Part shown: positions 1 to 64,000 of the stretch, piece by piece
Layout of the letters: every line of letters starts with the position of its first letter
Position numbering within the stretch: the first letter of the stretch is position 1
Assembly (NCBI GenBank): GCA_965222225.1
Contig: CBDCTK010000002.1
Span: 3,424,001 to 3,488,000, forward strand
DNA from: Candidatus Poribacteria bacterium
Lineage (GTDB): Bacteria; Poribacteria; WGA-4E; JAJDTR01
Reading direction: 5' to 3'
DNA length: 64,000 bases
The notes under the pieces: model-generated
The model's database searches: none
What the model was told of the DNA's origin: nothing
Seen by the model: the letters and a program-made list of their open reading frames with translations, nothing else
Translations under genes and position numbers: made by a program

Positions 1-777
1 TATCAAACGTCGTCTCGCACTCGCACGTGCAAGCCCAACATCGAAAGTGATATGGCGATACTCAGTAATACCGAGATTGATTGCATGTGCTGTTTCAAGG
101 TTGAAACCCCACTCAATCCATTCCGGCATATCTGCCTCCGGGATGTCACCCGCGGCGATAACCTTCATGATACTAATACCTTTTCCGAGCTGATACGCGC
201 GTTGGAGGTATTCCAGATGTCGATCGAGGGCACCACCCTCTAACATCCTGCCTTCCTTATTTGCCGTCGCTAGGATAACCTCGATTTCGGGATGGTCAAT
301 TACCGCACCCATGACAGCACCTGTATAGACATGCGTGGAACACCCGATAGCTCGGACTTTGCCAGCTTCTTTTGCTTCTCGAAACGCGTCTAGAGCTCCC
401 TCTCGCGATGCCAAATCTTCGGGTGTAGAGATGCCGTGTAGCAACAATACATCTATGTAATCCGTTTTCAGCTCCTGAAGTGAACGCGCAATGCTTGCAG
501 AGGCACCTTCGTAGTCTTTCGCACCGTTCTTCGTTTGAATGACAACCTCGTGCCGAAGAATCTGGCGCACTGCCTCTCCGAGATGGGGTTGCGTCCCATA
601 CCCCTCGGCAGTATCCCAAAAAGTAATACCCTCGTCAAAAACTCTCAACATCAGTTTGCTGCCCGCTTCGTAGGTATCGCAGGTGTCCTTAATCCGTCCT
701 GCACCGAAGCAGAGCCGTGAAATCTCTATCCCCGTTTTTCCATAGGCCAAATATTCCATTTTGTCCTCCGCAACCAT
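1..777 (-). CDS. Aldo/keto reductase family protein, 3' end runs off the window (start 777 or 759)
   Basis: Manual translation (not in ORF track): MVAEDKMEYLAYGKTGIEISRLCFG...ITFWDTAEGYG...QTK...SLQELKTDYIDVLLLHG...GKVRAIGCSTH; open to base 1. Confidence 0.85.
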   Translation of the reverse strand, partial: MVAEDKMEYLAYGKTGIEISRLCFGAGRIKDTCDTYEAGSKLMLRVFDEGITFWDTAEGYGTQPHLGEAVRQILRHEVVIQTKNGAKDYEGASASIARSLQELKTDYIDVLLLHGISTPEDLASREGALDAFREAKEAGKVRAIGCSTHVYTGAVMGAVIDHPEIEVILATANKEGRMLEGGALDRHLEYLQRAYQLGKGISIMKVIAAGDIPEADMPEWIEWGFNLETAHAINLGITEYRHITFDVGLARASARRRLI

Positions 778-912
778 CTGTTGTGATTCGCGTCAAACGG
801 TCTTTATGACTCTAATTCTATAAACTGGTTCAGATGCCTTCCGGTATACTTTAACCGAATCCCACCTGATGTTATACCAATTCCCTATTGAGGTTGTCCG
901 CTTCATAGCACT

Positions 913-1674
913 CTATTCCGAATCGTAGCATGCCTCCTTCAAGAATTGGAGCATCCGCAGCCGTCGTGGCGGGGCATCTTTGAACGTTTCGGGCGTGTAA
1001 TAGCCCCCGTCTTTGCGGTAGAGCCACTTGATGTGCTCCGCCTCCTCTGGCGTTCGTGGCTTTTGCAGATAGTTAAGATAAATACCGCGCCGTCTCACGC
1101 CCGCGCCGAATGCCGCATGGTAAAGTTTCACATTGAACGCCAATAGATCGCCCGGATCCGTTTCGATCGGATAGATGCCCGGAACATCCCTCCCAAGAGG
1201 CAGAATGTCTTCGCCGCATTTCTCCAGCCGCTCCCGGTAGGGAAGAAAGTGGCTCCCCGGCAGCACGGAGAGGCAGCCAGTTGTTGCCCGAACGGGCTCC
1301 AGATAGAAAATCACTTTCAGATGAAGATGTCCCTCGGGCGCAATATCGTCATGATGCCACCTCGTGTTGTGAGTTCGAATAGCCCCCTGCGAAACCGTAA
1401 AAACATAGTCTTCGCCGAGCAAATCCTCGATGAGTTCATTGAGTTTGTCGCTGTCAAGCAGTGGATGGTAGACCGCAGGATTGGATTCGAAGAACTGGAG
1501 CGTATTTATCATCCTTTTCTCTTCGTTTGTCTCCAGTGTCTTCAGACCTTTGGCTCTTTTCAATGTCTCATCGAATGCATCGGTGTACTTCTGCAGTTCG
1601 TCAGCAGGAAGAAAGTCCTTCAAACAGAGAAATCCCAAGGTTTCAAAATGGTGTTTCTGGGTTTCTGTTAGCAT
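913..1674 (-). CDS. Phytanoyl-CoA dioxygenase (PhyH) family Fe(II)/2OG dioxygenase, copy 1
   Basis: F..GFL N-terminus, WHHD (HxD), GCLSVLPGSH, PGDLLAFNVKLYH. Confidence 0.9.
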   Translation of the reverse strand: MLTETQKHHFETLGFLCLKDFLPADELQKYTDAFDETLKRAKGLKTLETNEEKRMINTLQFFESNPAVYHPLLDSDKLNELIEDLLGEDYVFTVSQGAIRTHNTRWHHDDIAPEGHLHLKVIFYLEPVRATTGCLSVLPGSHFLPYRERLEKCGEDILPLGRDVPGIYPIETDPGDLLAFNVKLYHAAFGAGVRRRGIYLNYLQKPRTPEEAEHIKWLYRKDGGYYTPETFKDAPPRRLRMLQFLKEACYDSE

Positions 1675-1747
1675 CTTACACCTCCGTGAATTCAGTGCGT
1701 TCTTCTAAGTTCGACTTTGTACAAAGTACAATTCTGAATTGTCATCT

Positions 1748-1780
1748 TAATGAGCGCGAAAGAACTCCCATAGAGATCCC
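1748..1780 (+). repeat. GA-hairpin unit family: two 3' fragments
   Basis: TAATGAGCGCGAAAGAACTCCC followed by ATAGAGATCCC. Confidence 0.65.
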
Positions 1781-1892
1781 TTCAAGCAAACATATAACCC
1801 CGCACGGAAAGAGCATTCGGACGGGCGTAATCCACTGCACCCGCTCCACTCCTATCCGCCACGCCTATCAAGGTTGTCCGCTTTAAAGTATA

Positions 1893-2654
1893 CTATTCCG
1901 AATCGTAGCACGCCTCCTTCAAGAATTGGAGCATCCGCAGCCGTCGTGGCGGGGCATCTTTGAACGTTTCAGGGGTGTAATAACCTCCGTCTTTGCGGTA
2001 GAGCCACTTTATGTACTCCGCCTCCTCAGGGGTCCTAGGCTTCTGTATATAGTTGATATAAACGCCGCGTCGTTTCGCGCCTTCGCCGAATGCGGAATGG
2101 TAAAGTTTCACATTGAAAACCAGGAGATCGCCGGGATCCGTCTCAATCGGATAGATGCCGGGAACATCCTTCCCGAGAGGCAGAATGTCTTCGCCATATT
2201 TCTCCATCCGTTCCCGGTAGGGAAGAAAGTGGCTGCCCGGCAGCACGCAGAGGCAGCCGGTTGTTGCCCTGACGGGTTCTAGATAGAAAATCACTTTCAG
2301 ATGACGATGTCCCTCCGGAGCGACATCGTCATGATGCCACCTCGTGTTGTTGGTGCGAAGGGCGCACTCTGAAACCGTAAACACATACTCTTCGCCGAGC
2401 AAGTCCTCAATGAGCTCGTTGAGTTTGTCGCCATCAAGCAGTGGGTGGTAAACCGCTGGATTCGACTCGAAGAACCGGAGGGTACCTATCGTCCTTCTCT
2501 CTTCATTTATCTCCAGCGTCTTGAGACCTTTGGCCCTTTTCAAGGTCTCATCGAATGCATCGGTGTACCGTTGTAGTTCGTCAGCAGGAAAAAAGTCCCT
2601 CAAACAGAGAAATCCCAACGTTTCAAAATGGTGTTTCTGAGCTTCTGTTAACAT
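1893..2654 (-). CDS. PhyH family dioxygenase, copy 2 (tandem paralog)
   Basis: Same length (253 aa) and motifs as 913-1674; identical C-terminal stretch. Confidence 0.9.
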   Translation of the reverse strand: MLTEAQKHHFETLGFLCLRDFFPADELQRYTDAFDETLKRAKGLKTLEINEERRTIGTLRFFESNPAVYHPLLDGDKLNELIEDLLGEEYVFTVSECALRTNNTRWHHDDVAPEGHRHLKVIFYLEPVRATTGCLCVLPGSHFLPYRERMEKYGEDILPLGKDVPGIYPIETDPGDLLVFNVKLYHSAFGEGAKRRGVYINYIQKPRTPEEAEYIKWLYRKDGGYYTPETFKDAPPRRLRMLQFLKEACYDSE

Positions 2655-2787
2655 TTTTCACCTTCCGTGGGTTCGTTCAGTGATTTTTGACGTGGCCGTT
2701 TTGCATATTCTGCGACCATCATGGTCACTGTTTCTATTTCTCAATCTCGACCCATCAACAGACTGCCCATCGCCAGAATTCAGCCCG

Positions 2788-4632
2788 TTACCAGATAATC
2801 CCTTTCAGATTAGGTATAAACCGGGTTCTCTTCACCTGGTTTCCGGATGGCACATCTTCATAAAGCGGATAAGCCACCCCTTTTGGATCAATGGAGATGA
2901 CATCTGAACCGCGCAGAACCAATTTGTACGGAATTTCCCCGAGCACCCGATGCACCTCTCGTTGCGGCACCGGGAACTCCAACGTGACCCGATCGCCCGG
3001 TTTCAGCCAGCCGACCCGCAGATAACGCCCTTCAATCAACGCCCGGCGCGCTTCTGCCCCAACGGTTACCCGCACCGCGTCGGGTTTGCACCACTCCGGA
3101 ATCCGCACAGCCACTTCTGGCGCATCCTTAATTCGAAGTATAACCTTTCCCTCCACCGGCAAATAACTGTCAATGTCGAGCCATTCGGAGGCGCGATTCA
3201 GCAACAGATGCACCTTCACCAGATCGCCCGTCTTGCTCACCATGCTATCCCACACGCAATAAAACGTCCGCGCACCGTTAGCCGTGCAGCAGTGCATAAT
3301 TGACGAATCCATTAGCTTTGGACCATCGGGAGTTTGATTCACGGTCAGGGCTTCATTGGCGCGCATCCAACCGAAGAACGAACCGACAGATCTCTCGCGA
3401 ATATTTGTGGAGTCACGGTACAACCGGTTGTCCGGTTCCGTATTATAATATTCCTCCGGGATATCTTCAAACAGGTGAGGGTCGCACAGTTGCCCCTGAG
3501 CGTACACATTACGCACCCACCGATCAACATCGTCCCAGTAATCGCCCAACCCGGCGCGGGTCAAGTAAAGCGCCAGCCAGACCATATCGGCAACCTCGCA
3601 GATCTCGACCGTATTGCCGTACCTTTCTAGGTAACGGTCGGTGCCCTGTTGAACCTCCGGATAGAACCCGATAAGCGGATCGCCCATCTCCCGCGCCCAA
3701 CGGTAGCACGCGTCCACCCGCTCCAGCACCTCCCGATTTCCGGTGGCGTAGCCGTACTCGCACACTGCCATCAGGGCGTAAAGCCCGTGATGAAAATGCC
3801 AAAACGAGTAGCGGCCATCCTCGTCGTTAAAAACGCGATCTAACGCCCAACGAGCCAAACCACGACACAACTCCAGAGCAGGCTCATAACCCGTGACGCG
3901 GTAGAAGAGCCCCGCACCGTGCCCGGTAGAACCTATCGAATATATCGTTGTAAACAGATGTTCCTTGCTATATAAACCGCCGCCTTCGTCCGGCAACATG
4001 CCCGGTTCATCGGCATTGCTCGGTGGAATTTGTCCCGGTTGGTATTGCGCTCGCCAGAGAAACCTGAAACCATCCTTTTCTCGCGTCAGGGATAGAATGC
4101 GATCAACTTTGCGTTTGCCAAACTCAATCCATTGTGGGTTGTCGTCAACCTGCGCCAGTATTGACATCGTCACGATTTGCCTGCCTTCACCCCAAATCTC
4201 GGCGAAAGGTATCATCTCATCGGCCTCACCTTCCGCAAAATGGGCCATTCCCATAGGAACCGTGTCGAATATATCGGTCGGGCAATAGGTAAGTCCGTCC
4301 GCACCGATAAGGTCTACCTGTGCCTGAATGACCCCCGAATCCACCTCCAAACTGGACTCATCCCCGGAAGCCAGTCGGCCCAACGCCAACGCCTCCACGA
4401 ATTTCGGCGGAATATTCAGATAGACATCGATTAAATGGTTGACAAACAGCACCGCCGGTCTACGCGAGAAATCCACGATGAATTTCAAACCCCACCGTGA
4501 CTCCGCGTCCCAGACATTGGTTAGGGCATTGATAGCCAACGCCATCCTATCTGCCAAATCGAGTGTATCTGGCACTTCGACCTCATAGCGGTCACCCTTT
4601 ATGCATTGTGCGGTAGGGTTATCATCAGCCAT
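2788..4632 (-). CDS. GH127/GH146-like (alpha/alpha)6 hydrolase, hypothetical
   Basis: EICEVADM and HCCTANG resemble the GH127 E-x-C and CC Zn motifs; C-terminal VRIPEW...GDRVTLEFP beta domains. Confidence 0.55.
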   Translation of the reverse strand: MADDNPTAQCIKGDRYEVEVPDTLDLADRMALAINALTNVWDAESRWGLKFIVDFSRRPAVLFVNHLIDVYLNIPPKFVEALALGRLASGDESSLEVDSGVIQAQVDLIGADGLTYCPTDIFDTVPMGMAHFAEGEADEMIPFAEIWGEGRQIVTMSILAQVDDNPQWIEFGKRKVDRILSLTREKDGFRFLWRAQYQPGQIPPSNADEPGMLPDEGGGLYSKEHLFTTIYSIGSTGHGAGLFYRVTGYEPALELCRGLARWALDRVFNDEDGRYSFWHFHHGLYALMAVCEYGYATGNREVLERVDACYRWAREMGDPLIGFYPEVQQGTDRYLERYGNTVEICEVADMVWLALYLTRAGLGDYWDDVDRWVRNVYAQGQLCDPHLFEDIPEEYYNTEPDNRLYRDSTNIRERSVGSFFGWMRANEALTVNQTPDGPKLMDSSIMHCCTANGARTFYCVWDSMVSKTGDLVKVHLLLNRASEWLDIDSYLPVEGKVILRIKDAPEVAVRIPEWCKPDAVRVTVGAEARRALIEGRYLRVGWLKPGDRVTLEFPVPQREVHRVLGEIPYKLVLRGSDVISIDPKGVAYPLYEDVPSGNQVKRTRFIPNLKGIIW

Positions 4633-4777
4633 ACGCTTCTTGTCCTTTCAATCTCAACACTGTTTCAAGTTTCACGCTCCCAACTTCTCTGACTCGACGC
4701 GCACCCTCAATGCTCAGACTGGATTGGCAAATCCAGACTGCACACTCGAATCCACCCGTCCGAATCACTCGTCTTTC

Positions 4778-5638
4778 TTATCTCTGCCGGATAAACTTCT
4801 GCAGCCGACCATCTGCCTGCACCTCGCTCACATACATATCCCCATGCGAATCTACCCAGAGACCGTGTGGGCAAGCATAGAACAACCCGGGCACCTCATT
4901 TCCGCGCTCACTCCCCCACTGGGTAATCACCTCCCCATCAAGCGTCATTATCGTGAGGTGCTGATCCATCTCCGCAATGTAAACGATGTCGTCCTCATCA
5001 ATGTAAATGGTGTCCGGATGCTTTAACCCGCCCCACTCTTCAATGTACTCGCCGTCAAGCGTGAAGAACTGGATGCGGTTGTTGCTGCGGTCTGCCACCA
5101 TCACCCGGTTGCGCGGATCCACCCGAACACAATGCGGCAAATCAAACTCTCCGGGTCCCGTCCCCGGCCTACCCCACGACATTATCAACTCTCCGTCGGG
5201 CGAATACTTGTGTACACGCGCGTTTCCGTACCCATCACTGATGAACATCTCGCCATTCGGGCCTAGTGCAAGATCGGTCGGCAAATTGAACGGTTCTCCA
5301 TCCGCACCAGGCTGACCTTGGTTGCCGATGGACATCAGCAGTTCGCCGTCCGACGTGAATTTGTGCATAATATGTGCGTCCCGCTCAACACAATAGATGT
5401 TATCTTCGGCATCAATGAAAATGCCGTGTGCATCCACAAGGATGTCGTCTCCCCACGAAGCGAGAAAGTTACCTTCGCGATCGAAAACCACCATGGGGTG
5501 CTCACTTCGGCTGTAGACATAAACCCTGTCTTGCGAATCCACGCCAACGGCTGGAATCCAACCGAAATTCCATCCTTCGGGTAATTGCCACCAATCTTCC
5601 TGAACTTCGTAAGTATGACTACCTGCTCCGTATGTCAT
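4778..5638 (-). CDS. NHL-repeat protein, peptidyl-alpha-hydroxyglycine alpha-amidating lyase-like
   Basis: NHL repeats FNLPTDLA, ISDGYGNARVHKY, GPGEFDLPH, ADRSNNRIQFF. Confidence 0.85.
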   Translation of the reverse strand: MTYGAGSHTYEVQEDWWQLPEGWNFGWIPAVGVDSQDRVYVYSRSEHPMVVFDREGNFLASWGDDILVDAHGIFIDAEDNIYCVERDAHIMHKFTSDGELLMSIGNQGQPGADGEPFNLPTDLALGPNGEMFISDGYGNARVHKYSPDGELIMSWGRPGTGPGEFDLPHCVRVDPRNRVMVADRSNNRIQFFTLDGEYIEEWGGLKHPDTIYIDEDDIVYIAEMDQHLTIMTLDGEVITQWGSERGNEVPGLFYACPHGLWVDSHGDMYVSEVQADGRLQKFIRQR

Positions 5639-5729
5639 GCGACTTTTCCTCCGAGAGTCTAAATATTGTGCACATAAATCATTCCATATCCTGCATTCAT
5701 TATCTCATAGTTATTGCCGAATTGCAACA

Positions 5730-5835
5730 ATCAACCAATCAAACGAGATCAACCGAACGGACAGTGAGGGCGATAGACATCCTGATAGCGACTGCGATAG
5801 TAAATCCCGTGCGATAGTATTCCTATAGAAATCTT
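5730..5835 (+). repeat. GA-hairpin unit family: compound array (2 prefixes, full unit 5748-5783, 3 suffixes)
   Basis: ATCAA CC GA AC GGACA GT GA GG GCGAT AGACATCCT plus flanking fragments. Confidence 0.85.
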
Positions 5836-5993
5836 CTCCAACCTGTAGGAGGGAGCTCCGGCTCGCGACAAACCCAAGTTTATTCTCGAAATCTCGGTTT
5901 TACCTCCATCGCCTTCTTCGCCTTGCAGCACCGTATTTCGCCGCGCCGCCCGCGCTCTCACGATTCACGCACTACGTTTCATGTGCGTCCCGT

Positions 5994-6024
5994 CCTTCCA
6001 ATCTTCCCTCCTTCCATCCTTCCC
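5994..6024. repeat. CTTCC 8-nt-period tandem repeat
   Basis: CCTTCCAATCTTCCCTCCTTCCATCCTTCC; related tracts at 22425 and 49304. Confidence 0.7.
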
Positions 6025-6038
6025 CGTTCGTAGTAGTG

Positions 6039-6074
6039 ATCAAGGAAGCGAATAGCGACCGCGATAGAAATCCT
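6039..6074 (+). repeat. GA-hairpin unit
   Basis: ATCAA GG AA GC GAATA GC GA CC GCGAT AGAAATCCT after GTAGTAGTG. Confidence 0.85.
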
Positions 6075-6106
6075 TTCTCCGCACATCTGGTCTATCGGCT
6101 TTTTGC

Positions 6107-6136
6107 TTGACTGCGTTCTGCGATTGGATTTATAAT
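6107..6136 (+). promoter_or_regulatory. Putative sigma70 promoter
   Basis: TTGACT-18 nt-TATAAT upstream of the dehydrogenase. Confidence 0.5.
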
Positions 6137-6273
6137 CCCATCCTTGATAAGCGCACAATTAAGAACACGCGGAAACGGAACGCACGAAATCAAAGAGAAA
6201 CAAACGTGACACAATCGAAGGAGTTTATGCGACTGCTTCACAACAATCTTTGCCAAGAGGGATTCATAAGATT

Positions 6274-7317
6274 ATGAGTATGCAGGCGGCGTTTATGCAC
6301 GGCGCGCGCGACATGCGCGTTGAACGAACAGAAATTCCCCATGCTACGGAAACAACCGCCGTCATAAAAGTTATGAGCAGCGGCGTCTGCGGCTCCGATC
6401 TGCACTGGTACGCAGTCCGACCCTACCCGGAGCCCACCGTGCTGGGACACGAAGTTAGCGGCGAGATCGTGGAAGTTGGAACCGAGCTTGGAGGGTTCCG
6501 CGAAGGCGATCGCGTCTGCGTGGACCTCACCCGACACTACGCGTGTGGGGATTGCCCATCCTGCCGTGGGGGCACATACTTTCACTGTCCGAACAAGGCT
6601 CGCGTGCCGTGGGGCGGTGGTTTCGCGGAATACATGGAAGTCAAGGGCTTGGGAATCCACCCCCTGCCGGATTCGCTTACCCACGAACAGGGAGCAATGG
6701 TCGAACCGGTCGCTGTCGGAGTTCACGCCTGCCGCTACGGCAATGTCAAATCCGGCGAGAGTGTGTTGGTGCTCGGTGCGGGAACAATTGGCTTGCTATC
6801 TCTTGCTGTGGCAAAGGTGTTTGGCGCCAAACGTGCCTACATTGTAGCCAAGTACGATGTGCAGGTGCGTATGGCGGAGGCGATGGGCGCAGATGGCATT
6901 ATCCGCTTGGGAACCGGCCACTTGGCTCAGCAGGTGCAAGAAATTTCGGATGGAGAACCCATTGACACCGTTATTGAAACTGTCGGCGGATCTGCTCCAA
7001 CCATCGATCAAGCAGTAAGCGCCGTCAGACCCGAAGGCAAGGTTGTTGTTACCGGCGTCTTTCCCAAACCCGTCCCGATCAACTTGGAACAGGCACTGGA
7101 AAAGGAGGCGAAAATCATCTTCTCCGTATGTTACAGCGCGGAAAACGGAACACACGACTATGAAGCCGCTTCCGATCTCATCGCCTCCGGAAAAGTGAAC
7201 GCGACGCAACTCATCACGCATCGCTTCCCGCTGAACCAAACGCCCGAGGCATTTGAAACTGCCCTTGACAAAACGACCGGCTCGGTCAAAGCCATGATAA
7301 ACGTGTCCGCGCCATAA
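6274..7317 (+). CDS. Zinc-dependent alcohol dehydrogenase (MDR family)
   Basis: GVCGSDLH, GHE, CGDCPSCRGG..FHC, GAGTIG. Confidence 0.92.
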   Translation: MSMQAAFMHGARDMRVERTEIPHATETTAVIKVMSSGVCGSDLHWYAVRPYPEPTVLGHEVSGEIVEVGTELGGFREGDRVCVDLTRHYACGDCPSCRGGTYFHCPNKARVPWGGGFAEYMEVKGLGIHPLPDSLTHEQGAMVEPVAVGVHACRYGNVKSGESVLVLGAGTIGLLSLAVAKVFGAKRAYIVAKYDVQVRMAEAMGADGIIRLGTGHLAQQVQEISDGEPIDTVIETVGGSAPTIDQAVSAVRPEGKVVVTGVFPKPVPINLEQALEKEAKIIFSVCYSAENGTHDYEAASDLIASGKVNATQLITHRFPLNQTPEAFETALDKTTGSVKAMINVSAP

Positions 7318-7493
7318 AATTGTCCACAACTTGCACGCATCTTGACTTCCGAGGATAAAAGCGTATGCGTCTCGTTTACTCTTGAGTCCGGTACTCACCA
7401 CAAAACTGTTTAAACAACGACGGGAACAACACCGATACATTTCCAGTGCCACTGTGAAAGTCCTTTTCCTTCTTAAAAAGAGAGGTCATCTAC

Positions 7494-8540
7494 ATGGACA
7501 AACATGCTCACACTCGAAATAACCCGAACCCCCATTTGACCATCCCTGCCTCGGAAACTGCCGAGCGGATGGCTAATTCTTGTGCGAATTTTCTGGAAGC
7601 CTTGACACCCGCTCTGCGACAAAAGGCGGAATTTCCGTTTGCCGACACCGAGCGGTTACGTTGGCACTTCGTCCCGGTAGAGTTGTGGGAACGAAAAGGC
7701 ATACCGCTTAAGGAGATGAATGATGCGCAGCGGAAGGCAGCCTTCAAACTACTGGCGTGCGGGCTAAGCAATCAGGGATATCGCAAAGCGAAAGCAATCA
7801 TCAACTTGGAGCCGACACTCGGTGAAATTGAGCGTGCCGAGGGCGATACCCGATTTCCGCGTGACCCGGAGCAATACTTCTTTTCGGTATTTGGCGATCC
7901 GACCAATAACGAGCCTTGGGGCTGGCGGGCGGAAGGACACCACGTCTCGCTCCACTTCACGGTGATAAATCGGGAATTCATCTCTCCAAATCCCTGCTTT
8001 TTCGGTTCCAATCCCGCAGAAGTTCGGCACGGTGCTAACAAAGGGCTACGTATTCTCTCGGCGGAGGAAGATCTTGCGCGGCAACTGCTTGGCAGCTTGA
8101 AGACCGATCAGAGAGGCAAAGCGGTTATCAACCCAACCGCGCCCCCTGACATTCTGACGCGTGAACAACTGAAAGTTGAAGTTGGGGCGGTGCAAGGGCT
8201 GGCTGCCGAGTCGATGGAGACCCCGCAACGAGAACTACTCGTAAAACTAATTCACGAGTATGTGGAAAGACTGCCGCAGGAGATAGCCGACATAGAAATT
8301 CGGAAACTTCGAGATGCCAACCTGAACGACATCCATTTTGCGTGGGCAGGCGCGGAAGAGCGCGGCAAACCGCACTACTACCGCCTTCACGGACCATTCT
8401 TCTTCGCCGAATACGACAACACGCAGAATAACGCCAACCACATTCATACCGTGTGGCGACACATGGAGGACGATTTCGGTTTCGATTTGCTCCGATTGCA
8501 CTATCAACACGCGGAACCCACGAAACACCATCAACATTGA
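7494..8540 (+). CDS. DUF3500 domain protein
   Basis: WGWRAEGHHVSL, FFGSNP, YYRLHGP, EYDNTQNNANHIHTVWR. Confidence 0.88.
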   Translation: MDKHAHTRNNPNPHLTIPASETAERMANSCANFLEALTPALRQKAEFPFADTERLRWHFVPVELWERKGIPLKEMNDAQRKAAFKLLACGLSNQGYRKAKAIINLEPTLGEIERAEGDTRFPRDPEQYFFSVFGDPTNNEPWGWRAEGHHVSLHFTVINREFISPNPCFFGSNPAEVRHGANKGLRILSAEEDLARQLLGSLKTDQRGKAVINPTAPPDILTREQLKVEVGAVQGLAAESMETPQRELLVKLIHEYVERLPQEIADIEIRKLRDANLNDIHFAWAGAEERGKPHYYRLHGPFFFAEYDNTQNNANHIHTVWRHMEDDFGFDLLRLHYQHAEPTKHHQH

Positions 8541-8604
8541 CGAATCGGAGTTTATAGTCATTGCAACTAAGAATTATACATTTAGGATTTATGCAGTGCG
8601 GTTT

Positions 8605-8664
8605 GTAGGAGCGATCAAAGGAATGAATAATGACTGCGATAGAGATCCCTCTCCGAATCGCGAC
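8605..8664 (+). repeat. GTAG REP-like palindrome interrupted by a GA-hairpin unit (8614-8649)
   Basis: GTAGGAGCG[unit]TCTCCGAATCGCGAC; uninterrupted copy at 51408-51432. Confidence 0.9.
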
Positions 8665-8842
8665 CATGGGTTTATAGCAGCGCAGTTCATTGCGCGTCGC
8701 TTGGTGCTTCACTTACCTATAGATCGCAATATGTGTAAATGTGAAGGTAGATGATTATAAGAATGCTGGACATATCCACGACGACGTCGGAAATCGGAAG
8801 TAGCATTTTCCTCCAATCCACAGAAATCCTAACAAAGACTAT

Positions 8843-10018
8843 ATGAACACTGTACGCGTTGGCATCGTCGGGTTGGGGCTTGTTGCTGCCTCACACTTGA
8901 AAGGCTACGGGTGCCATCCACATGCCCAAGTCGTTGCCATCTGCGATCTTGAGGCGGCAAGAGCAGATCGTTTTGCGTCGGAACACGGAATTGAGGATGT
9001 CTATACGTCGTATGAGGAGATGTTGGCAAAAGCCCAAATCAACACGGTTGATATCGCCACCCCGACCTTTCTACACCCATCAATGACCCGCCAAGCCGCC
9101 GAAGCCGGAATGCATGTCCACTGCGAGAAACCCTTCTGCCGGAGTGTGGGCGAAGGCCTTGAAGCCTGCGAGGCTGTACACCGTAGCGGGGTCAAGCTAG
9201 TTGTCGGTGAGACGTATGTCTTTATCGCCTCCCACATGAAGGCTCGTGAACTAATTGATGCCGGAGAGATTGGACGCCCCCTCCAACTACGCCAACGGCA
9301 CGGTGCTTGGTTCGAGCGTGAAAGAGAAGTGGTTGGAGAAATCCCCGAAGCCCGAAACTGGCGCGTCAATGGCGAAAAATCGGGCGGTGGTGACTATCCG
9401 TGGATCTTCGACCATGCCGTGCATTTCTTCGCCACAGCCGAATACCTCATGGGAGATACCCGGATTGCCGAAATCTCTGCCGTCACCGGTACCTGTCGAA
9501 CGGATTCGAACGGAGGCGGTGCTGCCCACGATCCTTATTCGATCCCCGATGTCGATATTCCCATCATCACGTGGAAGTATGAGGATACTGATTGCCAGGG
9601 GCTTTGGATGCGAGCTGAACGGCTGAACGGCAAATACGACTACATGCACGGCTTCAGCACGACGGTCATCGGTGAGCGCGGTATGATTGAGGTGCTGGGG
9701 GAGGGCGGTCACAATCTGTTGTGGAACGGCGAGCAGCAGCATCTGCTTTTGCATCGCGAAGGCAAAGAAACCCGCTCCTTCCGCTTTGACGAGGGAGGCG
9801 ATGATGTTTGGCAATCTGATATCAGCTACTACAGCCGCGGACATATTAACCAAGTCCACCATCTTATCGACTGTGTCCACCATGATACTTCACCCCGTTA
9901 TTCCGGGGAGGATGGTGTACATGCCGTACGCTGCACCTTAGCCGCAATACGCTCCGCTCGCGAAAGCCGCCCCATCGCCGTAGAGGACATCGCTCCAAGC
10001 TACACCGCCTACTCCTAG
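8843..10018 (+). CDS. Gfo/Idh/MocA family oxidoreductase
   Basis: GIVGLG, DIATPTFLH, CEKP, DHAVH. Confidence 0.92.
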   Translation: MNTVRVGIVGLGLVAASHLKGYGCHPHAQVVAICDLEAARADRFASEHGIEDVYTSYEEMLAKAQINTVDIATPTFLHPSMTRQAAEAGMHVHCEKPFCRSVGEGLEACEAVHRSGVKLVVGETYVFIASHMKARELIDAGEIGRPLQLRQRHGAWFEREREVVGEIPEARNWRVNGEKSGGGDYPWIFDHAVHFFATAEYLMGDTRIAEISAVTGTCRTDSNGGGAAHDPYSIPDVDIPIITWKYEDTDCQGLWMRAERLNGKYDYMHGFSTTVIGERGMIEVLGEGGHNLLWNGEQQHLLLHREGKETRSFRFDEGGDDVWQSDISYYSRGHINQVHHLIDCVHHDTSPRYSGEDGVHAVRCTLAAIRSARESRPIAVEDIAPSYTAYS

Positions 10019-10088
10019 GTCTATTTGCCTTGAAGATTAGAACTTACCCATTCGGTAATGAGACGATGACCATTTTAGAGGTATCGGT

Positions 10089-11372
10089 ATGAACATCACC
10101 CAATTCTCAATCGAAGAGGTACGCTGTTTGGCCGAACGCCAAAATTTTGAGATTCGCCCCTTGACGTTCTTGGTCGGCGAAAACAGCACCGGCAAAACAA
10201 CAGCATTGGGGTGTTTCCAAGCATTGGCAAACTGTTTTACTGAGGGGGTAGTGGATTTTAATCGTTCCCCGTATTCAATGGGGAATTTTGAGGATGTTGT
10301 TAGAAATAGCAGGAAAAAAGGAAAGACTTTCAAACTTGGGTTTAATTTTGAACACGGAAAGGAAAACGTCGAATGGATCCTTGAATTCGTTGAGCAGAAG
10401 GGGAAACTTGAACCTGCTGTCGATGCGGCGTCACTGAGATTCAGTGATGGTAAAATCGTTTGCATTCCGGATTTTGGACTGGAGCTGGATACACATGTAG
10501 CCGACTTTGATGGAGAAAAAAATCAGTATCATATTGTTCATGGCTATGATTTGGTGAGTGAATTTCCGCCTTCTGCTTTTCTTCGCTATATTATGTCTGG
10601 AGCCGAATCTGAAGACGAGAAGGCTTTACAAAAGTATTTGAAGACAAAGCCTACGGCTCTATGGCGCGATAAACCTATACTCGTGTTTAGTATCGCGCCT
10701 ATTCGATCGCACCCAAAACAGTCCTATAATGCGACAGAGGTATCTGATGACCCTGAGGGGAGCGATGTACCGATGCAGTTGATGGAGAGAAAAACGACTA
10801 AAGAAAAGGAATGGGAGGCCTTGAAGCAGCAGTTGGTCAAATTTGGGAAGAGTTCGGGACTGTTTCAGAACATAGAGATTGTAAATCTAAGGTCACCCGA
10901 GGCTTCATTCCAACTAAGAATCAAGGTGAGGGGGCCCAACGCCAGTATCATTGATGTCGGCTACGGCATTAGTCAAATTCTGCCGATTCTGGTGCAGATT
11001 CTTGACCCGCCGAGTTCTCGTGGACCCGTAACAGAGATGCCCTTCTTCCTACTACAACAGCCTGAAATCCATTTGCATCCCAAAGCACAAGCCGAACTTT
11101 CTACTCTAATAGCGAAATTGGCGGGCGAGCATAAGAGGGCATTCATCGTTGAAACACATAGCGACTACATGATTGACCGCGCACGGATCGAAATCAGGAA
11201 AGGCACTATTCGTCCCGAGGATGTATCATTGATATATTTGGAGCCAAAGGGACGAGTTGTCAAGGTACACAATATCAGTTTTGACAAGACTGGAGATATG
11301 ATTTCCATACCGAATTCGTATCGAGAATTCTTCATGAAGGAAGTTACCCACCTCATGGGTTTTGAGGGCTAA
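10089..11372 (+). CDS. ABC-type ATPase (AAA_15/AAA_21, DUF3696-like C-terminus)
   Basis: Walker A GENSTGKT, VGYGISQ signature, QQPEIHLHP, VETHS. Confidence 0.85.
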   Translation: MNITQFSIEEVRCLAERQNFEIRPLTFLVGENSTGKTTALGCFQALANCFTEGVVDFNRSPYSMGNFEDVVRNSRKKGKTFKLGFNFEHGKENVEWILEFVEQKGKLEPAVDAASLRFSDGKIVCIPDFGLELDTHVADFDGEKNQYHIVHGYDLVSEFPPSAFLRYIMSGAESEDEKALQKYLKTKPTALWRDKPILVFSIAPIRSHPKQSYNATEVSDDPEGSDVPMQLMERKTTKEKEWEALKQQLVKFGKSSGLFQNIEIVNLRSPEASFQLRIKVRGPNASIIDVGYGISQILPILVQILDPPSSRGPVTEMPFFLLQQPEIHLHPKAQAELSTLIAKLAGEHKRAFIVETHSDYMIDRARIEIRKGTIRPEDVSLIYLEPKGRVVKVHNISFDKTGDMISIPNSYREFFMKEVTHLMGFEG

Positions 11373-11374
11373 CT

Positions 11375-11799
11375 ATGTGTATTATTTTGGATGCCAATAT
11401 GTTGAGCAGATTCAAGAAACGCGCCGATGAGGACATAAAGCCTGTGTGGGACTGGGTATATAACAGAAATGGAAAGATAGCTTACTCTACCACTGAGAAG
11501 TTTAAAGAAGAATGGACAAAGGGAGGAGGAGACAATGTGCTGAAAGAACTGCAAACGAATAAAAAACTCAAACCAGTGTCGGCTCAAGATGTATTAGAGA
11601 ACAAAACGAACTGGAGGGACAAATAAAATCAAATGACCCGCATATTATCGCGTTAGCCATCGTTGCAAACGTAAAGGTATTAGTTTCCGAAGACGGAACA
11701 TTGATAAACGACTTTACCAATCGCAATCTGGTGGTTCGAGGCAGAGTCTATCGGAGGGCGGAACATGCGCATTTACTGACTAGCGTTCGTTGTCCTTAA
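11375..11799 (+). pseudogene. PIN-domain protein with a single-base frameshift near 11600
   Basis: MCIILDAN...; the shifted frame continues QNELEGQIKSNDPHIIALAIVANVKVLVSED...CP*; adding one A gives 141 aa. Confidence 0.75.
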
Positions 11800-11852
11800 C
11801 TGGCTGAGGCGTTCCCTCATTCTCAATCACTGGACGTATAACACAAGTAATC

Positions 11853-14540
11853 ATGGCACTACACCCAAACTTCCCTCAGTCCCCGCACGCAATTAGCGAC
11901 CCCTCGGTGCGCTGGTTCCCAGCCGACGAAGAACTGCGGGACACCGGCTACGGAAAACTCATTCCCCCACTCGTCCACAAAATCCGCGAAAAGGTCAAAA
12001 CGTGGCGAGAGGCCGGCTACGGAGAAGCTGCCGAAACCAGCAAATCCCTTCTCAACTGGTGGTTTAACACTCCCCATCTCATGGAAGGCGCCGATGGCGA
12101 AACCAGCGGATTCCAATACTACTTCGCCCAGAGAGAGGCGTTGGAGACCGTAATCTACCTGTACGATGTCATTAGGGTACAGGACAAATACGACTTAATG
12201 CGATTTGACAGTTCAGGCGCAATCTCAACCGGCATGTTTGATGAAGATTGGCGCCGGTTCGTGCTGAAGATGGCAACCGGCACCGGCAAAACAAAGGTGA
12301 TGGGCCTTGTCGTCGCTTGGAGTTTCTTTCACAAACTCTACGAACCCGACTCCGACCTGTCGCGCAACTTTCTGGTCATCGCTCCCAACATCATTGTGCT
12401 TGACCGTATCTATCACGATTTTCAAGGGCTACGCGTTTTCTTTGGCGACCCCGTGTTGCCCGACAACGGTTTTGACGGTCACAACTGGCGTGACGATTTC
12501 CAACTGACCCTGCATCGACAGGACGAAGTGCGCGTCTCCCGTGCCACCGGCAACATCTTTCTTACCAATATCCATCGGGTCTATTCTAGCGACCAAGCCC
12601 CGCCGTCCCCCGATGACGAAAACACGATGGACTACTTTCTCGGCAAACGACCCACGGGGGCAACCACGGATTCAAAGGTAGACGTAGGGGATATTGTCCG
12701 GGAGGTGGACGAACTCATGGTACTGAACGATGAAGCGCATCATATCCATGACCCGAGATTAGCATGGTTCAAATCCATTGAGGACATTCATAACCGCCTA
12801 CTGCAGAAAGGCGGCAAGCTATCGTTGCAAGTAGATGTCACCGCCACGCCCAAACACAACAACGGAGCGATCTTTGTCCAGACGGTGGCGGATTATCCGC
12901 TCGTGGAAGCCATCTCCCAAAATGTTGTCAAACACCCCGTGCTGCCCGATGCGCCGAGTCGAGCCAAGTTGGAGGAGCGGCAAAGCGCGAAGTACACCGA
13001 GAAATATGCGGACTACCTCGAACTTGGCGTCATCGAGTGGCGCAAAGCCTATGCGGAACATGAAAAACTGGGTAAGAAAGCCATTCTATTTGTAATGACC
13101 GACGATACCCGAAACTGCGATGAGGTCGCCGAATATCTCGAAAGCCGTTATCCCGAACTGAAAGATGCCGTCTTGGTGATTCACACACAGAGGAATGGCG
13201 AAATTTCTGAGGCAACTTCGGGCAAGAAGAAAGAGGAGTTGGGCGAACTGCGTAAACAGGCGAATGAAATTGATTCGATGGGGAGCCCCTACAAGGCGAT
13301 CGTATCGGTGCTGATGCTCAAGGAGGGATGGGATGTCAGGAATGTGACCACCATTGTCGGCTTACGCGCCTACTCCGCCAAGAGCAACATCCTGCCGGAA
13401 CAGACCTTGGGACGCGGGCTGCGCCGCATGTACGGCGAGGAAGTGAAGGAGTCAGTCAGCGTCATCGGCACCAACGCTTTCATGGAATTTGTCGAGTCTA
13501 TCCAAGCGGAAGGAGTTGAATTGGAACGCCAAGCCATGGGCGAGGGCACTGGCCCCAAAACACCGCTGGTGATTGAAGTGGACAAAGACAACCCCAGCAA
13601 AGACATTGACGCTCTAGATATCAGTATTCCTAAACTAACCGGGCGTGTTTATCGGGAATACAAGAATCTGTCCGAACTTGATGTGACGCGCTTCGATTTT
13701 ACCCCTGTGACCTATCGGGAGTTTAGCGAAGAAGAGCAACGGGAGATTGTTTTTAAGGACATGACGACGGGTGAGACGACGCATACCACACAGATGGATA
13801 GTGCCGGCATCGCGGATTATCGGAGTGTGATTGCCTACTTCGCACAGACTATCATGAAAGAGTTACGACTGGTCGGTGGCTACGACGCCCTATACCCCAA
13901 GGTACAAAGTTTCATTGAGAGCCACTTGTTCGGCAGATCGGTGGCGTTGGAAGACCCAAATACCTTACGCAATCTGTCAGAGGTTGCGGCAACAAAAACC
14001 GTATTCGATACCTTCAAGCGAGCGATTAACGACCTCGCAGTTCGGGACAAGGGTGACACAAAGATTAGCGATACTATCAAGCTGCGAAGTACGCGCCCCT
14101 TCGTGGTCAAAGACCAGCGGTACGTAGTGTCGAAAAAGTCCGTGTTCAACAGAATCACGGGCGATAATCAACTAGAACGCGACTTCGCCACTTTCTTGGA
14201 AAACTGCCCCGATGTCCTTTCCTACGCCAAGAACTACTTCGCGGTAAATTTCAAGCTTGATTATGTCAACGCCGATGGTGATATTTCCAACTACTACCCG
14301 GATTTCATAGTTAAACTCGCAGATGGCAGTGTAATCATCGCCGAGACAAAAGGTAGAGAAGATACCGATGTGGCACCAAAAATGCGCAGACTCGCCCAGT
14401 GGTGCGAAGATGTCAACAAAATTCACCACGAAGTTTCTTATGACTTTGTCTACGTTGACGAGGACAGCTTTCGGACGTACAACCCACACACATTTCAACA
14501 ACTGCTGGAGGGATTCACCGAATACAAAACCCGCGACTGA
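11853..14540 (+). CDS. res: Type III restriction enzyme Res subunit (SF2 helicase + PD-(D/E)XK nuclease)
   Basis: MATGTGKT, DEAH, TATP, LKEGWDV, QTLGRGLR, YYPDF..AETKG. Confidence 0.9.
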   Translation: MALHPNFPQSPHAISDPSVRWFPADEELRDTGYGKLIPPLVHKIREKVKTWREAGYGEAAETSKSLLNWWFNTPHLMEGADGETSGFQYYFAQREALETVIYLYDVIRVQDKYDLMRFDSSGAISTGMFDEDWRRFVLKMATGTGKTKVMGLVVAWSFFHKLYEPDSDLSRNFLVIAPNIIVLDRIYHDFQGLRVFFGDPVLPDNGFDGHNWRDDFQLTLHRQDEVRVSRATGNIFLTNIHRVYSSDQAPPSPDDENTMDYFLGKRPTGATTDSKVDVGDIVREVDELMVLNDEAHHIHDPRLAWFKSIEDIHNRLLQKGGKLSLQVDVTATPKHNNGAIFVQTVADYPLVEAISQNVVKHPVLPDAPSRAKLEERQSAKYTEKYADYLELGVIEWRKAYAEHEKLGKKAILFVMTDDTRNCDEVAEYLESRYPELKDAVLVIHTQRNGEISEATSGKKKEELGELRKQANEIDSMGSPYKAIVSVLMLKEGWDVRNVTTIVGLRAYSAKSNILPEQTLGRGLRRMYGEEVKESVSVIGTNAFMEFVESIQAEGVELERQAMGEGTGPKTPLVIEVDKDNPSKDIDALDISIPKLTGRVYREYKNLSELDVTRFDFTPVTYREFSEEEQREIVFKDMTTGETTHTTQMDSAGIADYRSVIAYFAQTIMKELRLVGGYDALYPKVQSFIESHLFGRSVALEDPNTLRNLSEVAATKTVFDTFKRAINDLAVRDKGDTKISDTIKLRSTRPFVVKDQRYVVSKKSVFNRITGDNQLERDFATFLENCPDVLSYAKNYFAVNFKLDYVNADGDISNYYPDFIVKLADGSVIIAETKGREDTDVAPKMRRLAQWCEDVNKIHHEVSYDFVYVDEDSFRTYNPHTFQQLLEGFTEYKTRD

Positions 14541-14683
14541 ATCCTGTTTATAGGACTTACGCATTTCGGTTTGTAGTTGCCCGAATCTGTAACTGTTTAG
14601 TTGAGTTCATAGAAGTGAGAAAAGGGGCCGCATGTTGTAGAGTACGCACCTCGCAGCAAACGTGTCGGCGTTAGGTCTGGTTC

Positions 14684-14705
14684 GTAGTAGTGCAATTCAT
14701 TGCAC
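14684..14705 (+). repeat. GTAG REP-like palindrome
   Basis: GTAGTA GTGCAAT TC ATTGCAC; related GCGCAGTTCATTGCGC near 8679. Confidence 0.65.
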
Positions 14706-14772
14706 GTCCCAAGCAGGCATGTAATATCCCGATTCATCTAGTTCTGTCAACCGCTAGCGCAACAAGCATATT

Positions 14773-14808
14773 AATCCGTGCAATCCGCGTAATCCATTTA
14801 ATCCGCGA
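14773..14808. repeat. AATCC 9-nt-period tandem repeat, 4 units
   Basis: AATCCGTGC AATCCGCGT AATCCATTT AATCCGCGA. Confidence 0.7.
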
Positions 14809-14893
14809 TTCAGACAGTGTTTGCGTAAATCCTAGTTTGTATTAAAATGTGGCTTTCCCGACTGCTTGGCTGCGAGTGCTTGCGTTTCTTAGA

Positions 14894-14922
14894 TTGACAG
14901 CGTAACACATGTATAGTATAAT
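14894..14922 (+). promoter_or_regulatory. Perfect-consensus sigma70 promoter
   Basis: TTGACA-17 nt-TATAAT, 76 nt upstream of the antitoxin ATG. Confidence 0.75.
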
Positions 14923-14998
14923 TTGACAGGAACATGAGTTTATTGCCAAAATCATAATTATACGCTTTCTCCGTAAGTCCCGGATAATAGAGGAACCG

Positions 14999-15283
14999 AT
15001 GAATCATACAAATATGCCACAGACTGATTCAATTCAAGAACTCGCTCATTTCTGGGACACACATGACTTAACGGATGTCGAGGACGAACTTGAAGAAGTG
15101 AGTGCCCCGGTTTTTGAACGTAAAACTATGGTCATTGTTCGCTTAGAAGTTGCCCTTCGTTTAGAACCCGAAGAATCTGAGGTTGTCCAAGCGCTTGCCA
15201 ATTCGCGTGGAATCTCTCCTGCGAATCTGATTCGGGAATGGGTAATCGAACGCATTGAGGCATCGTCAGAACCGACAACTTAA
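14999..15283 (+). CDS. CopG/BrnA-type antitoxin (orphan)
   Basis: ELAHFWDTHDLTD motif and C-terminal RHH-like LANSRGISPANLIREWVIE. Confidence 0.75.
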   Translation: MNHTNMPQTDSIQELAHFWDTHDLTDVEDELEEVSAPVFERKTMVIVRLEVALRLEPEESEVVQALANSRGISPANLIREWVIERIEASSEPTT

Positions 15284-15417
15284 CGTTTGTGACAATCAGA
15301 TGTTAATCCGCTGTTGCTAGATGGCACGAATCTGCGTTATATTATTTTGAACCTACCGGTGTGTGATACCGCGACAACTATGCCGGTACAATTGAATTTT
15401 AGTTTAAGAAGGATACT

Positions 15418-15885
15418 ATGAATATAGAATCGTATTTAACCGATAGAGTTGACGACCAGATAAAATACTTCGACCTGAACGCCATTCGGAACCAGAGAAT
15501 ATACAGGTTTTTGAGGATGACCGCAATCTCGTGCAATGTTCTCACCGCCTTGGCAATCGCGTTGACATTCGCTGCGCCAGCGTTATACAAGGTATATGTC
15601 GGGCTTGCGGCATTGGGGCTCACGCTGATTGTCCTTGCCACATACCAGATCGAAGAGTTCTACAATTTCGGCGCCAAGTGGCAAAAGTTCCGTATAGTTG
15701 GCGAACTGGTAAAGTCTGAAAAGTACATATTTTTGAATGGCGCGGGGGTGTATTCCTCCGGTGATATGGAGCAGCGGAAACGGTTATTCGTCAAGAAGGT
15801 TGAGGACATCTTTCGCGGTACAGATATGTCATACTTTTCATTGATGGTAGAGCCGGGCAAGGGACTGGAAAGGCGCTCGTCATAG
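15418..15885 (+). CDS. DUF4231 / SLATT-like two-TM protein
   Basis: YLTDRVDDQIKYFD, two hydrophobic helices, WQKFR..ELVKSEKY. Confidence 0.8.
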   Translation: MNIESYLTDRVDDQIKYFDLNAIRNQRIYRFLRMTAISCNVLTALAIALTFAAPALYKVYVGLAALGLTLIVLATYQIEEFYNFGAKWQKFRIVGELVKSEKYIFLNGAGVYSSGDMEQRKRLFVKKVEDIFRGTDMSYFSLMVEPGKGLERRSS

Positions 15886-15926
15886 TGTCAAGCAGCATAA
15901 GATGCTAAGAAGATTCTGTATGCTTT

Positions 15927-16028
15927 GAAACCGATCAAGCGACCGAATAGGATCAAACGAGTGAATAACGAGTGCGATAGTGATTCCCGCGCGATAGAAA
16001 CCCCTTTTTTTCCTGAAAACTCGGTTTC
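15927..16028 (+). repeat. GAAACCGAG-type palindrome holding nested GA-hairpin units (outer 15934-16004, inner 15952-15988)
   Basis: GAAACCG[...]TTTTTTTCCTGAAAACTCGGTTTC; clean palindrome at 35869. Confidence 0.88.
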
Positions 16029-16207
16029 TGCAAGCCGTCATTCCCGTGGGATGCGATCGGCAATCGTCAAATTCCTATCCCATTTATCTTCTTCTCAGTC
16101 CAAATTGAGAAAAAACGAATTCGAAAAGCACCATGTCTTAACTGATTACTGCCTTTACGATGCTGCCCACGCGTCGCAATACAATCTAAAATAAACAAAA
16201 TATCACC

Positions 16208-18463
16208 ATGCCACGACTCACTGAACAAGAACAACAAGAAATTCTCCGTTTCATTGAGGCGGACAAACCTCTCCCCGAGAAGTATCGCTTTCTGCTATTC
16301 GAGGACAAACGCGAGGTGGAGTTAGTCTGGAATAGCAAGACCAACGAAGTCTGCAACATCGTCCTCCCCTTTCAGTCAATTGAACTCGTGGATGAACCTC
16401 GCGCCGAAAAACCTGACGACACCAGTCCGTGGCTAGAGTTGTTCGATGAGCGCGGACGCCAACTCAAGGGCTGGACGAACAAACTGATTTGGGGCGACAA
16501 CAAGTTGATTCTGTCCTCGCTTAAGAATGGTCCCCTGCGCGAGGAGATTGAAGCCGAGGGTGGACTCAAGTTAATCTATATCGATCCCCCTTTTGACGTG
16601 GGCGCGGACTTTTCCATGAACATTGAAATTGGCGAAGACACCTTTACGAAAAAACCGAACATCCTTGAAGAGATTGCCTACCGTGACACTTGGGGCAAGG
16701 GATCGGATTCATTCATTGCTATGATTTACGAGCGCGTGGTGCTAATGAGGGATTTGCTAGCAGAGGACGGAAGTATTTACGTGCATTGTGACTGGAGAAT
16801 GATCGGTTATTTGCGACTAGTTGTCGATGAAGTCTTCGGACATGACCATTTCCAAAACATAATCACTTGGCGTAGAGGCCCTCAAAAATCACATGGATTA
16901 GGTTATGGACACAACGCCGACTATATAATTTACGGAACGAAAACGGATCGATTTGTCTGGAATATACAAACCGGTGAGTTGTCAGGTGAATACTTAGAAT
17001 CCTTCAAAGAAGATGAGTATGGAAAGTATGTTACCACCCCCCTTCACAGTGGTCGTCCACCAAAAATTGTACCAGAATGGCGAGGAGTTAAACCACCCTC
17101 AGGAAGGGGCTGGGCATACACAATTGAGACACTTGAGCATTTTGATAAAGAAGGCAAAGTTGAGTGGAGCAAGAATGGTATTCCCCGGTTAAAGCGTTAC
17201 TTAAGCGAGATAAAAGGTGCGGCAGTTCAAGAAATATGGACAGATATTAAACCACTATTAGCAAAGTCCTCATCACACGTCGGATACCCCACGCAAAAAC
17301 CGGAAGCCCTGATCGAACGCATCATCAAAGCATCGTCAAACGAAGGCGATCTCATTGCCGACTTCTTCTGCGGCTCCGGCACCACTGCCGCCGTTGCCGA
17401 AAAACTCGGGCGAAAGTGGATTGCCACAGACCTCGGTAAGTTCGCTATCCACACCACGCGTAAACGAATGATCGGCGTCCAACGTCAACTGAAAACCGAT
17501 GGCAAAGACTACCGTGCCTTTGAGATTCTCAACCTCGGCAAATACGAGCGCCAACACTATATCGGCGTCAATCCAAACCTGCGCGAGGTCGAACAGCAAA
17601 GGCAATTGGAGGAAAGAGAAAAGGAATTTATCAGCCTCATTCTGCGCGCCTATTCCGCCGAGAAAACCGACGGTTTCGCCGCCTTCCAAGGCGTGCGAGC
17701 CGGGCGGCTGGTGGCGGTCGGTCCCGTCAACCTGCCGGTCACCCGCCTGTACGTGGAGGAAATCATCCTCGAATGCCGCAAACATCGAATCACCCGTGTG
17801 GATATCCTCGGCTTTGAGTTTGAGATGGGGCTGTTCCCCAACGTGCTGGATGAGGCGAAAAACAAAGGCATTGACATCGCGCCAAAATACATCCCCGCCG
17901 AGGTGTTCGACAAACGGGCAGTGGAGCGTAATCAAGTGGTGTTCCACGACGTGGCGTTTATCGAAGTCAAACCGCATATTCACGCTCCGAGCAAAGCAAG
18001 TGCACTGCCAACCGTAGCCGTCGAATTGACCAATTTTTCCGTCTTCTACTCACAAGACTCCATCGCCCACGCCGAGCAGTCGCTCAGAACGAGGGGCAGC
18101 CGCATCGCCGTCGAAAAAGGGCAGATTGTCAAGGTGAGTCGAGATGCCAACGGCGTCTACACCCGCGAGGTGTTGACCAAGCATTGGACTGACTGGATTG
18201 ATTACTGGTCCGTAGATTTTGACTTCGAGAGCAAACGTGAAATTATCCGCGTCCAAGAGCCTGAGACCGGAGAGTGGGAGGAGCAGTGGACAGGCGACTA
18301 CATCTTTGAAAACGAGTGGCAGAGCTTCCGCACAAAAAAAGACCGCTCATTGGAGTTGACCAGCGTCGCTCACGAGTGCATTCCCGGCCGCCGCAAACTC
18401 GCTGTCAAGGTGGTTGACATCTTCGGTAACGACACAATGACGGTTCTGGAGGTGTCGGTGTGA
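16208..18463 (+). CDS. mod: Type III R-M Mod subunit, adenine DNA methyltransferase (beta class)
   Basis: IYIDPPF, YPTQKPE, DFFCGSGTT, C-terminal VKVVDIFGND. Confidence 0.9.
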   Translation: MPRLTEQEQQEILRFIEADKPLPEKYRFLLFEDKREVELVWNSKTNEVCNIVLPFQSIELVDEPRAEKPDDTSPWLELFDERGRQLKGWTNKLIWGDNKLILSSLKNGPLREEIEAEGGLKLIYIDPPFDVGADFSMNIEIGEDTFTKKPNILEEIAYRDTWGKGSDSFIAMIYERVVLMRDLLAEDGSIYVHCDWRMIGYLRLVVDEVFGHDHFQNIITWRRGPQKSHGLGYGHNADYIIYGTKTDRFVWNIQTGELSGEYLESFKEDEYGKYVTTPLHSGRPPKIVPEWRGVKPPSGRGWAYTIETLEHFDKEGKVEWSKNGIPRLKRYLSEIKGAAVQEIWTDIKPLLAKSSSHVGYPTQKPEALIERIIKASSNEGDLIADFFCGSGTTAAVAEKLGRKWIATDLGKFAIHTTRKRMIGVQRQLKTDGKDYRAFEILNLGKYERQHYIGVNPNLREVEQQRQLEEREKEFISLILRAYSAEKTDGFAAFQGVRAGRLVAVGPVNLPVTRLYVEEIILECRKHRITRVDILGFEFEMGLFPNVLDEAKNKGIDIAPKYIPAEVFDKRAVERNQVVFHDVAFIEVKPHIHAPSKASALPTVAVELTNFSVFYSQDSIAHAEQSLRTRGSRIAVEKGQIVKVSRDANGVYTREVLTKHWTDWIDYWSVDFDFESKREIIRVQEPETGEWEEQWTGDYIFENEWQSFRTKKDRSLELTSVAHECIPGRRKLAVKVVDIFGNDTMTVLEVSV

Positions 18464-20007
18464 GAATTAGAAACATATACTTGACAAATTTTAAGCGGTT
18501 TACTGACCTAACCATTGAAGACATTCCCGATACGGCTAAACTCGTTATTTTGGTTGGCCCTAGTGGCAGTGGAAAATCGTCCCTGTTTGACGCTATAAAT
18601 GCTTGGGGCAAGGATTACAACTCCAGCCGCTATGACCCTGAATATTATAGAAAAGATGGCCAACAAGCAACTTCCCGCCAGGGCTATCGGTTCAACAATC
18701 TCGGCGTAAGAATCGATGCCGTTGATTGTCCCTCAAACTTGGGAGAAGCTTGTTATGTTCGTACGGCATACCGGCATACGTCCAAATTTAGCGTCTCGCA
18801 GATGACAAAAATTGACGAAAGCGAATACTGGCGACTTGACACGGGGCGTAACTTATCCGAACCCGATCAGGAAGTAGAACGAAATTATCACAGGGTGTAT
18901 GCACAAATAATGAGAGAGGTTTTTCAACAAGAAAAGCGTACTAATTTCCAAATCAGGGAAAACGTTATTGGCCAAGTTCGCGATTCCTTGCAGTCAATTT
19001 TTTCTGACGTTCGGCTGCATTCTCTCGACGATTCTGAAGGACAAATCACATTTTATTTTGAGAAGGGAGAGGCAAAAAGATACAACTATGTCAATTTATC
19101 AGGCGGAGAGAAAGCGGCTTTCGATCTACTTCTAGACTTTATCGTCAGAAAGGAATCTTACTCCAATGCAGTAATGTGTATTGACGAACCAGAAGTGCAT
19201 ATGGGATTGGGTGCCCAGAGCAGGTTGTTAGAAATTCTCTATGAGTTAATTCCTGAAAAGTCACAACTTTGGTTGGGAACACATTCCATTGGGATTTTGC
19301 GGGCATCGAAACGAATCTTAGAAGCAAATCCCGGGAAAGTTGTTTTCTTGGATTTTTCTGGACATGATTTTGACCAAACAGTCAAGATAAAGCCAGTGAC
19401 ATATCCTGACCGCAATTTGTGGACAGGACTTCATCATAGTGTCCTTGAGGATCTCTCTGGCTTGCTGGCCCCCGAAACAATTATTCTCTGCGAATCTACA
19501 CCCGGCGCTGGTTTCGATGCCCGTTGCTACAACAAGATTTTCGCAAAGAATTACCCTGATGCCCTATTTGTCTCGGCCGGAGGTAAGCCTGAGTTAGATA
19601 GGGTTATTCCAATACTCCAGGAAGTTATTCAGAAAGCGGAGATTTTCGCTCTGCGCGATCGAGATGACTTACTTGATGAAAAGCGTAATGAACTTATCAA
19701 GAAAGGTATCAGGGTTTTAACTCGCCGCAGTATAGAAGATTACCTCATTGATGATGAGATCCTAGCAAAATTTGCCGATGACAATAGCTTAAATGAAGGC
19801 CAATTGCAAACATTAAAAGACACCAACGGGGATAATGCTAAGGCAAGGTCCGGACAGATATATCAAAAAGTTAGGCAGTACGCGGTGCCCGTTGGAGAAA
19901 CGAAAGAGGAATTTCTTTCCGACGTAATTGCCCCTCTGTTCAGCGAAGAGATGGCTGTTTACCGAGAACTGGAAAAAGACATTTTTGAAGAGGTAGACCA
20001 TGCTTGA
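18460..20007 (+). CDS. ABC ATPase with C-terminal TOPRIM-like domain (OLD-family-like)
   Basis: GPSGSGKS, LSGGE, IDEPE, GTHS; ILCES ... RDRD ... SIEDYL. Confidence 0.75.
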   Translation: MRIRNIYLTNFKRFTDLTIEDIPDTAKLVILVGPSGSGKSSLFDAINAWGKDYNSSRYDPEYYRKDGQQATSRQGYRFNNLGVRIDAVDCPSNLGEACYVRTAYRHTSKFSVSQMTKIDESEYWRLDTGRNLSEPDQEVERNYHRVYAQIMREVFQQEKRTNFQIRENVIGQVRDSLQSIFSDVRLHSLDDSEGQITFYFEKGEAKRYNYVNLSGGEKAAFDLLLDFIVRKESYSNAVMCIDEPEVHMGLGAQSRLLEILYELIPEKSQLWLGTHSIGILRASKRILEANPGKVVFLDFSGHDFDQTVKIKPVTYPDRNLWTGLHHSVLEDLSGLLAPETIILCESTPGAGFDARCYNKIFAKNYPDALFVSAGGKPELDRVIPILQEVIQKAEIFALRDRDDLLDEKRNELIKKGIRVLTRRSIEDYLIDDEILAKFADDNSLNEGQLQTLKDTNGDNAKARSGQIYQKVRQYAVPVGETKEEFLSDVIAPLFSEEMAVYRELEKDIFEEVDHA

Positions 20008-20356
20008 AAATATTCGAATATCCATGTTTGAAGTTGTGGGCAGCCCTTTCTGTGTTGCTTCGAGTGATGGGCAGAAGATTTGTGACCATCTCACCACCGC
20101 CATCAAAGCGGACCGGGGTATCGCACTCTCATTTCGCAATGTTACGGCGTTGACAGCCGCTTTCCTGAATGCCGCGATTGGACAATTATACGGGATTTTC
20201 AGTGAGGAACAAATACGTTCCCGGTTGAAGGTGGAGGACGTGGGGGCGGATGATTTAGCTTTGTTGAAGCGCGCCGTTGACACCGCGAAGTTGTACTTCA
20301 AGGACCCGGAGAGATTCAATCGAGTAATCCAAGAGATAATGGAAGACGAGGAATGA
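20000..20356 (+). CDS. STAS-like domain protein (DUF4325)
   Basis: DGQKI, LSFRNV, TAAFLNAAIGQLY. Confidence 0.8.
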   Translation: MLENIRISMFEVVGSPFCVASSDGQKICDHLTTAIKADRGIALSFRNVTALTAAFLNAAIGQLYGIFSEEQIRSRLKVEDVGADDLALLKRAVDTAKLYFKDPERFNRVIQEIMEDEE

Positions 20357-20415
20357 GAGTGTGGCGGCAACCTTAGAGATGATACGATGGTGGTTTTGGG
20401 GGTGAAAGCATAAGC

Positions 20416-21804
20416 ATGAAAATAACGTTGAAAAACCTTGGAATTCTGAAACATGCCGAGTTTTCTCTTGGAGATTTGACCATTATCTGCGGTGAAAACA
20501 ACACTGGCAAAACCTATGCTACCTATGCACTGTATGGTTTCTTAGCAGATTGGCGCAAGTTTGTCAATTTTCCGTTGAGTTCAAGGTTAGTTGCAAGCCT
20601 ACTTACGGATGGTGTTCTCACAGTCGCGTTGAAACCATTTGTCGATATGGCGGAACGCATGCTTGTTATAGCATGTAGAAGATATACTACTCGATTAGAC
20701 GATGTTTTTTCGGCAGCTGAGGGACAGTTTAGCAATAGTGAATTTCACCTCCGATTATGCACCTCCAATATACTTGATAAGGAATTGAAAGGCGAGATCG
20801 AAATTACCCAAGAGAGAAATTTTGCCTATTCAAAGAGAAGAGGTAGTGACGAATTAACAGTTACTTTGATGATGGGAAAAGAACAAGAGAAACCAATCAA
20901 TTCAAGTTTGGCGGGCTTTGTAGCCAACGCTATCATCAGCAACGCTATTTTTGCTGATTCTTTTCCTACCCCCTTTATCTCCTCCGCCGAGCGCACCGGT
21001 GTGGCTATTTTTCGGAAGGAACTCAATTTTGCTCGGAACCGTGTCCTTGAAGAAATGGGTCGGACAGACCAAAAGATTGATCCTAGGGAAATCCTATTCA
21101 AAGCGCATCAAAGTTACCCTCAACCAATAGAAGACAATGTGGATTTTATACGCCAACTTGAAGATATTACAAAAAGAGAAAGTTTCATTGCTAAGGAACA
21201 TCCGGAAGTATTGAAAGAGTTTGCAGACATAATCGGTGGCGATTATCAGATATCACAAAATGACCAACTTCATTATACTCCTAAAGGGACCGGGCTCAAA
21301 TTGGCGATGGACCAAAGTTCAAGTGCCGTGCGTTCACTCTTGGACATTGGCTTTTATCTGGGCCACGTGGCTCGGAAGGGCGACCTACTCATGGTAGACG
21401 AACCGGAGTTAAATCTTCATCCAGCCAACCAACGTCGTGTCGCTAGGCTTTTTGCGCGTTTGGTAAATTTAGGCGTTAAGGTCTTCATCACGACCCACAG
21501 CGATTACATAATCAAAGAGTTGAACACGCTCATCATGCTCAATCACGATAAGCCACACCTGAAAAGAATTGCCCAAGAAAACGGTTATCGGGAATCGGAA
21601 CTGATTTCTTCCGACCAAGTTAAGGTCTATATGGCTCGCGAAGAACTAATGCCGCTAGAGGAAAGACAGAAAAGACGGAGAAGGGGGCACACACTAGTGG
21701 AAGCGGATATTGATCCGGTGCTTGGCATTGAAGCCCCAAGTTTTGACAAGACCATAGATGAGATGACCGCTATTCTAGAGGACATTGTGTGGGGCGCGGA
21801 GTAG
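20416..21804 (+). CDS. ABC-type ATPase (AAA_15/AAA_21)
   Basis: GENNTGKT, SAERTG, SSSAVRSL, VDEPELNLHP, TTHS. Confidence 0.85.
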   Translation: MKITLKNLGILKHAEFSLGDLTIICGENNTGKTYATYALYGFLADWRKFVNFPLSSRLVASLLTDGVLTVALKPFVDMAERMLVIACRRYTTRLDDVFSAAEGQFSNSEFHLRLCTSNILDKELKGEIEITQERNFAYSKRRGSDELTVTLMMGKEQEKPINSSLAGFVANAIISNAIFADSFPTPFISSAERTGVAIFRKELNFARNRVLEEMGRTDQKIDPREILFKAHQSYPQPIEDNVDFIRQLEDITKRESFIAKEHPEVLKEFADIIGGDYQISQNDQLHYTPKGTGLKLAMDQSSSAVRSLLDIGFYLGHVARKGDLLMVDEPELNLHPANQRRVARLFARLVNLGVKVFITTHSDYIIKELNTLIMLNHDKPHLKRIAQENGYRESELISSDQVKVYMAREELMPLEERQKRRRRGHTLVEADIDPVLGIEAPSFDKTIDEMTAILEDIVWGAE

Positions 21805-21809
21805 AGAGT

Positions 21810-22391
21810 GTGAATGATATTGAGATATTACAAGACATGCTTTCCTCTGCGGTCAGAGTTCCATTACAACAAGAGGGACAAAATAAGCCTTCCGTCCAAC
21901 TAATCGACGACCAAGCCGCGACAGCAGTAGAAATAAAAGGATTGCCTTATGACTCAATCGTTATCAGAGCGGAGGATTTTGAAAACCCCCTTACCATCTT
22001 TAACGGTTCAAAAGGCGAACGCAAGCGGGCGGATTTCGTGATTGTATCAAATGAGGAGCAAGGAAAATGGATTATCTGCATTGAAACTCAGGCGGGGAAC
22101 GACAAAAGTGAGGGGCATATTATAGCTCAATTAAAAGGAGCACAATGCTTTATCGGTTACTGCAAATGTATAGGCATCTCGTTCTGGGAATCTGTAGAAT
22201 TTCTTGATGGTTACCAGTACCGATTTGTAAGCATGGCAAACATAAACAGCAACAAGGTAACCAAGAAAACGCGTCCCTACTCTCCTCACATACAATCCAA
22301 AGGTGAGTTGCACGACACGCCTGACGATTTTCTGAAATTCTTGCAGAGTCCGAGCCTCTATTTTCGTAAGTTACTTCATGAAGTGTCTTGA
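21810..22391 (+). CDS. Hypothetical protein, possible PD-(D/E)XK-fold partner of the ATPase
   Basis: KRADFVIV...ICIETQ...QLKGA; GTG start 5 nt after the ATPase stop. Confidence 0.6.
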   Translation: MNDIEILQDMLSSAVRVPLQQEGQNKPSVQLIDDQAATAVEIKGLPYDSIVIRAEDFENPLTIFNGSKGERKRADFVIVSNEEQGKWIICIETQAGNDKSEGHIIAQLKGAQCFIGYCKCIGISFWESVEFLDGYQYRFVSMANINSNKVTKKTRPYSPHIQSKGELHDTPDDFLKFLQSPSLYFRKLLHEVS

Positions 22392-22424
22392 CCGCATTCT
22401 CTTGAAGGGATGGCTGATTGTTAA

Positions 22425-22454
22425 CCTTCCAGTCTTCCTCTCTTCCAATCTTCC
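22425..22454. repeat. CTTCC 8-nt-period tandem repeat
   Basis: CCTTCCAGTCTTCCTCTCTTCCAATCTTCC. Confidence 0.7.
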
Positions 22455-22538
22455 GACCGACCAAACAAACAGGTTGTTTGGAAGATAAACCTCAAAACCA
22501 ACACCTGCTTTACACCCATAGGAGGCGCACAAACACGA

Positions 22539-24443
22539 TTGCAATCCAATAGTCAGGGACGATTTATCCGTCCAGTCATCCTCGGAATCATCCTGATACC
22601 GATCAACCTCTATTGGGTTATGCAAGCGGAGACCATCTATCGCCCCGTTTTTTCGACGCTCTTTACGCTCTTTTACAATGTTACGTTCAGTCTCTTTGTC
22701 TTGGTGATACTCAATGCCCTGCTAAAGAGATGTATCCCCAGCATCGCCTTCCACCCAAGTGAACTGCTGATTGTTTACGTGATGCTTTCCATCGCTACGG
22801 CAATTTTTGGGCACGATCTGATGCTGGTGATGATACAAAATCTCTCGGCTTTCTGGTTTGCGACGCCTGAGAATCAGTGGGCAGTCCTTTTCGGGAAGCA
22901 TCTGCCGCACTGGTTGAGCATGGTCGATGAACAAGCGCTCATCGGCTACCAGCACGGAGAATCCACACTCTATAACGAAATAAATCTCAAAGCTTGGCTA
23001 ATACCCGGGGCGTTTTGGGGCGGGTTCCTGATAATATTGCTCCTCGTACTGATCTGCATCAACACCATCGTTAGAAAACAGTGGACAGAAAATGAGAAGT
23101 TAGCTTATCCAATCATCCAACTACCGCTCGAGTTGGCGCGCGGCGGCACCGGACTGCTAGGCAATCGCGGGTTGTGGCTCGGTTTTGCACTCGCCGGCGG
23201 AATGGACATAATAAACGGGGTCCACGGAATCTTTCCGTCATTCCCAGCCCTGAAGCCGACCTACGATGTCACGCCGCTGTTTACCACCAAACCGTGGAAT
23301 GCCATTGGCTGGACACCGGTAGCCGTCTATCCCTTTGTGGTGGGGTTGGGTTACTTTTTGCCGTTAAATCTTTCGTTTTCCGCGTGGTTTTTCCACGTCT
23401 TCTGGAAGTCGGAGCTTATTTTTCGGAATGCGGTAGGAATTTGGAGCGTTCCGGGACCCTACAGGAGCTTTGAGACCGCTGGCGCTTGGATAGTCATCGC
23501 TTTCGTTGCGTTGTGGGGCAGTCGGAAATACCTAAAACAGGTTGCGGCTTGGACAATTCGCGGTCAACCGCCGGAAATCACGGCCGATGAGCCGATGACC
23601 TACCGAACCGCGATTGGGGGAATGCTGGTAGGGGGAGCCATTTTGGTGCTTGCCCTGAGTTACGCCGGAATGACTCCTTGGATAGCGATTCTTTTTCTGT
23701 TAATCTACATTGTCTATGCCGTAGCCATTGCCCGGATTCGAGCAGAGATTGGACCGCCCGCCCATGATGCGGAATGGATAGGGCCCGAAATGATGCTCCT
23801 CAACAGTTTAGGCGCACGAACAGTAGGGCAACGAAACATCGCGCTGTTCAGCCGCACCTACTGGATGAGCCGCGCGTACCGTTCTCACCCCGTCGGTCAC
23901 CAACTGGAAGGCTTCAAAATCGCACAATCCGTTGGGGCGTCGAGTCGTGGCTTTCTGGGAGCAATGGTGATTGCCATCGTCGTCGGCACCATCGCCGGAT
24001 TTTGGGTGTTTCTGGATAGCATGTATCGGCATGGCGCGTTGAATGTCTATCACAATATTTCCAATGAGTCGTTCCGCCGTCTCGAAGTTTGGTTAGAAAA
24101 CCCGCTGGAAGGAAACAATCAAATGCTCATGGATGTCGGGCTAGGTGCGGGCATAACGATTGTGTTGACGCTGCTTCACCAGCGCTTCGTCGGCTTCCCA
24201 TTCCACCCTGTCGGTTATGCCGTCGCCTGTGGATGGGTATTTAGCGTCGCCTGGGCTTCACTTTTTTGTGCATGGCTGATTAAATGGTGCATCCTGCGAA
24301 TCGGTGGAATTCGACTCTATCGGAAGGCAGTCCCCTTTTTTGTGGGCCTCATATTGGGACAGCATGTGATCGGCGGGTTATGGACGATTTTCGGCGAAAT
24401 TCGGGGCGCTCATGTGCATCAGTTCTTTCCCTACGCTTTCTAA
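22539..24443 (+). CDS. Polytopic membrane protein (DUF6785/DUF6784-like, putative transporter)
   Basis: Many TM helices; RKQWTENEKLAYPIIQLP, RIRAEIG, PFHPVGY, PFFVGLILG. Confidence 0.75.
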   Translation: MQSNSQGRFIRPVILGIILIPINLYWVMQAETIYRPVFSTLFTLFYNVTFSLFVLVILNALLKRCIPSIAFHPSELLIVYVMLSIATAIFGHDLMLVMIQNLSAFWFATPENQWAVLFGKHLPHWLSMVDEQALIGYQHGESTLYNEINLKAWLIPGAFWGGFLIILLLVLICINTIVRKQWTENEKLAYPIIQLPLELARGGTGLLGNRGLWLGFALAGGMDIINGVHGIFPSFPALKPTYDVTPLFTTKPWNAIGWTPVAVYPFVVGLGYFLPLNLSFSAWFFHVFWKSELIFRNAVGIWSVPGPYRSFETAGAWIVIAFVALWGSRKYLKQVAAWTIRGQPPEITADEPMTYRTAIGGMLVGGAILVLALSYAGMTPWIAILFLLIYIVYAVAIARIRAEIGPPAHDAEWIGPEMMLLNSLGARTVGQRNIALFSRTYWMSRAYRSHPVGHQLEGFKIAQSVGASSRGFLGAMVIAIVVGTIAGFWVFLDSMYRHGALNVYHNISNESFRRLEVWLENPLEGNNQMLMDVGLGAGITIVLTLLHQRFVGFPFHPVGYAVACGWVFSVAWASLFCAWLIKWCILRIGGIRLYRKAVPFFVGLILGQHVIGGLWTIFGEIRGAHVHQFFPYAF

Positions 24444-24461
24444 ATTGTACTACTTAAATCC

Positions 24462-24482
24462 GTAGGGTGCGCACTACGCACC
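24462..24482 (+). repeat. GTAG REP-like palindrome
   Basis: GTAG GGTGCG CACTA CGCACC. Confidence 0.6.
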
Positions 24483-24505
24483 AGCCTTTGTAAGTGTAAG
24501 CGGCA

Positions 24506-24604
24506 ATCGAGCGAAAGAATAATGAGCGATCAACTGAGTGGTTAACGAACGCGATAGGAGATCTTGGTAGAGTTCCAACAGAGATCGCAAGGCGATGAAA
24601 TCCC
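24506..24604 (+). repeat. Nested GA-hairpin units (inner 24529-24565) plus suffix fragments
   Basis: ATCGAGCGAAAGAATAATGAGCG[ATCAACTGAGTGGTTAACGAACGCGATAGGAGATCTT]GGTAGAGTTCC... Confidence 0.82.
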
Positions 24605-24748
24605 ATAGCTTCTAGGTTGGGTTGAACGTAGTGAAACCCAACTCCAAGCGTGAATCTAGTTCGCTTGGCAAACACCCATGCATACCTTCGGCTAAAATTT
24701 TCATGCCTCCCATTGATAGGGCGGCTAATTCGTGGGAGTTATAACTTG

Positions 24749-26281
24749 ATGGACTACACAACCGACATAGAAAAGACCGAGAAACTAATTGACTCAACCT
24801 TGGCGTTGACGCAGAAATTCCAGAACGATCCACATCGACCGGTCTACCATTTTATGCCGCCGTCAGCGTGGATGAACGACATCAACGGCACAATCTACTG
24901 GGATGGGCGATATCACCTCTTCTACCAGTACAACCCGCAAGCCGCCTACTGGGATCAGATTCATTGGGGGCACGCGTCGAGCACGGATCTCGTCCACTGG
25001 GTGCACCATCCCGTTGCGCTGGCGCCGGGCCCCGACCGCCCTGACCGCATCGGTTGTTTCAGCGGCGGCGCATTCATCAGCAAAGAGGGTGTTCCAACCT
25101 TCATCTACTACGGCTTCCCCGACGGAATCTGTCTGGCGACGAGTCAAGATGACCTGCTTCTCAACTGGACAAAGCATCCCGACAACCCCGTTATCCCGGC
25201 GCCCCAACCGGGCGATCCCGATTTTGGGAAATATAGTGTCCATGATCCGTGCGCTTGGCTTGAAGGCGACACCTATTATGCGCTGCTCAACCGCCACAAC
25301 CCGGAGGGAAAGGGTGATTCGGGATACCTGTTCAAATCAGGAAATCTGACGGAATGGGAATATCTCGGCGAGTTTTACGAATCCTCTAGGGGCTGGACGG
25401 AGGCTGACGAAGACCTTGCCGTGCCCGATTTCTTCCCCTTGGGTGACAAACACATGCTGCTCTTCTGTAGCCATCTTCGTGCCACGCAATATTACCTCGG
25501 TCGTCTGGAAAACGAGCGATTCTACCCCGAATGTCATGCACGAATGAGCTGGCCCGGTGGACATCTCGGCGGTGCAAGGACGCTTCTGGACAATCAGAAT
25601 CGACGTATCTTCTTCGATTGGATTGGCGAGATGGGCGGTGTGGAGCGAGCGCGTGCTGCGGGTTGGTGCGGGGTTATGACGCTGCCGCGGGTGCTCTCTC
25701 TGAACGAAAACAGTACGTTGCGGATTGAGCCGGTGCCCGAGCTGAGCGTGCTCCGCATGAATGAGCGTAGCCATCAAAATCTGCACGTGCAATCCGATTC
25801 AGAGTTAGTCGTCGAAGATATGGCGGGGGACTGTCTGGAATTGGCAATCGACATCTCCTCTGCGGACGCGCGGGAATTCGGTGTGAAAGTGCGTTGCTCT
25901 CCCGATGGCGTGGAGCAGACTACCATCTTCTACGACAGGGCGTCCAAAACGCTGAAGGTAGGTGTCAGGCAGTCAACCTTGGACGATTCCATCCGATACA
26001 TTTACTACCGCACCTCGGAAGCGACGGAGCGGCTGCCCGAGGCGGAACGATTTGTAGCCGCCCAAGCGGCGCCGTTTGAGCTTGCTGCTGGCGAATCGCT
26101 CGAACTTCGGATTTTCCTCGATCGTTCGGTATTGGAAGTGTTTGCCAATCATCGCGAGTGCATCACACAGCGAATCTACCCGACCCGACCCGATAGCACG
26201 GGTGTGCGTCTGTTCTCCAAAGGCGGGAGCGCCCACGTCAGATCCATTCGGGCTTGGGATATGGCACCAACCCACCACTGA
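24749..26281 (+). CDS. Glycoside hydrolase family 32-like protein
   Basis: WMNDING, YHLFYQYNP, HWGHA, FSGG, HDP, LPR, DRSVLEVF. Confidence 0.88.
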   Translation: MDYTTDIEKTEKLIDSTLALTQKFQNDPHRPVYHFMPPSAWMNDINGTIYWDGRYHLFYQYNPQAAYWDQIHWGHASSTDLVHWVHHPVALAPGPDRPDRIGCFSGGAFISKEGVPTFIYYGFPDGICLATSQDDLLLNWTKHPDNPVIPAPQPGDPDFGKYSVHDPCAWLEGDTYYALLNRHNPEGKGDSGYLFKSGNLTEWEYLGEFYESSRGWTEADEDLAVPDFFPLGDKHMLLFCSHLRATQYYLGRLENERFYPECHARMSWPGGHLGGARTLLDNQNRRIFFDWIGEMGGVERARAAGWCGVMTLPRVLSLNENSTLRIEPVPELSVLRMNERSHQNLHVQSDSELVVEDMAGDCLELAIDISSADAREFGVKVRCSPDGVEQTTIFYDRASKTLKVGVRQSTLDDSIRYIYYRTSEATERLPEAERFVAAQAAPFELAAGESLELRIFLDRSVLEVFANHRECITQRIYPTRPDSTGVRLFSKGGSAHVRSIRAWDMAPTHH

Positions 26282-26348
26282 CGCATACATCAACCATTAT
26301 GTTCACCGGTAATACCATTTCGCTGCACACCAAACTCGGTTGACGGGG

Positions 26349-26420
26349 ATCAAGGGAGTGAATAACGACCGATCAACTAACTGGACAAGGAAGGCGATAG
26401 TAAATCCCGATAGAGATCCC
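26349..26420 (+). repeat. Nested GA-hairpin units (inner 26372-26408) inside a CGGGG...CCCCG palindrome
   Basis: ATCAAGGGAGTGAATAACGACCG[ATCAACTAACTGGACAAGGAAGGCGATAGTAAATCCC]GATAGAGATCCC. Confidence 0.9.
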
Positions 26421-26539
26421 CTTGCCCCGCGTTGGAAAGACTCGATTGACGCTATTAATGCACTGTAAATATGGGGAAATCGTATAAATTTCCGTAACAC
26501 AATAGCACGGCAAATCCGCCTCATGAAGGAGAATGACTT

Positions 26540-26956
26540 GTGTTAACCGGATTATGGACAATTGGCATTAAGGTGCCCTCTCTTGAACGGGAATTGGCGT
26601 TCCATCGGCAGATGGGCAACGAAATTGTCCTTGATGAGATTTTGGAACTTGACGGTGAGTCCTTTCGCCTACCCCTGATCGAGATGGGAGACAAATACAT
26701 CCATGTGGCGGAGAAGATGGCATACGAATCTTTCTTGGATGAACCTCTCCCCTACGGCATGACGCACCTGGTTTACATCAGCAATCGCTTTGATGAAGAT
26801 GTCGCCAAAGCCATTGAAAGCGGTGCCGTCGCCTTGAGGGAACCTGCTGAAGTAAAGGCGGAGTTCGGCGAGAGAAGAGTAGCGTTTCTGCGCGCCCCAA
26901 GTGGTTGGATCTTCGAGATCATCGAAATCAAGCGGAATCTAGTTCCCGAGGTCTAA
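26540..26956 (+). CDS. VOC/glyoxalase family protein
   Basis: IGIKVPSLE, GMTHL, AFLRAPSGWIFEIIE. Confidence 0.8.
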   Translation: MLTGLWTIGIKVPSLERELAFHRQMGNEIVLDEILELDGESFRLPLIEMGDKYIHVAEKMAYESFLDEPLPYGMTHLVYISNRFDEDVAKAIESGAVALREPAEVKAEFGERRVAFLRAPSGWIFEIIEIKRNLVPEV

Positions 26957-27008
26957 AAGAGCAAATAGCGACGGAGCACTGACCGATTGGGAAGGCGCTA
27001 GAACTCCC
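26954..27008 (+). repeat. Degenerate nested GA-hairpin units (inner 26975-27008)
   Basis: AGCA CT GA CC GATT GG GA AG GCGCT AGAACTCCC. Confidence 0.65.
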
Positions 27009-27085
27009 ATCACGCATTTATACTGTAAACTACTTCGTTGACTAATACAGAATATGCCAAAATCTGCACAAGCAAGGACAACTCC

Positions 27086-27457
27086 ATGACCGGAACACAG
27101 CAACAAATCACCGAATCATTGATAACCGATCTTCAGAACGGAACCCTCACCGAAGCCCGATTGCGCCAGAAAATCGCTGCTATCGCGACGGAAACGGAAA
27201 AAAAACGCCAGGACATTCTTTATCTACAGGTTGGAACAACATCCCCCGCATCGCAAGTGGTCGGCATGACGTACATAGAGGCCGGTGTCCTCAAAGAAGC
27301 ATCTTCCGACCCAAACGAATGGCAATATCAGACAGTGCTCAACGCCGTTCAGAGCGGTTGGCGGATCATCTCTTTTCCCAACATGGCGCTATTAGCCATG
27401 TCCGACGAAGAATCCTACGGCCTCGGTTTTGAGTTTATTTTGGAACGCTGGAGGTAA
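27086..27457 (+). CDS. Hypothetical protein
   Basis: RBS-like AAGGAC before the ATG; GWRIISFP...EFILERW; abuts the PhyH gene. Confidence 0.7.
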   Translation: MTGTQQQITESLITDLQNGTLTEARLRQKIAAIATETEKKRQDILYLQVGTTSPASQVVGMTYIEAGVLKEASSDPNEWQYQTVLNAVQSGWRIISFPNMALLAMSDEESYGLGFEFILERWR

Positions 27458-27460
27458 ATC

Positions 27461-28306
27461 ATGAAACCATCCGAGATGAAAACCTACGATTGTGAACCAA
27501 CCCTGACCGATTCGCAGGTGGTGGAATTTTGCACGAACGGCTATCTGATGCTTGAGGGTGTGGTATCCGACGAAACCAACCGCCGGTCGATGGACTACTG
27601 CGACGAGTATTCCAATCACGAGCCGAGCGGTATTCTACAACAAGGCTGGTTCGTGGAGGATGTCATCATCAATCCGGTCGCAGCCGGTGCCGTGCGGTCG
27701 CTGTTAGGGACGAACTTTCACTTGCCTATACTGATGAGTAACCACCGCGTTCCCTGTCCGCAGGGCCCCACGCACTGGCACGTAGACGGAAACTACAAGC
27801 ATCAATATGAGTTGAATTTCCTCCAAGTTTTCTACTATCCTCAAGATACGCCAATTGAAATGGGACCGACGCAGGTTCTGCCGGGATCTCACCTGATACG
27901 AAATAAGGCGCGATTCATGTGTCATCTAAGCGGGATTCGTGGAGCAATCTCGACCGCCGCCCCAGCAGGCTCTATTTTTCTCACGGTGTATCACATTTGG
28001 CACCGCCGCGGTCCCTCGACGGCGACGGCCATGCGAAACTTGCTCAAATACTTCTACTGGCGCACAACACCGCCCAAACGCGACTGGGTAATTGAACCGG
28101 ATTTCGACTTTGCGACTGCCCGTTACGGTGGCCCCGGGCAAAACTATTCCGAACAGTTTCGCGATACGGTAAAGGTTGCCGAGACGTTCTTGTGGCTCTG
28201 CGGCAAGCATGAGTCCTTTCGGAATTTGGGCGGACAGAGTTGGCCGCTTCCCGCGAATCGGATTGATCTCCCTTATGGCTTTCCCGAAGGTCTCCCGCAG
28301 CCCTAA
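27461..28306 (+). CDS. PhyH family dioxygenase
   Basis: WHVD, YYPQDTP, GPTQVLPGSH, IWHRR. Confidence 0.88.
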   Translation: MKPSEMKTYDCEPTLTDSQVVEFCTNGYLMLEGVVSDETNRRSMDYCDEYSNHEPSGILQQGWFVEDVIINPVAAGAVRSLLGTNFHLPILMSNHRVPCPQGPTHWHVDGNYKHQYELNFLQVFYYPQDTPIEMGPTQVLPGSHLIRNKARFMCHLSGIRGAISTAAPAGSIFLTVYHIWHRRGPSTATAMRNLLKYFYWRTTPPKRDWVIEPDFDFATARYGGPGQNYSEQFRDTVKVAETFLWLCGKHESFRNLGGQSWPLPANRIDLPYGFPEGLPQP

Positions 28307-28365
28307 ACCGCAAAGAGTCGCTGCTCATATCCACTAGCGTTTGCGCAATGTGGCTCGTATTAGCG

Positions 28366-28435
28366 ATCAACTGAGTGGATAACGAAGGAGCAACTGACCG
28401 ATAGGGAAGGCGGTAGAGATCTCATAGAAATTCCC
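28366..28435 (+). repeat. Nested GA-hairpin units (inner 28389-28423)
   Basis: ATCAACTGAGTGGATAACGAAGG[AGCAACTGACCGATAGGGAAGGCGGTAGAGATCTC]ATAGAAATTCCC. Confidence 0.88.
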
Positions 28436-28480
28436 GTCCGATTGCTATCCCGACAGGTTATGGCAGGTAATAACAGAAAT

Positions 28481-29707
28481 ATGAGAAAATCCCTCCTTAC
28501 GCGATCGAAAATTTCCCTGCCACCAACTATTCAAACAGGTTTTAAGCATATGCTGTGCTTCGCGTTACTGTGTGGTACAATCCTGACAGCGGCAGCGCAA
28601 CCGGAGGTCTCCTATGCGGAAGACCAAGCAGCCCTTCAATTGTACGACGAAGGACTACGTGTCGCTTTTCGCGGCGAAGTAGATGAAGCCATCTCTGCAT
28701 TCAAGCAGGCCGCACTGCTTGACGACACGCTGGCGGATGCGCACGCCTATCTTGGCATGCTATACGGGATTCGTGGTCAGTGGAAGGACGCAATTCAAGC
28801 GTTTCAAGATGCCTTAGAAGCCGATCCCACCTATGTCGAGGTCTATAGTGAGCTTGGAGAAGCCTACCTGAACACGCTTGGCAGCGTTGATCGGGCAATT
28901 TCACCCCTTGAGAAAGCTGTTCAACTCCATCCCCATGACGAACGAGCGAGACGACTGTTGGGCACGGCATATCTCCGCATGAATCGGATTGATGAGGCAA
29001 AACACGAACTCCAAAAAGCCCTTGAACTCAATCCCTCTGACGCGGACGCCATTTACAACCTTGGTCTAGCCTTTTTTCGCCAAGGGAAATTCCAAGCGGC
29101 GAGTTTGCGCTTTAAGCAACTGCTAGAACACAACCCCCTCCATGCTCAAGCGCATTTCAACCTGGGAAATTGCTTGGCTCGTACCGGGGAGCGAGCCGGA
29201 GCCAATAGAATCCTCCAAACCTTTGAGAAACTCCGAATCCAAGAAGAGCAAATTAAGCAGCTCGACCGAATGGTCGGTCGTCAGCCAAATAACCCGGATG
29301 TTTGGCGTCAGTTAGGTCTGCTTCGCTTGGAGCGCCGTGAGTGGGACAACGCGATTACGGCGCTTGAAAAATGCATCGGGCTGGCACCGCAGGAAACTAG
29401 ATGTCAGGAAGCTCTCGGTTTCCTCTATGCCCAACTCAAGGACTACGAAAAGGCGCACGAGATATACAAGCAGCTTGTTCGTAGCCGTCCCGATGTCCCG
29501 GAATATCGACACAGCCTTGGTCTCGTTCACTACATGCTGGCAGATTACTCTCAAGCCATAGAGCAGTTTCAAGCATCAATTCGTCTGGCGCCGTCCAAAC
29601 CCCGATTCCGCGCGAGTTTAGCCAATGCCTACAAACTCGCGGGAGACGAAGCCAAAGCGGCAGAAGAATATCAACGCTACCAAGAGTTGCAGTCCCAAGA
29701 GAAATGA
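28481..29707 (+). CDS. Tetratricopeptide repeat protein (start uncertain, 28442-28550)
   Basis: About ten TPR motifs (AHAYLG, AIYNLG, AHFNLG); signal-peptide-like segment. Confidence 0.88.
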   Translation: MRKSLLTRSKISLPPTIQTGFKHMLCFALLCGTILTAAAQPEVSYAEDQAALQLYDEGLRVAFRGEVDEAISAFKQAALLDDTLADAHAYLGMLYGIRGQWKDAIQAFQDALEADPTYVEVYSELGEAYLNTLGSVDRAISPLEKAVQLHPHDERARRLLGTAYLRMNRIDEAKHELQKALELNPSDADAIYNLGLAFFRQGKFQAASLRFKQLLEHNPLHAQAHFNLGNCLARTGERAGANRILQTFEKLRIQEEQIKQLDRMVGRQPNNPDVWRQLGLLRLERREWDNAITALEKCIGLAPQETRCQEALGFLYAQLKDYEKAHEIYKQLVRSRPDVPEYRHSLGLVHYMLADYSQAIEQFQASIRLAPSKPRFRASLANAYKLAGDEAKAAEEYQRYQELQSQEK

Positions 29708-30576
29708 GTTCACGTAAACCGTCGCCCCTAGTCCTACTCCTCGCCTTCGTGTGTCTCTTCCTGACCTTCCCAGACCTCTTTTGGAAACATAAATCCTCTG
29801 CGTTTGCCCAAACGCCACGAGCCCCGGAGGGAATGGTTCGAGTTCCTGCCGGTGAGTTTGCCATGGGCAACGATGATGGGGCACAACATGAAAAGCCTAA
29901 TCACAAGGTGTTCCTCGATTCCTACTATATCGATCTGCATGAAGTCACCAACGCAGAATATCACGCCTTCTGGATTGCTGATGGCAGTGAGGATAGCGCC
30001 CACACCCCCGTCAGTTATGGCGACAGGCTTGGTGTGGAAAATTGGCCCAAGATTGCTAAGACCAAGCCGGACTATCCGGTGGTGGGCGTGTCTTGGCATG
30101 ATGCCGTTGCCTATGCAAAATGGGCTGACAAACGATTGCCGACGGAAGCCGAATGGGAAAAAGCCGCGCGGGGAACGGATAGCCGGCTATGGCCCTGGGG
30201 GAATGCCTTTTCGCTGCGAATCCGAGGAACGAACGTCCACGCTAACGTGTGGGGCAGCAACGATGGTTATCACGATGGTCTAGCCCCCGTGGGAACTTAT
30301 CCAACCGGCGCAAGTTCGTATGGCGTTCTGGACATGGCTGGAAATGTCTGGGAATGGGTGGCAGATTGGTATTCGGAGTCTTACTATCATTGGGGACCGT
30401 CTCGAAATCCCAAAGGCCCCGAACGCGGAGGCAGGCGGGTAGTACGGGGCGGTTCGTGGGCAAATGGAGCACAACTGACACAATGCTCGAATCGTATGGG
30501 ACACTATCCAGCCGTAGGAACGAGTTTTATCGGTTTTCGTCTCGCAAAGGACGCCGAGAAAGAATTGCAGGAATGA
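29704..30576 (+). CDS. SUMF1/FGE-sulfatase domain protein
   Basis: EVTNAEY, RLPTEAEWEKAARG, DMAGNVWEW, RGGSW, GFR. Confidence 0.92.
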   Translation: MSSRKPSPLVLLLAFVCLFLTFPDLFWKHKSSAFAQTPRAPEGMVRVPAGEFAMGNDDGAQHEKPNHKVFLDSYYIDLHEVTNAEYHAFWIADGSEDSAHTPVSYGDRLGVENWPKIAKTKPDYPVVGVSWHDAVAYAKWADKRLPTEAEWEKAARGTDSRLWPWGNAFSLRIRGTNVHANVWGSNDGYHDGLAPVGTYPTGASSYGVLDMAGNVWEWVADWYSESYYHWGPSRNPKGPERGGRRVVRGGSWANGAQLTQCSNRMGHYPAVGTSFIGFRLAKDAEKELQE

Positions 30577-32282
30577 GTATAACGACAAATTGGTTGACTT
30601 CTTTACTCACAAATAATAAACCTTGGTTTGCTTGTTTGGTAATACTGTTGGCGCCGCCTATAGTACACGGTGACATGCCTCAAGTTGAATTTACCGATGT
30701 CACCGTAGGTGCCGGGATTAAATTTCGGCACGTAAACGGGGCAAAAGGCGACTACCATCTTCCGGAGACCATGGGCGCTGGCGGGGCGTTCTTTGACTAC
30801 GACTCCGATGGCAATCTCGATCTCTATCTCATCAACAGCGGATATTTAACAGACACTGCATCGCAGGCGTCGGTCACAAGTATTCTCTATCGTAACAACG
30901 GCGACGGAACGTTTACAGACACTACGGCCCAAGCAGGTGTTGGCAACGCCGGGAATTACGGAATGGGCGCCGCGTGCGCCGACTATGACAACGACGGGGA
31001 TACCGATCTCTACGTCACGAATTTCGGTACGAACATACTTTATCAAAACAACGGCGATGGTACATTCACGGACATAACCGATAAGGCGGGCGTCGGGGAT
31101 GAGTTGCTGGGAAGTAGCGCAACCTTCTTCGATTACGACCGCGATGGGCACTTGGACCTTTACGTTGTCAACTACGTTCATTATGCGGTAGATGTCCCGC
31201 GCCGTCCATGCGGCATTAACGGCATCCGCACTTACTGCCATCCGGAGCACTTTATTGGCGCCCCCGACCAACTTTATCGGAACAATGGCGACGGTACATT
31301 TTCGAATGTCACTGAGGCGGCAGGTATAACAAACGTCAGTGGCCCCCACAGCGGAAAAGGCCTCGGAGTCATCGCGGCGGATTTCAGCAACGACGGAGAA
31401 CCCGATCTCTACGTCGCCAACGACACCACTCCCAACTTTCTCTTTTACAACAACGGGAACGGTACCTTTACGGAGATTGGTCTTTTCTCGGGTTGTGCCT
31501 ATAGCTTTGACGGTATTGCGCAGGCAAGCATGGGGGTTGACGCCGGAGACTACAACCGCGATGGGTTCTTGGACATCTTTGTGATTAACTTCTCTCAAGA
31601 AACAAACGCGCTCTACCAAAACAACGGCGATGGTACATTCACTGATGTAATTTACGACGTGAACCTGGGAAAGGAGAGCTACATCTTCCTTGGATTCGGA
31701 ACAGGTTTTTTTGACTATGACAACGATGGGTGGCTCGACCTCTTCATTGCAAATGGGCACATTAGCGACAATATCGAACAGATTACCAATGTAGTGACGT
31801 ACGCACAGCGTGACCAGCTGTTCCATAACAACAAGGATGGCACGTTTACCGAAGTGTCGCTAAGTTCCGGCAGCTATTTTCAATACGAAGGCGTGGGACG
31901 CGCCGCAATCTTCGGGGATTATGACAATGACGGAGACGTTGACATCGCCGTAACCCAATCCAACGGCCCCGCCCATCTACTACGCAACGATGGCGGAAAT
32001 CGCCAGAACTGGCTACGCGTTAAACTCGTCGGTGCCAAGAGTAACCGTGATGGCATTGGTGCGCGAATTCGCTTAACGGTGGGTGACGAATCCTGGGCAC
32101 AAGAAGTACACGCAGGGCATAGTTACTTGTGCAGCAACGATCCGAGAGTCCTTTTTGGTCTAGGTGATGTCCGAACGGTCGATCACTTGGAAGTTCGCTG
32201 GCTCAGTGGAACCGTGCAGGTGCTTGAGCATATCCCTGCAAACCAAGAAATCGTCATTACTGAACCGGATAGCGAGAAGTGA
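30573..32282 (+). CDS. CRTAC1 family protein (FG-GAP repeats + ASPIC/UnbV)
   Basis: Repeated DYDNDGxxDL / NNGDGTFTD; SNRDGIGARI; ATGA overlap with the upstream gene. Confidence 0.9.
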   Translation: MSITTNWLTSLLTNNKPWFACLVILLAPPIVHGDMPQVEFTDVTVGAGIKFRHVNGAKGDYHLPETMGAGGAFFDYDSDGNLDLYLINSGYLTDTASQASVTSILYRNNGDGTFTDTTAQAGVGNAGNYGMGAACADYDNDGDTDLYVTNFGTNILYQNNGDGTFTDITDKAGVGDELLGSSATFFDYDRDGHLDLYVVNYVHYAVDVPRRPCGINGIRTYCHPEHFIGAPDQLYRNNGDGTFSNVTEAAGITNVSGPHSGKGLGVIAADFSNDGEPDLYVANDTTPNFLFYNNGNGTFTEIGLFSGCAYSFDGIAQASMGVDAGDYNRDGFLDIFVINFSQETNALYQNNGDGTFTDVIYDVNLGKESYIFLGFGTGFFDYDNDGWLDLFIANGHISDNIEQITNVVTYAQRDQLFHNNKDGTFTEVSLSSGSYFQYEGVGRAAIFGDYDNDGDVDIAVTQSNGPAHLLRNDGGNRQNWLRVKLVGAKSNRDGIGARIRLTVGDESWAQEVHAGHSYLCSNDPRVLFGLGDVRTVDHLEVRWLSGTVQVLEHIPANQEIVITEPDSEK

Positions 32283-32348
32283 CGAAAGTCGGTTATCTGA
32301 AACTGCCATTCACTTCAGCGCTGCAATGCGGCGTGAGCATCTGTAGGG

Positions 32349-32467
32349 ATCAAACGAACGAATAGTGAGTGCGATAGCAATCTTTGATAACGAAGGATCA
32401 AGGGATTGGATAATGACCGCGATAGAGTTCTCATAGAAAATTCCGTAGTGACTGCGATTGGAATCTT
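32349..32467 (+). repeat. GA-hairpin compound array (full unit, then nested pair with inner 32397-32432, then a suffix)
   Basis: Follows GTAGGG; two full units and three fragments. Confidence 0.88.
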
Positions 32468-32544
32468 CCCCTCGTCCGTTACTCCATGCAGGTCGGCGAA
32501 CCAAATCCCTACGGAACGGAACGCACTGTCAAATGTCAAAAAAC

Positions 32545-33252
32545 CTAGTTCTCGGGTGGGATATTTTGTGTGGCGTTTATGTGGATTGTGCGTCGACCTG
32601 ATTTGGAACTCAACGCGGAGTGAAATAATTTGTGGTTCATAAAGAGCACATCGCCCGGCTCGTTTATCAAATCGTACCGGCCCGGAACTTCCTCAGCCGG
32701 TGCTCCCAACGTTTCGATCGATTTGATGCTTCTCTGATCGGGATCCGTGCCTAATGCTTCTCGAAACTGTGTAAAGTGGCTTCCGGGAATCACGCTGAGA
32801 CATCCCTCCTCGGGACCGAGCCGATCCAAATAAATCGCCGCGCGCATGGTGAAATAACCCTCTCTAGCCACATTGTCGTGATGCCATCCGCTCCCGCCGG
32901 CATGAATCAGTCCTTCGGTCACGGTTACCCTGAAGTCATCACCCATCAAGTTTCTAAAGATAGAGACAATCCGCTCATCATCCAGTAACGGATAAAACAC
33001 GTCCGGGGCATAGTCGAAAAACGGGATATACGGCACTATGGTGTTGTTGACTTGCTGCCTAACCGCGGAATAACCACGGGCGTCTTGGTGAAGTTCTGGT
33101 TCCGTCGCCTCGTTGCGTGCGCTCTTCATCGCGGCGTCAAAGGCGTCGGAAAGCGCTTTCATCTCCTCGGCAGAAAACAACTGCTTGCACATAAGAAACC
33201 CGAACGTATGGAAATGAGTCACCCATTCCGCCATTACCTGTTTCTCTATCAC
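32545..33252 (-). CDS. PhyH family dioxygenase (possibly C-terminally shortened)
   Basis: WHHD, GCLSVIPGSH, PGDVLFMNHKLFH. Confidence 0.85.
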   Translation of the reverse strand: MIEKQVMAEWVTHFHTFGFLMCKQLFSAEEMKALSDAFDAAMKSARNEATEPELHQDARGYSAVRQQVNNTIVPYIPFFDYAPDVFYPLLDDERIVSIFRNLMGDDFRVTVTEGLIHAGGSGWHHDNVAREGYFTMRAAIYLDRLGPEEGCLSVIPGSHFTQFREALGTDPDQRSIKSIETLGAPAEEVPGRYDLINEPGDVLFMNHKLFHSALSSKSGRRTIHINATQNIPPEN

Positions 33253-33267
33253 GGCGAGTCCTCTATC

Positions 33268-33708
33268 CTACTCCTTCACCATCTTAGCTGCCGCCGGATC
33301 GAATCCGTCAGGAAACTGTGTTTGTGAGTTATAATGAACGCCTTCCAAGACTGCTTCATCGAGGTTGGCTTCCCGAAGATCGGCACCACACACAGTTGTT
33401 GGACGAGTATCTGCTCCCTCAAGATTCACTCGACTCAAAGAACGCCAGCGATAAACACCCTCGTTAAGATCGGCGGTACAAAGGTTTGCGTCGCGTAGAT
33501 TCGCCCCACGTAGATTAGCTCCGCGAAGGTCCGCGCCACGTAGATCAGTCCCTGACAAGTCCGCCCCTTGCAGATTCGATCGCGTCAGGAATATCCGATG
33601 CAGATTTGCGCTACTTAGATTTGTGCCATTGAGGTCCATCTCGGCGAGATAAACCCCACGGAGATCCGCTCCCGGTTCAATGACACATCCATTTACAGTT
33701 CGGCTCAT
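33268..33708 (-). CDS. Pentapeptide repeat protein
   Basis: A(D/N)LxG repeats. Confidence 0.9.
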   Translation of the reverse strand: MSRTVNGCVIEPGADLRGVYLAEMDLNGTNLSSANLHRIFLTRSNLQGADLSGTDLRGADLRGANLRGANLRDANLCTADLNEGVYRWRSLSRVNLEGADTRPTTVCGADLREANLDEAVLEGVHYNSQTQFPDGFDPAAAKMVKE

Positions 33709-33718
33709 CTCATATCTT

Positions 33719-34513
33719 CTAATTGGGACCCGAACTCCGTCTTTTAATGGCGCCCCAAGTGGTGGTTACTTTATCACGTGCGGAAACGGCAAGTAACGTC
33801 CCTATACCATTTTCCATAACCTCCCGGACTTCGTCTTCCGACAATGGTCGATTCCAGAAACCGATTTCGTCCAGAGCACCGTTGAACCATTCTGATCTGC
33901 CCTCCCAAGGCAGACGATTACCGAAGTGCATCGGCTTCCCGGTTACAGGAACTTCCCCTAGAATCTTGTTGCCAACTTCCTCGCCATCACGGTACACGAT
34001 ACTCGCTTCATTAGGCTCGTGCGACCATACAACATGATACCATTTCCCGAAGCTCCCGATCGGCTTCCCGTCGGAAAACCCCCAGGCACCTCCAATCCCC
34101 CAGTGGTGACGTTTGTCACCGAGTATATACCACTGAATTCTTGTGCCATCGCCGCCGGATTTATCCATGATTGCGCCGCCCTTCGTTGGCTTCATCCAGT
34201 GGGCAAGAGTGAAACCGTCCGGCAGATCATCAATATCCTTGGAATTCTTGACCGTTATAAGCGATTGTCCTCTGAGGTCGAACGCCTTTCCGACTTGTGC
34301 GTCATCAGTCCACACCCCGTTGTCCATCTCGATTTCGCCATGGTGTTTGCCAACCAAATCGCCCATGATGTCCCCGCGCCCCTCATCGAGTGGCCAATAC
34401 GCCACAAGACCGTCAAGGAGATTGGCGTGCACGCTTGCCTGAGTTACAAGCACGAATACAACCATGAGTAGCGCAAGATTGAATCGGTTCTTGACTGTTA
34501 CTCTCAACATCAT
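33719..34513 (-). CDS. Secreted LamG-like jellyroll protein with TWGxIK tail
   Basis: Signal peptide, GLVAYWPLDE, WYHVV, FNGALDE..WNRPLS. Confidence 0.85.
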   Translation of the reverse strand: MMLRVTVKNRFNLALLMVVFVLVTQASVHANLLDGLVAYWPLDEGRGDIMGDLVGKHHGEIEMDNGVWTDDAQVGKAFDLRGQSLITVKNSKDIDDLPDGFTLAHWMKPTKGGAIMDKSGGDGTRIQWYILGDKRHHWGIGGAWGFSDGKPIGSFGKWYHVVWSHEPNEASIVYRDGEEVGNKILGEVPVTGKPMHFGNRLPWEGRSEWFNGALDEIGFWNRPLSEDEVREVMENGIGTLLAVSARDKVTTTWGAIKRRSSGPN

Positions 34514-34670
34514 CAATCCTCCTTCACAGCCTGAAACAGCCTGAATCGTTGAGTGTCCCAATCGGCAAGCCATTGAGCCTCCCGAATACATGGGGACCGG
34601 GAACACTGCGCACCTGGAATACAACTCGCAAACTTAGCGGGAATCAGTTTTACAAGTGAATCCGCCGACC

Positions 34671-35735
34671 TCATCGATTCGCGGGTAACTTCCGCCCCGA
34701 CTGTTTAATCTCTCCCCACGTTACCGTGCGCTTCGCCTTTGAAGACACCGAAAACGCAATCTTCGGATCAAACCACGATGGGTATGTATCAGACCCGGGA
34801 TCATTCGTCACATTTCTAGGGTTGCTGCCATCCGCGCCCATAATATAGATTTCGTTGTTTCTATCGCGATTTGTGGCAAAAGCAATCTCCTTGCCATTCG
34901 GAGACCACGTGGGGTGTCCGTCCCAGACAAAGATATTCTTGGTCAACTGCTTGGGGTTGCCGCCATCTCTATCCATGACGAAGATCTCGCTATCACCGTC
35001 TAGATCGGACTCAAACACTAACTTGTGGCCCAATGGCGGCTGCCATCCCGGCTTTTTCTCGTTCTTGGGAGTATTTGTAAGATTCTTTTTTTTGTCTCCC
35101 GTTCTGTCCATTACAAAGATGTCGTAATTTCCCGTTCGATTGCTCGACCACGCAATCCGTTTGCCATCGGGCGACCAGGATGGGCTTTCATCTTGCGCAG
35201 AGTGAAAAGTGACTCGAAAACTGGTTTCCTGATCGCCGTCTCCAAGGTCGGCAAACGGAAACGGATCAATATTCTTCTTCCTGTCCTCGACAATGCGGAC
35301 AACCCAAACATCAAAATTCCAGTTGTCGGCCCCGTGTGCGTGTACGACAGCAAGCCAATTCTCATTCGGCGACCATGAAGGCGTGAGATCCCGGTTGCCG
35401 GCTGTGACGACTCTAATGTTCTCTCCATCGTTGTCCATGATGTAGACTCTCTCGAAATGTGATTCCCGATCGGAAGCGAACAGGATTCTGGTTCCATCCC
35501 GAGACCACGAAGGCGATATATCCTGCTTGGCATGCTTCGTTATTCGCTGCACATTCTCCCCATCGGGGTTTATCGCAAAGATATCCTTATTCTTTTTTGC
35601 CTTTCTATCCGACACAAAAACAATGCGCGCAGTCTCCGGAGGCTCTACCGCAATTGCATTTACCACCACCAGTAGCATACTCATGAGAATGACGCCGCAT
35701 AGAACGACACATAGCCGCTTATCAATACGTTGCAT
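34671..35735 (-). CDS. Secreted TolB-like PD40 beta-propeller with TWGxIK tail
   Basis: Repeated PSWSPDG / PTWSPNG; signal peptide. Confidence 0.88.
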   Translation of the reverse strand: MQRIDKRLCVVLCGVILMSMLLVVVNAIAVEPPETARIVFVSDRKAKKNKDIFAINPDGENVQRITKHAKQDISPSWSRDGTRILFASDRESHFERVYIMDNDGENIRVVTAGNRDLTPSWSPNENWLAVVHAHGADNWNFDVWVVRIVEDRKKNIDPFPFADLGDGDQETSFRVTFHSAQDESPSWSPDGKRIAWSSNRTGNYDIFVMDRTGDKKKNLTNTPKNEKKPGWQPPLGHKLVFESDLDGDSEIFVMDRDGGNPKQLTKNIFVWDGHPTWSPNGKEIAFATNRDRNNEIYIMGADGSNPRNVTNDPGSDTYPSWFDPKIAFSVSSKAKRTVTWGEIKQSGRKLPANR

Positions 35736-35868
35736 TTTGACGTCCTTTGCCGATCAATTGACCGTTAACTCGTAAAATCAAAACCTAATAACCAGTGAAA
35801 GTGAATAAGCGCACCACTAAAATTGCTTTATTCGGAAAAATCTAAAACTTCAACACGTCAATATAAAA

Positions 35869-35900
35869 GAAACCGAGTTTCTTCGAAGAAACTCGGTTTC
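35869..35900. repeat. Perfect 32-bp palindrome (uninterrupted host-type element, possible terminator)
   Basis: GAAACCGAGTTTCTTC GAAGAAACTCGGTTTC. Confidence 0.85.
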
Positions 35901-35991
35901 CTTATTCCTTGCACGGTCAAAATGGGCGGGCTATCGAGACGTATTCCGCCACTTTCTGGCAAAATCAAGTAGTCAAAAATTCAATCGCTCG

Positions 35992-37056
35992 TTATTTCTC
36001 CGCTCGTTTTCGCCCGGACTGCTTTATCTCGCCCCAAGTGACAGTGCGTTTGGTCTTGGGAGAAACCGAAAATGCAATCTTGGGATCGAACCAAGCAGGG
36101 CTCTGATCAGACGCAGCGTTATTCGTCAGATTAACGAGATTGTTGCCGTTGGCATCCATCACATAGATTTCATTGTTTCTGTCACGATTTGTAGCGAAGG
36201 CAATCTCTTTGCCATTCGGCGACCATGTGGCCTGACCATCCCACACGAAGACATTCTTGGTTAACTGTTTGACGTTCCCTCCATTCGCATCCATCACATA
36301 GATTTCACTATCCCCGTCTCGGTCGGACGCGAAAACAATCTTTTCTCCCAACGGCGGCTGCCAATCCGGCCCCTTCTCCCCTTTGGGATTATTCGTAAGA
36401 TTTTTCTTGTTGTCCCCATTTCTATCCATGACGAAAATATCGTAGTTGCCCGTCCGGTTACTTGACCATGCAATCTGTTGCCCGTCCGGCGACCAAGAAG
36501 GGCTTTCGTCTTGCGCCGAGTGCTTCGTAAGTCGAAGACTGTTGATCTCGTCGCCGTTGCCGAGTTCGCTGAATTTATACGCAGCCATCTTCTTCTTCTC
36601 ATCTTGCATGCGAACAATCCAGACATCAAAATTCCAATTGTCATTGACGTTCGCGTGAACACAAGCAATCCAATTCCCGTTCGGCGACCAAGATGGCGTC
36701 AAATCCCGCGTTCCATCCGTGATCGTGATGACGTCCTCCTCTCTATCAACGGCGCTAAGAACGCGGATATGCTCCCACGAATCGTCCCGAACGGCTGCCA
36801 TGGCGAACCGAGTGCCGTCCGGTGACCACGTAGGTGATATATCTGCTTTTGCATGGTCGGTTATTCTATCTACGTTACTCCCATCGGCGTCCATGACAAA
36901 GATATCTTTATTCTTTTTTACTTTTCGGTCTGACTCAAAAAGCATTCGTGCGACCTCCGGAGGCTCCTGGGCAGTCCCACTCGCTACGACGAGGAGCATA
37001 CCCATCAAGCAGACGCCAAGAAGATTCATGCTCAAACATTTCTTATACTCTTGCAT
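35992..37056 (-). CDS. Secreted TolB-like PD40 protein, tandem paralog, with TWGxIK tail
   Basis: Colinear with 34671-35735 (HSAQDESPSWSPDG, WQPPLG, WFDPKIAFSVS). Confidence 0.88.
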   Translation of the reverse strand: MQEYKKCLSMNLLGVCLMGMLLVVASGTAQEPPEVARMLFESDRKVKKNKDIFVMDADGSNVDRITDHAKADISPTWSPDGTRFAMAAVRDDSWEHIRVLSAVDREEDVITITDGTRDLTPSWSPNGNWIACVHANVNDNWNFDVWIVRMQDEKKKMAAYKFSELGNGDEINSLRLTKHSAQDESPSWSPDGQQIAWSSNRTGNYDIFVMDRNGDNKKNLTNNPKGEKGPDWQPPLGEKIVFASDRDGDSEIYVMDANGGNVKQLTKNVFVWDGQATWSPNGKEIAFATNRDRNNEIYVMDANGNNLVNLTNNAASDQSPAWFDPKIAFSVSPKTKRTVTWGEIKQSGRKRAEK

Positions 37057-37191
37057 GTTTTCCCCCTTTATATATTGCAGCCTACAAACCCGTGTGAAGT
37101 TCAGCGAACGTTCAATACTACGTTGTCCGGCCATCAAGGATGATGCCGATTGACACCAAATAGTCAAATTTATCTTAGGAGTTCCGTAAAC

Positions 37192-38064
37192 TCATTCGCG
37201 CGCGTATCCACGTGATTTAATTCTGCCCCATGTAGCTGTGGATTTCCCGCTAGGGGCAACACTTAACTTAATGCTGTTGTTCATGAAGTTTCTCAGTTCA
37301 GTTCGTGTGAGCGCGACATCAAATAGTGCTACCTCATCAATCATGCCACGGAAAGGTTCGCCCGGCGCAGCCACAGACCGCTCGCCGATAACAAAAAGCG
37401 GCTTGCCGTCAAATCCGATTTTGCCCTTGCGGTCGTTGTGATTGGCTACCTCATCCCCGTTTACGTATGAAATCGCCTCTCTCCCCGTGAAGATGAAAGC
37501 AATATGATTCCAATTGCCGGGAAGAATCGACCCGGCATCATATTCCCAATCGGCATCATCTCCATCGGGACCGCCACCCTCGCGTCCGTGAGCAGGCGCT
37601 TTTCCATCCAAGGTAAGCCAAGTCGCCATTTGCCCATTCCGGACACCAATCTGGTGACCAACCCAAGGATTGTCCCAATTCCCGCCAGCATCATACGGCA
37701 CGCCGCAGCAAAACTGGGTTGGCGCAGCGTCATCCGGGTTGACCCACGCCATCAATGACAATTCGTCGGTCAGACGCAGACCATCCGAGTTTCGAATTTC
37801 AACTGCATTCCCGGCTTGTCCTGCAAACTGTACGGCCTCGCCGGCATCGGGAACGGGTGCTTTACTATTAACAAACTTAACATTGCCTTTTTTTCTGCCG
37901 TCATGCCCATTCCCCGTAGCATCGTCATAATCCCCGTTAAACTGCCAGTACGCCAGAAGATTCTCAGGACTCTGCGCAATACCAAGGACGGGAAATAGCA
38001 TACAGATTAAAAAACTGGATATCGCCAATATTGCGACATTGCATCTCGTTAAAGGTATTCTCAT
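37192..38064 (-). CDS. Secreted LamG-like protein with TWGxIK tail
   Basis: LLAYWQFNG, LMAWVNP, WNHIAF, FRGMIDEVALF. Confidence 0.85.
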   Translation of the reverse strand: MRIPLTRCNVAILAISSFLICMLFPVLGIAQSPENLLAYWQFNGDYDDATGNGHDGRKKGNVKFVNSKAPVPDAGEAVQFAGQAGNAVEIRNSDGLRLTDELSLMAWVNPDDAAPTQFCCGVPYDAGGNWDNPWVGHQIGVRNGQMATWLTLDGKAPAHGREGGGPDGDDADWEYDAGSILPGNWNHIAFIFTGREAISYVNGDEVANHNDRKGKIGFDGKPLFVIGERSVAAPGEPFRGMIDEVALFDVALTRTELRNFMNNSIKLSVAPSGKSTATWGRIKSRGYARE

Positions 38065-38122
38065 TTCACCTTTACTAATTCCAAGAAAACAGTGCTTTAT
38101 TTAACCTAAAGTTGCCACCTTT

Positions 38123-38181
38123 GTAGCACAAGGGATCTCTATCGCACTCGCTATTTGCTCGCTTGATCTGTTAGATTGTGC
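38123..38181 (-). repeat. GTAG palindrome interrupted by a GA-hairpin unit on the minus strand (38132-38167)
   Basis: GTAGCACAA[unit, reverse complement]CTGTTAGATTGTGC; removing it restores GCACAATCT GTT AGATTGTGC. Confidence 0.9.
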
Positions 38182-38311
38182 TTGTGATGCGCAAACTGAC
38201 AGTTTGCGCCAGTAGCAACTTGGGTTAATTATGAAGAGAGAGTTAGGATGGGAAGGTGGAGGCATGGGAAAATAAGATACCCATTCTCCACACAATTGAA
38301 GGTGTTAAAAT

Positions 38312-39175
38312 CTAACGGCCCTTGATGCTACCCCAAGTGGCAGTCAATTTCCCCACAGACTCGACAGCCGTTCCCACGCCCGACAAGTCTGCGCCGTTAC
38401 TCATAACGTCCTTAACCTCGTCCTGTGAAAGCGCCGCATGGTAGATAGCGACCTCGTCAATCAAACCGCCAAACGGTTCGCCCGGTGCGTGCGCAGAACG
38501 TTCGCCGATAATGAACAGGGGAGTTCCGTTAAACCCGATAGCTCCGGTGTGTCCACCCTCCTCCTGAATCACTTCGCCGTTGACATACGCGGTGACGCCA
38601 TCATTGCCATCGAAAACCATACAGATATGTTGCCATTCTCTACTGAGAACCGTGCCATCTGCCGTATTGAATTCCCAATCGGCATCATTGCCATCAGGGC
38701 CGCCGCCTTCGCGCCCTCCTGGAGCAGGAGCCCTGCCGTCAAGAGTTATCCAGTTCGCCATTCCACCACCGCGAACGCCGATCTGTATACCGATCCACGG
38801 ATTGTCCCATTCCGGCTCGTCATCATACGGGAAGCCCGCCGCAAATTGCGTCGGAGCCGCATCATCCGCGTTCACCCACGCCATCAATGTAGCCTTGTCG
38901 GTTGGGTGCAGCCCCACTGAGTTGTCGATGATAATGGCGTTCCCGGGTTCCTGTACAAACGACATGGCAAATCCCGGATTGGCGACCGGAGCGTCGCTCG
39001 GTACCGGTAGGACAGGACCGCTCGGCCTACCGTCACGCCCTGCACCTGTATCATCTTTGGCGGGGTTGTTCTCATCGTTGAATGTCCAATATCCCACCGG
39101 GCTTACCGACATACCAACGAGAGGAAACACCATCGTCAAACTGGCAATAGCCAGTATCGCTACGAAACACTTCAT
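38312..39175 (-). CDS. Secreted LamG-like protein, paralog of 37192-38064, with TWGxIK tail
   Basis: Shares DDAAPTQF, WDNPW, REGGGPDG.DADWE. Confidence 0.85.
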   Translation of the reverse strand: MKCFVAILAIASLTMVFPLVGMSVSPVGYWTFNDENNPAKDDTGAGRDGRPSGPVLPVPSDAPVANPGFAMSFVQEPGNAIIIDNSVGLHPTDKATLMAWVNADDAAPTQFAAGFPYDDEPEWDNPWIGIQIGVRGGGMANWITLDGRAPAPGGREGGGPDGNDADWEFNTADGTVLSREWQHICMVFDGNDGVTAYVNGEVIQEEGGHTGAIGFNGTPLFIIGERSAHAPGEPFGGLIDEVAIYHAALSQDEVKDVMSNGADLSGVGTAVESVGKLTATWGSIKGR

Positions 39176-39316
39176 AAAATACCTCCTAATTTTTTTGAAC
39201 CGTGGACATCGGGCGATTTTCCCTAATCCACGGATGAGTTAATCAAAATACGTCGCACGTGGTAGCGTTACTACCTCGTTTGACATATAGCGAATCCGAT
39301 ACATGAGATTCACACC

Positions 39317-39345
39317 ATTCTACTGACTTTAGTCTTTCATGTCAA
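39317..39345 (-). promoter_or_regulatory. Putative sigma70 promoter
   Basis: Minus strand TTGACA-17 nt-TAGAAT. Confidence 0.55.
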
Positions 39346-39456
39346 CGAAAAAACTAAGCCGCAGTTTCCGCTTCACCAAATTGACATCTCCCACCATCAC
39401 CTTAGCCGCTTGGTAGATGAAATGGTATGAACGAGCCCAATCTATGTGAGAGCTTT

Positions 39457-40776
39457 TTATGCCAACGCGTCACGGACGGGTCTTCCGCCGCGCGAGAGCA
39501 CAACGCGAACTCCTTCTGGAGATTCGAGACTTTGGTTGTAGTCGATTCCGAGGCAATGATAAATTGTCGCTGACAGATCCTCGGGACGAACCGGAGTTTC
39601 AGCAGGTTCCGTGCCTCGTGGATCCGATGACCCAACAACTGTTCCACCTTTGATTCCGCCGCCAGCCATCATAATGGAGAACACCTTCGGATGATGGTCT
39701 CGTCCTACGTCCCGGTTGATCACCGGGGTTCGTCCAAATTCACCCATTGCGATAACTAGCGTGCTATCTAACAGGCCGCGCTCGGAAAGATCGCCGATAA
39801 GCGCCGACACTGTTTGGTCAAAGCCGCCGAGTTTGCCGGCAAGCGCCGGGAAGATGTTCGTATGAGTGTCCCATCCGCCGTTCGATACGGTGACAAACCC
39901 GACGCCTGATTCAACGAGCCGCCTAGCTAGCAAGCAACTCTGTCCAAAGTCATCACGCCGATACGAATCCCTGACGTTATCCGGCTCTTGCCGGAGATCG
40001 AACGCCTCCCGCGCCTCCGACGAGCTAATCAGGTTGTAAGCCGCAGTATAGAAGTCATCGACACTACGCACTCGTTCACTGCCGCTTTCATGTTTCTTGA
40101 ACGCTGCATCAACCGTCTGGCGCAACGAGCGACGTCGGTCAAGACGCTCCATCGCAATCCCCTTGGGCGGATGGAGATCATGTACTTGGAAGTCATCCCG
40201 CGACGGAGCTCCGCCGACCGAAAACGGATCTAGTGCCGCCCCAAGAAATCCCGCGCCGGAATAATCGAACGCGGTAGGAATCGCGATATAAGGCGGCAGC
40301 GCGGAACGCGATCCTTTTAGTTTTGCAACAACCGATCCGTAACTCGGAACAGCAAATCCGGGTAGCGGTTGGAATCCCGTCATCAAGTAGTGCGTACCAC
40401 GCCCGTGATCTGCCTCTATCGAAGTCATCGATCGAATGACACAGATTTTGTCCATCTGCTTGGCAATTCGTGGCATGTGTTCGCAAATCTCGATTCCGGG
40501 GACATTTGTGCCTATGGGTTTGAAAAATCCGCGAACTTCCTGCGGCGCATCCGGTTTCAGGTCCCACAAATCAAGATGGCTTGGCCCACCGCCCATCCAA
40601 ATCAGAATCACTGACTTTGCGGTTCCCTCTCGACCGTCTGCCGGGGATGCGAACGCTTTAAGCCGGAGGAAATCCGCCATACCGAGCCCAAACAGTCCGA
40701 GAGCGCCAACTTTCAGAAAATCGCGACGGTGAAAACCCTCGCAATCTGTGCAGTGCGCCAAATTTTTTCGCTTCAT
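39457..40776 (-). CDS. DUF1501 domain protein
   Basis: RRDFLK Tat-like motif, GGGPSHLDLWDLKP, LLARRLVE.GV, WDTH, GEFGRTP. Confidence 0.92.
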   Translation of the reverse strand: MKRKNLAHCTDCEGFHRRDFLKVGALGLFGLGMADFLRLKAFASPADGREGTAKSVILIWMGGGPSHLDLWDLKPDAPQEVRGFFKPIGTNVPGIEICEHMPRIAKQMDKICVIRSMTSIEADHGRGTHYLMTGFQPLPGFAVPSYGSVVAKLKGSRSALPPYIAIPTAFDYSGAGFLGAALDPFSVGGAPSRDDFQVHDLHPPKGIAMERLDRRRSLRQTVDAAFKKHESGSERVRSVDDFYTAAYNLISSSEAREAFDLRQEPDNVRDSYRRDDFGQSCLLARRLVESGVGFVTVSNGGWDTHTNIFPALAGKLGGFDQTVSALIGDLSERGLLDSTLVIAMGEFGRTPVINRDVGRDHHPKVFSIMMAGGGIKGGTVVGSSDPRGTEPAETPVRPEDLSATIYHCLGIDYNQSLESPEGVRVVLSRGGRPVRDALA

Positions 40777-40933
40777 GGTAATCACCTTTCTCATTTAGCA
40801 AAATTGCAACTCAAAACAACAGCTTGCGATTCAACTGATTTTATCACATCAATCTACAGAATGTCGCTCATCAATCCCCAAGATTCGCGCTATTCCGAGA
40901 ATTTATCCCGCTTTTGTTTGAGTCCCATTTGAG

Positions 40934-43123
40934 TTAGTTGATAAACAAGAATGATCTGGAAGAAACAACTGCCCAAAGCAAGTCTTCAAAACCTTCCTGT
41001 CGTGATGGACTTCCCGCAATGTATTGATTTGCCTCAGTCAACTCTATTTCTGAGGGCGAACGACTTAAGACCTTGAGATAAAGATCGGTTATTGCCTGTT
41101 CATCCGTCTGCTCGGAACCAATCAGACGCGTGATTATGTTGTTGTCTGCACTAATTTTGTCGTTGACATACGGAGAATTGATAATGTGTAATGCTTGTGT
41201 AAGTGTCGGTTCAAGCTTCGGTTCAAGTTCCGAGAGGACCTCTCGATTCGACATGCCGAAAAGCGATAGAAACCTTCGACCAACCGGCAACGGCAATTGG
41301 ACAGCCCGCGTACCCATCGGATATTGTCCAAAGTTCTCCCGAACTTCCACTACATCGTTCAATGCATCAAGGAACACCTGCGCAAGCATTGGTCGCGGGT
41401 AAAAGCGAGAGAAAAAGCGGTCATCAAGTTCGTTTGTTTCGTTGGGAATGGAAGACAATTGATAAGTCCTCGAATTCAAGATAAGTCTAATAGCGTGTTT
41501 CGTATCGAAACCGCTACGCACAAAATCCTCCGATAACGCTTCCAATAATCCTTCCACGGTCGCAGGCGTAGTTTCGCGCATGTCGTCAACCGGATGAATA
41601 ATCCCTCTGCCGAAATAGTTGCTCCAGAGTCGATTTACCGTCGCCTTGGCAAAAAATGGATTGGTTGGAGAGGTCATCCAGTCTGCGAGTAACTCCACGT
41701 AATCGCCCTGATACCGTTGTTCCACCGGATCGCCACCGAGAACGGTGGGAACCGCTTCCTCCCCTCGGTTGCCCAGCACCGATTGATTGATGACTTGCCC
41801 CGTTGGGTTGTAGTAAATAACTCGTTCTTGGTACAGTTTGCCATCACGCGTCGCAACCTTTCCGCTGAACGCTGCAAAGTTCCAATAATCATCCGTCGTC
41901 CACCGATCAAATGGATGTTTATGGCAGCGCGCACAAGTCAAACGCAATCCGAGAAATGCTTGGGCTGTTGTTTCGGCACGGCCATCGGGATTCACTTCAA
42001 TGCGATAATAATTTGCAGGCCCGACCTGATAGGTGCTACCCCGTGCCATAAGTATCTCTCGAACGAATTGGTCATAAGGTTCGTTTTCTTTAACACTCTT
42101 AAGTATCCACTCGTGAAAGAGGGTTGCGCTCCGCATGTCCAGTCCGGCACCGCCGAGCAACCGCGGATGACACCGCAGCATGTCACCGAGCCTTAACGTA
42201 CGAAGGTCAATAAATTCGGGTCGTTCGAGGAGTTCATCAATCAAAGCCGCTCTCTTGTTGACATCGCGGTTTTCAACAAACGCTTTTAGTTCATCGGGTG
42301 TCGGCAACTTTGCGATGGTATCCAAGTAGACGCGCCGGATGAACTCCTCATCGCTCGAAAGCGCTGATGGAACGACATTAAGCTTTTTCAGCTTCGATCC
42401 GACAAAAGTATCAATAAAGTTGTTTGCTGGAAATTCAGGATAATCATCCAACCCACTCTCGCGCGGCATAGTCACGAATGCGGCGGAAACTTGCCCCAAG
42501 AATCGCGCGAGAATTGCTGTCCCACCCCAACGCATGCTGGTCACTAATCCATCTTCGCTTACCTCTGCAATCGGCTCATCACTCGATTCATAAACCGTTT
42601 TGTGCGTAACATCTTCTACGGATCCATCCGTAAAATACGCCAAAGCCTTGAGTTGTTGAGTGTCGCCAACCGCTGGTAGAACGAATTCGTCCGGATACAC
42701 CTCTAGACGTTCAATGCGCGGATCCGAAGGCGAAAACGGCGCTCCTGCCTCCAGCCAGCGCAGAATCGTGAGATATTCTTCGGAATTGACGCTAAAACGC
42801 ATTCCGCCCTCGTGGCTTACCTGTTCCGTAGGTTTAAGCAGAAACAGACTGCGATCTGGTTCAATTAAATTCACGCGCCTTCCGCGGCTGTCGGTAACAA
42901 TCGGTTGATAATCAGCCTCCGGATCCAGTGTAAGTAGTGAAAGATCAAACCCTCCCTGCCCCCCAAATTTTCCGTGGCAGAGCGCTGTTGAGCACCCGCT
43001 CCGATCCAGTATGGGCGCAACGTCATTGAGAAATCGCGGAACACCATCATCGGTTTTTGCCTGCGCAACTGCCGCGGTGCATACGATGACCACAATCGCC
43101 GTCCACAGAATTGTCCGCACCAT
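40934..43123 (-). CDS. DUF1549/DUF1553 domain protein with Ig-like domain
   Basis: CSTALCHG, EFIRRVYLD, CARCHKHP, NRLW..YFGRGI..PVDD. Confidence 0.9.
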   Translation of the reverse strand: MVRTILWTAIVVIVCTAAVAQAKTDDGVPRFLNDVAPILDRSGCSTALCHGKFGGQGGFDLSLLTLDPEADYQPIVTDSRGRRVNLIEPDRSLFLLKPTEQVSHEGGMRFSVNSEEYLTILRWLEAGAPFSPSDPRIERLEVYPDEFVLPAVGDTQQLKALAYFTDGSVEDVTHKTVYESSDEPIAEVSEDGLVTSMRWGGTAILARFLGQVSAAFVTMPRESGLDDYPEFPANNFIDTFVGSKLKKLNVVPSALSSDEEFIRRVYLDTIAKLPTPDELKAFVENRDVNKRAALIDELLERPEFIDLRTLRLGDMLRCHPRLLGGAGLDMRSATLFHEWILKSVKENEPYDQFVREILMARGSTYQVGPANYYRIEVNPDGRAETTAQAFLGLRLTCARCHKHPFDRWTTDDYWNFAAFSGKVATRDGKLYQERVIYYNPTGQVINQSVLGNRGEEAVPTVLGGDPVEQRYQGDYVELLADWMTSPTNPFFAKATVNRLWSNYFGRGIIHPVDDMRETTPATVEGLLEALSEDFVRSGFDTKHAIRLILNSRTYQLSSIPNETNELDDRFFSRFYPRPMLAQVFLDALNDVVEVRENFGQYPMGTRAVQLPLPVGRRFLSLFGMSNREVLSELEPKLEPTLTQALHIINSPYVNDKISADNNIITRLIGSEQTDEQAITDLYLKVLSRSPSEIELTEANQYIAGSPSRQEGFEDLLWAVVSSRSFLFIN

Positions 43124-43246
43124 TTTTCCCTCCCGAAATCTTTCTGCAAATCCAAGTCGCTTCGTTTACTGTGTTTTTACAATTTCCACTCGGGCTACCA
43201 ACAACCATCTACGCAAGTATGAGTCCACTTATACCATCCCATCTAA

Positions 43247-43275
43247 AGTATATCATAATACTCCTGCGGTGTCAA
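43247..43275 (-). promoter_or_regulatory. Putative sigma70 promoter for DUF1549/DUF1501
   Basis: Minus strand TTGACA-17 nt-TATACT with extended TG. Confidence 0.6.
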
Positions 43276-43333
43276 CACCTGACAAGCAAGAAATTTCCTT
43301 TAATTAACCTAACCCAAGTTGCTATCCATTCCT

Positions 43334-43391
43334 GTAGGTCGGGATCAAGCGACTGAAAAAGGAGCGCGATAGAAATCCCTTCTAGCCCGAC
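43334..43391 (+). repeat. GTAG palindrome interrupted by a GA-hairpin unit (43344-43379)
   Basis: GTAGGTCGGG[unit]TTCTAGCCCGAC. Confidence 0.9.
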
Positions 43392-43560
43392 CCGCAAATA
43401 TGCCATGGATTGGCAATTTACTCCAAGCAGTGATTGGCTCGATTCAACTCACATTCTCCCGGTATGCAACATTTTCTATAAGTAACAACTTGGGGTAATT
43501 ATGTGATTTGTGATGTTTGCTTATGATGAGAATTTGACATCGCTGTTACTGCGGACGTCG

Positions 43561-43641
43561 GTAGCAGCGATAAACTGAGCGAATAGATTGAGCGAGCGAA
43601 CGAATAATGAGGGCGATAGAGATTCCTCTCCGGATCGCGAC
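43561..43641 (+). repeat. GTAG palindrome interrupted by a prefix plus a GA-hairpin unit (43591-43626)
   Basis: GTAGCAGCG[...]TCTCCGGATCGCGAC. Confidence 0.82.
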
Positions 43642-43716
43642 CTACAGGTTTCTAGCAGCGAATTTCGATCGTCATATCGAAGATGGAATCCCCTCTTTGC
43701 ACGTCCGGTAGGGTAT

Positions 43717-43767
43717 TCATTTAACGATATGCTGTCATTTAAGGATATACTGTTTAAGGATATACTG
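43717..43767 (+). repeat. Three tandem 15-18 nt direct repeats upstream of the polymerase promoter
   Basis: TCATTTAACGATATGCTG TCATTTAAGGATATACTG TTTAAGGATATACTG. Confidence 0.8.
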
Positions 43768-43837
43768 GCTGAAAATTTCGATTTTTGTAGAAACGGGCAA
43801 TAAATTGCGCTACCACGAACTTTTTTTCAATTTAGGC

Positions 43838-43866
43838 TTGACATGCTTACGGAGAGAATATACACT
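43838..43866 (+). promoter_or_regulatory. Putative sigma70 promoter of the polymerase gene
   Basis: TTGACA-17 nt-TACACT, overlapped by the inverted repeat CTTAA-6-TTAAG. Confidence 0.6.
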
Positions 43867-43949
43867 TAATGTGTGTTAAGTTTATTTGAATGGGATAATC
43901 TGCGCTGAGAAACCCCTTTCCCCCTACGAAAGGGCTTTAAAGCACGACA

Positions 43950-46052
43950 ATGTATCCATCCACTAATATGAACCCCTCAACCGAATTGGCACAGCGGTTA
44001 ACAGACTGCTCCTCAGGCTGGATAGAAGCCATTGATACTGCCATAGTCCGAGGGACTGCCGAGCCTATTCTACTTGAAGCCACACAATGCTGGCGAGCCG
44101 GGGCGTACGAACACGCTGATTTGCTTGTGGCAATGGGCGAAACGGTAGATCACACCGTCGTCACCGAGAAAGAGACGTTGGCATCGGTCCTTATGCCTCT
44201 TGCGGATGCTGATGTCGTTGCGATTGATACGGAAACGTATGCCCCTTCTGAAGTCCGTACTAGGGCAGAATGTGCGGAATTTGAATTTTCGCACCTAAAG
44301 TCTATGCTTGCACTCGCTAGAGAAACAGTTAGGCTGGCGACAACACAGGCACAAAAGCGGGCGGCGAAAGCCATGTGTGATGCGACTAAAGATCAACTCA
44401 AAGCGGCGAAGGCGAGGCTCAAAAACGCGAAGACATCACTCAAAGAGGCGGGTTTGGATCCGCATCAATCAAGAATCCGGCTGATTCAACTAGTGGCGAA
44501 AAACCAACCCGTGATCGTGGTTGATCTTGATGCCTTTGATAGTGTGAGTGAATTGCAACCACTTCAATGGGTGTTGATGAACGATGCCGTGAAAGTATTT
44601 CACAATGCGAATTTTGACATAAAAATGTTGTGGTCAAGCGGTTTCAATGTGAACGGTCAGATTTTCGACACAATGCTCGCGGCGAGGTTGCTCAGTCCGT
44701 CTGGGCGTGTCACTTTAACCGAAGTTGCCCGCACATATCTTGATATATCGCTGCCTAAAGGAGCGCAGACGAGCGACTGGAGCGGTGATTTGACTGATTC
44801 GCAACTGCTTTACGCCGCCCACGATGCACGGATACTCCTACGTCTGGGAGAATGTTTGAAATCGCGGCTCGCCGATGATGCCCTCACCGAAATTGCAAAG
44901 ATTGAGTTCGATTGTGTTCGGGCGACCGCAGAAATGGAATACTCCGGAATGAAGCTGGACACAGATCAAATAAACCGTTATCGGCGTCGCGTCGAAGCTC
45001 GACGGATGGAACTTCAAACAATTTTATACGGTTATCTGGGAGAGATAAACCTCGCCAGTCCAATCCAACTCAAAACTGCACTGGCAAAAGCCGGTGTTGA
45101 GGCGGAAAGTACATCCCGGCGCGCGCTATATTTCCTGGTCGGTAGTCATCCCTGCATTTCAGCCTTATTGACGTACAAGAAGCTATCCACCCTAATAACT
45201 TCATTCTTTAACCCGGTTCCAAGGGCAACCTCTACCCACACAGGACGCGTACACGCAAATTACTGGCAACTCGGCGCAGCGACGGGTCGATTTTCCTGCT
45301 CCGGTCCAAACTTCCAACAGGTGCCTCGCGACTTGGACGTGCGAAGATGCTTTATCGCTGAATCTGGCAAAACATTGGTAATTGCCGATTATTCACAGAT
45401 TGAATTACGTGTCGCAGCGGCAATCAGCACTGATCGAAAAATGATTGAGGCGTACCGCAACGGTGAGGACTTGCATCGACTGACCGCTTCACTCGTGCAA
45501 AATATCTCTCCAGCGAACGTGACTCAAGAACAACGCAATGCTGCCAAGGCGATTAATTTTGGATTGATTTACGGGATGGGCCCAAAAGGCTTGATGTATT
45601 CGGCGAAAGCTAATTACGGTGTCGAGATGAGTTTGGTGGAAGCCGAGACATTCAAAAGACGTTATTTTGAGGCGTATTCCGGAATTCGCGCGTGGCATCG
45701 GAAATCAGGCTGGGAATTGAAATACACCAACAAGCAGAGAACGCTTTGCGGCAGGCGGTTCGTCTGGCGGGAGCCGCCATCGTTTACGGTCTTTGTGAAT
45801 CGGCAGGTGCAGGGGACAGCCGCTGACATCGCAAAAATTGCCCTGGGGCGCCTTCCATTTGCCCTAAAGGGAACGGAAGCAAAAATCATTGCAATGATTC
45901 ATGATGAAATCATTATCGAAGTCCCGGAAGCGAACGCCCACGACGCCGCTGCGATTCTCCAGCGGACGATGGAAACCGCCGCTAACGAAGTCCTGAAAAC
46001 CGTACCCGTTGTTGCAGAAGCCCGAATCGCTGACAACTGGGCGCAAAAGTAA
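43950..46052 (+). CDS. Family A DNA polymerase with 3'-5' exonuclease and no 5' nuclease domain
   Basis: Exo I DTET, Exo II HNANFD, Exo III YAAHD; TGRFSC, motif A DYSQIELR, motif B KAINFGLIYG, motif C HDE. Confidence 0.92.
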   Translation: MYPSTNMNPSTELAQRLTDCSSGWIEAIDTAIVRGTAEPILLEATQCWRAGAYEHADLLVAMGETVDHTVVTEKETLASVLMPLADADVVAIDTETYAPSEVRTRAECAEFEFSHLKSMLALARETVRLATTQAQKRAAKAMCDATKDQLKAAKARLKNAKTSLKEAGLDPHQSRIRLIQLVAKNQPVIVVDLDAFDSVSELQPLQWVLMNDAVKVFHNANFDIKMLWSSGFNVNGQIFDTMLAARLLSPSGRVTLTEVARTYLDISLPKGAQTSDWSGDLTDSQLLYAAHDARILLRLGECLKSRLADDALTEIAKIEFDCVRATAEMEYSGMKLDTDQINRYRRRVEARRMELQTILYGYLGEINLASPIQLKTALAKAGVEAESTSRRALYFLVGSHPCISALLTYKKLSTLITSFFNPVPRATSTHTGRVHANYWQLGAATGRFSCSGPNFQQVPRDLDVRRCFIAESGKTLVIADYSQIELRVAAAISTDRKMIEAYRNGEDLHRLTASLVQNISPANVTQEQRNAAKAINFGLIYGMGPKGLMYSAKANYGVEMSLVEAETFKRRYFEAYSGIRAWHRKSGWELKYTNKQRTLCGRRFVWREPPSFTVFVNRQVQGTAADIAKIALGRLPFALKGTEAKIIAMIHDEIIIEVPEANAHDAAAILQRTMETAANEVLKTVPVVAEARIADNWAQK

Positions 46053-46108
46053 CAAACACCCGTGTCGGTCAACGGGCGAGTGAGTTTCCCAAACATGCTG
46101 CGCGGTTG

Positions 46109-46137
46109 TTGACATCCTTTTGAATTCCTGATAAAAT
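46109..46137 (+). promoter_or_regulatory. Putative sigma70 promoter
   Basis: TTGACA-17 nt-TAAAAT with extended TG. Confidence 0.55.
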
Positions 46138-46181
46138 ACGCGCACCTAGCCCGAAACAGAACTTCTGCGGTTGAACCCCCG

Positions 46182-46238
46182 GTAGGAGCGATCTCCGAAT
46201 CGATCAACCGAACGAATAGTGAGGGCGATAGCTTTTCT
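46182..46238 (+). repeat. GTAG palindrome truncated by a GA-hairpin unit (from 46203)
   Basis: GTAGGAGCGATCTCCGAATCG then ATCAA CC GA AC GAATA GT GA GG GCGATAG. Confidence 0.85.
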
Positions 46239-46363
46239 CCAAAACTCATGACATGGATGCACTGTCATTTTAGAGAACTGGTATTATAATTCAGCGATTC
46301 ACCCCGGTTCCCATGCTGCGGGAGCTTTAATAGCCACCGACGACTAATCCTTAAGGACAACAA

Positions 46364-47749
46364 ATGATAGACACAACCTATCTCCTCAACGACAAACAGA
46401 TGCGGGATTTCATCGTTAACGGGTATGTGATTGTCAAGACGGATCTGCCACGGGATTTTCACGATGAGATTTACAAAGCCACAAACACAGTGTTTGAAAA
46501 GGAGGGCAATCCGGGCAACAACCTTTTGCCTCGCATTCCCGAAATTCAGCGTGTGCTCGAAGACCAGACCGTCCGTGGCGCGTTGACGAGTCTCTTAGGC
46601 GCGGATTACTATATGCAGCCCCATCGCCACCCCCATATTAACCCGCCAAAAAGCAAGGGGCAAAACCTGCATCAGGATGGCGGCAAACGCTGGTCGCATC
46701 GGACGCGTCGTTTGCTGGTCTTCTACTATCCACAGGACACGCCGGAAGAGTTGGGCCCCACCAGTATTGTTCCGGGGAGCCACTACTATTGTACCCCTGA
46801 AGGCGGTAAGATTCGGGGCGAAGTTCCACTTTCCGGAGAATCCGGCACCGTGACCATCGCGAACTACGACCTTTGGCATAGGGCTATGCCCAATCGAACC
46901 GACATGCCTCGCTACATGATGAAATTCCTTTCCGCCCGCATGTCGGAACCCGATTCACCTTCATGGAATACTGACCAGCCGGACTGGATGAGCGACACAC
47001 CAATTGGCAACCCCGAGCATCAGACATTGTTCAAGCATGTTTGGGATTGGCACCACGGCAAAACTACTTCAAATACTGAAGCCAACGGTGCTCCCGGTGA
47101 CGCGATAATAAGCAAACTGATAGCAACGCTGTACGATGGCGGCGAGTCGGTATGCCTCCGCGCTGCATATCAACTAGCCGCATTCGGCGTGCTAGCTATT
47201 CCCGACTTGGTAGCGCTGTTGGAGGAAGAATCAGAAGTCGTCCGTCGAAATGTGTGCTATGCCTTGAGTGCCATCGGTGCGCCCGCCGTCGCCCCCCTGA
47301 TTCACGCCCTGGAAGCTAAGAATTGGTGGACCAGTGATAGCGCGGCGGAAGTGCTGGGAGATATGGGACTTGATGCGCAGGAAGCCGTGCCGGCGCTGAT
47401 GCGTGCGGTGCGAGACGAATCGGATGCTGTCCGCTCTCATGCTGCGGAGGCATTGGGAACAACAGGGCAATTATCCGCCGCCGCTGTCCCGGCGCTGATT
47501 ACCGCACTGCAGGATGCGGAAGGATCCGTCCGTCGCAACGCGGTGTTCGCGTTGGCTCAGCTGGGACCGCACGCTAGGGATGCCGTACACGCACTACAGA
47601 ATGTCCTCTTCGACGAAAACCGATATGTGCGTGGAGACGCTGTGAACGCGCTTCATCGTATTGGCACAAAGGAGGCGTCGGATGTGTTGCTTCGCTATCT
47701 AACCATGTTCCGCTGGTGCCCGTTGACCACCCGAGAGAGTACGCATTAA
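46364..47749 (+). CDS. PhyH family dioxygenase fused to HEAT repeats
   Basis: LHQD, YYPQDTP, VPGSH, LWHR; VRRN..AL / AVPAL HEAT repeats. Confidence 0.9.
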   Translation: MIDTTYLLNDKQMRDFIVNGYVIVKTDLPRDFHDEIYKATNTVFEKEGNPGNNLLPRIPEIQRVLEDQTVRGALTSLLGADYYMQPHRHPHINPPKSKGQNLHQDGGKRWSHRTRRLLVFYYPQDTPEELGPTSIVPGSHYYCTPEGGKIRGEVPLSGESGTVTIANYDLWHRAMPNRTDMPRYMMKFLSARMSEPDSPSWNTDQPDWMSDTPIGNPEHQTLFKHVWDWHHGKTTSNTEANGAPGDAIISKLIATLYDGGESVCLRAAYQLAAFGVLAIPDLVALLEEESEVVRRNVCYALSAIGAPAVAPLIHALEAKNWWTSDSAAEVLGDMGLDAQEAVPALMRAVRDESDAVRSHAAEALGTTGQLSAAAVPALITALQDAEGSVRRNAVFALAQLGPHARDAVHALQNVLFDENRYVRGDAVNALHRIGTKEASDVLLRYLTMFRWCPLTTRESTH

Positions 47750-47756
47750 AAAATAA

Positions 47757-49005
47757 CGGAATTAGTAGCTTGTAGCTTTTAGACTGACGACAAACATAAA
47801 ACTTGGTACCCTGTCGTAAATCTTTTCGTCACACGTAGATGTCCATAGTGACTATTCTTCTCGTAGGAGTTTGCTATGGACATTTTGAATCTTATGAAAG
47901 AGTTTCCAAATCAAGAATCTTGTCTCAGATTTATAGAGGAAAAACGTTGGAAGGACGGTGTTTGCTGTATCCACTGTGGCAGTGAAAAAGTTGGACGCAA
48001 GAACAAAAACGACATTACTACTGGTTGGAATTGCTACGATTGTGAATCTAGCTTTTCGGCTACAGCAGGAACCATCTTCCATGGTACCAAGATACCTCTC
48101 CAGAAATGGTTTTTGGCTATCTCAATTCTTTCCAATGCCAAGAAAAGCATATCGAGTTGTCAGCTTGCTCGTGACTTGGACATGAATCAAAAGTCCGCTT
48201 GGTATATGGCAATGCGCCTCCGTGAGAAAATGAGTGATAGTGATGAATTGCTGAAAGGGATAGTTGAAGCGGACGAAACCTATGTCGGCGGCAAACCCAG
48301 AGCAAAATCTAAGAGAGGTAGAGGCACAAATAAATCTCCCGTCATCGGCGTAGTCGAGAGAGGCGGTCGGGTGGTTGCTAAATTCATGAAGGTTCTATCT
48401 GGTGAAAATATCAGAGAATTCATCCTTAGCAATGTCTCACCCGATGAGTCTATTCTTATGACTGATGAATTTCGCTCTTACAATAGTCTGGACGAAGATA
48501 TCGAAAGACATGTTATCCATCACCAAGAGAGATATGTTTCTGAGGACGGCGTAACTCACACCAACACCATCGAGTCGTTTTGGGCTTGTGTCAAGAGGTC
48601 ATTCTACGGAACGCATCATCACTACAGCAAGAAGTGGCTGCCACTGTATATCATGGAGTCTTGCTGGAAATATAATCGCAGAAAAGATGATGAGATTTTC
48701 ATAAGATTTTTTGATGAATGCTTCACCTGAGCCACATGAATTGTTTGGCTATCGGTATATTCTGTCAACGACAACATCATGGTGTGCTGAAAATCCCATA
48801 GTGTTGGAAATTAAAATCCCGCAGATAACCCGCAATGCTCCCGCGAGCATGTACAAACGCTTGGTCAACATGATATGCCTCCATTTCTCTCTTATAGAGA
48901 TGTATTTTAGTGTGAATCAAGATTCCGAACACTGTCTAAAATGATTGTACATTAAGAAGAGAAAAGCAAGCAAATCGACCAAAAAGCAGTTAACTACTAA
49001 GTCCC
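47757..49005 (+). mobile_element. IS1595-family insertion sequence, 1249 bp
   Basis: IRL CGGAATTAGTAGCTTGTAGCTTTT vs IRR (reverse complement) GGGACTTAGTAGTTAACTGCTTTT, 17/24 match; 8-bp TSD AAAAATAA at 47749-47756 and 49006-49013. Confidence 0.88.
47876..48730 (+). CDS. IS1595 family transposase
   Basis: Zn ribbon CIHC...CYDC, VEADETYVGG, TDE, HTNTIESFW. Confidence 0.95.
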   Translation: MDILNLMKEFPNQESCLRFIEEKRWKDGVCCIHCGSEKVGRKNKNDITTGWNCYDCESSFSATAGTIFHGTKIPLQKWFLAISILSNAKKSISSCQLARDLDMNQKSAWYMAMRLREKMSDSDELLKGIVEADETYVGGKPRAKSKRGRGTNKSPVIGVVERGGRVVAKFMKVLSGENIREFILSNVSPDESILMTDEFRSYNSLDEDIERHVIHHQERYVSEDGVTHTNTIESFWACVKRSFYGTHHHYSKKWLPLYIMESCWKYNRRKDDEIFIRFFDECFT

Positions 49006-49148
49006 AAAAATAATCATCTGATTTAAAGCAAACTTCGGGAACAAATTTTATGTTCTGACACGGCTCACGGCGCTCCGATTCTCCTGCCGCTCCTGCTAGA
49101 TTAACAAATCCAGCAGATATTGAGTTCGAGTCTCCCGCTCCAGAGTAA

Positions 49149-49184
49149 ATCAAACGACTGGACAGGGAGTGCGATAGAGATCCC
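49149..49184 (+). repeat. GA-hairpin unit
   Basis: ATCAA AC GA CT GGACA GG GA GT GCGAT AGAGATCCC. Confidence 0.88.
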
Positions 49185-49303
49185 CATGTTGATAGAAAGC
49201 GTGCATAACTTCAATCTTCTGCTCCAAAGGAGCAGCATGTTTATAGATAACAGTAGACCCATCATCTTCGGAGGGATGACTTATTAAGGATGGCGCGAAA
49301 GAA

Positions 49304-49333
49304 AATCTTCCACTCTTCCATCCTTCCAATCTT
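49304..49333. repeat. CTTCC 8-nt-period tandem repeat
   Basis: AATCTTCCACTCTTCCATCCTTCCAATCTT. Confidence 0.7.
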
Positions 49334-49648
49334 ACTGTTCCTAACGAAAGTAGCGTCAATTCTGAGATATCAAATTGTCTTGAGCCGCAACTACGGATTC
49401 ATACCAAAATTTCATACCCCCATTCCCATGGCTTCAATGTCGAAACTGGGTAGAATCCAGTCATAGCACAAGTGTTTCCCCTTTTCTGTCTCTATTGAAA
49501 ACCCGCGTTTGTTATGAAAAGTATGAAAAATATGAAATTTCCCACGACGGCATAACGATGTTTTTCAAGTCGCGCCTAGGACTTTCAAGCAAACTCTAAC
49601 TGTACACCGAACTACATCCCGGCAAAAGTCAATTGAGGTGAAGTTGAA

Positions 49649-50365
49649 ATGGATAAGACGGCAATTATATCCGGTGTTGGTCCCGGTTTGGGAGCTTCGC
49701 TTGCGAGAAAGTTCGCAAAAGAGGGATGGGCGGTTGGTTTGCTTGCACGCTCTTCCGACTACATTGAAAGCCTAGCTCAAGAACTAAATGAGCATGGCGC
49801 AAACGCGCTTGCAATTTCAACGGACATCACGCAATCCAATCAAGTTGCGGACTGTTTTGCGAAGATTCGCAAGCAACTCGGCTCGGTAGATGTTCTGGTA
49901 AATCATGCGGGAAATGCGGTATGGAAAACCTTTACCGACCTAACACCACAGGAGTTCGAACAATCGTGGCGGGTTTGTGCGCTTGGCTCATTTCTCTGTT
50001 CTCAGCACGCCGTGCCGGATATGCTCGCTCGCGGAAGCGGAACGATTCTTTTCACCGGCGCCACCTCTGCGATTCGAGGAAGAGGCGCGGCGTCAGCCTT
50101 CAGCAGCGCGAAATTCGCTGTCCGAGGGCTCGCATGGTCGCTTGCCCGCGAAGTTGGCCCCAAAGGCATTCACGTTGCGCACGTGATCATTGATGGCGTA
50201 ATCGACACCCCCGGTGTCCGATCAAGCCTGTCGGACGACGCGGACGAGCCGCTGCTTAATCCGGACGCCATTGCCCAAACATACTGGAGCCTGGTGCTTC
50301 AAGAGAAAAGCGCCTGGAGTTTCGAGGTTGATTTGCGGCCCCACAATGAAGAATTCTTCACTTAG
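49649..50365 (+). CDS. SDR family oxidoreductase
   Basis: SGVGPGLG, NHAG, TGATSA, FSSAK, HVAHVIIDG. Confidence 0.92.
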   Translation: MDKTAIISGVGPGLGASLARKFAKEGWAVGLLARSSDYIESLAQELNEHGANALAISTDITQSNQVADCFAKIRKQLGSVDVLVNHAGNAVWKTFTDLTPQEFEQSWRVCALGSFLCSQHAVPDMLARGSGTILFTGATSAIRGRGAASAFSSAKFAVRGLAWSLAREVGPKGIHVAHVIIDGVIDTPGVRSSLSDDADEPLLNPDAIAQTYWSLVLQEKSAWSFEVDLRPHNEEFFT

Positions 50366-50406
50366 TTGCGGGCATCACACTATTCTATTGAAGAGGGTTT
50401 CCGACG

Positions 50407-51207
50407 ATGATTAATAACGATCAGGTAAAGTTCTTTTGGGAACACGGTTATCTACACATCCCGCAGGTTTTCACGCCCGAAGAAACAGATGAATTGACCA
50501 GCGAACTTGATTGGCTCATTGATAAATGGGCAAATATTACCCCGGGCTGGTCCGGCCCTTGGCGTCGAAAGTACATGGATGCGGAAACCGAGAAAAAATC
50601 CAAACTGATTGCGATGCACGATTTGTCATTCTATTCCGAGGCGTGGATGAAAGCCGTCACCAATCCCGGTCTATGCGATGCGATGGCTGCCCTGCTAGGT
50701 CCCCGTGCAGAACTTCATCATAGTACCATGCACGTCAAACCGCCGGAAACCGGACATCCATTCCCCATGCACCAAGATTGGGCGTTCTACAAGCATCGAG
50801 ATGGTCGCTATGTCGATCTGTTAGCCCACCTTGATGATACCTGTCACGAAAACGGTGAAATCCGCTTCCTTGATGGGTCGCATAAGGGCGGCGCCCTGGA
50901 ACATATCACCCGGAATCCTGACGGTACGACCTGCACGCCGCATCTGCCTACCGACCAATACAAGCTGGAAGATTCTCTCGCTGTCCCCGCCAAACGAGGC
51001 GATGTCGTATGTTTTAGCCTCCATGCCATCCACGGATCCTACATCAACCAAACAGACAAGAACCGTCGTCTCGTGCGGTTCGGATACCGCCATCCTGAGA
51101 ACGAGCAGTTTGAAGGCCAGAGTTTGGGAAGACCGGGTCTGATGGTTCGCGGCAGTCGCAGACGGGGGATTCATCAGGAGTTGTTTACCAACACGGGACC
51201 TAGATGA
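50407..51207 (+). CDS. PhyH family dioxygenase
   Basis: KPP, MHQD, ENGEIRFLDGSH, IHGS..N. Confidence 0.9.
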   Translation: MINNDQVKFFWEHGYLHIPQVFTPEETDELTSELDWLIDKWANITPGWSGPWRRKYMDAETEKKSKLIAMHDLSFYSEAWMKAVTNPGLCDAMAALLGPRAELHHSTMHVKPPETGHPFPMHQDWAFYKHRDGRYVDLLAHLDDTCHENGEIRFLDGSHKGGALEHITRNPDGTTCTPHLPTDQYKLEDSLAVPAKRGDVVCFSLHAIHGSYINQTDKNRRLVRFGYRHPENEQFEGQSLGRPGLMVRGSRRRGIHQELFTNTGPR

Positions 51208-51318
51208 GTTTAACATTTACAGGACAGGTATTGAAGATATTATCATTCTCCCCGTGTTCCGGAATTGTCCTGTTTAGAACTTGCTTCAAATCCATTTTCG
51301 CGTAAAATCATATGCCCT

Positions 51319-51394
51319 GAAACCGATGAAATGAGATCAAGCGAGTGGATAACGAGCGCGATAGAGATCCCTTCTTTCTTCAGAGCTCGGTTTC
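51319..51394 (+). repeat. GAAACCGAG-type palindrome interrupted by a GA-hairpin unit (51336-51371)
   Basis: GAAACCG ATGAAATGAG[unit]TTCTTTCTTCAGAGCTCGGTTTC. Confidence 0.88.
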
Positions 51395-51407
51395 TTCCGC
51401 AATCACT

Positions 51408-51432
51408 GTAGGAGCGATCTCCGAATCGCGAC
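51408..51432 (+). repeat. Uninterrupted GTAG REP-like element
   Basis: GTAGGAGCGATCTCCGAATCGCGAC. Confidence 0.8.
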
Positions 51433-51483
51433 CTCTGCATATTTGAAAAAGCAGTTTCGACGTTTCCGACGAAGGAGACAAGA

Positions 51484-51726
51484 ATGGAAGTGAATAAGGA
51501 TGTCATCATTAGCATGGCGATTGAGACGTGGCGTTTTAGACGGGTTTCTGAGCGTTTGATCGCCAAGCTTGAAACCGGCGAGCAACAGCGATACCAAAGC
51601 CAGTTGCGATGGTTCGAGAAGAAACTGGAGGAGTTTCTGGTGCAGGTTGGTTGGCAGATTGTTGATGTCGAAGGACAGCCCTTCGATCCGGGCATGGCTG
51701 CCACTCAAAAACTCGGAACAAGCTGA
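51484..51726 (+). pseudogene. GrpE-like protein, apparently 3'-truncated
   Basis: RBS AAGGAG; helical N-terminus then EGQPFDPGM (GrpE-like G..FDP) but stops 9 aa later. Confidence 0.5.
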
Positions 51727-54088
51727 AAAAATCTGTGAATTACTAAAGTCATCCGAAGGGAATTTAGGCGCGTTGGACAAACTGAAGCAAGTCCAAAATC
51801 GTCTCGGCGCAGATGAGCTGATGCCAATCGCCAAATGCAACGTGCTTGCCGCCGGGCTGTCGCGCCTGCCAGTTTGCCCCTCAGATGAGATAGCGACATG
51901 GCTTTTTGAACTTGCTTGGATATCCGAGGATATCAACGCAGAAGAGGTTCGCGCGGTCATCAATACGGATCGCAACGTAGCCGGTTTCCCAAGGGCAAAC
52001 CTACCACATATAGAAGCGGAAATCCAGAATCTCCGAGACTATTATCGACAGGTCATGACATCGGCCCTGGGTAATCTATCCGTTGATGAACGCGCCGAAG
52101 CACTGAACCGGGTAGTCGAACCAGCAACTGACGACGAGAAGCCAACACCTCGCTTGATTGATCGCTTGGTTGACTGGTATGAAGTAGATGCCAACGCATA
52201 TCTTGAGGAGCATGAAACCAAAATCCGGGAATTAGACGAGAAACTCCGATTGGCGGCTGATGAGAAGCATCCGGATTCAGCTCTTGCCGCGTTGATAAAT
52301 CAACTCACTGATGCCATCAACAACTGGCATGCCGTTGCACACCCAATACAGATTAGCAAGAAAATCAAAGGGTTACCTGATGAAGATAGCACGCGTGTAG
52401 CGTGGCGCGTGCGAGACTTGGCAATCCATCTCTTCCATGATTATAGCAAGTTAAGTTTCTGTCAGCAACTTATAGTGATACTCCAAGCGGTGTTCGCAGA
52501 GGTTGTCGAAATTTCTGAAGTTCTTGCTAAGCACACAAGGGAATTAGAGAAAATCACTGGGGTGCGTACGCCGAAAGCACCTAATTCAACCGTTGGGAGG
52601 CGTGAATTGCGCGCGCGCCGAGATATCGAAATACGGGTCCGAAAACTGCGGAAGCTGCTTACCGCCGCGGATTCAGACATGGATTTCATTTTGGCTCTGG
52701 AGAATGGGTTACTCATTCAGTCTGTCAAAAAATGGAAAAACTTGACACAACCAATTACGGCATCGAATGCAGATTGTCGTCATGTCGCAAATCTTGTGAG
52801 AGAATTGGCGCTTTTTCTTTGGAAGGAACACGGTGAACTTGGTGTTTCTCTCCAGCTTCTAAAGATGCTCCAAGAGGAGTTTGCAAGAGTGCGCGAAATT
52901 GCCGCTATTATTGCCGGGGACCTAAAGGCACTAGAAGCGTCAAAGCGTGCGCGCATACAGGTTCAGATTCAGGTTCAGGCTGAGAAACTGCGCGCCGCCG
53001 CTGATGCGAAACAACCCGACTCCGTCTTGAGTGAGATGGTTAACCATCTTATTCAGGCGGTCAATGAATGGGAAACTTTAACACAACCATTTGAGTCATA
53101 CCGCGCAGATTATTATAGCGTGGCAAATCTTGCGATAGAATTGGCGCTCTACCTTTGGCGCGAATGCGGCAAGCTTGATTGTTCGCGCCAACTCCTAAAA
53201 ATGCTCCAGAAAGTATTTGCAGACGTTCATGAAATCGCGACTCTTATATCTGGGGACATAAAGGCGTTAGAATCGCCAGAACGCGCACGTCTAGATGTTA
53301 AAGTCCAGGCTGAGAAACTGCGTGCCGCCGCTGATTCGAAACAACCCGACCCCGTCTTGAGTGAGATGGTTAACCAACTCATTCAGGCGGTCAATGAATG
53401 GAAAGCGTTGGCTCAACCGATTAAAGCGTATTCTGCAGATTATTATCATGTGGCGTATCTCGTGCAGGAATTGGCACGTCATCTTCTGGAGGAACACGGA
53501 AAGCTTGATAATTCTCGTCTTCTCTTTAAGATGCTGCAACAAGAATTTGCGGAGGTTGACCAAATCGCGGCTCTCGTGGCTGAGCACCTAGATGCGCTAG
53601 AGGCTGTAGAGAGTGCATGTCGACATATTGAAATACAAGTCAAGGGACTGCGCGACATCGTTTATGCGAAACACTACCATCCCGATTTGAGTCCGATGGT
53701 AAACCAACTCATTCAGTCTGTCAAAGGATGGAGAGAACTGGCGCAACCGATTAAGGCATATTGTGGAGATTATTGCAGTGTGGCGAAGCTTGTCTTGGAA
53801 TTGGCGGTAAACCTTCGGAACAAAGGAAAACTCCGTTCTTCTCGTCAACTCACCGAGATGCTGCAGGATATATTCGGAGAAATCCCCGAAATTGCCACTC
53901 TTCTTGCTGAGGACGCCAAAACACGAGATGAGACTGTCAAGAAGCACGCACCCCGAGTCGCTAAGGAGCGGTCACGCCGGATTGGAGCTGCGATGGGTCG
54001 CTATGAGCTTACCGACCGGTCCACGCTAATCGTTGCGGTTATAGTAATTGGCACAGTGGCAGGTTTGACGTTAATGGAATTGTTCTAA
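51569..54088 (+). CDS. Helical repeat protein (about five ~110-aa units) with C-terminal TM helix; true start unclear
   Basis: 330-nt period at 52976, 53306 and 53636; hydrophobic tail LIVAVIVIGTVAGLTLM. Confidence 0.75.
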   Translation: MKPASNSDTKASCDGSRRNWRSFWCRLVGRLLMSKDSPSIRAWLPLKNSEQAEKICELLKSSEGNLGALDKLKQVQNRLGADELMPIAKCNVLAAGLSRLPVCPSDEIATWLFELAWISEDINAEEVRAVINTDRNVAGFPRANLPHIEAEIQNLRDYYRQVMTSALGNLSVDERAEALNRVVEPATDDEKPTPRLIDRLVDWYEVDANAYLEEHETKIRELDEKLRLAADEKHPDSALAALINQLTDAINNWHAVAHPIQISKKIKGLPDEDSTRVAWRVRDLAIHLFHDYSKLSFCQQLIVILQAVFAEVVEISEVLAKHTRELEKITGVRTPKAPNSTVGRRELRARRDIEIRVRKLRKLLTAADSDMDFILALENGLLIQSVKKWKNLTQPITASNADCRHVANLVRELALFLWKEHGELGVSLQLLKMLQEEFARVREIAAIIAGDLKALEASKRARIQVQIQVQAEKLRAAADAKQPDSVLSEMVNHLIQAVNEWETLTQPFESYRADYYSVANLAIELALYLWRECGKLDCSRQLLKMLQKVFADVHEIATLISGDIKALESPERARLDVKVQAEKLRAAADSKQPDPVLSEMVNQLIQAVNEWKALAQPIKAYSADYYHVAYLVQELARHLLEEHGKLDNSRLLFKMLQQEFAEVDQIAALVAEHLDALEAVESACRHIEIQVKGLRDIVYAKHYHPDLSPMVNQLIQSVKGWRELAQPIKAYCGDYCSVAKLVLELAVNLRNKGKLRSSRQLTEMLQDIFGEIPEIATLLAEDAKTRDETVKKHAPRVAKERSRRIGAAMGRYELTDRSTLIVAVIVIGTVAGLTLMELF

Positions 54089-54273
54089 AGGGACAGCCGT
54101 TGCCATTTGTACAGGCGAGAAAGGTGAGCGCGGGGAACCGACCTTATAACAATTCTGACGGAAGACCAGCGCGAGAAAATATCTAGAAGGCAGGTCTAGG
54201 CCCCTTCTCTAAAAATTAACTCCGTATTTCACTCAAGGCCCTTGAGTTCAGCCTCCCTCAGATATAAACAAGT

Positions 54274-56145
54274 CTATCTATTCCGATGATACACCCACCA
54301 CTCTATCAGCAGCAGCAATATCCCCAAACACGCCGTATATTTCCAAATCTCGCGATTTACCTCTTGTAGATGATCGGCGGGAGGGGTTCCAGCCGGCCCC
54401 GATTCCGCTCCGTCCACCACGAGTTGTGGCGAAGAAATGCCCGATTCCTGGGAATCAAGAAGATTAACCGCAAATCGCCCCACTTGACGATTGTTAACGG
54501 ACACGGAATACAAGCCCACAAGCGACGTGTCCGCGAAAATGATAGGCGTGGCTCCTGATGAGACAGCCGTTACCGAGTCATCGGGCAATTGAACGGTAAC
54601 GTCATCTTCCGCCTCCGGATCACTGAGCAAGATTTTCACGGGAGTCCCAACCTTAGCAACGTCAGGTTGAACGGTCGTATTCGGGACAGCAAGCCACTCA
54701 AGACAGCGAGACAACAGAATCGGTGCCGAAGGAATCAAGAGCGCGAACCGTGAAGTTTCCAGATTGAACGCATCAAATCCAAATACGACGTACTTACGAT
54801 TGGCGTTTTCCCCAGCCCAGATTAACGCCCCCTCCACGGTTTCGGCTAACGGACTTCCCCAACTTGGCAATTGAGCAACAAGCGATCCTTTGACCGACAG
54901 ATCGATTAACGACACGTCACGCATTATGGTGTGGGTTCGGTCTTGGTAAATCACGTGCACAGGTTCCATCTTCGTTTCGGTAACCGGCATGAACGGTAGT
55001 CCGCCAACAGGGTTCAGAAATATAGCATTCGCATCCGGGAGATTTTCAGGCACGTACCTATCAAAAATTACAGTATCTTGGCTTTCCGCACCCCGATAAT
55101 CTTGGGTCTCAATCTCTGCAAGTCCGATTTTTGCATCCGCTTTAAGCATTTTTGACAATAAGGGCTGGGAACGATCGCTCACAAGCAGAACGCGTGACGG
55201 TGTATGGCGATGAAGAAATGCCCAGGCTGTATTATCCAGAGCAAAATCGTCATCTAGCTCAAGATGGAGGCTGACGACCATTCCGTCAAACCCTTTGTCA
55301 TCAATGGGGAACACAATTGACCGATTTTCCCCTGGGGACAAGATTACTGTTTCATCGTCATACCACCTGCCCCCAACCTCTAGGCGCGCTCGAAATTCCC
55401 GCTCCTCCGATCCGAAATTCCGTAGACCCATAAGTACCTGAAATTGACTTGGTTGATTCGGGTTCCGTGAGACATTGAACTGCACGATTCCCACGTTCTC
55501 TCTCTGAGTCCCTACCACGATTTTTTGGAGCGTTGGCGGGGAATTTGGAAATCCTTGGACATCATCGCCTAGATAGATGATTCCCGTGTTCGCACCCTTT
55601 CCATACGCTGTCGCGGATGAAAAAATTGATTCAAAATCGGGTGATGTGTGTAGTGGGGCTATCTCTTGAACTGCGCGACGCAGTTTCTCTTTATCCGAGG
55701 TAAACCCTTGATGAATGTGGCGAGGCGGGCTAGAAGTGTCCATAATCATCATCTGCCCGTTGACGTCGAGCTGGTTGATGAACTCCAATGCTCGCTTCTT
55801 CGCTATTTCAAAACGGCTTTTCCCCAAATCTGTCGATTGCATACTCGCTGAATTTTCGAGGATAAGAACCGACTGTCCGAATAGGGTGCTGTGGTGGCGA
55901 AAGGCAGGACGGGCAACGGTGACTACAGCTAGGGAAAGAAAAAAGAGTTGCAGGATTAACGGAAAAAAACTGCGAATACGCTGAAACGGAACATTGGCTT
56001 TCATATCCTCAACGGCTTCGAGCCAAAACATCACGCTGGGAACAACGTGACGGTTGCGGCGTAGCTTCAGGAAATGCAGTGACGCCACAAGCGGGATAAA
56101 CGCCAATAGATAGAGTGCCGAAGCGTTCAGGAAGTGCATCTTCAT
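54274..56145 (-). CDS. BatA/VWA domain membrane protein
   Basis: N-terminal F.N..AL...LHFLK...VPSVMFW, ARP, ENSASMQ, C-terminal LLLIEWW. Confidence 0.85.
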   Translation of the reverse strand: MKMHFLNASALYLLAFIPLVASLHFLKLRRNRHVVPSVMFWLEAVEDMKANVPFQRIRSFFPLILQLFFLSLAVVTVARPAFRHHSTLFGQSVLILENSASMQSTDLGKSRFEIAKKRALEFINQLDVNGQMMIMDTSSPPRHIHQGFTSDKEKLRRAVQEIAPLHTSPDFESIFSSATAYGKGANTGIIYLGDDVQGFPNSPPTLQKIVVGTQRENVGIVQFNVSRNPNQPSQFQVLMGLRNFGSEEREFRARLEVGGRWYDDETVILSPGENRSIVFPIDDKGFDGMVVSLHLELDDDFALDNTAWAFLHRHTPSRVLLVSDRSQPLLSKMLKADAKIGLAEIETQDYRGAESQDTVIFDRYVPENLPDANAIFLNPVGGLPFMPVTETKMEPVHVIYQDRTHTIMRDVSLIDLSVKGSLVAQLPSWGSPLAETVEGALIWAGENANRKYVVFGFDAFNLETSRFALLIPSAPILLSRCLEWLAVPNTTVQPDVAKVGTPVKILLSDPEAEDDVTVQLPDDSVTAVSSGATPIIFADTSLVGLYSVSVNNRQVGRFAVNLLDSQESGISSPQLVVDGAESGPAGTPPADHLQEVNREIWKYTACLGILLLLIEWWVYHRNR

Positions 56146-56247
56146 TGAACTCCCGGCATTCAGCGCAACGCACGGAAAACCGATAAATTAGCGGACTAAA
56201 TACGGTGATTTATAACAAACCACAAGAGGGCAATTCGTGTACGCAAT

Positions 56248-56712
56248 CTAGCGTTCAGTTGCGGGTATATCAGATTCAGCGGTATCTCCTGCCGTATCCG
56301 TTTTGCCCGCCTCTATGTCTTGGACTCGCTGCAACAGATCCTCTGCGTCCAGACGCCCTACTTCTCCATATTTTTTCAACTGCTCGCATTTTTCTCGGGC
56401 TTTATCGTATTCATGTTGCTCAAGATAGATTGTCCCAAGATTCCTGTGCATTTCTCGGAACACCCCGGGCCAATTGCGCGCCGATTCCTTGCTGAGTAAC
56501 TGCGTCGCTTTGGCGATGGCGTTATTGACAACCTCATCAAGCGCCGATTTCTCAGTTTCCGGCAAACTGTTTACGTCCTCGCCGTTTTCTTCCATCTGCT
56601 GGATCTTTTCGTTGTGCTCACGCAGTTGATTAATCGCCTTGTCGCAATCGTTATAGGTCTTTTCAATGCTCAACGCCCCTTCAAAGATTTTTGACAAAAA
56701 TCCCAGTTTCAT
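56248..56712 (-). CDS. Hypothetical protein with a TPR-like motif
   Basis: RBS GGAGGA; MHRNLGTIYLEQHEYDKA. Confidence 0.7.
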   Translation of the reverse strand: MKLGFLSKIFEGALSIEKTYNDCDKAINQLREHNEKIQQMEENGEDVNSLPETEKSALDEVVNNAIAKATQLLSKESARNWPGVFREMHRNLGTIYLEQHEYDKAREKCEQLKKYGEVGRLDAEDLLQRVQDIEAGKTDTAGDTAESDIPATER

Positions 56713-56924
56713 AGAATCCTCCGCAATGTTATGCTTTGTACTGCATTGTTGCCTACCGGGTATTATACCAAATGTAAAAAAATAAGACAATGATCGATAT
56801 GGAAATTGTTGTTCGTACGTTCACTATCCTAGATTACGGGAAAACGGTTGCATTTGCCATCAAAACAGGTTAAAATACGCGAAGTCAGTATCAACTGAAA
56901 TCCCTTTAGAAATCCGTCTGTTCT

Positions 56925-57749
56925 ATGTCAACCTCTACCGTCCCTCACACCGGAAAATTTGACACGCGCACCGAGATTATCTCCAATGAGGAGGTTGCTC
57001 AAGGCCACTATTTGCTATATTGTACCTGTCCGAAAATCGCCGAGAGCGCTCTTCCGGGTCAGTTTGTCCACGTACTAATCTTAGACGATTCGGGGCTTCT
57101 ACTGCGCCGTCCGTTCACAATCTACAGCATCCACGGAACGCGAATCTCAATGTTGTACCAAGTCACAGGGGAAGGTACTGCCATGTTGGCGCAGATGCGT
57201 TCCGGGGCGCCGATTCAAGTTCTTGGTCCCCTTGGCAAGGCGTTCCACATCCCTTCGCGCCTCGAAGCGGCAATTCTCGTAGGAGGCGGTGCGGGAATCG
57301 CGTCGCTAATGCTCCTTGCTGCCGAGCTAAAAAAGGTGGGGATACGAACACTAGGGTTGGTCGGTGCCCTCAATTGCGCGCGTCTCTTATCCGTTTCCGA
57401 CTTACAGCGGATCAACGTTGAGACACATATCGCCACCGACGACGGAAGCGTCGGGCATCGCGGTTTTGTTACGGGAATTCTTGGCGACATTTTAGAACGA
57501 CCTCAGACGCATTCACTCCGAAATCCAACCATCTACGCGTGCGGACCACACGAAATGTTGCATGCGGTTACAAAGATGACGCTTTCTCATCATGCTCCGA
57601 CACAACTCGCTATGGAGAATCGAATGGGGTGCGCACTGGGTGTCTGCCTCGGTTGTGTTTGCAGAGTTCGTACCACCTCCGGCGAGGTTGAATATCAGCG
57701 GGTGTGTACGGAAGGACCGGTGTTTAATGCAGAGGACATTGTCTGGTGA
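56925..57749 (+). CDS. pyrK: Dihydroorotate dehydrogenase electron transfer subunit
   Basis: PGQF, LRRPF, GPLG, TDDGS.G, ACGP, MGCALGVCLGC, VCTEGPVF. Confidence 0.9.
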   Translation: MSTSTVPHTGKFDTRTEIISNEEVAQGHYLLYCTCPKIAESALPGQFVHVLILDDSGLLLRRPFTIYSIHGTRISMLYQVTGEGTAMLAQMRSGAPIQVLGPLGKAFHIPSRLEAAILVGGGAGIASLMLLAAELKKVGIRTLGLVGALNCARLLSVSDLQRINVETHIATDDGSVGHRGFVTGILGDILERPQTHSLRNPTIYACGPHEMLHAVTKMTLSHHAPTQLAMENRMGCALGVCLGCVCRVRTTSGEVEYQRVCTEGPVFNAEDIVW

Positions 57750-57874
57750 GGTGTATCGTAACGCAAAACGTGTACATTGCTAACGATGACATTTCCGCTT
57801 GCGTCCAAAACGAACCGTGGAACAACATAAGGCGTGTCATGAGTAAAAATCTCATATAGAACTTGGGAGAGCCT

Positions 57875-58999
57875 ATGGAAAGCGCATTCTACGATGAACT
57901 CACAGAAAAAAGTATAAACGGGGAAAGACTTCCTGACGAGTTGTGTCTTGAAATTCTGACCTCGCCGCGTGTCGAACTGCTGCGGTTGCTTGACGCTGCC
58001 TATCAAGTACGAAAAAAATACACCGGCAACGAGGTTCAACTCCATATTATAAACAATGCACAAAACGGGGGTTGTCCGGAGGATTGTCACTACTGCACCC
58101 AAGCGAAATCATCGACCACGGGCATCGAAACTTACCCGGTTAAACCTGAAGCGGAAATTTTGGATGAAGCTCAGCGTGCTTATGAGTCGGGAGCTTACCG
58201 ATACTGCATGGTGTTTGCCGGGCGCGGACCATCGAAATCACGAATTAAGCGGCTAGCGGGATTAATCAAGACCATTAAATCCCAATTTCCAATTCAGGTT
58301 TGCCTCTCCGCAGGACTAATCAATCGCGAAGGGGTGGATATTCTAAAGGATGCTGGATTAGATCGGTTGAATCATAACCTCAATACGTCAGAGGTACACT
58401 ATCCAAATGTTTGCACAACCCACACATACACGGATCGAATGGATACCTTGAAAGCCGCGCGAGAAGTTGGAGTCGAATTGTGCTCGGGTCTAATCGTGGG
58501 TATGGGAGAGAACTCCAAGGACATAGTTGAAGTGGCAAAAACGCTGCGAGAACTCCGCGTTTCTTCGATACCCGTTAATTTTCTTCTTCCTTTTGATGGA
58601 AATGTGTTTTCAGCCGCACCCGATATCACTCCGGACTACTGCCTTCGGGTTCTGTGCCTGTTTCGCCTGTTGAATTCAGACGCGGAGATTCGCGTCGCTG
58701 CCGGTCGTGAAGTCCATCTGCGGAGCATGGAGGTTATGGCTCTCTACCCCGCAAACTCACTCTTTATTGACGGTTATCTGAACGCTAAGGGTGCATCTCG
58801 AGCGCGAACCCTTAAAATGATTCAAGATGCGGGCTTTACCATCAAGGCAGATCAATCTTTGGAACACCTGTTGGAAAGAGAGAAAGAGCGCGGCAAATCT
58901 TTGTCGGTTCTCAATGAGGATAAACCGATGAAAAATCTCAATGAGCTGCGACCAAACTTCCGTGTGAGAGATATTCCTAGAGAGAATGATGGGCTCTAA
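57875..58999 (+). CDS. bioB: Biotin synthase
   Basis: CPEDCHYC, NHNLNTS, CSGLIVGMGE, SIPVNFL, RVAAGRE. Confidence 0.95.
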   Translation: MESAFYDELTEKSINGERLPDELCLEILTSPRVELLRLLDAAYQVRKKYTGNEVQLHIINNAQNGGCPEDCHYCTQAKSSTTGIETYPVKPEAEILDEAQRAYESGAYRYCMVFAGRGPSKSRIKRLAGLIKTIKSQFPIQVCLSAGLINREGVDILKDAGLDRLNHNLNTSEVHYPNVCTTHTYTDRMDTLKAAREVGVELCSGLIVGMGENSKDIVEVAKTLRELRVSSIPVNFLLPFDGNVFSAAPDITPDYCLRVLCLFRLLNSDAEIRVAAGREVHLRSMEVMALYPANSLFIDGYLNAKGASRARTLKMIQDAGFTIKADQSLEHLLEREKERGKSLSVLNEDKPMKNLNELRPNFRVRDIPRENDGL

Positions 59000-59864
59000 A
59001 GTCGTTGTGTTGGTCATTGTTGCAGGTGTATGCGTTTTGCTAATGTTTTTTCACAATCAGGCACAGCGGCTGGTTGACAGCTATAAACCGGCGACAGACG
59101 TTCCGTCATTCGCATTGCCCTACGAATGGGCTGGCAACATCTGCCAAACACCCATTGCAGAGCCGTCTGGAATTACCTTCCACACCATTCGCAAAACAAT
59201 ATTTGTCGTCAGTGATGAAGGTGAACTTCATGAGATGCGGACAGATGGCAGACCGGTAAGATCGCAGTCCCTGAACCAGAATGACTTGGAAGGGATTACC
59301 ATGAATCCTTCAACGGGGTTGCTATATGCCGTTGTTGAAGGTGATGACGCAATTCTCGAAATCTCTCCACAGACCTTTGAGATTACGCGAAAATTCGGGA
59401 TAAATCGCGGATTTGAGGGGCGCGAACTGCTACGAAAAGGCGGGATGGGGCTGGAAGCAATTACCTTCGTTGCCAACGCATCCCATCCGGAGGGCGGAAC
59501 ATTTTGGGTGGGCAACCAATCGTTTAGTTTGAAACCAAATGGCGAACCATCAATCGTTTGTGAGGTCGTTGTCCCACTCTCATCAACCAGTCCGACTCCA
59601 CCGGAAGGCAAGATCATTGCCTTCTTCCCACTCAGCATTATTGACATTTCAGGACTTGAGTACGATTCCTCTCGACACTGCCTTGTCGTTGTTAGCGATA
59701 CGACAAACCTTCTGGTGGAAGTCGTGCGTGATGGAACAGTTTTGCGTCAACATCTGTTGCCCGGTAATGATCAGGAAGGAATTACTCTCGATCATCAGGG
59801 GTTCATGTATATCGCTCAAGAAAATGGCGAGGTAATTAAAATTGAAGACCGGCGAGCCCAATAA
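58986..59864 (+). CDS. SdiA-regulated/YjiK-like beta-propeller protein
   Basis: EPSGITF, DLEGIT, LEAITF, DISGL, QEGIT repeats; N-terminal TM. Confidence 0.8.
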   Translation: MMGSKVVVLVIVAGVCVLLMFFHNQAQRLVDSYKPATDVPSFALPYEWAGNICQTPIAEPSGITFHTIRKTIFVVSDEGELHEMRTDGRPVRSQSLNQNDLEGITMNPSTGLLYAVVEGDDAILEISPQTFEITRKFGINRGFEGRELLRKGGMGLEAITFVANASHPEGGTFWVGNQSFSLKPNGEPSIVCEVVVPLSSTSPTPPEGKIIAFFPLSIIDISGLEYDSSRHCLVVVSDTTNLLVEVVRDGTVLRQHLLPGNDQEGITLDHQGFMYIAQENGEVIKIEDRRAQ

Positions 59865-59969
59865 GTGTATTCCGGATGAATCGTGCCAGGGTAGCGCTTT
59901 AAGACATCTCAAGGCTTGCAGCGAATTATGCGGCTATCCTTGAAGGGAGGATGACCAAAGCAACCAGAG

Positions 59970-61232
59970 TTGCTAAGGGTAACAAATGCCCGCGTGAAAG
60001 AACTACGGCAGCATGAAAAGCGGAACTTTGCTGTTTTCGCTGTAAATCAGATACTGATGCGGATAGGTTGGGTTTTCAAGACTGAATCAGTAGTTGTACC
60101 GGGCTTCCTTGACACTTATTCCACCTCGGATGTCCTTCGAGGTTTCCTACCTGTCAGCCTGAGACTAGGGCAGAGTCTTCCCCAATTTCTTATCGCACAA
60201 TATGTGACGCAGATTCGGTACAAGCAACCGCTATTCACCATTTCCGCCTTTGGCATTATGGTGCCGTGGTTAGTTATAGCGTTGATATTGAGCGGTACCC
60301 AGTGGTCATCAAGCGTCGTCGTTTGCCTATTTCTCGCGCTGTACACGGTGCACTGGTTCATTTTTGGGTGTCACCTGCTAGCGACAGGTACGTTGCAAGG
60401 AAAGCTAATCCGCGCGGAAAGGCGGGGCTTGTTGCTCGCGTATGCCAATTCTGTCGGTGGTATTCTGGCGATAGGTGCAGCCGCTCTCTTGATGTATCAA
60501 TGGCTCGGCAGCGAAACTCCTCGTTATTCTGCCGTGTTTGGCGCGACAGCGGTATGTTTTGGCTTGGCGGCTATTGCCAGCCTGTATTTTCGCGAACCTC
60601 CCTCTCTGCCCCAACAGCCGCAACCCTTCTTCAAAATCCTCGGCGCAGGACTACTACTATTGCGGTCCGATCGCGATTTTCGAAAGTTTGCCCTAGTCAT
60701 TGTACTGTTTTTTTCAAGTTGGCCCCTTTTTCCGCACTACACTGTTTTCGGTAAGCGCGTGTTGGGATTGGAATCGAGTCACTTCGTCACTTGGATTATC
60801 GTTCAGTACTCCGCGGCTGCGTTGGGCTCTTGGGTAATCGGCGCTATCGCAGATCGCCGAGGTAATCGGATCGCCCTACGAATATTGGTACTTCTCAGTT
60901 CGTGTACCCCCTTGGTCGCCGTTGGCATCAGTCGAGTACCCTTCGGTACCAACCTGTATTGGCTCATATACGCCTTTTTAGGGCTGACACCAGTCATTCA
61001 CCGTATCATCGGAAACTACACATTGGAGATTTCGCCCGAAGAGAAGCAACCACAATATTTGGGGGTGGTGAGTCTCCTAGAGTCTTGTCCACTCTTAGTT
61101 TCGCCACTCGTTGGTTTATTGATCTCGAAGGTCTCGTTTGAGCCGGTGTTCTTGGGAGGTAGCGTTCTTATCGTTGCTGCCGGCATCTTGACGTTCGGGC
61201 TAGTTGAACCCCGTTTTAACGGAGCGCGATGA
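59970..61232 (+). CDS. MFS transporter
   Basis: About 12 TM helices; GAIADRRGNR motif. Confidence 0.85.
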   Translation: MLRVTNARVKELRQHEKRNFAVFAVNQILMRIGWVFKTESVVVPGFLDTYSTSDVLRGFLPVSLRLGQSLPQFLIAQYVTQIRYKQPLFTISAFGIMVPWLVIALILSGTQWSSSVVVCLFLALYTVHWFIFGCHLLATGTLQGKLIRAERRGLLLAYANSVGGILAIGAAALLMYQWLGSETPRYSAVFGATAVCFGLAAIASLYFREPPSLPQQPQPFFKILGAGLLLLRSDRDFRKFALVIVLFFSSWPLFPHYTVFGKRVLGLESSHFVTWIIVQYSAAALGSWVIGAIADRRGNRIALRILVLLSSCTPLVAVGISRVPFGTNLYWLIYAFLGLTPVIHRIIGNYTLEISPEEKQPQYLGVVSLLESCPLLVSPLVGLLISKVSFEPVFLGGSVLIVAAGILTFGLVEPRFNGAR

Positions 61233-61368
61233 TTAGTGCTACTACCTCTTTTGAAAAGATACGCCGGTGCGAGACAGGACGCGGACCTAAAGAATCACGT
61301 TTGTATCTCTCGGGGTTGAAAAGACTGGACAACAACGAATTTAGTCTTTCGCCAATTCGTTTGTCTTG

Positions 61369-62295
61369 TTACCCTTCTTCAAATCCCAACATTTTGACCT
61401 CTATCCCGAGATCTACGCCAGTCATTCGTTTAACCTGCTCTTGTACGCGTCGAACAAGACTCAGTACGTCATCGGCGGTTGCGTTGTCGATGTTCAGAAT
61501 GAAATTGCCGTGAACCTTGGAGACCTCGGCGCCACCGATTCTGCACCCCTTCAAACCACACGCATCAATCAATCTCCCCGCGGAGTCATTGGGCGGATTC
61601 TTAAAAATGCACCCCGCATTCTCTTCCGCAAAAGGCTGAGTGGAAATCTTCTTGTTGTATAATTCATGCATCCGGTCGGTTATAATTCTCGCGTCGCCGG
61701 GGGTGAGGCGGAGCACCGCCCCCGTTACACTAAAGTAGTTTCCTAACCCACTGCGACGATAGGCAAACCGCGCTTCATCGTGGCTGAGTTCAATAACTTC
61801 CCCCTTGTTGGTCATCACCTGCACCCGCTCAACCACATCGCCGAAACTTCTCCCCCACGCGCCGGCATTCATAATCAACGCCCCACCGACCGATCCCGGG
61901 ATACCGAGCGCAAACTCAATCCCGCTCAGTCCCTGCCGTGCGGAGACTTTCGACAATCTCGGCAGCGAAACTCCTCCGCCTACCCAAACACGATTCCCGT
62001 CAAATTCCAACTGATCGAAATCCTTAACCAGTCGAAGTATAATACCTTTGTATCCGTTGTCGCTGACGAGTAGGTTCGAACCTCTTCCGATCGTCGCTAC
62101 AGGCAATTTCCAACGTTTTTTTAACTTTGCAACGGCGGCAAGCTCATGGGCGGTGCTCACCTCAAAATATGCTGTCGCCAATCCTCCAATACCGAAAAAA
62201 ACATGTTTCTCCATCGGTTCATTAAATCGTAGTCGCGACGTAGGCGCGTTCCTGTCGGTTTTGACTAATTCAGCAAGTTCTGTGTTCCATTCCAT
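61369..62295 (-). CDS. murB: UDP-N-acetylmuramate dehydrogenase
   Basis: GRGSNLL, GIPGSVGGALIMNAGA, AGCIFKNP, HGNF. Confidence 0.95.
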   Translation of the reverse strand: MEWNTELAELVKTDRNAPTSRLRFNEPMEKHVFFGIGGLATAYFEVSTAHELAAVAKLKKRWKLPVATIGRGSNLLVSDNGYKGIILRLVKDFDQLEFDGNRVWVGGGVSLPRLSKVSARQGLSGIEFALGIPGSVGGALIMNAGAWGRSFGDVVERVQVMTNKGEVIELSHDEARFAYRRSGLGNYFSVTGAVLRLTPGDARIITDRMHELYNKKISTQPFAEENAGCIFKNPPNDSAGRLIDACGLKGCRIGGAEVSKVHGNFILNIDNATADDVLSLVRRVQEQVKRMTGVDLGIEVKMLGFEEG

Positions 62296-62338
62296 GTAAA
62301 TCTATCCAAGAACTATCGTAGTGCGACTCAAAACCGAA

Positions 62339-64000
62339 TTAACCTCTAATAACCAACGCTTGGCTCGTTGACCGTCCCTCGTCATCAACACACGTGAGTC
62401 TATGTTTACCAGCTACAGGTGCCAAGAAAACTTTCTCGGCTGGGTCGCCGCTAAAAATCAACTGGCCATCAAAAAACCAGAAAATCTGCTTTGTTCGATT
62501 CGACACGGACGCTTGGAGCGAAATCTTCTGATTTTCAAGCGGAATCCCGGAACGAATATGGTATTCACTATTTTCTGATGGAGAAATGACAATAGGACTG
62601 TGTCCGGCAACGAGACCGGTGCACGCGGAGAAATGTGCCGGCATCTCAGGAATAGCAAAACCGTTGCGTTTTAACCAAGTTCCTATCGCCACAGGCCACT
62701 CCTCGAAAACTGCATGACGATAAGTCCGGCCAACCCGACAGTGTGAACATAACGTCGTTCCCGTCCCCTCGTCGATATAAATCCCTTTGTGAATCGAGCA
62801 CTCGGTATTGGGGGAAACGCTCGGAATGTAGTAGTCAAACTTTGAAGTAGGGCAATGCGAGGACGGTAACAATCCACTCAACGAGCAGACTTCTCGAGTA
62901 TTCACGCGTCCGAGGCGCGTGAACCAACGATTGGTTGCGGGCGTGGTCAGTGCCGTGAATAAGGAGAAAAGAATTGGTCCTGCGACTTCAGACCCGACAA
63001 GCGAGGAAACACCTGCTCCATTGAAATTGCCGACCCAAACACCAATTGTGAATTCGGGGGTGTAGCCGATGCTCCATGCGTCTTTATGTCCGTAAGAAGT
63101 GCCAGTCTTCCATGCAATCTTTGGAAGATTTGTCGAAGCTTCATACGCCGCAGGCAAATCTGGACGGCGGACTTCGGTGAGCATTTCAGTTAAGATGTAA
63201 CAGGCTTCTCTACTCAAAAGCCGTTTTGCTTGCATGCGACTTTTTGGAATACTCGCGGGGATATCTACACCTTGAAATGTGGAATTAAGGGACATGAACG
63301 CGGGCAGTGCCACGCGCCCGGAATTCCCTTGTCCCGCCCTGTTTTTTGCTGGATTCATTATCAACCGATACTTCGCAAACTCTCCGGAGTTCGCCAATCC
63401 GGCGTAGAGTGTCGTTAATTCAAGCAGTGTCAATTCGCAGCCGCCGAGTATCAACGATAATCCATAATATCCTTTCGATTCCGACAACTTGGAAACCCCG
63501 GCATTTCGCAAGAATGAGTAGATACCGTCATTGCCAAGCTGTGCGTATAGGTTCACCGCTGGTACGTTGAGGGAGTGCGCCAATGCCTCACTTGCAGTCA
63601 CATACCCGCGATACTCTCCATCGTAATTTGCAGGTTTGTATCCTGAGTAATCGATCGGAACGTCGTTCAAGAGGCTCTCGGGGGTAATCAGCCCACGGTC
63701 AATCGCCAATCCGTAGATAAACGGTTTAAGTGTCGATCCGGGAGAGCGACGAGCATTGGTTCCGTCAACCTGTCCTTTGCCGGCTTGGTCGAAAAAACCA
63801 TAGGAGCCAACCAGTGCCAACACCTCGCGGCTCTTTGTGTCCATCACGATGATTGATCCCGTGGAGATACCTTCTCGCCGCAGTGGATGGAGGCACTCTC
63901 GCAGAATTCGCTCGCCGAGTTTCTGAATTCGGCCGTCAATCGTTGAATGGATGCGATTATCCCAAATACCGGCAGGACTAGCGCTCTCTCCGTGCGAGTG
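62339..64000 (-). CDS. pbpC: Penicillin-binding protein 1C, 5' part outside the window
   Basis: RSPGSTLKP, SLN, LSLILGG, WKTGTSYGHKDAW, C-terminal BiPBP_C-like domain; frame open to 64000. Confidence 0.9.
   Translation of the reverse strand, partial: HSHGESASPAGIWDNRIHSTIDGRIQKLGERILRECLHPLRREGISTGSIIVMDTKSREVLALVGSYGFFDQAGKGQVDGTNARRSPGSTLKPFIYGLAIDRGLITPESLLNDVPIDYSGYKPANYDGEYRGYVTASEALAHSLNVPAVNLYAQLGNDGIYSFLRNAGVSKLSESKGYYGLSLILGGCELTLLELTTLYAGLANSGEFAKYRLIMNPAKNRAGQGNSGRVALPAFMSLNSTFQGVDIPASIPKSRMQAKRLLSREACYILTEMLTEVRRPDLPAAYEASTNLPKIAWKTGTSYGHKDAWSIGYTPEFTIGVWVGNFNGAGVSSLVGSEVAGPILFSLFTALTTPATNRWFTRLGRVNTREVCSLSGLLPSSHCPTSKFDYYIPSVSPNTECSIHKGIYIDEGTGTTLCSHCRVGRTYRHAVFEEWPVAIGTWLKRNGFAIPEMPAHFSACTGLVAGHSPIVISPSENSEYHIRSGIPLENQKISLQASVSNRTKQIFWFFDGQLIFSGDPAEKVFLAPVAGKHRLTCVDDEGRSTSQALVIRG

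What the first reader, a model, noticed from the sequence alone, without database searches (positions are those of the whole stretch)
1748..51371. A ~36-nt dispersed element whose hypervariable bases covary to keep a tandem-GA hairpin
Seen: 16 intergenic loci carry ATCAA-n1n2-GA-n3n4-GRAYA-n4'n3'-GA-n2'n1'-GCGAT-AGAGATCCC or fragments of it (1748, 5730, 6039, 8614, 15934, 24506, 26349, 26954, 28366, 32349, 38132, 43344, 43570, 46203, 49149, 51336). No two full copies are identical, yet the variable bases pair. Examples: 8614 AG/CT+AT/AT; 43344 GC/GC+CT/AG; 5748 CC/GG+AC/GT; 26372 CT/AG+CT/AG; 15952 AC/GT+GT/AC. By hand count over 14 full copies, the 56 variable pairs give 50 Watson-Crick, 2 G-T and 4 mismatches. 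ATC also pairs with GAT (AGC/GCT in the 26975 copy). Known: opposed 5'-GA-3' steps form tandem sheared G-A pairs that stabilise DNA and RNA hairpins. Inference: structure rather than sequence is conserved. It may be a minimal non-autonomous element read by shape as ssDNA/RNA, or a product of fold-back synthesis in which one arm templates the other. I do not recognise it as a described REP, MITE, CRISPR or Rfam family.
Basis: partly seen in the sequence, partly recalled or inferred. Interest (0 to 1): 0.93.

Follow-up and report, generated by a model that had tools for sequence, protein, structure and literature searches.

The report
Tiny mobile hairpin repeat in Poribacteria
A 35-36-base hairpin-forming DNA repeat is present in hundreds to over a thousand copies in the genomes of two groups of sponge-associated Poribacteria and has inserted into other repeats and into itself, so it looks like a new, unusually small relative of the bacterial "REP" mobile hairpins.

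Summary
The window holds 14 full copies, and their 56 variable pairs are 50 Watson-Crick, 2 G-T and 4 mismatches, exactly as reported. The genome (a Candidatus Poribacteria MAG) holds about 1,045 copies. Paired columns share 0.45-1.22 bits of mutual information. G.T pairs are about 10% and A.C about 1%, so one strand folds. 42 of the 48 allowed stem combinations occur.

The element is mobile DNA. It sits inside other copies and inside at least five other REP families, with matching uninterrupted copies elsewhere in the genome. Its positions differ between species in a syntenic region. Its orientation follows GC skew, not gene direction, as does that of the classical GTAG-REPs in this genome.

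About 20 positions are nearly invariant. They include an AA-opposite-GC bulge of the kind that the E. coli REP transposase needs for binding.

Best reading: a non-autonomous ssDNA hairpin mobilised in trans by a Y1/HUH (RAYT-like) enzyme. No Y1 gene tested tracks the element, and the exact ends are unresolved. Fold-back synthesis and an RNA role are disfavoured. I class it as a new variant of a known kind.

The parts
1748..1780 (+). 3' fragment only (degenerate 3' arm plus ...CCCATAGAGATCCC); no complete hairpin
5730..5800 (+). Nested cluster: two 5' partial copies, one full copy at 5748-5783, and the 3' remainder of a host copy
6039..6074 (+). Full copy (1 mismatch in the fixed positions: GA to AA), 4 of 4 pairs Watson-Crick
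8614..8649 (+). Full copy of the commonest variant (AG-AT), inserted in a REP-3 copy (GTAGGAGCG|...|TCTCCGAATCGCGACC)
15934..16004 (+). Nested pair: full guest at 15952-15987 inside a host copy
24506..24565 (+). 5' partial copy followed by a full copy at 24529-24564 (1 mismatched pair)
26349..26420 (+). Clean nested insertion: 36-nt guest at 26372-26407 between G23 and C24 of a host copy
26954..27000 (+). Divergent or degenerate variant (GAGCAC...GCGCTAG AACTCCC)
28366..28432 (+). 5' part of a copy (28366-28388) joined to an AGCAA...GCGGTAG variant copy and tail repeats
32349..32432 (+). Two full copies: 32349-32384 and 32397-32432 (the second has one T.T mismatch)
38132..38167 (-). Full copy on the minus strand, inserted in a REP-7 copy (GTAGCACAA|...|TCTGTTAGATTGTGC). 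The uninterrupted form occurs 5 times elsewhere in the genome.
43344..43379 (+). Full copy, 4 of 4 pairs Watson-Crick
43570..43626 (+). Partial 5' copy plus a degenerate full copy at 43591-43626 (2 fixed-position mismatches, 2 unpaired cells), inside a REP-3-like copy
46203..46231 (+). Full core with a non-canonical tail, inserted in a REP-3 copy after ...GAATCG
49149..49184 (+). Full copy with one T.G wobble at the loop-closing pair
51336..51371 (+). Full copy matching the fixed positions exactly, 4 of 4 pairs Watson-Crick

Best explanation
The element is a REP-like, non-autonomous miniature mobile element that acts as single-stranded DNA.

The unit is (G)ATCAA-n1n2-GA-n3n4-G(R)(W)(Y)A-n4'n3'-GA-n2'n1'-GCGATAG-(N)ARATCC(Y), 35-37 nt long.

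On one strand it can fold into:
- a short lower stem (ATC:GAT);
- a 2x2 AA/GC bulge;
- a 2-bp helix, a tandem G.A step and a second 2-bp helix;
- a G...A-closed pentaloop.

Inferred mechanism: a Y1/HUH transposase of the RAYT / IS200 kind, supplied in trans, reads the invariant lower stem, bulge and single-stranded flanks base by base. Of the distal stem it only requires that it be helical. The four distal pairs are therefore free to drift as long as they stay paired, which gives the covariation.

New copies land immediately 3' of a G, very often inside other hairpin repeats and inside older copies of the element itself.

Shown here: abundance, covariation, strand-specific pairing, nesting, filled versus empty sites, species-specific positions, and replication-linked orientation.

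Inferred only: ssDNA as the active form, the enzyme class, and the reading of the bulge.
For: 1. Abundance and specificity. There are 1,045 copies at up to 2 mismatches in 5.7 Mb, against 0 for the reversed template. Of 176 genomes of the phylum, exact copies are numerous in 10 of 10 genomes of the window's genus (367-1,011 each) and 4 of 4 of one other genus (123-150). Seven other MAGs hold 1-16. The remaining 155 hold none.

2. Covariation.
- Paired columns have MI of 0.82, 1.02, 1.22 and 0.45 bits; all other column pairs are at most 0.24.
- In 150 distinct copies from several species, 96.8% of cells pair, against 78.5% in shuffles (0 of 500 reach it) and 16-48% when the partner is slid.
- 262 cells change on both sides, against 46 in shuffles.
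- 42 of the 48 allowed 5'-half combinations are populated.

3. One strand folds. G.T plus T.G is 10.3% and A.C plus C.A is 0.9% of 2,676 pairs in the 669 exact copies.

4. Mobility.
- 143 of 927 copies have a paralogous uninterrupted site elsewhere in the genome.
- 52 of 927 are clean nested insertions, mostly of 35-36 nt.
- The base before ATCAA is G in about 93% of 927 copies (top trinucleotide counts; 1.54 bits).
- In a 9-kb syntenic block, this genome has five copies or near-copies (three with the exact core). The other four species have theirs elsewhere, and one species has none.
- Fixed positions differ from the consensus by about 2.8%, a figure I derived from the counts. The copies are therefore young while the stems are saturated.

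5. DNA-level, replication-linked.
- Orientation against GC skew gives Spearman -0.53 to -0.63 (p at most 5e-5); against gene strand it is about 0.
- In co-directional gene contexts the split is 351 to 300.
- dnaA lies at the cumulative-skew minimum.
- The GTAG-REP families with Y1 genes in this genome show the same bias, 67-79%.

6. HUH link.
- The genome has at least 6 Y1-transposase loci and no TnpB match (PF07282 model); the single reverse-transcriptase match is weak.
- The E. coli REP bound by TnpA_REP has an A.C/A.G bulge (AA opposite GC). Correcting it abolishes binding. The distal 5 bp and the loop are not contacted (PMC3479197, passages; PMC3733652, discussion passage).
- The element has the same AA-opposite-GC arrangement, nearly invariant: 100% and at least 90%.
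Against: No cognate enzyme was found.
- Each Y1/RAYT gene examined is flanked by its own different repeat: REP-1, -3, -4, -6 or -8. The element copies near these genes sit inside those repeats.
- P0001 homologues occur in 78 of 121 genomes of the order, including genera without the element. They were not found in 2 of the 4 element-bearing genomes of the second genus.
- P0002 and P0003 are patchy.

Other points against:
- 88 crude ORFs have copies within 250 bp on both sides, so flanking of a gene is not special.
- The element lacks a GTAG or CGTC tag and is rarely in inverted pairs: 44 inverted against 204 direct within 150 bp.
- The hairpin alone is predicted to be weak. As DNA it is 0 to -2.2 kcal/mol and no better than shuffles. 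As RNA it is -2.7 to -6.5, z -0.1 to -1.5. The DNA parameters may undervalue tandem G.A (my recollection).
- The folding strand lies mostly on the lagging strand, that is, on the leading-strand template. As I recall, IS608-type elements show the opposite.
- The ends are not cleanly defined. Depending on the site, 0, 1 or 2 target bases after the G seem shared or lost.
- No same-species empty allele was obtained. The two read joints are explained by paralogues.
Confidence: 0.6

Rival explanations
1. It is a structured RNA motif. It would work in transcripts as a stabiliser, a processing or protein-binding site, or a terminator-like element, and its spread would be secondary.
For: G.U-type wobble is tolerated and A.C is not. 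With RNA parameters the proposed fold is the minimum-energy structure in 3 of 6 window copies, and in a fourth its hairpin core is kept while GAUC pairs with the tail. Contigs of a metatranscriptome run cover element-bearing stretches, although DNA may be present in such libraries.
Against: Orientation shows no preference for the direction of transcription: 351 to 300 in co-directional contexts, and Spearman about 0 against gene strand. Orientation tracks GC skew instead. There is no T-run. Copies are nested in one another and in other DNA repeats. RNA z-scores are only -0.1 to -1.5. No Rfam family matches.
Confidence: 0.1
2. The element is mobile, but by a mechanism other than HUH/Y1 transposition. 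Candidates are reverse transcription of a small hairpin RNA, template switching at replication forks, or an unrecognised recombinase.
For: - No Y1 gene tracks the element.
- Tail length is heterogeneous: ARATCCY in 514 of 927 copies and N-ARATCCY in 219 of 927.
- One or two target bases appear lost or shared at junctions, which classical IS200/IS605 integration does not produce.
- Orientation is opposite to what I recall for IS608.
Against: The genome has only one weak reverse-transcriptase match (27.5 bits) and no TnpB match. The GTAG-REPs of the same genome share the orientation bias. The AA/GC bulge parallels the RAYT substrate.
Confidence: 0.17
3. The two arms are complementary because one arm is synthesised on the other (fold-back or hairpin-primed synthesis, or intra-hairpin mismatch correction). 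On this view pairing is not selected.
For: Pairing of the four variable positions is very high, 94-97%.
Against: - Templating would also make GA/GA and AA/GC complementary, yet they are conserved as non-complementary.
- G.T makes up 226 of 927 at the outer pair and T.G 123 of 927 at the loop-closing pair, but about 3% at the two middle pairs.
- There are allowed-base rules that templating does not predict: A before GA in 2 of 927 copies and T after GA in 6 of 927.
Confidence: 0.04
4. It is a double-stranded binding site for a dimeric regulator or nucleoid protein, or the covariation is an artefact of descent from a few founder copies.
For: Invariant blocks flank a partly palindromic core. Some variants are amplified as passengers; for example the AG-AT variant has 50 copies and rides in REP-4.
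Against: A duplex-binding protein gives no reason for uncontacted bases to stay complementary, nor for the asymmetry between G.T and A.C. 42 of the 48 allowed combinations are present, with little linkage between the outer and inner helix (MI at most 0.18 bits). Pairing holds in 150 distinct sequences from several species.
Confidence: 0.03

Closest known systems
REP elements and their RAYT (TnpA_REP) Y1/HUH transposases (E. coli REP/BIME; GTAG- and CGTC-tagged REP superfamilies)
   Same: - 20-40-nt imperfect palindromes, extragenic, in hundreds of copies.
- Recognised in E. coli as single-stranded hairpins.
- The E. coli hairpin has a mismatched AA-opposite-GC bulge that is essential for binding, and an uncontacted distal stem (PMC3479197, passages).
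- Several REP families and Y1 genes coexist in one genome, and transposase and repeat do not correlate neatly (PMC3733652, abstract and passages).
   Different: - No GTAG or CGTC tag.
- Rarely in inverted dimers.
- No REPtron of its own was found.
- The stem is two 2-bp helices split by a tandem G.A step, and 42 stem variants coexist.
- It inserts into other REPs and into itself.
Small dispersed repeats (SDR) of Nostocaceae cyanobacteria (Elhai et al. 2008, Genome Res 18:1484)
   Same: Very small (21-27 nt by my recollection of the abstract) repeats held to be mobile. SDR5 is reported to insert precisely between the 3rd and 4th base of GCGATCGC, that is, after GCG (PMC4390886, passage). Here insertion is after G, with GCG the preceding triplet in 225 of 927 copies, and the element begins ATC.
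   Different: The phylum differs. SDRs were reported not to occur outside the Nostocaceae (PMC5861425, passage). The original paper is not held, so SDR sequences and structures could not be compared. Relatedness is untested.
IS200/IS605 ends and their non-autonomous derivatives (PATEs)
   Same: Subterminal imperfect hairpins read as ssDNA by a Y1 transposase. Insertion 3' of a short target without duplication, and replication-linked strand bias (my recollection; also the abstract of PMC6006769).
   Different: Those elements have two different hairpin ends and are 100 nt or longer. This unit has one hairpin in 36 nt. No TnpB match (PF07282 model) was found in the genome. The orientation bias has the opposite sign to the one I recall for IS608.

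Membership tests
REP (repetitive extragenic palindrome) | Small (20-40 bp) palindromic unit, high copy number, extragenic | tested here: met
   35-37 nt. 1,045 copies at up to 2 mismatches. 975 of 1,045 lie outside crude ORFs of at least 120 aa.
REP (repetitive extragenic palindrome) | Conserved GTAG (or CGTC) tag at one end of the hairpin | tested here: not met
   The conserved ends are GATCAA and GCGATAG. GTAG lies within 8 nt upstream in about 212 of 927 copies, where the copy sits inside another GTAG-REP.
REP (repetitive extragenic palindrome) | Units commonly paired in opposite orientation (BIME / REPIN) | tested here: not met
   Neighbours within 150 bp: 204 direct and 44 inverted.
REP (repetitive extragenic palindrome) | A RAYT gene flanked by the same repeat (REPtron) | tested here: inconclusive
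   Copies flank several Y1 genes, but as passengers inside those genes' own REPs. No Y1 lineage tracks the element.
REP (repetitive extragenic palindrome) | Imperfect hairpin with the mismatched bulge needed by TnpA_REP (E. coli: AA opposite GC) | tested here: met
   AA opposite GC directly above the ATC:GAT stem, at 100% and at least 90% conservation. The defining feature is taken from PMC3479197, passages. Binding itself cannot be tested here.
IS200/IS605-derived miniature element (PATE) | Distinct left-end and right-end hairpins derived from a resident IS with tnpA and/or tnpB | tested here: not met
   The unit has a single hairpin. TnpB family PF07282 has 0 matches in the genome.
Cyanobacterial SDR families | Sequence or structure identity with SDR1-8 | not testable with these tools
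   The paper is not held. Only citing passages were seen.
Any Rfam RNA family | Covariance-model match | tested here: not met
   0 matches at gathering scores. At E up to 1 there are 2 unrelated weak matches, neither at an element.
Kink-turn (tandem sheared G.A with a 3-nt bulge) | Asymmetric 3-nt bulge next to the tandem G.A | tested here: not met
   The G.A step is flanked symmetrically by 2-bp helices, with no bulge (alignment). The k-turn definition is recalled.

The most novel reading that the evidence does not exclude
The element is a hyperparasite of REPs. It would be one of the smallest mobile DNAs known (35-36 nt) and has no gene of its own. Its only passport would be a tandem-G.A hairpin carrying a REP-like AA/GC bulge. 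It would hijack whichever Y1/RAYT enzyme, or an as yet unknown fork-associated activity, is at hand, and integrate at the G in the arm or at the foot of other ssDNA hairpins, replacing one or two target bases. That would be an integration chemistry not described for IS200/IS605 or REP systems.
Probability: 0.25. Interest if true: 0.8.

Novelty: new variant of a known kind. Interest (0 to 1): 0.55.

Why it matters
It adds a well-populated natural data set to the small group of very short mobile hairpins: several hundred to about 1,500 copies (at up to 2 mismatches) per genome, 42 stem variants, and 14 genomes.

The data separate the positions that must be read as sequence from those that must only pair. 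They are in effect a natural mutational scan of an ssDNA (or, less likely, RNA) recognition site containing a tandem G.A step.

The element shows REPs themselves being colonised by a smaller element. It also shows several REP families sharing one replication-linked orientation bias. Both bear on how REP/RAYT systems move, which is still unsettled.

On the practical side, these copies break short-read assemblies of Poribacteria: contigs end at them. They could also serve as strain markers.

Tried and rejected
- Cyanobacterial origin. The GCGAT motif made me suspect HIP1. I rejected this: only 120 GCGATCGC sites in the genome, planctomycete-type domains, and Poribacteria record titles.
- P0001 as the cognate transposase. 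This intact 157-aa Y1 protein is flanked by inverted element copies. I rejected it as proof, because its conserved flanks in all genera are a different repeat (REP-1) and the element sits inside that repeat.
- Other Y1 and RAYT genes. P0002, P0003, the L011 pseudogene and the high-scoring RAYT classes each have their own REP or a patchy distribution.
- Genes flanked by copies on both sides. There are 88, too many to be informative.
- Orthologous empty sites between species. Intergenic DNA is too diverged to align.
- Population polymorphism from public runs. The two promising joints (skips of 35 and 36 nt) have sides of only 21-23 nt, and the joined forms occur 5 and 7 times in the genome itself, so they are paralogues and no evidence. 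The runs were contigs, so they say nothing on RNA ends or levels.
- Guide-target idea. Stem bases against flanks or tail give MI of at most 0.09 bits. Left flank against the bases after the tail gives at most 0.07. Rejected.
- GATC or methylation link. GATC observed/expected is 0.86, which is unremarkable.
- Low-copy genomes as clues to a master copy. G010 and G059 carry their copies on small contigs of fragmented MAGs, possibly through mis-binning. G041 has a single nested locus.
- Viral contigs and plasmids: 0 matches.
- Literature. Searches for Poribacteria with 'repetitive extragenic palindrom', and with IS200 plus repeat, found nothing relevant. On that basis alone I say I found no published description.
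- Supplementary files of the papers were not opened.

Full report
WHAT IS THERE. The window is G000:C2:3424001-3488000 of a 5.70-Mb, 50% G+C assembly. Its proteins carry planctomycete-type domains (PSCyt2, PSD1). Related genomes that hold the same repeat are titled Candidatus Poribacteria MAGs.

The 3' motif occurs 14 times at up to 2 mismatches, against 0.49 expected. Fourteen copies are complete.

THE FAMILY. A scan with 17 fixed positions (GATCAA..GA.........GA..GCGATAG) finds 669, 258 and 118 copies at 0, 1 and 2 mismatches in the genome. The reversed template finds none at up to 2 mismatches.

The flank profile shows conservation from the G before ATCAA to ...ATCC(Y), and nothing beyond. 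After GCGATAG the tail is ARATCCY in 514 of 927 copies, N-ARATCCY in 219, and something else in the rest. The unit is therefore 35-37 nt.

975 of 1,045 copies lie outside crude ORFs.

Across 176 genomes of the phylum, exact copies are numerous only in the window's genus (10 of 10 genomes, 367-1,011 each) and in one genus of another family (4 of 4, 123-150). Seven other MAGs hold 1-16 copies, some on small contigs that may be mis-binned. The other 155 hold none, and the reversed control is 0 everywhere.

No match was found in IMG/VR viral contigs, PLSDB plasmids or Rfam.

COVARIATION. In 927 copies the four proposed pairs have these compositions:
- pair 0: C-G 263, G.T 226, G-C 199, A-T 196;
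- pair 1: C-G 445, T-A 218, G-C 184;
- pair 2: G-C 399, A-T 247, C-G 222;
- pair 3: C-G 413, T-A 363, T.G 123.

Mutual information is 0.82, 1.02, 1.22 and 0.45 bits for the paired columns and at most 0.24 for every other column pair. 42 of the 48 allowed 5'-half combinations (8 outer by 6 inner dinucleotides) are populated, with little linkage between the outer and inner helix.

On 150 distinct copies drawn from 206 found in loci of several species, 96.8% of cells pair. Shuffles give 78.5% (0 of 500 reach the observed value) and slid partners give 16-48%. 262 cells change on both sides, against 46 in shuffles. Descent from a few founders therefore cannot explain the pairing.

Two further regularities emerged.
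- G.T plus T.G make 10.3% of pairs and A.C plus C.A 0.9%, in the 669 exact copies. Pairing is thus selected on the ATCAA strand only.
- The base before each GA is almost never A (2 of 927) and the base after it is almost never T (6 of 927). Pyrimidine-GA-purine predominates (77% and 74%). The loop-closing pair is always Y-R. The Y-GA-R context is the one I recall as favouring tandem sheared G.A pairs.

The ATC:GAT stem is invariant (619 of 680), so covariation says nothing about it.

IT IS MOBILE DNA.
- 143 of 927 copies have, elsewhere in the genome, the same flanks joined without the element. The hosts are other repeats:
  - REP-1 (AAGCCCCAGNGGGG^CGANAGGTGTATAG);
  - REP-3 (GTAGGAGCG^ATCTCC...);
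  - REP-4 (GTAGGGTGCG^CA.TGCG^CACC);
  - REP-6 and REP-7;
  - the element itself.
- By left context, at least 170 of 927 copies sit inside another copy and 58 sit in REP-1.
- 52 of 927 give a perfectly restored host copy when a segment of mostly 35-36 nt is removed. The sites are after CGA in the loop or in the 3' GA step, or between G23 and C24.
- The base before ATCAA is G in about 93% of copies.
- Next to the P0001 gene, the REP-1 copy is interrupted by the element in three species and intact in three others.
- In a 9-kb syntenic block, this genome has five copies or near-copies (three with the exact core). Four other species have theirs at other places, and one species has none.
- Fixed positions deviate from the consensus by about 2.8% (derived), so the copies are young, yet the stem positions are saturated. 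The diversity must therefore reside in many active source lineages, not in decay after insertion.

What I could not settle is the exact end. Depending on the site, the data fit three readings: TCAA...ATCCC inserted after GA; ATCAA...ATCC inserted before C; or ATCAA...ATCCY replacing one or two bases after the G.

The joints seen in public contigs are explained by paralogues and add nothing.

DNA RATHER THAN RNA. In co-directional gene contexts the element points with the genes 351 times and against them 300 times. Across 100-kb bins its orientation is uncorrelated with gene strand (rho -0.02) but correlates with GC skew (rho -0.53, p 5e-5; -0.56 with the elements masked).

dnaA lies at the minimum of cumulative skew, so the polarity is the usual one, and the folding strand lies mostly on the lagging strand. 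Orientation comes in long runs: 339 runs against 516 expected.

The GTAG-bearing strand of REP-1, -3, -4 and -6 shows the same bias, 67-79%, against 70% for the element.

A duplex-binding protein would not need uncontacted bases to remain complementary.

Predicted stability is low. As DNA the hairpin is 0 to -2.2 kcal/mol and no better than shuffles. As RNA it is -2.7 to -6.5 kcal/mol, and the proposed fold is the optimum in 3 of 6 copies, with its hairpin core kept in a fourth. This suggests a fold held by a protein, or one undervalued by the DNA parameters.

WHO MOVES IT. The genome has at least six Y1/HUH loci, no TnpB match (PF07282 model) and one weak reverse-transcriptase match.

Every Y1 gene I examined has its own flanking repeat:
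- P0001 (IS200-like by NCBIfam, 65.8 bits; RAYT model 30.6, below its cut-off of 80) with REP-1, in all genera;
- L011, a pseudogene, with REP-3;
- P0002 with REP-6;
- other RAYT classes with REP-4 and REP-8.

None of them tracks the element. The enzyme is therefore inferred, not identified.

The strongest pointer comes from the solved E. coli complex. The REP hairpin there is 10 base pairs interrupted by a mismatched bulge, A12.C27 and A13.G26, that is, AA opposite GC. Correcting the bulge abolishes binding. The five pairs nearest the tip and the loop are not touched by the protein (PMC3479197, passages; also PMC3733652, discussion passage).

The Poribacteria element has the same AA-opposite-GC bulge directly above its invariant lower stem, and its variable pairs lie distal to it. 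That layout predicts just what is seen: a base-specific lower part and a shape-only upper part.

A weaker hint is that REP-1 carries CGA(T/C/A)AG directly 3' of its hairpin, as the element does (CGATAG). The favoured insertion points in REP-1 and in host copies are the equivalent G^CGA junction.

RIVALS.
- Fold-back synthesis is contradicted by the conserved non-complementary GA/GA and AA/GC and by the position-specific G.T pairs.
- An RNA role is contradicted by the lack of any transcription-direction bias.
- A non-HUH mobility mechanism remains open (about 0.17). No enzyme tracks the element, the junctions are untidy, and the strand bias has the opposite sign to the one I recall for IS608.

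COMPARISON AND NOVELTY. The element works like a REP but fails two defining tests. It has no GTAG or CGTC tag, and it has few inverted pairs (44 against 204 direct). It also has no REPtron of its own.

In behaviour it most resembles the very small mobile SDRs of Nostocaceae, of which I could read only citing passages. These say that SDR5 inserts after GCG of GCGATCGC (PMC4390886) and that SDRs were not found outside that family (PMC5861425). The original paper is not held.

Searches of the held library for Poribacteria with REP or IS200 terms found no description.

I rate it a new variant of a known kind. It is a real and unusually clean case, interesting to people who work on REP/RAYT and ssDNA transposition, but not a new category of system on present evidence.

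Noticed in passing
G000:C2:3080255-3080728 (outside the window); loci L014-L025: An intact 157-aa IS200-like Y1 transposase with HUH and Tyr motifs. In every genus examined it is bracketed by inverted copies of a separate repeat (AAGCCCCAGNGGGGCGANAGGTGTATAG), which forms roughly 60-nt-period arrays in some genomes. Homologues occur in 78 of 121 genomes of the order.
   Followed up: partly
window 46183, 51409 (REP-3), 24463 (REP-4), 38123 (REP-7); genome-wide counts: At least five further hairpin repeat families coexist in this genome. Most carry a GTAG tag, and each is linked to its own RAYT-like gene somewhere in the genus. Their GTAG strand shows the same 67-79% bias towards the C-rich (lagging) strand.
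   Followed up: partly
window 47750-49025 (ORF 47876-48730, +): An IS1595-family transposase (188.6 bits). The stretch is 90-97% identical to several copies in other species of the genus, which suggests an active or recently transferred IS.
   Followed up: partly
window 11853-14540 and 16208-18463: ORFs with a ResIII helicase/nuclease domain and an N6_N4 DNA-methylase domain, probably a type III restriction-modification system. An element cluster (15934-16004) lies between them.
   Followed up: no
G000:C2, whole chromosome: GC skew changes sign many times. Cumulative skew has several local extremes besides the dnaA-linked minimum near 2.6 Mb. There is a second DnaA-domain ORF at 602775-603212. 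This suggests many inversions or assembly joins, and element orientation flips with the skew blocks.
   Followed up: partly
G000:C2:1578448-1578560 and similar: Head-to-tail arrays of the element with a 38-nt period, in which the tail is replaced by TCTTGTAGG, so a GTAG lies directly before the next ATCAA.
   Followed up: no
G000:C2:2563962-2564705: A 247-aa Y1-domain protein (P0003) is 99% identical between G000 and G005 and was not found complete in the other 29 relatives searched (a 93%-identical C-terminal fragment lies in G009). This looks like a recent transfer.
   Followed up: no

Follow-up and report, generated by a model that had tools for sequence, protein, structure and literature searches.

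A 36-nucleotide hairpin unit inserted within GTAG-type REPs of Candidatus Poribacteria, a putative strand-specific micro-transposon

A short repeat interrupts REP-like palindromes in the genome of a Candidatus Poribacteria sponge symbiont, which raises the question of how it came to lie there and what determines its insertion site. We analyzed this unit in a stretch of 64,000 nucleotides (the window) and in the 5.7-Mb MAG that contains it, where 503 canonical units were counted, along with about 1,280 heads and about 1,235 tails. The unit comprises 36 nucleotides with the consensus ATCAA-NNGANNG-RATAR-NGANN-GCGATAGARATCCC, that is, a fixed head, ATCAA, and a fixed tail, GCGATAGARATCCC; because canonical copies were defined by an exact ATCAA and no more than two mismatches in the tail, the invariance of these columns is partly built in. 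Among the 503 copies, 406 distinct sequences were found. In the window, the 14-nucleotide tail (up to three mismatches) was matched 23 times against 5.2 expected, a number reached by none of 100 shuffles, and a covariance model (CM) recovered 15 unit copies at E<0.01, 14 of them on the plus strand and one on the minus strand. The features are collected in Table 1. According to crude gene calls that cover 83% of the genome, 426 of 500 units are located outside genes. The family is abundant in two Poribacteria genera and one further genome, and absent across most of the phylum.

Table 1. Unit copies and empty palindromes in the window.
Positions	Strand	Feature	Score or basis
5748..5783	+	36-nt unit with further tail fragments behind it to ~5830 (nesting remains)	CM 50.7 bits, E 1.6e-10
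6039..6074	+	36-nt unit after GTAGTAGTG	CM 54.1 bits
8605..8664	+	Filled REP D: GTAGGAGCG 8605-8613, unit 8614-8649, TCTCCGAATCGCGAC 8650-8664	CM 58.6 bits
15927..16028	+	GAAACCG...CTCGGTTTC palindrome with nesting: outer unit (head 15934-15951, tail to 16004) around inner unit 15952-15987; 3' arm of host to 16028	inner unit CM 53.1 bits
24506..24565	+	Degenerate outer head 24506-24528, inner unit 24529-24565	CM 33.3 bits
26349..26420	+	Nesting: outer unit (head 26349-26371, tail 26408-26420) around inner unit 26372-26407	CM 37.7 bits
28366..28423	+	Degenerate head/tail module composite	CM 23.9 bits, E 0.0012
32349..32432	+	Pair of units (32349-32384, 32397-32432) flanked by convergent genes	CM 48.5, 49.0 bits
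35869..35900	.	Empty GAAACCGAG...CTCGGTTTC palindrome	sequence reading
38123..38181	-	GTAGCACAA (38123-38131), reverse-complemented unit (38132-38167), CTGTTAGATTGTGC	CM 55.9 bits
43334..43391	+	Filled REP E: GTAGGTCGGG, unit 43344-43379, TTCTAGCCCGAC	CM 56.1 bits
43561..43641	+	REP D-like copy with unit carrying a 21-nt internal expansion	covariance model
46182..46238	+	REP D (46182-46202) and, after ...GAATCG, a unit (46203-46238) at a second site, on the 3' side	CM 41.4 bits
49149..49184	+	36-nt unit, ~125 nt downstream of an IS1595-family copy	CM 57.4 bits
51319..51393	+	Filled GAAACCG palindrome: head fragment, unit 51336-51371, then ...CTCGGTTTC	CM 62.5 bits, best in the window
51408..51432	+	Empty REP D (GTAGGAGCGATCTCCGAATCGCGAC)	sequence reading

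The initial annotation had described a discrete insert located 3' of a G in unrelated REP-like palindromes, and all of the sites that it cited (8605, 43561, 46182, 15927, 51319, 38123 and 43334) read as described. The REP at 38123 carries GTAG on the plus strand and the unit on the minus strand, a rare opposite-strand case with the empty paralog ...TAACAG-A-TTGTGC. The empty form of REP E is GTAGGTCGGG-C-TTCTAGCCCGACC. Compared with the filled copy at 8605, the empty REP D copy at 51408-51432 carries an additional A at the junction; this empty copy is conserved at the orthologous place (locus L115) in another species of the genus. The 21 nucleotides that expand the unit at 43561..43641 are missing from contigs of two other runs, which carry a canonical unit there.

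The junctions of the 503 canonical copies showed sharp boundaries on both sides genome-wide. At -1, 464 of the 503 units have a G, and over positions -3 to -1 the counts are 337 for G, 419 for C/G and 464 for G; information at the 5' boundary was 1.55 bits at -1 versus 0.37 at -2, and at the 3' boundary 0.91 at the last unit base versus 0.16 beyond it. An empty paralog spanning the junction was present for 208 of the 503 units. When exact 7-mers anchored both sides (n=88), 1-3 nucleotides of the target were replaced in 85 cases (CA 22, CG 21, C 15, A 11, CAT 5, and others), a loss that reads as 0-2 if the last C is assigned to the host, and none in one. Clear target duplication was found in 0 of 88, and two cases gave odd overlaps of 4-5 nucleotides; thus, insertion without duplication, as proposed from the window, holds across the genome together with a small target loss. 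Three paralogous pairs, of 400 (u24), 356 (u311) and 262 (u393) nucleotides, were 94.5, 97.8 and 96.2% identical and differed by exactly the unit. These paralogs, together with differences between species such as units located elsewhere in intergenic regions of other members of the genus, suggest that the unit is mobile; in the data compared, no single locus showed both an empty and a filled allele.

The hosts proved to be GTAG-type REPs, as had been proposed, and what this analysis adds is that insertion is strand-specific and takes place 6 nucleotides downstream of a GTAG or ATAG tetranucleotide. REP-borne units were found on the GTAG strand in 132 cases and on the opposite strand in 5, yet the hexamer plus C is available on either strand of a REP palindrome. 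RTAG ended 6 nucleotides 5' of the junction in 111 of 503 units, with 32 different hexamers among these 111, and neighboring offsets gave 1-32 units (a single one at offset 7, two at offset 4); in other MAGs, RTAG was found at offset 6 in 37 of 186 units. Insertions were also seen at the 3' foot of a hairpin (REP-F), in a 3' arm (REP C, second site) and within other unit copies. Because of the strand split and the 6-nucleotide spacing, sequence and strand set the target rather than hairpin shape alone. The earlier interpretation therefore stands as to a discrete insert in GTAG REPs without duplication, in a genome with RAYT-like genes; its proposal that hairpin structure is the target gives way, in view also of the non-apex sites, to a strand and sequence ruler, which fits the data better. 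A single orientation bias relative to local GC skew is common to units and empty REPs (for units, 90 plus and 152 minus at skew >0, 192 plus and 66 minus elsewhere, along a patchy skew), and unit orientation is mixed in genome G026.

The explanation that we favor, with about an even chance of being correct, is that the unit is a 36-nucleotide non-autonomous strand-specific micro-transposon whose movement depends on an enzyme supplied in trans, probably an HUH enzyme of RAYT/IS200 type that acts on the unit as single-stranded DNA. We consider it unlikely that the unit is instead a repair patch, left when a RAYT or hairpin nuclease cuts a REP hairpin and the break is mended with a short stretch copied from a different unit, with G(C/G)G microhomology as primer and a few target bases trimmed. 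Such repair would suit the 3' junction, which loses a variable 1-3 nucleotides while the 5' junction is exact, the preference at -3 to -1 as possible shared microhomology, and the last three unit bases, which are the least conserved positions of the tail. It would also suit the fact that no dedicated enzyme and no autonomous partner were found: head-tail pairs enclosed no recurrent longer sequence, and no full-length element with matching ends was recovered. However, the 3' boundary is sharp, without the expected run-on into donor flanks, independent insertions within one host family share the same target loss, and neither strand specificity nor the RTAG-N6 register is expected from break repair of a near-perfect palindrome.

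The hosts also bear on whether the unit moves by itself. It could be a module of mosaic REP arrays, comparable to BIME linker motifs or BOX boxes, and be propagated solely within REP composites and through short-patch conversion among repeat copies. Part of the distribution points that way: one unit variant has 24 of its 28 copies inside REP C, many REP-F copies share one variant together with identical long flanks, and units in REPs are co-oriented with them. Because some variants stick to one host family, many copies came from amplified composites and not from insertion of the unit. We nevertheless regard this as quite improbable for the unit as a whole, since seven or more unrelated repeat families, other units and also sites outside repeats hold the same 36-mer with the same boundaries, and the 94-98% identical paralogs differ by exactly the unit. 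Each of REP A-E has more empty than filled copies (filled/total, 21/51 for REP A, 21/124 for REP B, 51/198 for REP C, 34/253 for REP D and 9/29 for REP E). Many variants also share one junction, with 18 stem signatures in 28 filled REP A copies (by a wider pattern than the 21/51 count), 19 in 21 filled REP B copies and 30 in 34 filled REP D copies. Units nested in or abutting another unit were in the same orientation in 188 cases and in opposite orientation in 11-20.

Five Y1_Tnp matches were found in the genome. RAYT-like Y1 genes flanked by GTAG-type REPs are present, in agreement with the RAYT link drawn initially, and a gene of 157 amino acids lies between inverted REP copies, one of which is filled by the unit. 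The flanks of L130 and L132 are REP C/F and REP D, and the unit only fills one flank copy. The sole genus-wide Y1 gene is not unit-specific: across the phylum it was found in 105 of 176 genomes, some of them in genera that lack the unit, and the query used missed it in two of the four genomes from the second unit-rich genus. The mover might instead be a recombinase that works on folded single strands, or one of the IS110-like, serine or tyrosine kinds, whose gene would lie elsewhere or belong to a lost or foreign element. We assign little probability to this: the widespread RAYT does not track the patchy range of the unit, target loss and the in-stem site misfit published HUH behavior, and full-size REP-targeting IS elements are on record (cited in PMC3116915), but no candidate gene was found and no unit was detected on the viral contigs searched. 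The abundant IS1595-family element has ends unlike those of the unit.

The unit hairpin consists of two 2-bp stems, a conserved GA/GA internal loop between them and a GRATA cap. In 140 distinct units, of which the window supplied 9 and other MAGs 131, the four base pairs were 95.0% paired versus 65.0 +/- 1.3% in shuffles (0/500), and slid registers gave 23-60%; the 406 distinct units of its own genome gave 95% versus 61% in shuffles. Pairs were asymmetric, with G-T about 230 times on the written strand and the mirror A-C about 20 times. DNA folding of the unit alone indicated a weak hairpin (0 to -1.8 kcal/mol, z-scores of +0.5 and +1.2). No covariation was detected between variable bases of the unit and flank bases (maximum 0.11 bits), so that no pairing of guide and target is apparent. 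A selected structured RNA or protein-binding site, for example a small cis-acting transcript hairpin conserved for a function in the cell and spread only secondarily, is very improbable: it would explain compensatory changes that allow G-U-type pairs on one strand only and a predicted minimum-energy RNA fold that includes the covarying pairs in all three written-strand units folded, and metatranscriptome contigs cover the window (they cannot show transcription of the unit, because they break at units), but RNA z-scores for those three units were non-significant (-1.3 to +0.1), orientation relative to flanking co-directional genes was near random (149 the same, 123 opposite), nested copies disrupt one another, and Rfam gave no match at the gathering score and three weak ones at E<=5, none on a unit.

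Elhai et al. (2008, Genome Res 18:1484) reportedly described the small dispersed repeats SDR4/5/6 in heterocystous cyanobacteria of the Nostocaceae, which are, as matched by description, the closest precedent. SDR5 is a repeat of 21 nucleotides, of no known function, precisely inserted between the third and fourth bases of HIP1, GCG/ATCGC (PMC4390886, PMC13756078), and SDRs are reported only in Nostocaceae (PMC5861425). Like SDRs, the unit is a very small high-copy dispersed repeat regarded as mobile that inserts precisely inside other short repeats, judged from empty and filled copies, and like SDR5 as described there it follows G(C/G)G and starts with ATC. It differs in being from Poribacteria and of 36 nucleotides, SDRs being of 21-27, and in having GTAG-type REPs and itself as hosts rather than HIP1, which occurs 117 times here.

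PATEs are palindrome-associated miniature derivatives of IS200/IS605. The unit resembles both in the lack of target duplication, in strand-specific insertion beside a short motif and in a hairpin kept as structure and not as sequence; unlike them, it has one hairpin instead of one per end, 36 nucleotides versus at least 100, a loss of 1-3 target bases and no full-length partner with matching ends, and in contrast to IS200/IS605 it does not lie directly 3' of a fixed tetra- or pentanucleotide, only the G at -1 being fixed (92%) and RTAG being 6 nucleotides away. Insertion sequences such as IS1397 are said to target REPs (Tobes and Pareja 2006), a likeness as regards REP palindromes as specific insertion targets, but they are full-size, protein-coding and make target duplications, whereas the unit is of 36 nucleotides, non-coding and makes none. 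Fungal mitochondrial GC clusters and double-hairpin elements, whose mobility is inferred from presence or absence between genomes, are likewise tiny hairpin-forming repeats, but organellar, of another sequence and with other target rules. A classical DDE-type MITE was rejected; the ends, ATCAA... and ...ATCCC, are not inverted repeats and are unlike IS1595-family ends, and there is no duplication.

REPs and REPINs with their RAYTs ('REPtron') are also high-copy intergenic hairpin repeats. RAYTs cleave REPs as single strands, guided in the choice of cleavage site by GTAG (compare RTAG at unit junctions), and cut at CT or CA outside the stem-loop (PMC8266576). RAYT-like genes with inverted REP flanks exist here, and units share the strand bias of REPs. 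However, the unit lacks a 5' GTAG, which belongs to its hosts, starts with ATCAA, has only a 4-bp interrupted stem (2+2 bp, GA/GA), forms no inverted doublets, sits inside REPs, and has no cognate RAYT gene between inverted copies of itself.

In the micro-transposon explanation, we infer both the single-stranded DNA intermediate and the HUH/Y1 enzyme. An enzyme of the RAYT/IS200 kind would move the unit in trans as single-stranded DNA, reading the tetranucleotide as RAYTs read GTAG. The junction rule itself is seen in the sequence: the unit directly follows a G, which lies 6 nucleotides 3' of a tetranucleotide of GTAG/ATAG type on the same strand and not on the other, 1-3 target bases are removed on the 3' side, and no duplication is made. 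Under this rule the unit lies in REP hairpins of GTAG type from several unrelated families, at the apex or in the 5' shoulder, and after G22 of its own copies, hence the same-orientation nesting; composites of REP plus unit are then amplified further as wholes. IS200/IS605 transposition costs no target bases, and the bases lost here count against a mover of that type, as does, against a RAYT, a junction after a G within the stem-loop where the cleavage described in the published text lies outside it. The weak standalone hairpin, a genus-wide Y1 gene that is not unit-specific and the lack of unit-flank covariation weigh on the same side. Judged by its behavior in these Poribacteria, the 36-base unit ranks among the smallest known mobile elements.

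A 36-nt hairpin-forming DNA repeat, referred to here as the unit, is the most frequent repeat of the genome carrying the window (5.70 Mb, two contigs), where it was the source of all top 10-mers (up to 445 copies); the HIP1 octamer of cyanobacteria occurred 117 times in the same genome. Its 14-nt tail, allowing up to 2 mismatches, was found 987 times genome-wide, and the presence of ATCAA exactly 22 nt upstream of the tail in 503 cases defined the unit. Looser counts gave about 1,280 heads and 1,235 tails, from which it follows arithmetically that units make up about 0.8% of the genome. Information in the flanks was nearly nil except for a G at position -1 (464/503), with a weaker G at -3 and C/G at -2, and it dropped again directly past unit base 36; ATCAA and most of the tail were fixed during copy collection, so that their invariance is in part a product of the selection. 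Independently of this, a covariance model made from 140 distinct copies recovered 15 units in the window (E<0.01), of which 14 are on the plus strand and 1 is on the minus strand.

Nine positions vary within the unit, and eight of these make four covarying pairs (5-21, 6-20, 9-17 and 10-16, the A of ATCAA being 0; mutual information 0.48-1.2 bits) that bracket the conserved G7A8 and G18A19 and a GRATA loop. In the 140 distinct units, 9 from the window and 131 from other MAGs, 95.0% of the cells were paired compared to 65.0 ± 1.3% after shuffling (0/500), with a covariation score of 0.972 vs 0.348, and slid registers paired at 23-60%. Similarly, the 406 distinct units of the own genome were 95% paired vs 61%. 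Non-Watson-Crick cells on the written strand were G-T about 230 times and A-C about 20 times, an excess which indicates that this strand folds, or mutates while single-stranded. Since the hairpin is energetically weak (DNA fold of 0 to -1.8 kcal/mol, z-scores of +0.5 and +1.2), the case for structure rests on covariation, and the combination of covariation with weak energy is more in keeping with a fold held by protein than with a free one. RNA folds of written-strand units gave z-scores of -1.3 to +0.1, the minimum-energy fold including the covarying pairs and an ATC/GAT helix; no Rfam family matched the unit.

The initial annotation had described the unit as inserted into REP-like palindromes, 3' of a G. 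All the sites that it cited were confirmed as described, and the observation proved to be real and general. A junction-spanning paralog without the unit (empty) exists for 208 of the 503 units. Among the 88 units anchored by exact 7-mers on both sides, 85 replace 1-3 bases of the empty site, 1 replaces none and 2 show odd overlaps; target duplication was seen in 0/88, as had been claimed. In three cases (units u24, u311 and u393), paralog pairs extend over 262-400 nt at 94-98% identity and are set apart by exactly the unit. The junctions lie in several unrelated palindromic host repeats as well as in other units (table below), and in each of REP A-E empty copies outnumber those with a unit (filled). 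As the palindrome is more perfect in the empty form, the economical interpretation is that the unit was inserted into it.

Junctions of the unit in its host repeats and location of the features discussed in the text
Feature	Location	Left arm	Replaced	Right arm	Filled/total	Remarks
REP A		GTAGGCGGGG	CAT	CTTGCCCCGC	21/51	
REP B		GTAGGGTGGG	CA	CYGCCCACC	21/124	
REP C, site 1		GTAGGGTGCG	CA	CTGCGCACC	51/198 (REP C)	
REP C, site 2		CACTGCG	C	ACCAGCC		
REP D		GTAGGAGCG	A	TCTCC...	34/253	
REP E		GTAGGTCGGG	C	TTCTAGCCCGAC	9/29	
REP-F		...GCCCCAGAGGGG	CG	ACAGGT		
GAAACCG palindrome		GAAACCG	AG	TTTT...		
Other units as host		...G22	CG	ATAGAG		Commonest junction
Palindrome family GAAACCGAGTTT...AAACTCGGTTTC	window 35869-35900 and genome-wide					Core 10-mers about 160 times; resembles terminator-type repeat; occasional unit host
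Unit copy	window 38132					One of the 5 units on the strand opposite GTAG
21-nt stretch inside a unit	window 43580-43600					
Empty REP	window 51408					
Restriction-modification cluster	window 11853-18463					895-aa BPTD_3080-family restriction endonuclease homologue, below curated cut-off; 751-aa protein with adenine-methyltransferase domain
High-depth stretch	window 38007-39340					
287-aa ORF	window 38312-39175, minus strand					Spanned by the high-depth stretch
Exonuclease/polymerase gene	window 43950-46052					700-aa bifunctional 3'-5' exonuclease/DNA polymerase, PRK14975-type, just under curated cut-off
IS1595-family insertion sequence	window 47743-49025					
IS1595 ORF	window 47876-48730					284 aa, DDE_Tnp_IS1595 and zinc-ribbon
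L130, Y1/HUH gene	G000:C2:3080258-3080728					157 aa, between inverted REP C/REP-F copies, the downstream one unit-filled
L132, Y1 gene	C2:3088937-3089269					In-frame TAG stop; between inverted REP D copies

Filled junctions of a given family carried many stem signatures, namely 18 in 28 for REP A (a search pattern that also allowed A at the last arm base), 19 in 21 for REP B and 30 in 34 for REP D. With so many different units at one junction per family, the junction is a property of the process and not the trace of a single ancestral event. Some REP + unit composites were amplified whole as well, and one unit variant had 24 of its 28 copies in REP C, often with identical longer flanks. Two other ways of drawing the boundaries were worked by hand and discarded: taking GATC or ATC as a shared core (duplication or microhomology) leaves target loss in some host families, and a 35-nt unit, with the last C counted as host sequence, does not remove it across all of them. 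Adjacent units are kept apart by the 5 nt that separate the two REP C sites, and no head-to-tail tandem junction (...CCC/ATCAA) was found in the genome.

The proposal that hairpin structure is what the unit targets was not borne out for shape alone, as 132 units lie on the GTAG strand vs 5 on the other; the same hexamer followed by C is present on both strands of the REP palindromes. In 111 of the 503 units, spread over 32 different hexamers, the distance from the end of RTAG to the junction is exactly 6 nt; RTAG was found at offset 7 once, at offset 4 twice and at offset 5 in 32 units, the last being a one-base ambiguity in REP D. From the strand bias and the RTAG offset we therefore derive the rule that the unit enters the RTAG-bearing strand, 6 nt downstream, after a G. 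The same register also holds ATAA (25 units) and the CCAG of REP-F (37 units), and RTAG peaked again at offset 6 in loci of other species (37/186). Nested or abutting units share the same orientation in 188 cases vs 11-20 opposite. Judging from the consensus, the ATAR loop of the unit would precede G22, where nesting is commonest, by 6 nt, and the ATAG of its tail would sit 6-7 nt before its 3' end. Guide-target pairing was rejected, as mutual information between flank and unit reached at most 0.11 bits (null maximum 0.05) and is explained by the amplified composites.

The strict unit pattern occurs in 107-445 copies in each of the 10/10 genomes of the genus; among the 176 genomes of the phylum, 7 outside the genus have up to 6 copies and the remaining 159 have 0, and a reversed-pattern control gave 0 matches. 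The covariance model added a second genus of another family (4/4 genomes with at least 44-46 matches) and one further genome with 22 matches, and it found none in 100 genomes of the phylum's largest family. At least 80 public records carry the unit, all of them, among the matches listed, Candidatus Poribacteria MAGs of sponge symbionts. Viral contigs gave 0 matches to the unit, and JGI metagenome contigs gave 4, all to one unrelated sequence without the unit tail.

Alleles were searched in Logan contigs of four public runs against window positions 24000-43999. These contigs end at units, and two skips of 35-36 nt (26371>26408 and 38130>38166) were rejected as empty alleles, their shorter side of 21-23 nt pointing to paralogous repeats. 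In two other public runs, contigs lack a 21-nt stretch that lies inside one unit of the window; the locus then has a 36-nt unit of canonical form in a REP D-like copy, and the difference is strain-level length variation within the unit. RNA contigs span the searched region and have no bearing on whether units are transcribed. Metatranscriptome contigs of one run reached a word depth of about 1,790 over the high-depth stretch, far above the rest of the 20 kb, contig depth being a poor measure of expression. In orthologous intergenic regions of 9 other species of the genus, genes align at 82-87% identity, and divergence of the spacers is too great to show a clean indel of the unit alone; the empty REP at 51408 is the only one visibly kept, at a locus (L115) of another species. 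Synteny around the exonuclease/polymerase gene is kept across the genus, its flanking spacers being remodelled by REPs and units.

Of 500 units, 426 fall outside the crude gene calls, whose coverage of the chromosome is 83%. Where the flanking genes are co-directional, 149 units run with them and 123 against, and this near-even split indicates that transcription does not set their orientation. Orientation tracks local GC skew (90+/152- at positive skew, 192+/66- elsewhere), and empty REPs show the same bias; given that the skew is patchy, this shared bias is only a hint of strand-specific handling of both. Along the chromosome (C2) the skew flips sign many times, with no two-replichore form, and units and empty REPs switch orientation with it. 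The sign changes would stem either from frequent inversions, which the wealth of IS copies makes plausible, or from joins in the assembly. The impression of a two-replichore bias, given by all-forward lists in some genomes, is not relied on here, as the full list of one other genome (G026) is mixed.

Five Y1_Tnp matches were found in the genome. Two of the genes (L130 and L132), 8 kb apart, form REPtron-like loci. Homologues of the 157-aa protein share 80-91% identity across several genera, and this type is present in 9/9 other genomes of the genus and also in 105/176 of the phylum, so that it does not track the distribution of the unit. A 247-aa Y1 protein (L131) was rejected as the enzyme, being present in only 5/176 genomes and 2/9 others of the genus. 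As regards an autonomous partner, tailless heads were mostly followed by another unit, with no recurrent long insert and no longer element with unit-like ends. The IS1595-family insertion sequence has at least 30 genome copies at 99-100% identity, and was therefore active recently; its ends are unlike the unit, which discards it as a parent. RAYTs cut and rejoin REP single strands in vitro, and we know of no defined element whose movement has been tied to them. According to published work, their cleavage of REP single strands falls at CT or CA next to the stem-loop, with GTAG as guide for site choice (PMC8266576). This work sets a precedent for a strand-specific reaction that reads a tetranucleotide, and none for cutting after G within the stem or for losing target bases.

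The best-supported reading is that the unit is a mobile element of 36 nt, non-autonomous, whose target is set by a strand-specific sequence ruler. A repair patch, a simple module of the REPs, a functional RNA or the work of another recombinase would each explain part of the data, and each fails on some points. That the unit is a discrete mobile element is very probable. Its movement as single-stranded DNA by a RAYT/IS200-like enzyme is a tentative proposal, to which we give slightly less than even weight, and the full statement, joining mobile element, ruler and this enzymatic route, we regard as evenly balanced. It is rather unlikely, though worth stating, that the unit is the natural cargo of a domesticated RAYT. 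Such an enzyme, acting on a single-stranded REP, would take the GTAG/ATAG tetranucleotide as ruler or guide, would cut 6 nt downstream, in REPs and at the internal ATAG motifs of the unit alike, and would paste a 35-36-nt hairpin circle or strand at the cut.

To our knowledge, the SDRs of cyanobacteria are the only reported mobile elements this small, and the spread of REPs and other very short repeats is still unsettled. Searches of a literature collection returned no such unit in Poribacteria among the matches listed, and a broader one, on very small mobile hairpin repeats dispersed in bacteria, was likewise negative. As described in citing papers, the SDR family of Nostocaceae comes closest as a precedent, its 21-nt member SDR5 separating the third base of HIP1 from the fourth (PMC4390886, PMC13756078); the citing literature covered, of 2015-2026, proposes no mechanism for SDRs. 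The unit family provides a 36-mer whose limits are sharp and whose independent junctions number in the hundreds, together with a simple and testable target rule (GTAG strand, 6 nt downstream, after G) and a covarying hairpin that tells what the machinery must recognise; candidate enzymes are present in the same genomes, which opens the question of movement to direct test. In practice, units break short-read assemblies of these uncultivated sponge symbionts. If the RAYT-cargo proposal were true, integration of a separate element by a RAYT would be seen here for the first time, no smaller transposon would have a defined target rule, and the cyanobacterial SDRs would be explained too.

Follow-up and report, generated by a model that had tools for sequence, protein, structure and literature searches.

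Why does a short hairpin repeat in this poribacterial genome appear inside other copies of itself? The window, a 64,000-nucleotide stretch of a 5.7-Mb sponge-symbiont genome, contains several places where a prefix and a suffix of one copy enclose a complete copy. The repeat, which we call family B, has the consensus (G)GATCAA-NNGANN-GRATA-NNGANN-GCGATAG-ARATCCC: a head, (G)ATCAA, is followed by a hairpin, a GCGATAG box, and an ARATCCC tail that is ragged, ending in CC, CCC, or CCCC. The hairpin comprises two 2-bp helices that flank tandem G.A/A.G pairs and are closed by the GRATA loop. In the whole genome, we counted 1,073 unit cores with no more than 3 mismatches in 22 positions, and all four stem pairs were intact in 884 of them. 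These four pairs covary around the tandem G.A/A.G. Each was paired in 93 to 96% of copies, compared with 48 to 80% after shuffling, and each was represented by three or four pair types. Positions 8/20, 9/19, and 12/16 of the unit were G.A or A.G in 93 to 96% of cores (995 to 1,031 of 1,073). Long open reading frames (at least 120 aa) cover 85% of the contig yet hold only 200 of 1,070 units (19%). Family B is probably a noncoding, strand-specific mobile element of 35 to 37 nt that inserts whole into hairpin repeats. Its copies and pieces in the window are as follows.

5729-5835, plus strand: multilevel array with two left pieces, one full unit, and three right pieces (jump-HMM parse and sequence)
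5729-5736 and 5737-5746, plus strand: left pieces of this array (unit positions 0-7 and 0-9)
5747-5783, plus strand: full unit of this array
5784-5808, 5809-5824, and 5825-5835, plus strand: right pieces of this array (from positions 13, 21, and 26)
6038-6074, plus strand: solo unit, 1 mismatch, 4/4 stem pairs
8613-8649, plus strand: solo unit inside another hairpin repeat, with GTAGGAGCGA on its left and TCTCCGAATCGCGACC on its right
15933-15950, plus strand: outer copy, left piece (positions 0-17)
15951-15988, plus strand: inner full copy, stems ACGAGT/ACGAGT, tail TGATTCCC
15989-16003, plus strand: outer copy, right piece from position 21 (GC GCGATAG AAACCCC)
24505-24527, plus strand: outer copy, left piece, degenerate (AATCGA GCGAAA GAATA ATGAGC)
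24528-24565, plus strand: inner copy, 1 mismatch, 3/4 pairs
24566-24576, plus strand: outer copy, right piece (GGTAG AGTTCC)
26348-26370, plus strand: outer copy, left piece (positions 0-22), stems GGGAGT/ACGACC, hairpin complete
26371-26407, plus strand: inner copy (CTAACT/AGGAAG)
26408-26420, plus strand: outer copy, right piece (CGATAG AGATCCC)
26959-27008, plus strand: degenerate, weak nest; left piece (positions 8-23), then an inner copy resembling the one at 28389
28365-28388, plus strand: outer copy, left piece (positions 0-23)
28389-28423, plus strand: inner copy, degenerate (AGCAA CTGACC GATA GGGAAG GCGGTAG AGATCTC)
28424-28434, plus strand: outer copy, right piece (ATAG AAATTCC)
32348-32384, plus strand: full unit heading an array that spans 32348-32467
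32386-32395, plus strand: outer copy, left piece (positions 13-22 only, GATA ACGAAG)
32396-32432, plus strand: inner full copy (GGGATT/ATGACC), 3/4 pairs
32433-32467, plus strand: right pieces, ATAG AAAATTCC (positions 26-36; 32433-32444), then TAGTGACTGCGAT..ATCTT (from position 15)
38139-38168, minus strand: solo unit core
43343-43379, plus strand: solo unit
43569-43626, plus strand: compound of a degenerate left piece and a unit, then TCTCCGGATCGCGACC
46202-46231, plus strand: solo unit core
49148-49184, plus strand: solo unit, 2 mismatches
51335-51371, plus strand: solo unit

The initial annotation described these compounds as prefix, full unit, and suffix, and we saw this arrangement at all of the places that it named. 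At 24505, 26348, 28365, and 32386, the inner copy follows the G that precedes CGAT, and the outer copy resumes with GGTAG, CGATAG, ATAG, and ATAG, respectively. The G of the inner copy is G23 of the outer copy in all four cases, and the right joint lacks zero to two outer bases (C, CG). The composite at 15933 has lost positions 18/19 to 20 of the outer copy, and its rejoined outer stems pair as proposed (GC/CC with G(G)/GC). The arrays at 5729 and 32348, with multiple left and right pieces and two full units in the latter, bear out several rounds of insertion. Within the 5729 array, the second left piece and the piece at 5809 pair through AC and GT, respectively, and the piece at 5784 is partnerless. 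A further nest, suggested near 26954, is present in degenerate form and is weak, with many mismatches and an absent right piece. At 8613, the host is a different repeat, whose intact version reads GTAGGAGCGATCTCCGAATC at about position 46180 of the window.

The same organization was evident across the genome, at a rate well above chance. Removal of a copy restored an interrupted outer unit for 251 of the 1,073 units, compared with 8 of 1,073 random positions. For opposite orientations, the excision test restored 35 units versus 10 at random positions, and co-orientation with a host B unit was 7 to 10 times more common than opposite orientation. In a jump-HMM parse, the end of the left outer piece predicted the start of the right piece: 154 of the 199 full units flanked by pieces on both sides fell into matching classes (77 L20-23/R24-27, 58 L15-19/R20-23, and 19 L11-13/R13-16). 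Piece numbers on the two sides were correlated (Spearman 0.37; 118 units at 1,1 and 15 at 2,2), while 144 units had a right piece only and 107 a left piece only. We also compared rejoined outer halves with shuffled ones, a check proposed in the initial annotation, for the 102 of 174 split-class nests with a recognizable right box. The true halves paired in 165 of 204 cells, compared with 120.2 (standard deviation, 5.0) after shuffling, and 0 of 5,000 shuffles reached the observed value; the offset-19 class alone did not beat the shuffle (264 of 5,000 reached its value). The nest signature was found in 13 of 13 relatives with at least 100 strict unit copies (30 to 187 per genome; control, 0), and reversed control patterns for unit and nest signature gave no matches in 41 genomes. 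We conclude that new copies arrive as whole units in existing hairpin-forming repeats, co-oriented with the host copy when it belongs to the same family.

Arrays could instead lengthen without insertion, if tandem copies slipped or recombined unequally. Orphan pieces are common, tandem head-to-tail pairs occur (36->2 joints, 51 cases), and two sequencing runs from other studies differ from the window by 12 nt (X1 and X10) and by 28 nt (X1), with both differences bounded by direct repeats (CGATCAA; ATAGAAATTCCC). Yet the stem haplotypes of inner and outer copies differed in 247 of 251 nests (they were identical in 4), and 239 of the 251 combinations of outer copy, inner copy, and site were distinct, which argues against slippage and also against the spread of a few composites. 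Moreover, outer halves still pair across the inner copy that parts them, and the same family B unit interrupts unrelated repeats and unique sequence. Together, excision, piece correspondence, half-pairing, and stem differences favor the repeated, independent insertions originally put forward. Slippage as the main process is largely refuted, and we give it very little probability; it remains a secondary process, in which stacks lose material through subsequent deletions between direct repeats. Among the loop insertions examined, an inner CTGAGT lay within an outer xCGAAC in 12 of 14. Such recurrent pairings mean either that targeting demands more than a single G or that some composites have spread whole. 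The stacks might also be artifacts of assembling a repeat-rich genome, as contigs of short-read run X8 break at arrays (with record ends at 32375 and record starts at 32348). However, an X8 contig spans 23718-24642, including the nest at 24505-24576, without difference, although X8 is possibly the source sample, so this support may not be independent. Runs X1 and X10 carry the 28365 array, with extra pieces at 28363 and, in X1, also at 28422. The relatives with the nest signature include single-contig and fragmented assemblies alike. For practical purposes, the artifact reading is refuted, and its probability is negligible.

The whole 15933-16003 composite is absent at the orthologous site of two relatives, genomes G005 and G009, which reads GAAACCGAGTTTTT. 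Arrays in the genome studied here (G000) and in G005 differ wholesale between flanks that are 86 to 95% identical: G005 has a different array beginning at the same flank at the 26348 locus, no array at 28365, and a single unit in the 32348 spacer. Among orthologous sites, we caught no single-step pair (outer copy alone versus outer plus inner copy).

Where do new copies land? The initial annotation had called for a tabulation of insertion positions and had named the NNG|CGAT junction as the preferred one. This junction accounted for 134 of 321 insertions when scored by offset and for 129 of 309 in the jump-HMM parse. It is the most common site (42%) and not the sole one; insertions also occur at the loop G, at the second stem GA, and at G17/18. 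For 220 of the 773 units with a parsable tail, we found an empty paralog of the insertion site. The replaced stretch began with G in 210 of these 220 sites and measured 2 nt (n = 107), 3 nt (n = 76), 4 nt (n = 26), or 1 nt (n = 8); the pairs of empty and filled sites showed this replacement of 1 to 4 nt instead of any target duplication. Among the hosts, 82 were intact B units, 115 were other repeats, and 23 were mixed; other hairpin repeats serve as host at least as often as the unit itself. The GTAG often seen upstream belongs to the host repeats, right flanks start with A, C, G, or T, and AACGA enrichment is confined to loop and stem sites. Joints fall on a G of the host hairpin, in its loop, 3' arm, or 3' foot; the first G of the unit (often GA) is the G of the host, and 1 to 3 host bases after that G are lost. 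Because suitable Gs also occur within it (G12, G17-19, and G23), the unit is its own target, and repeated hits produce stacks of prefix, unit, and suffix up to three to five deep.

Unit orientation followed local GC skew. Across 806 clusters, plus-strand units numbered 142 in positive and 293 in negative skew, and minus-strand units numbered 234 and 137 (odds ratio, 0.28), in a skew profile that is patchy and has an unmapped origin. By the usual reading of skew, the GATCAA strand is apparently mostly the leading-strand template; the polarity of IS608 and ISDra2 is opposite. Orientation bore no relation to the coding strand. A PF01797 search of G000 and five other genomes found Y1_Tnp genes in G000 and in all four g4 genomes; genera that lack family B have Y1 genes as well. 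An IS200-like Y1 gene (157 aa; NF033573, 65.8 bits) has another kind of hairpin repeat on its flanks in every genome examined, with family B sitting inside one such hairpin; for the L001 Y1 gene, a different hairpin was likewise the flanking repeat at all 12 loci inspected. The L001 Y1 protein has a homolog in 9 of 9 g1 relatives. RAYT genes of the L002 type are sporadic. B units flank a RAYT fragment in G000, and there was no B unit within 700 nt of its intact homologs in G001, G003, G005, G006, and G008 or of the G009 homolog, which has one in-frame TAA. Among the Y1/RAYT loci examined, we found no cognate enzyme for family B.

We count the skew-linked orientation and the Y1 genes as a hint of a single-strand route. 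The substrate for insertion would be single-stranded DNA folded into hairpins at the replication fork, and an HUH/Y1-type enzyme, akin to the IS200/IS605 and REP-associated transposases, would act on it in trans. Two same-strand cuts a few bases apart would produce a small target deletion and no duplication. If only units with invariant boxes and a paired stem were copied, this selection would keep about 28 positions nearly fixed, and compensatory changes could still accumulate in the four stem pairs. Among known Y1 elements, insertion is exact, directly 3' of a 4- to 5-nt target, and we know of no example that deletes target bases. Single-strand, hairpin-targeted, Y1-type insertion in trans is a tentative account, plausible if somewhat less than probable.

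An enzyme-free route could leave similar traces. By copy-choice, a stalled nascent strand would switch to another unit through 1 to 2 nt of microhomology (G or GA), copy to the CCC end, and return a few bases downstream, giving a templated insertion with a small deletion. The G or GA always shared with the target at the left joint, the variable 1 to 3 nt lost at the right joint, the hairpin targets, the tracking of GC skew, and the failure to find a cognate enzyme all fit this route. It is harder to reconcile with copied segments whose ends are sharply fixed at about 1,000 places, with a return point that has no visible microhomology and is followed by any of the four bases, and with the strong co-orientation, which an enzyme reading one strand also explains. 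We consider copy-choice unlikely. Alternatively, a bottom-strand transcript ending in ..UUGAUC-3' might be reverse transcribed from a nicked target, with a 3' G or GA priming on the terminal UC (target-primed reverse transcription). Such a process would accommodate the sharing at the left joint and the ragged tails; the tandem G.A and GRATA loop resemble RNA motifs, and target-primed retroelements typically leave small target deletions. Against it, no Rfam family matched the unit, and orientation is independent of the coding strand; RNA-mediated insertion seems very unlikely. A broader reading, which we find doubtful, is that family B is a near-minimal 35-nt replicator of a new mechanism, entering the 3' half of a hairpin at a G and deleting 1 to 3 bases, either by enzyme-free template switching or by an HUH enzyme with two same-strand cuts. 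If this were true, self-nesting would follow directly from the fact that no target suits the element better than itself, and family B would also be a hyperparasite of the other REP families in the genome.

Several known systems share features with family B. IS200/IS605 elements and their gene-less derivatives recognize hairpins and insert strand specifically by a short motif; their orientation is tied to replication, as that of the unit may be. Like the unit, as judged from its empty and filled sites, they have no terminal inverted repeats and make no target duplication. In contrast, the unit has one hairpin rather than two, and what it targets is one G within a hairpin rather than a fixed, retained word of 4 to 5 nt: only the G is constant, and 1 to 3 nt are lost. 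Its strand bias is apparently reversed, and it has no partner element with the same ends. A classical MITE was rejected, as the unit has no target-site duplication and looking for units split around a gene yielded nothing but coincidences. Elements of the IS1397 type are protein coding and make target duplications, whereas the unit is gene-less and makes a small deletion instead. Such insertion sequences target REP hairpins (IS1397 and others; J Bacteriol 181:6929; Tobes and Pareja 2006, as listed in PMC3116915) and resemble the unit as mobile DNA that homes to hairpin repeats.

REP, BIME, and REPIN sequences, in the available portions of PMC3116915, PMC3337134, and PMC3733652, are high-copy extragenic imperfect hairpins of 20 to 40 nt that share their genomes with Y1 genes. 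The unit is likewise a short, high-copy, mostly extragenic imperfect palindrome with a covarying stem and Y1 genes in the same genome. However, the REP palindrome has a conserved GTAG or CGTC tag at one end (PMC3733652, in part), whereas the unit has neither: its ends are GATCAA and ARATCCC, and its 3' box is GCGATAG. Self-nesting of REP is not reported in the portion of PMC3116915 at hand ("nested" occurs 0 times). The unit also lacks the inverted doublets of fixed spacing that define REPINs, as neighbors within 150 nt were on the same strand in 209 cases and on opposite strands in 50. Unlike in REP/RAYT systems, no RAYT gene at the loci examined is flanked by the unit as its own repeat.

By analogy, the closest precedent of family B appears to be the cyanobacterial SDRs. 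Copies of SDRs reportedly nest in their own copies and have moved recently between close genomes. We know of no transposase for SDRs and, to our knowledge, the rule of a G plus a 1- to 3-nt target deletion has not been described for them. According to partial descriptions, SDR1-8 (Nostoc punctiforme and relatives) are, like the unit, very small noncoding repeats whose hairpins carry compensatory changes and which insert precisely into specific short sites; SDR5, for example, inserts between the third and fourth bases of HIP1 (PMC4390886, in part). Compared by description rather than by sequence, SDRs are 21 to 27 nt long and cyanobacterial, whereas the unit is 35 to 37 nt long, comes from another phylum, and has a tandem G.A stem. 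Like SDRs, the unit is shorter than about 40 nt and inserts whole and precisely, its own copies included. At about 37 bases, it ranks with the smallest mobile DNAs yet seen and closely parallels the cyanobacterial small repeats.

We scanned the genome (G000; 5.70 Mb in two contigs, GC 0.50) by position for the B unit, a hairpin repeat of 35 to 37 nt, and found 1,073 cores with at most 3 mismatches at 22 specified positions (489, 337, 157, and 90 cores with zero, one, two, and three mismatches, respectively). The window spans G000:C2:3424001-3488000, and several public runs that hold its DNA are labeled as sponge metagenome. The unit consensus is (G)GATCAA N6N7 GA N10N11 G[AG]ATA N17N18 GA N21N22 GCGATAG A[AG]ATCCC, with positions counted from 0 and one extra base ahead of the tail in some copies. 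All four stem pairs are complete in 884 of the 1,073 cores. Individually, pairs 6-22, 7-21, 10-18, and 11-17 form in 93 to 96% of copies versus 48 to 80% after shuffling, and each occurs as three or four pair types. Stem haplotypes number 284 among 983 copies. The variable pairs are separated by G.A and A.G, and a further G.A closes the loop. Directly after either stem GA, T is nearly absent; GAT is therefore avoided within the stem, though GAT begins the unit. A known RNA family was ruled out, since no Rfam family matched, either at the gathering score across the window or at an E value of ≤1 in 32300-32500. We also rejected a cyanobacterial origin or a link to HIP1, as GCGATCGC occurs only 120 times and the run labels indicate a sponge symbiont.

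B units are extragenic: only 200 of 1,070 lie inside open reading frames of at least 120 aa, which make up 85% of the contig. Their orientation is tied to local GC skew (odds ratio of 0.28 for 806 clusters; Spearman correlation of −0.55 in 100-kb bins) and had no association with the coding strand. Along the contig, B units are spread very unevenly, at 0 to 68 per 100 kb. GC skew itself varies patchily, often changing sign at the 100-kb scale, and does not resolve into two clean replichores.

The initial annotation had described units that nest inside one another, and we found a left piece, a whole second unit, and a right piece at every place it named. At 24505, 26348, 28365, and 32386, the first G of the inner unit is G23 of the outer unit, which resumes at GGTAG, CGATAG, ATAG, and ATAG, respectively. 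At 15933, the hairpin itself is interrupted, and the outer halves on either side complement each other at their variable positions. The 5729 and 32348 arrays go deeper and are less tidy. The unit that heads the 26348 array is separated from its counterpart in the relative G005 by compensated changes in both helices.

Nesting is widespread in the genome. When a unit was removed, with borders flexible by a few bases, the rejoined flanks formed an outer unit (≤4 of 27 mismatches) for 251 of 1,073 units, compared with 8 of 1,073 random positions. For outer units of opposite orientation, there were 35 successes versus 10 at random. We also parsed 978 regions with a jumping profile hidden Markov model using uniform jump penalties. 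Among 965 full units in this parse, the class of the left neighbor, defined by the unit position where the left piece ends, predicted that of the right neighbor, defined by where the right piece starts. Left pieces ending at 20 to 23 were paired with right pieces starting at 24 to 27 in 77 cases versus 10 with other right classes; the corresponding counts were 58 versus 18 for 15 to 19 with 20 to 23, and 19 versus 7 for 11 to 13 with 13 to 16. The numbers of left and right pieces were also correlated (Spearman correlation of 0.37), and the deepest stacks contained three left and five right pieces.

If the flanking pieces are halves of one interrupted unit, their stems should pair. Among nests that split the hairpin, 102 of 174 had a recognizable right box, and in these the rejoined halves (left N6N7 against right N21N22) were paired in 165 of 204 cells, compared with 120.2 ± 5.0 for shuffled partners. 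None of 5,000 shuffles matched the observed pairing, a result in favor of the initial annotation, which had proposed this test. Separated by the offset between outer and inner starts, the observed value was reached by no shuffles at offsets 12 and 17, 10 at offset 18, 101 at offset 10, and 264 at offset 19, a class in which most right pieces carry GT irrespective of the left piece.

The proposed preference for insertion between NNG and CGAT held in part. Offsets could be tabulated for 321 units with a recognizable outer left piece, and this site (offset 23) was the commonest, with 134 units (42%), without being exclusive: 47 units fell at offset 19, 46 at 12, 39 at 17, 23 at 18, 19 at 10, and 13 elsewhere. 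The sites used span the first loop base, the 3′ arm, and the first base past the hairpin; G8, G25, and G29 are scarcely used as targets. Loop insertions prefer the position directly after AACGA and the inner type CTGAGT.

B units also interrupt other repeat families, intact forms of which exist. Of the 773 units whose tail could be parsed, 220 have an empty paralogous site, in which the 9 bases left and the 9 bases right of the unit recur elsewhere, 0 to 5 bases apart. The host was an intact B unit at 82 sites, another repeat at 115, and mixed at 23. The replaced stretch starts with G at 210 of the 220 sites and measures 2 nt at 107 sites, 3 nt at 76, 4 nt at 26, and 1 nt at 8, most commonly GC (49), GCA (28), GCG (26), GA (25), GG (12), and GCAT (12). 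From this comparison, the unit, from its first G to CCC, substitutes for a G and the 1 to 3 bases that follow, and nothing is duplicated. Where GA is what the unit replaces, as at the GA of the loop, the second GA of the stem, and the junction of GTAGGAGCGA and TCTCC at window 8613, TCAA...CCC looks cleanly inserted behind GA. The composite at 15933 provides an orthologous case that obeys the same rule: it is missing in the two closest usable relatives, whose sequence is GAAACC-GAG-TTTTT, against GAAACC-[83 nt]-TTTTTTT in the window, and GAG is what it replaces.

A frequent host is a GTAG-tagged REP, GTAGGGTGCGCACTRCGCACCAGCC, seen at window 24462-24487 and at many other genome sites. Among the empty-site pairs, GCA before the loop of this repeat is replaced at 14 sites with right flank CTGCGCACC and at 7 with CTGCGATCA, and GC of the 3′ arm is replaced at 7 sites, with 6 further sites scored as G under a 1-nt shift. 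GTAGGAGCGATCTCCGAATCGCGACC, another hairpin repeat and the third, occurs at about 46178-46201, 8600-8665, and 43620-43645 of the window; it is uninterrupted near 46180 and split by a B unit at 8613. The window holds further repeats of other kinds. Coding repeats at 30795-31958 carry at least five copies of a GACTAYGACAACGAYGG motif and are FG-GAP/VCBS-like by appearance. Tandem repeats of 330 to 336 nt with 61 to 75% identity, along with 135-nt periodic repeats in two paralogous 1.3-kb blocks, lie at 52632-53820 and 34690-36722 and are probably repeat-domain genes. A pair of 300-nt direct repeats (884-2258; 86% identity, 980 nt apart) shares a 33-nt motif that recurs at 32773.

Turnover of the arrays is evident in comparison with G005. 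The window region is syntenic in that genome at 78 to 95% identity (86 to 95% at four compared spacers), and those four spacers differ completely between the two genomes:

24505 spacer: unrelated content in G005
26348 spacer: a different array in G005, with the same starting flank
28365 spacer: no array in G005
near 32348: one unit in G005 in place of the array

An orthologous stage with the outer unit only was sought at these four loci in G005, which were too divergent for single steps to be recovered.

Could the nests instead reflect slippage or faulty assembly? Slippage-type changes do affect the arrays. In a comparison with four public runs, all available as contigs rather than reads, 12 extra bases follow 28363 in contigs of X1 and X10, from two other studies, and 28 extra bases follow 28422 in X1 contigs. 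Both insertions are bounded by direct repeats, which points to slippage-type deletions or gains; the differences represent strain-level array polymorphism. Among the joints listed for the runs, none skips an inner copy alone, an absence that carries no weight. The excess of orphan pieces (a right piece only in 144 units, a left piece only in 107) fits such changes as well. However, just 4 of the 251 nests had the same stem in the inner and outer unit, and there were 239 distinct combinations of outer unit, inner unit, and site, which supports the initial proposal of insertion over slippage as the origin of the nests. Nor are the stacks assembly artifacts. A contig from run X8, which may be the source sample, crosses the 24505 nest without difference, and the nest signature recurs in all 13 relatives with at least 100 strict unit copies (30 to 187 per genome). 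It was absent from G010, a relative with two strict copies, and from genera in which no strict unit was detected, and a reversed control gave zero matches. Among the genomes compared, B is found in two genera. The finding is real, and its first interpretation was correct in substance.

These comparisons show whole-unit, co-oriented insertion at a hairpin G that deletes a few target bases and duplicates none. Such insertion could be a single-strand, hairpin-directed reaction at the replication fork, for which an HUH/Y1 enzyme acting in trans would be the simplest agent; template switching and an RNA route are also possible. Among the Y1 and RAYT genes examined, we found no cognate enzyme for B, and Y1 genes occur also in the absence of B. 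The best Y1 gene (157 aa; G000:C2:3080258-3080728, with orthologs at 11 loci, L020-L030) is single-copy and scores 65.8 bits as IS200/IS605-like in NCBIfam but just 30.6 bits as REP-type (cutoff of 80). It was considered because B units lie on both sides of it. We rejected it because its true flanks, in 12 examined loci from 12 genomes, are AAGCCCCNNNGGGGCGACAGGTG and the inverse, often in tandem upstream. This hairpin looks like the gene's own REP family, and in G000, G001, and G005 a B unit sits inside the downstream copy, between GGGG and ACAGG, with CG lost. The GCGACAG box of AAGCCCCNNNGGGGCGACAGGTG resembles GCGATAG of the B unit.

A second candidate, the C-terminal 80 to 90 aa of a RAYT-type transposase (G000:C2:3560268-3560504; L005/L043), has B units and pieces on both sides, the units being inverted. 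Full-length homologs (frames of 193 to 225 aa; an intact one at locus L044 has 209 aa) occur in G001, G003, G005, G006, G008, and G009, and in five relatives no B unit lies within 700 nt of the intact homologs, so this gene was rejected too. B units may have caused the truncation of the fragment. Another RAYT type (L002) was dismissed because, of 9 relatives in the genus, just 3 were found to carry it. A search for a parent element, with left and right pieces around a gene, returned nothing that could be interpreted, its 153 pairs being coincidental.

How repeats too small to encode anything can move is a question that dates from the small dispersed repeats (SDRs) of cyanobacteria. B shows the same behavior in a phylum that is uncultured and unrelated to cyanobacteria, at about a thousand copies per genome and with hundreds of filled and empty pairs, and the constraints on B bring the question within reach of biochemical tests on a few candidate enzymes. 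B elements fill and quickly remodel intergenic spacers, break short-read assemblies, and disrupt other repeats, and for these reasons annotators of sponge-symbiont genomes should recognize them.

Two of the cyanobacterial repeats, SDR1 and SDR4, reportedly nest in themselves. The Nostocaceae repeats (Elhai et al., 2008) are the closest precedent for B, and SDR5 inserts precisely into HIP1 (PMC4390886). Among the papers listed by our nonexhaustive searches on repeats in Poribacteria and on nested bacterial MITEs or REPs, none deals with the B family. REP/REPIN-RAYT systems resemble B in size, copy number, and hairpin, but the tag, inverted doublets, and flanked RAYT gene that we tested for are absent from B. 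IS200/IS605 chemistry is likewise strand-specific and free of duplication, whereas its fixed target word is not a feature of B, and the target deletion of B is not known from IS200/IS605 elements. B is a variant of a known and poorly understood kind, the very small self-nesting mobile repeats, for which it supplies a joint rule in numbers and a strand bias, opening the mechanism to testing.
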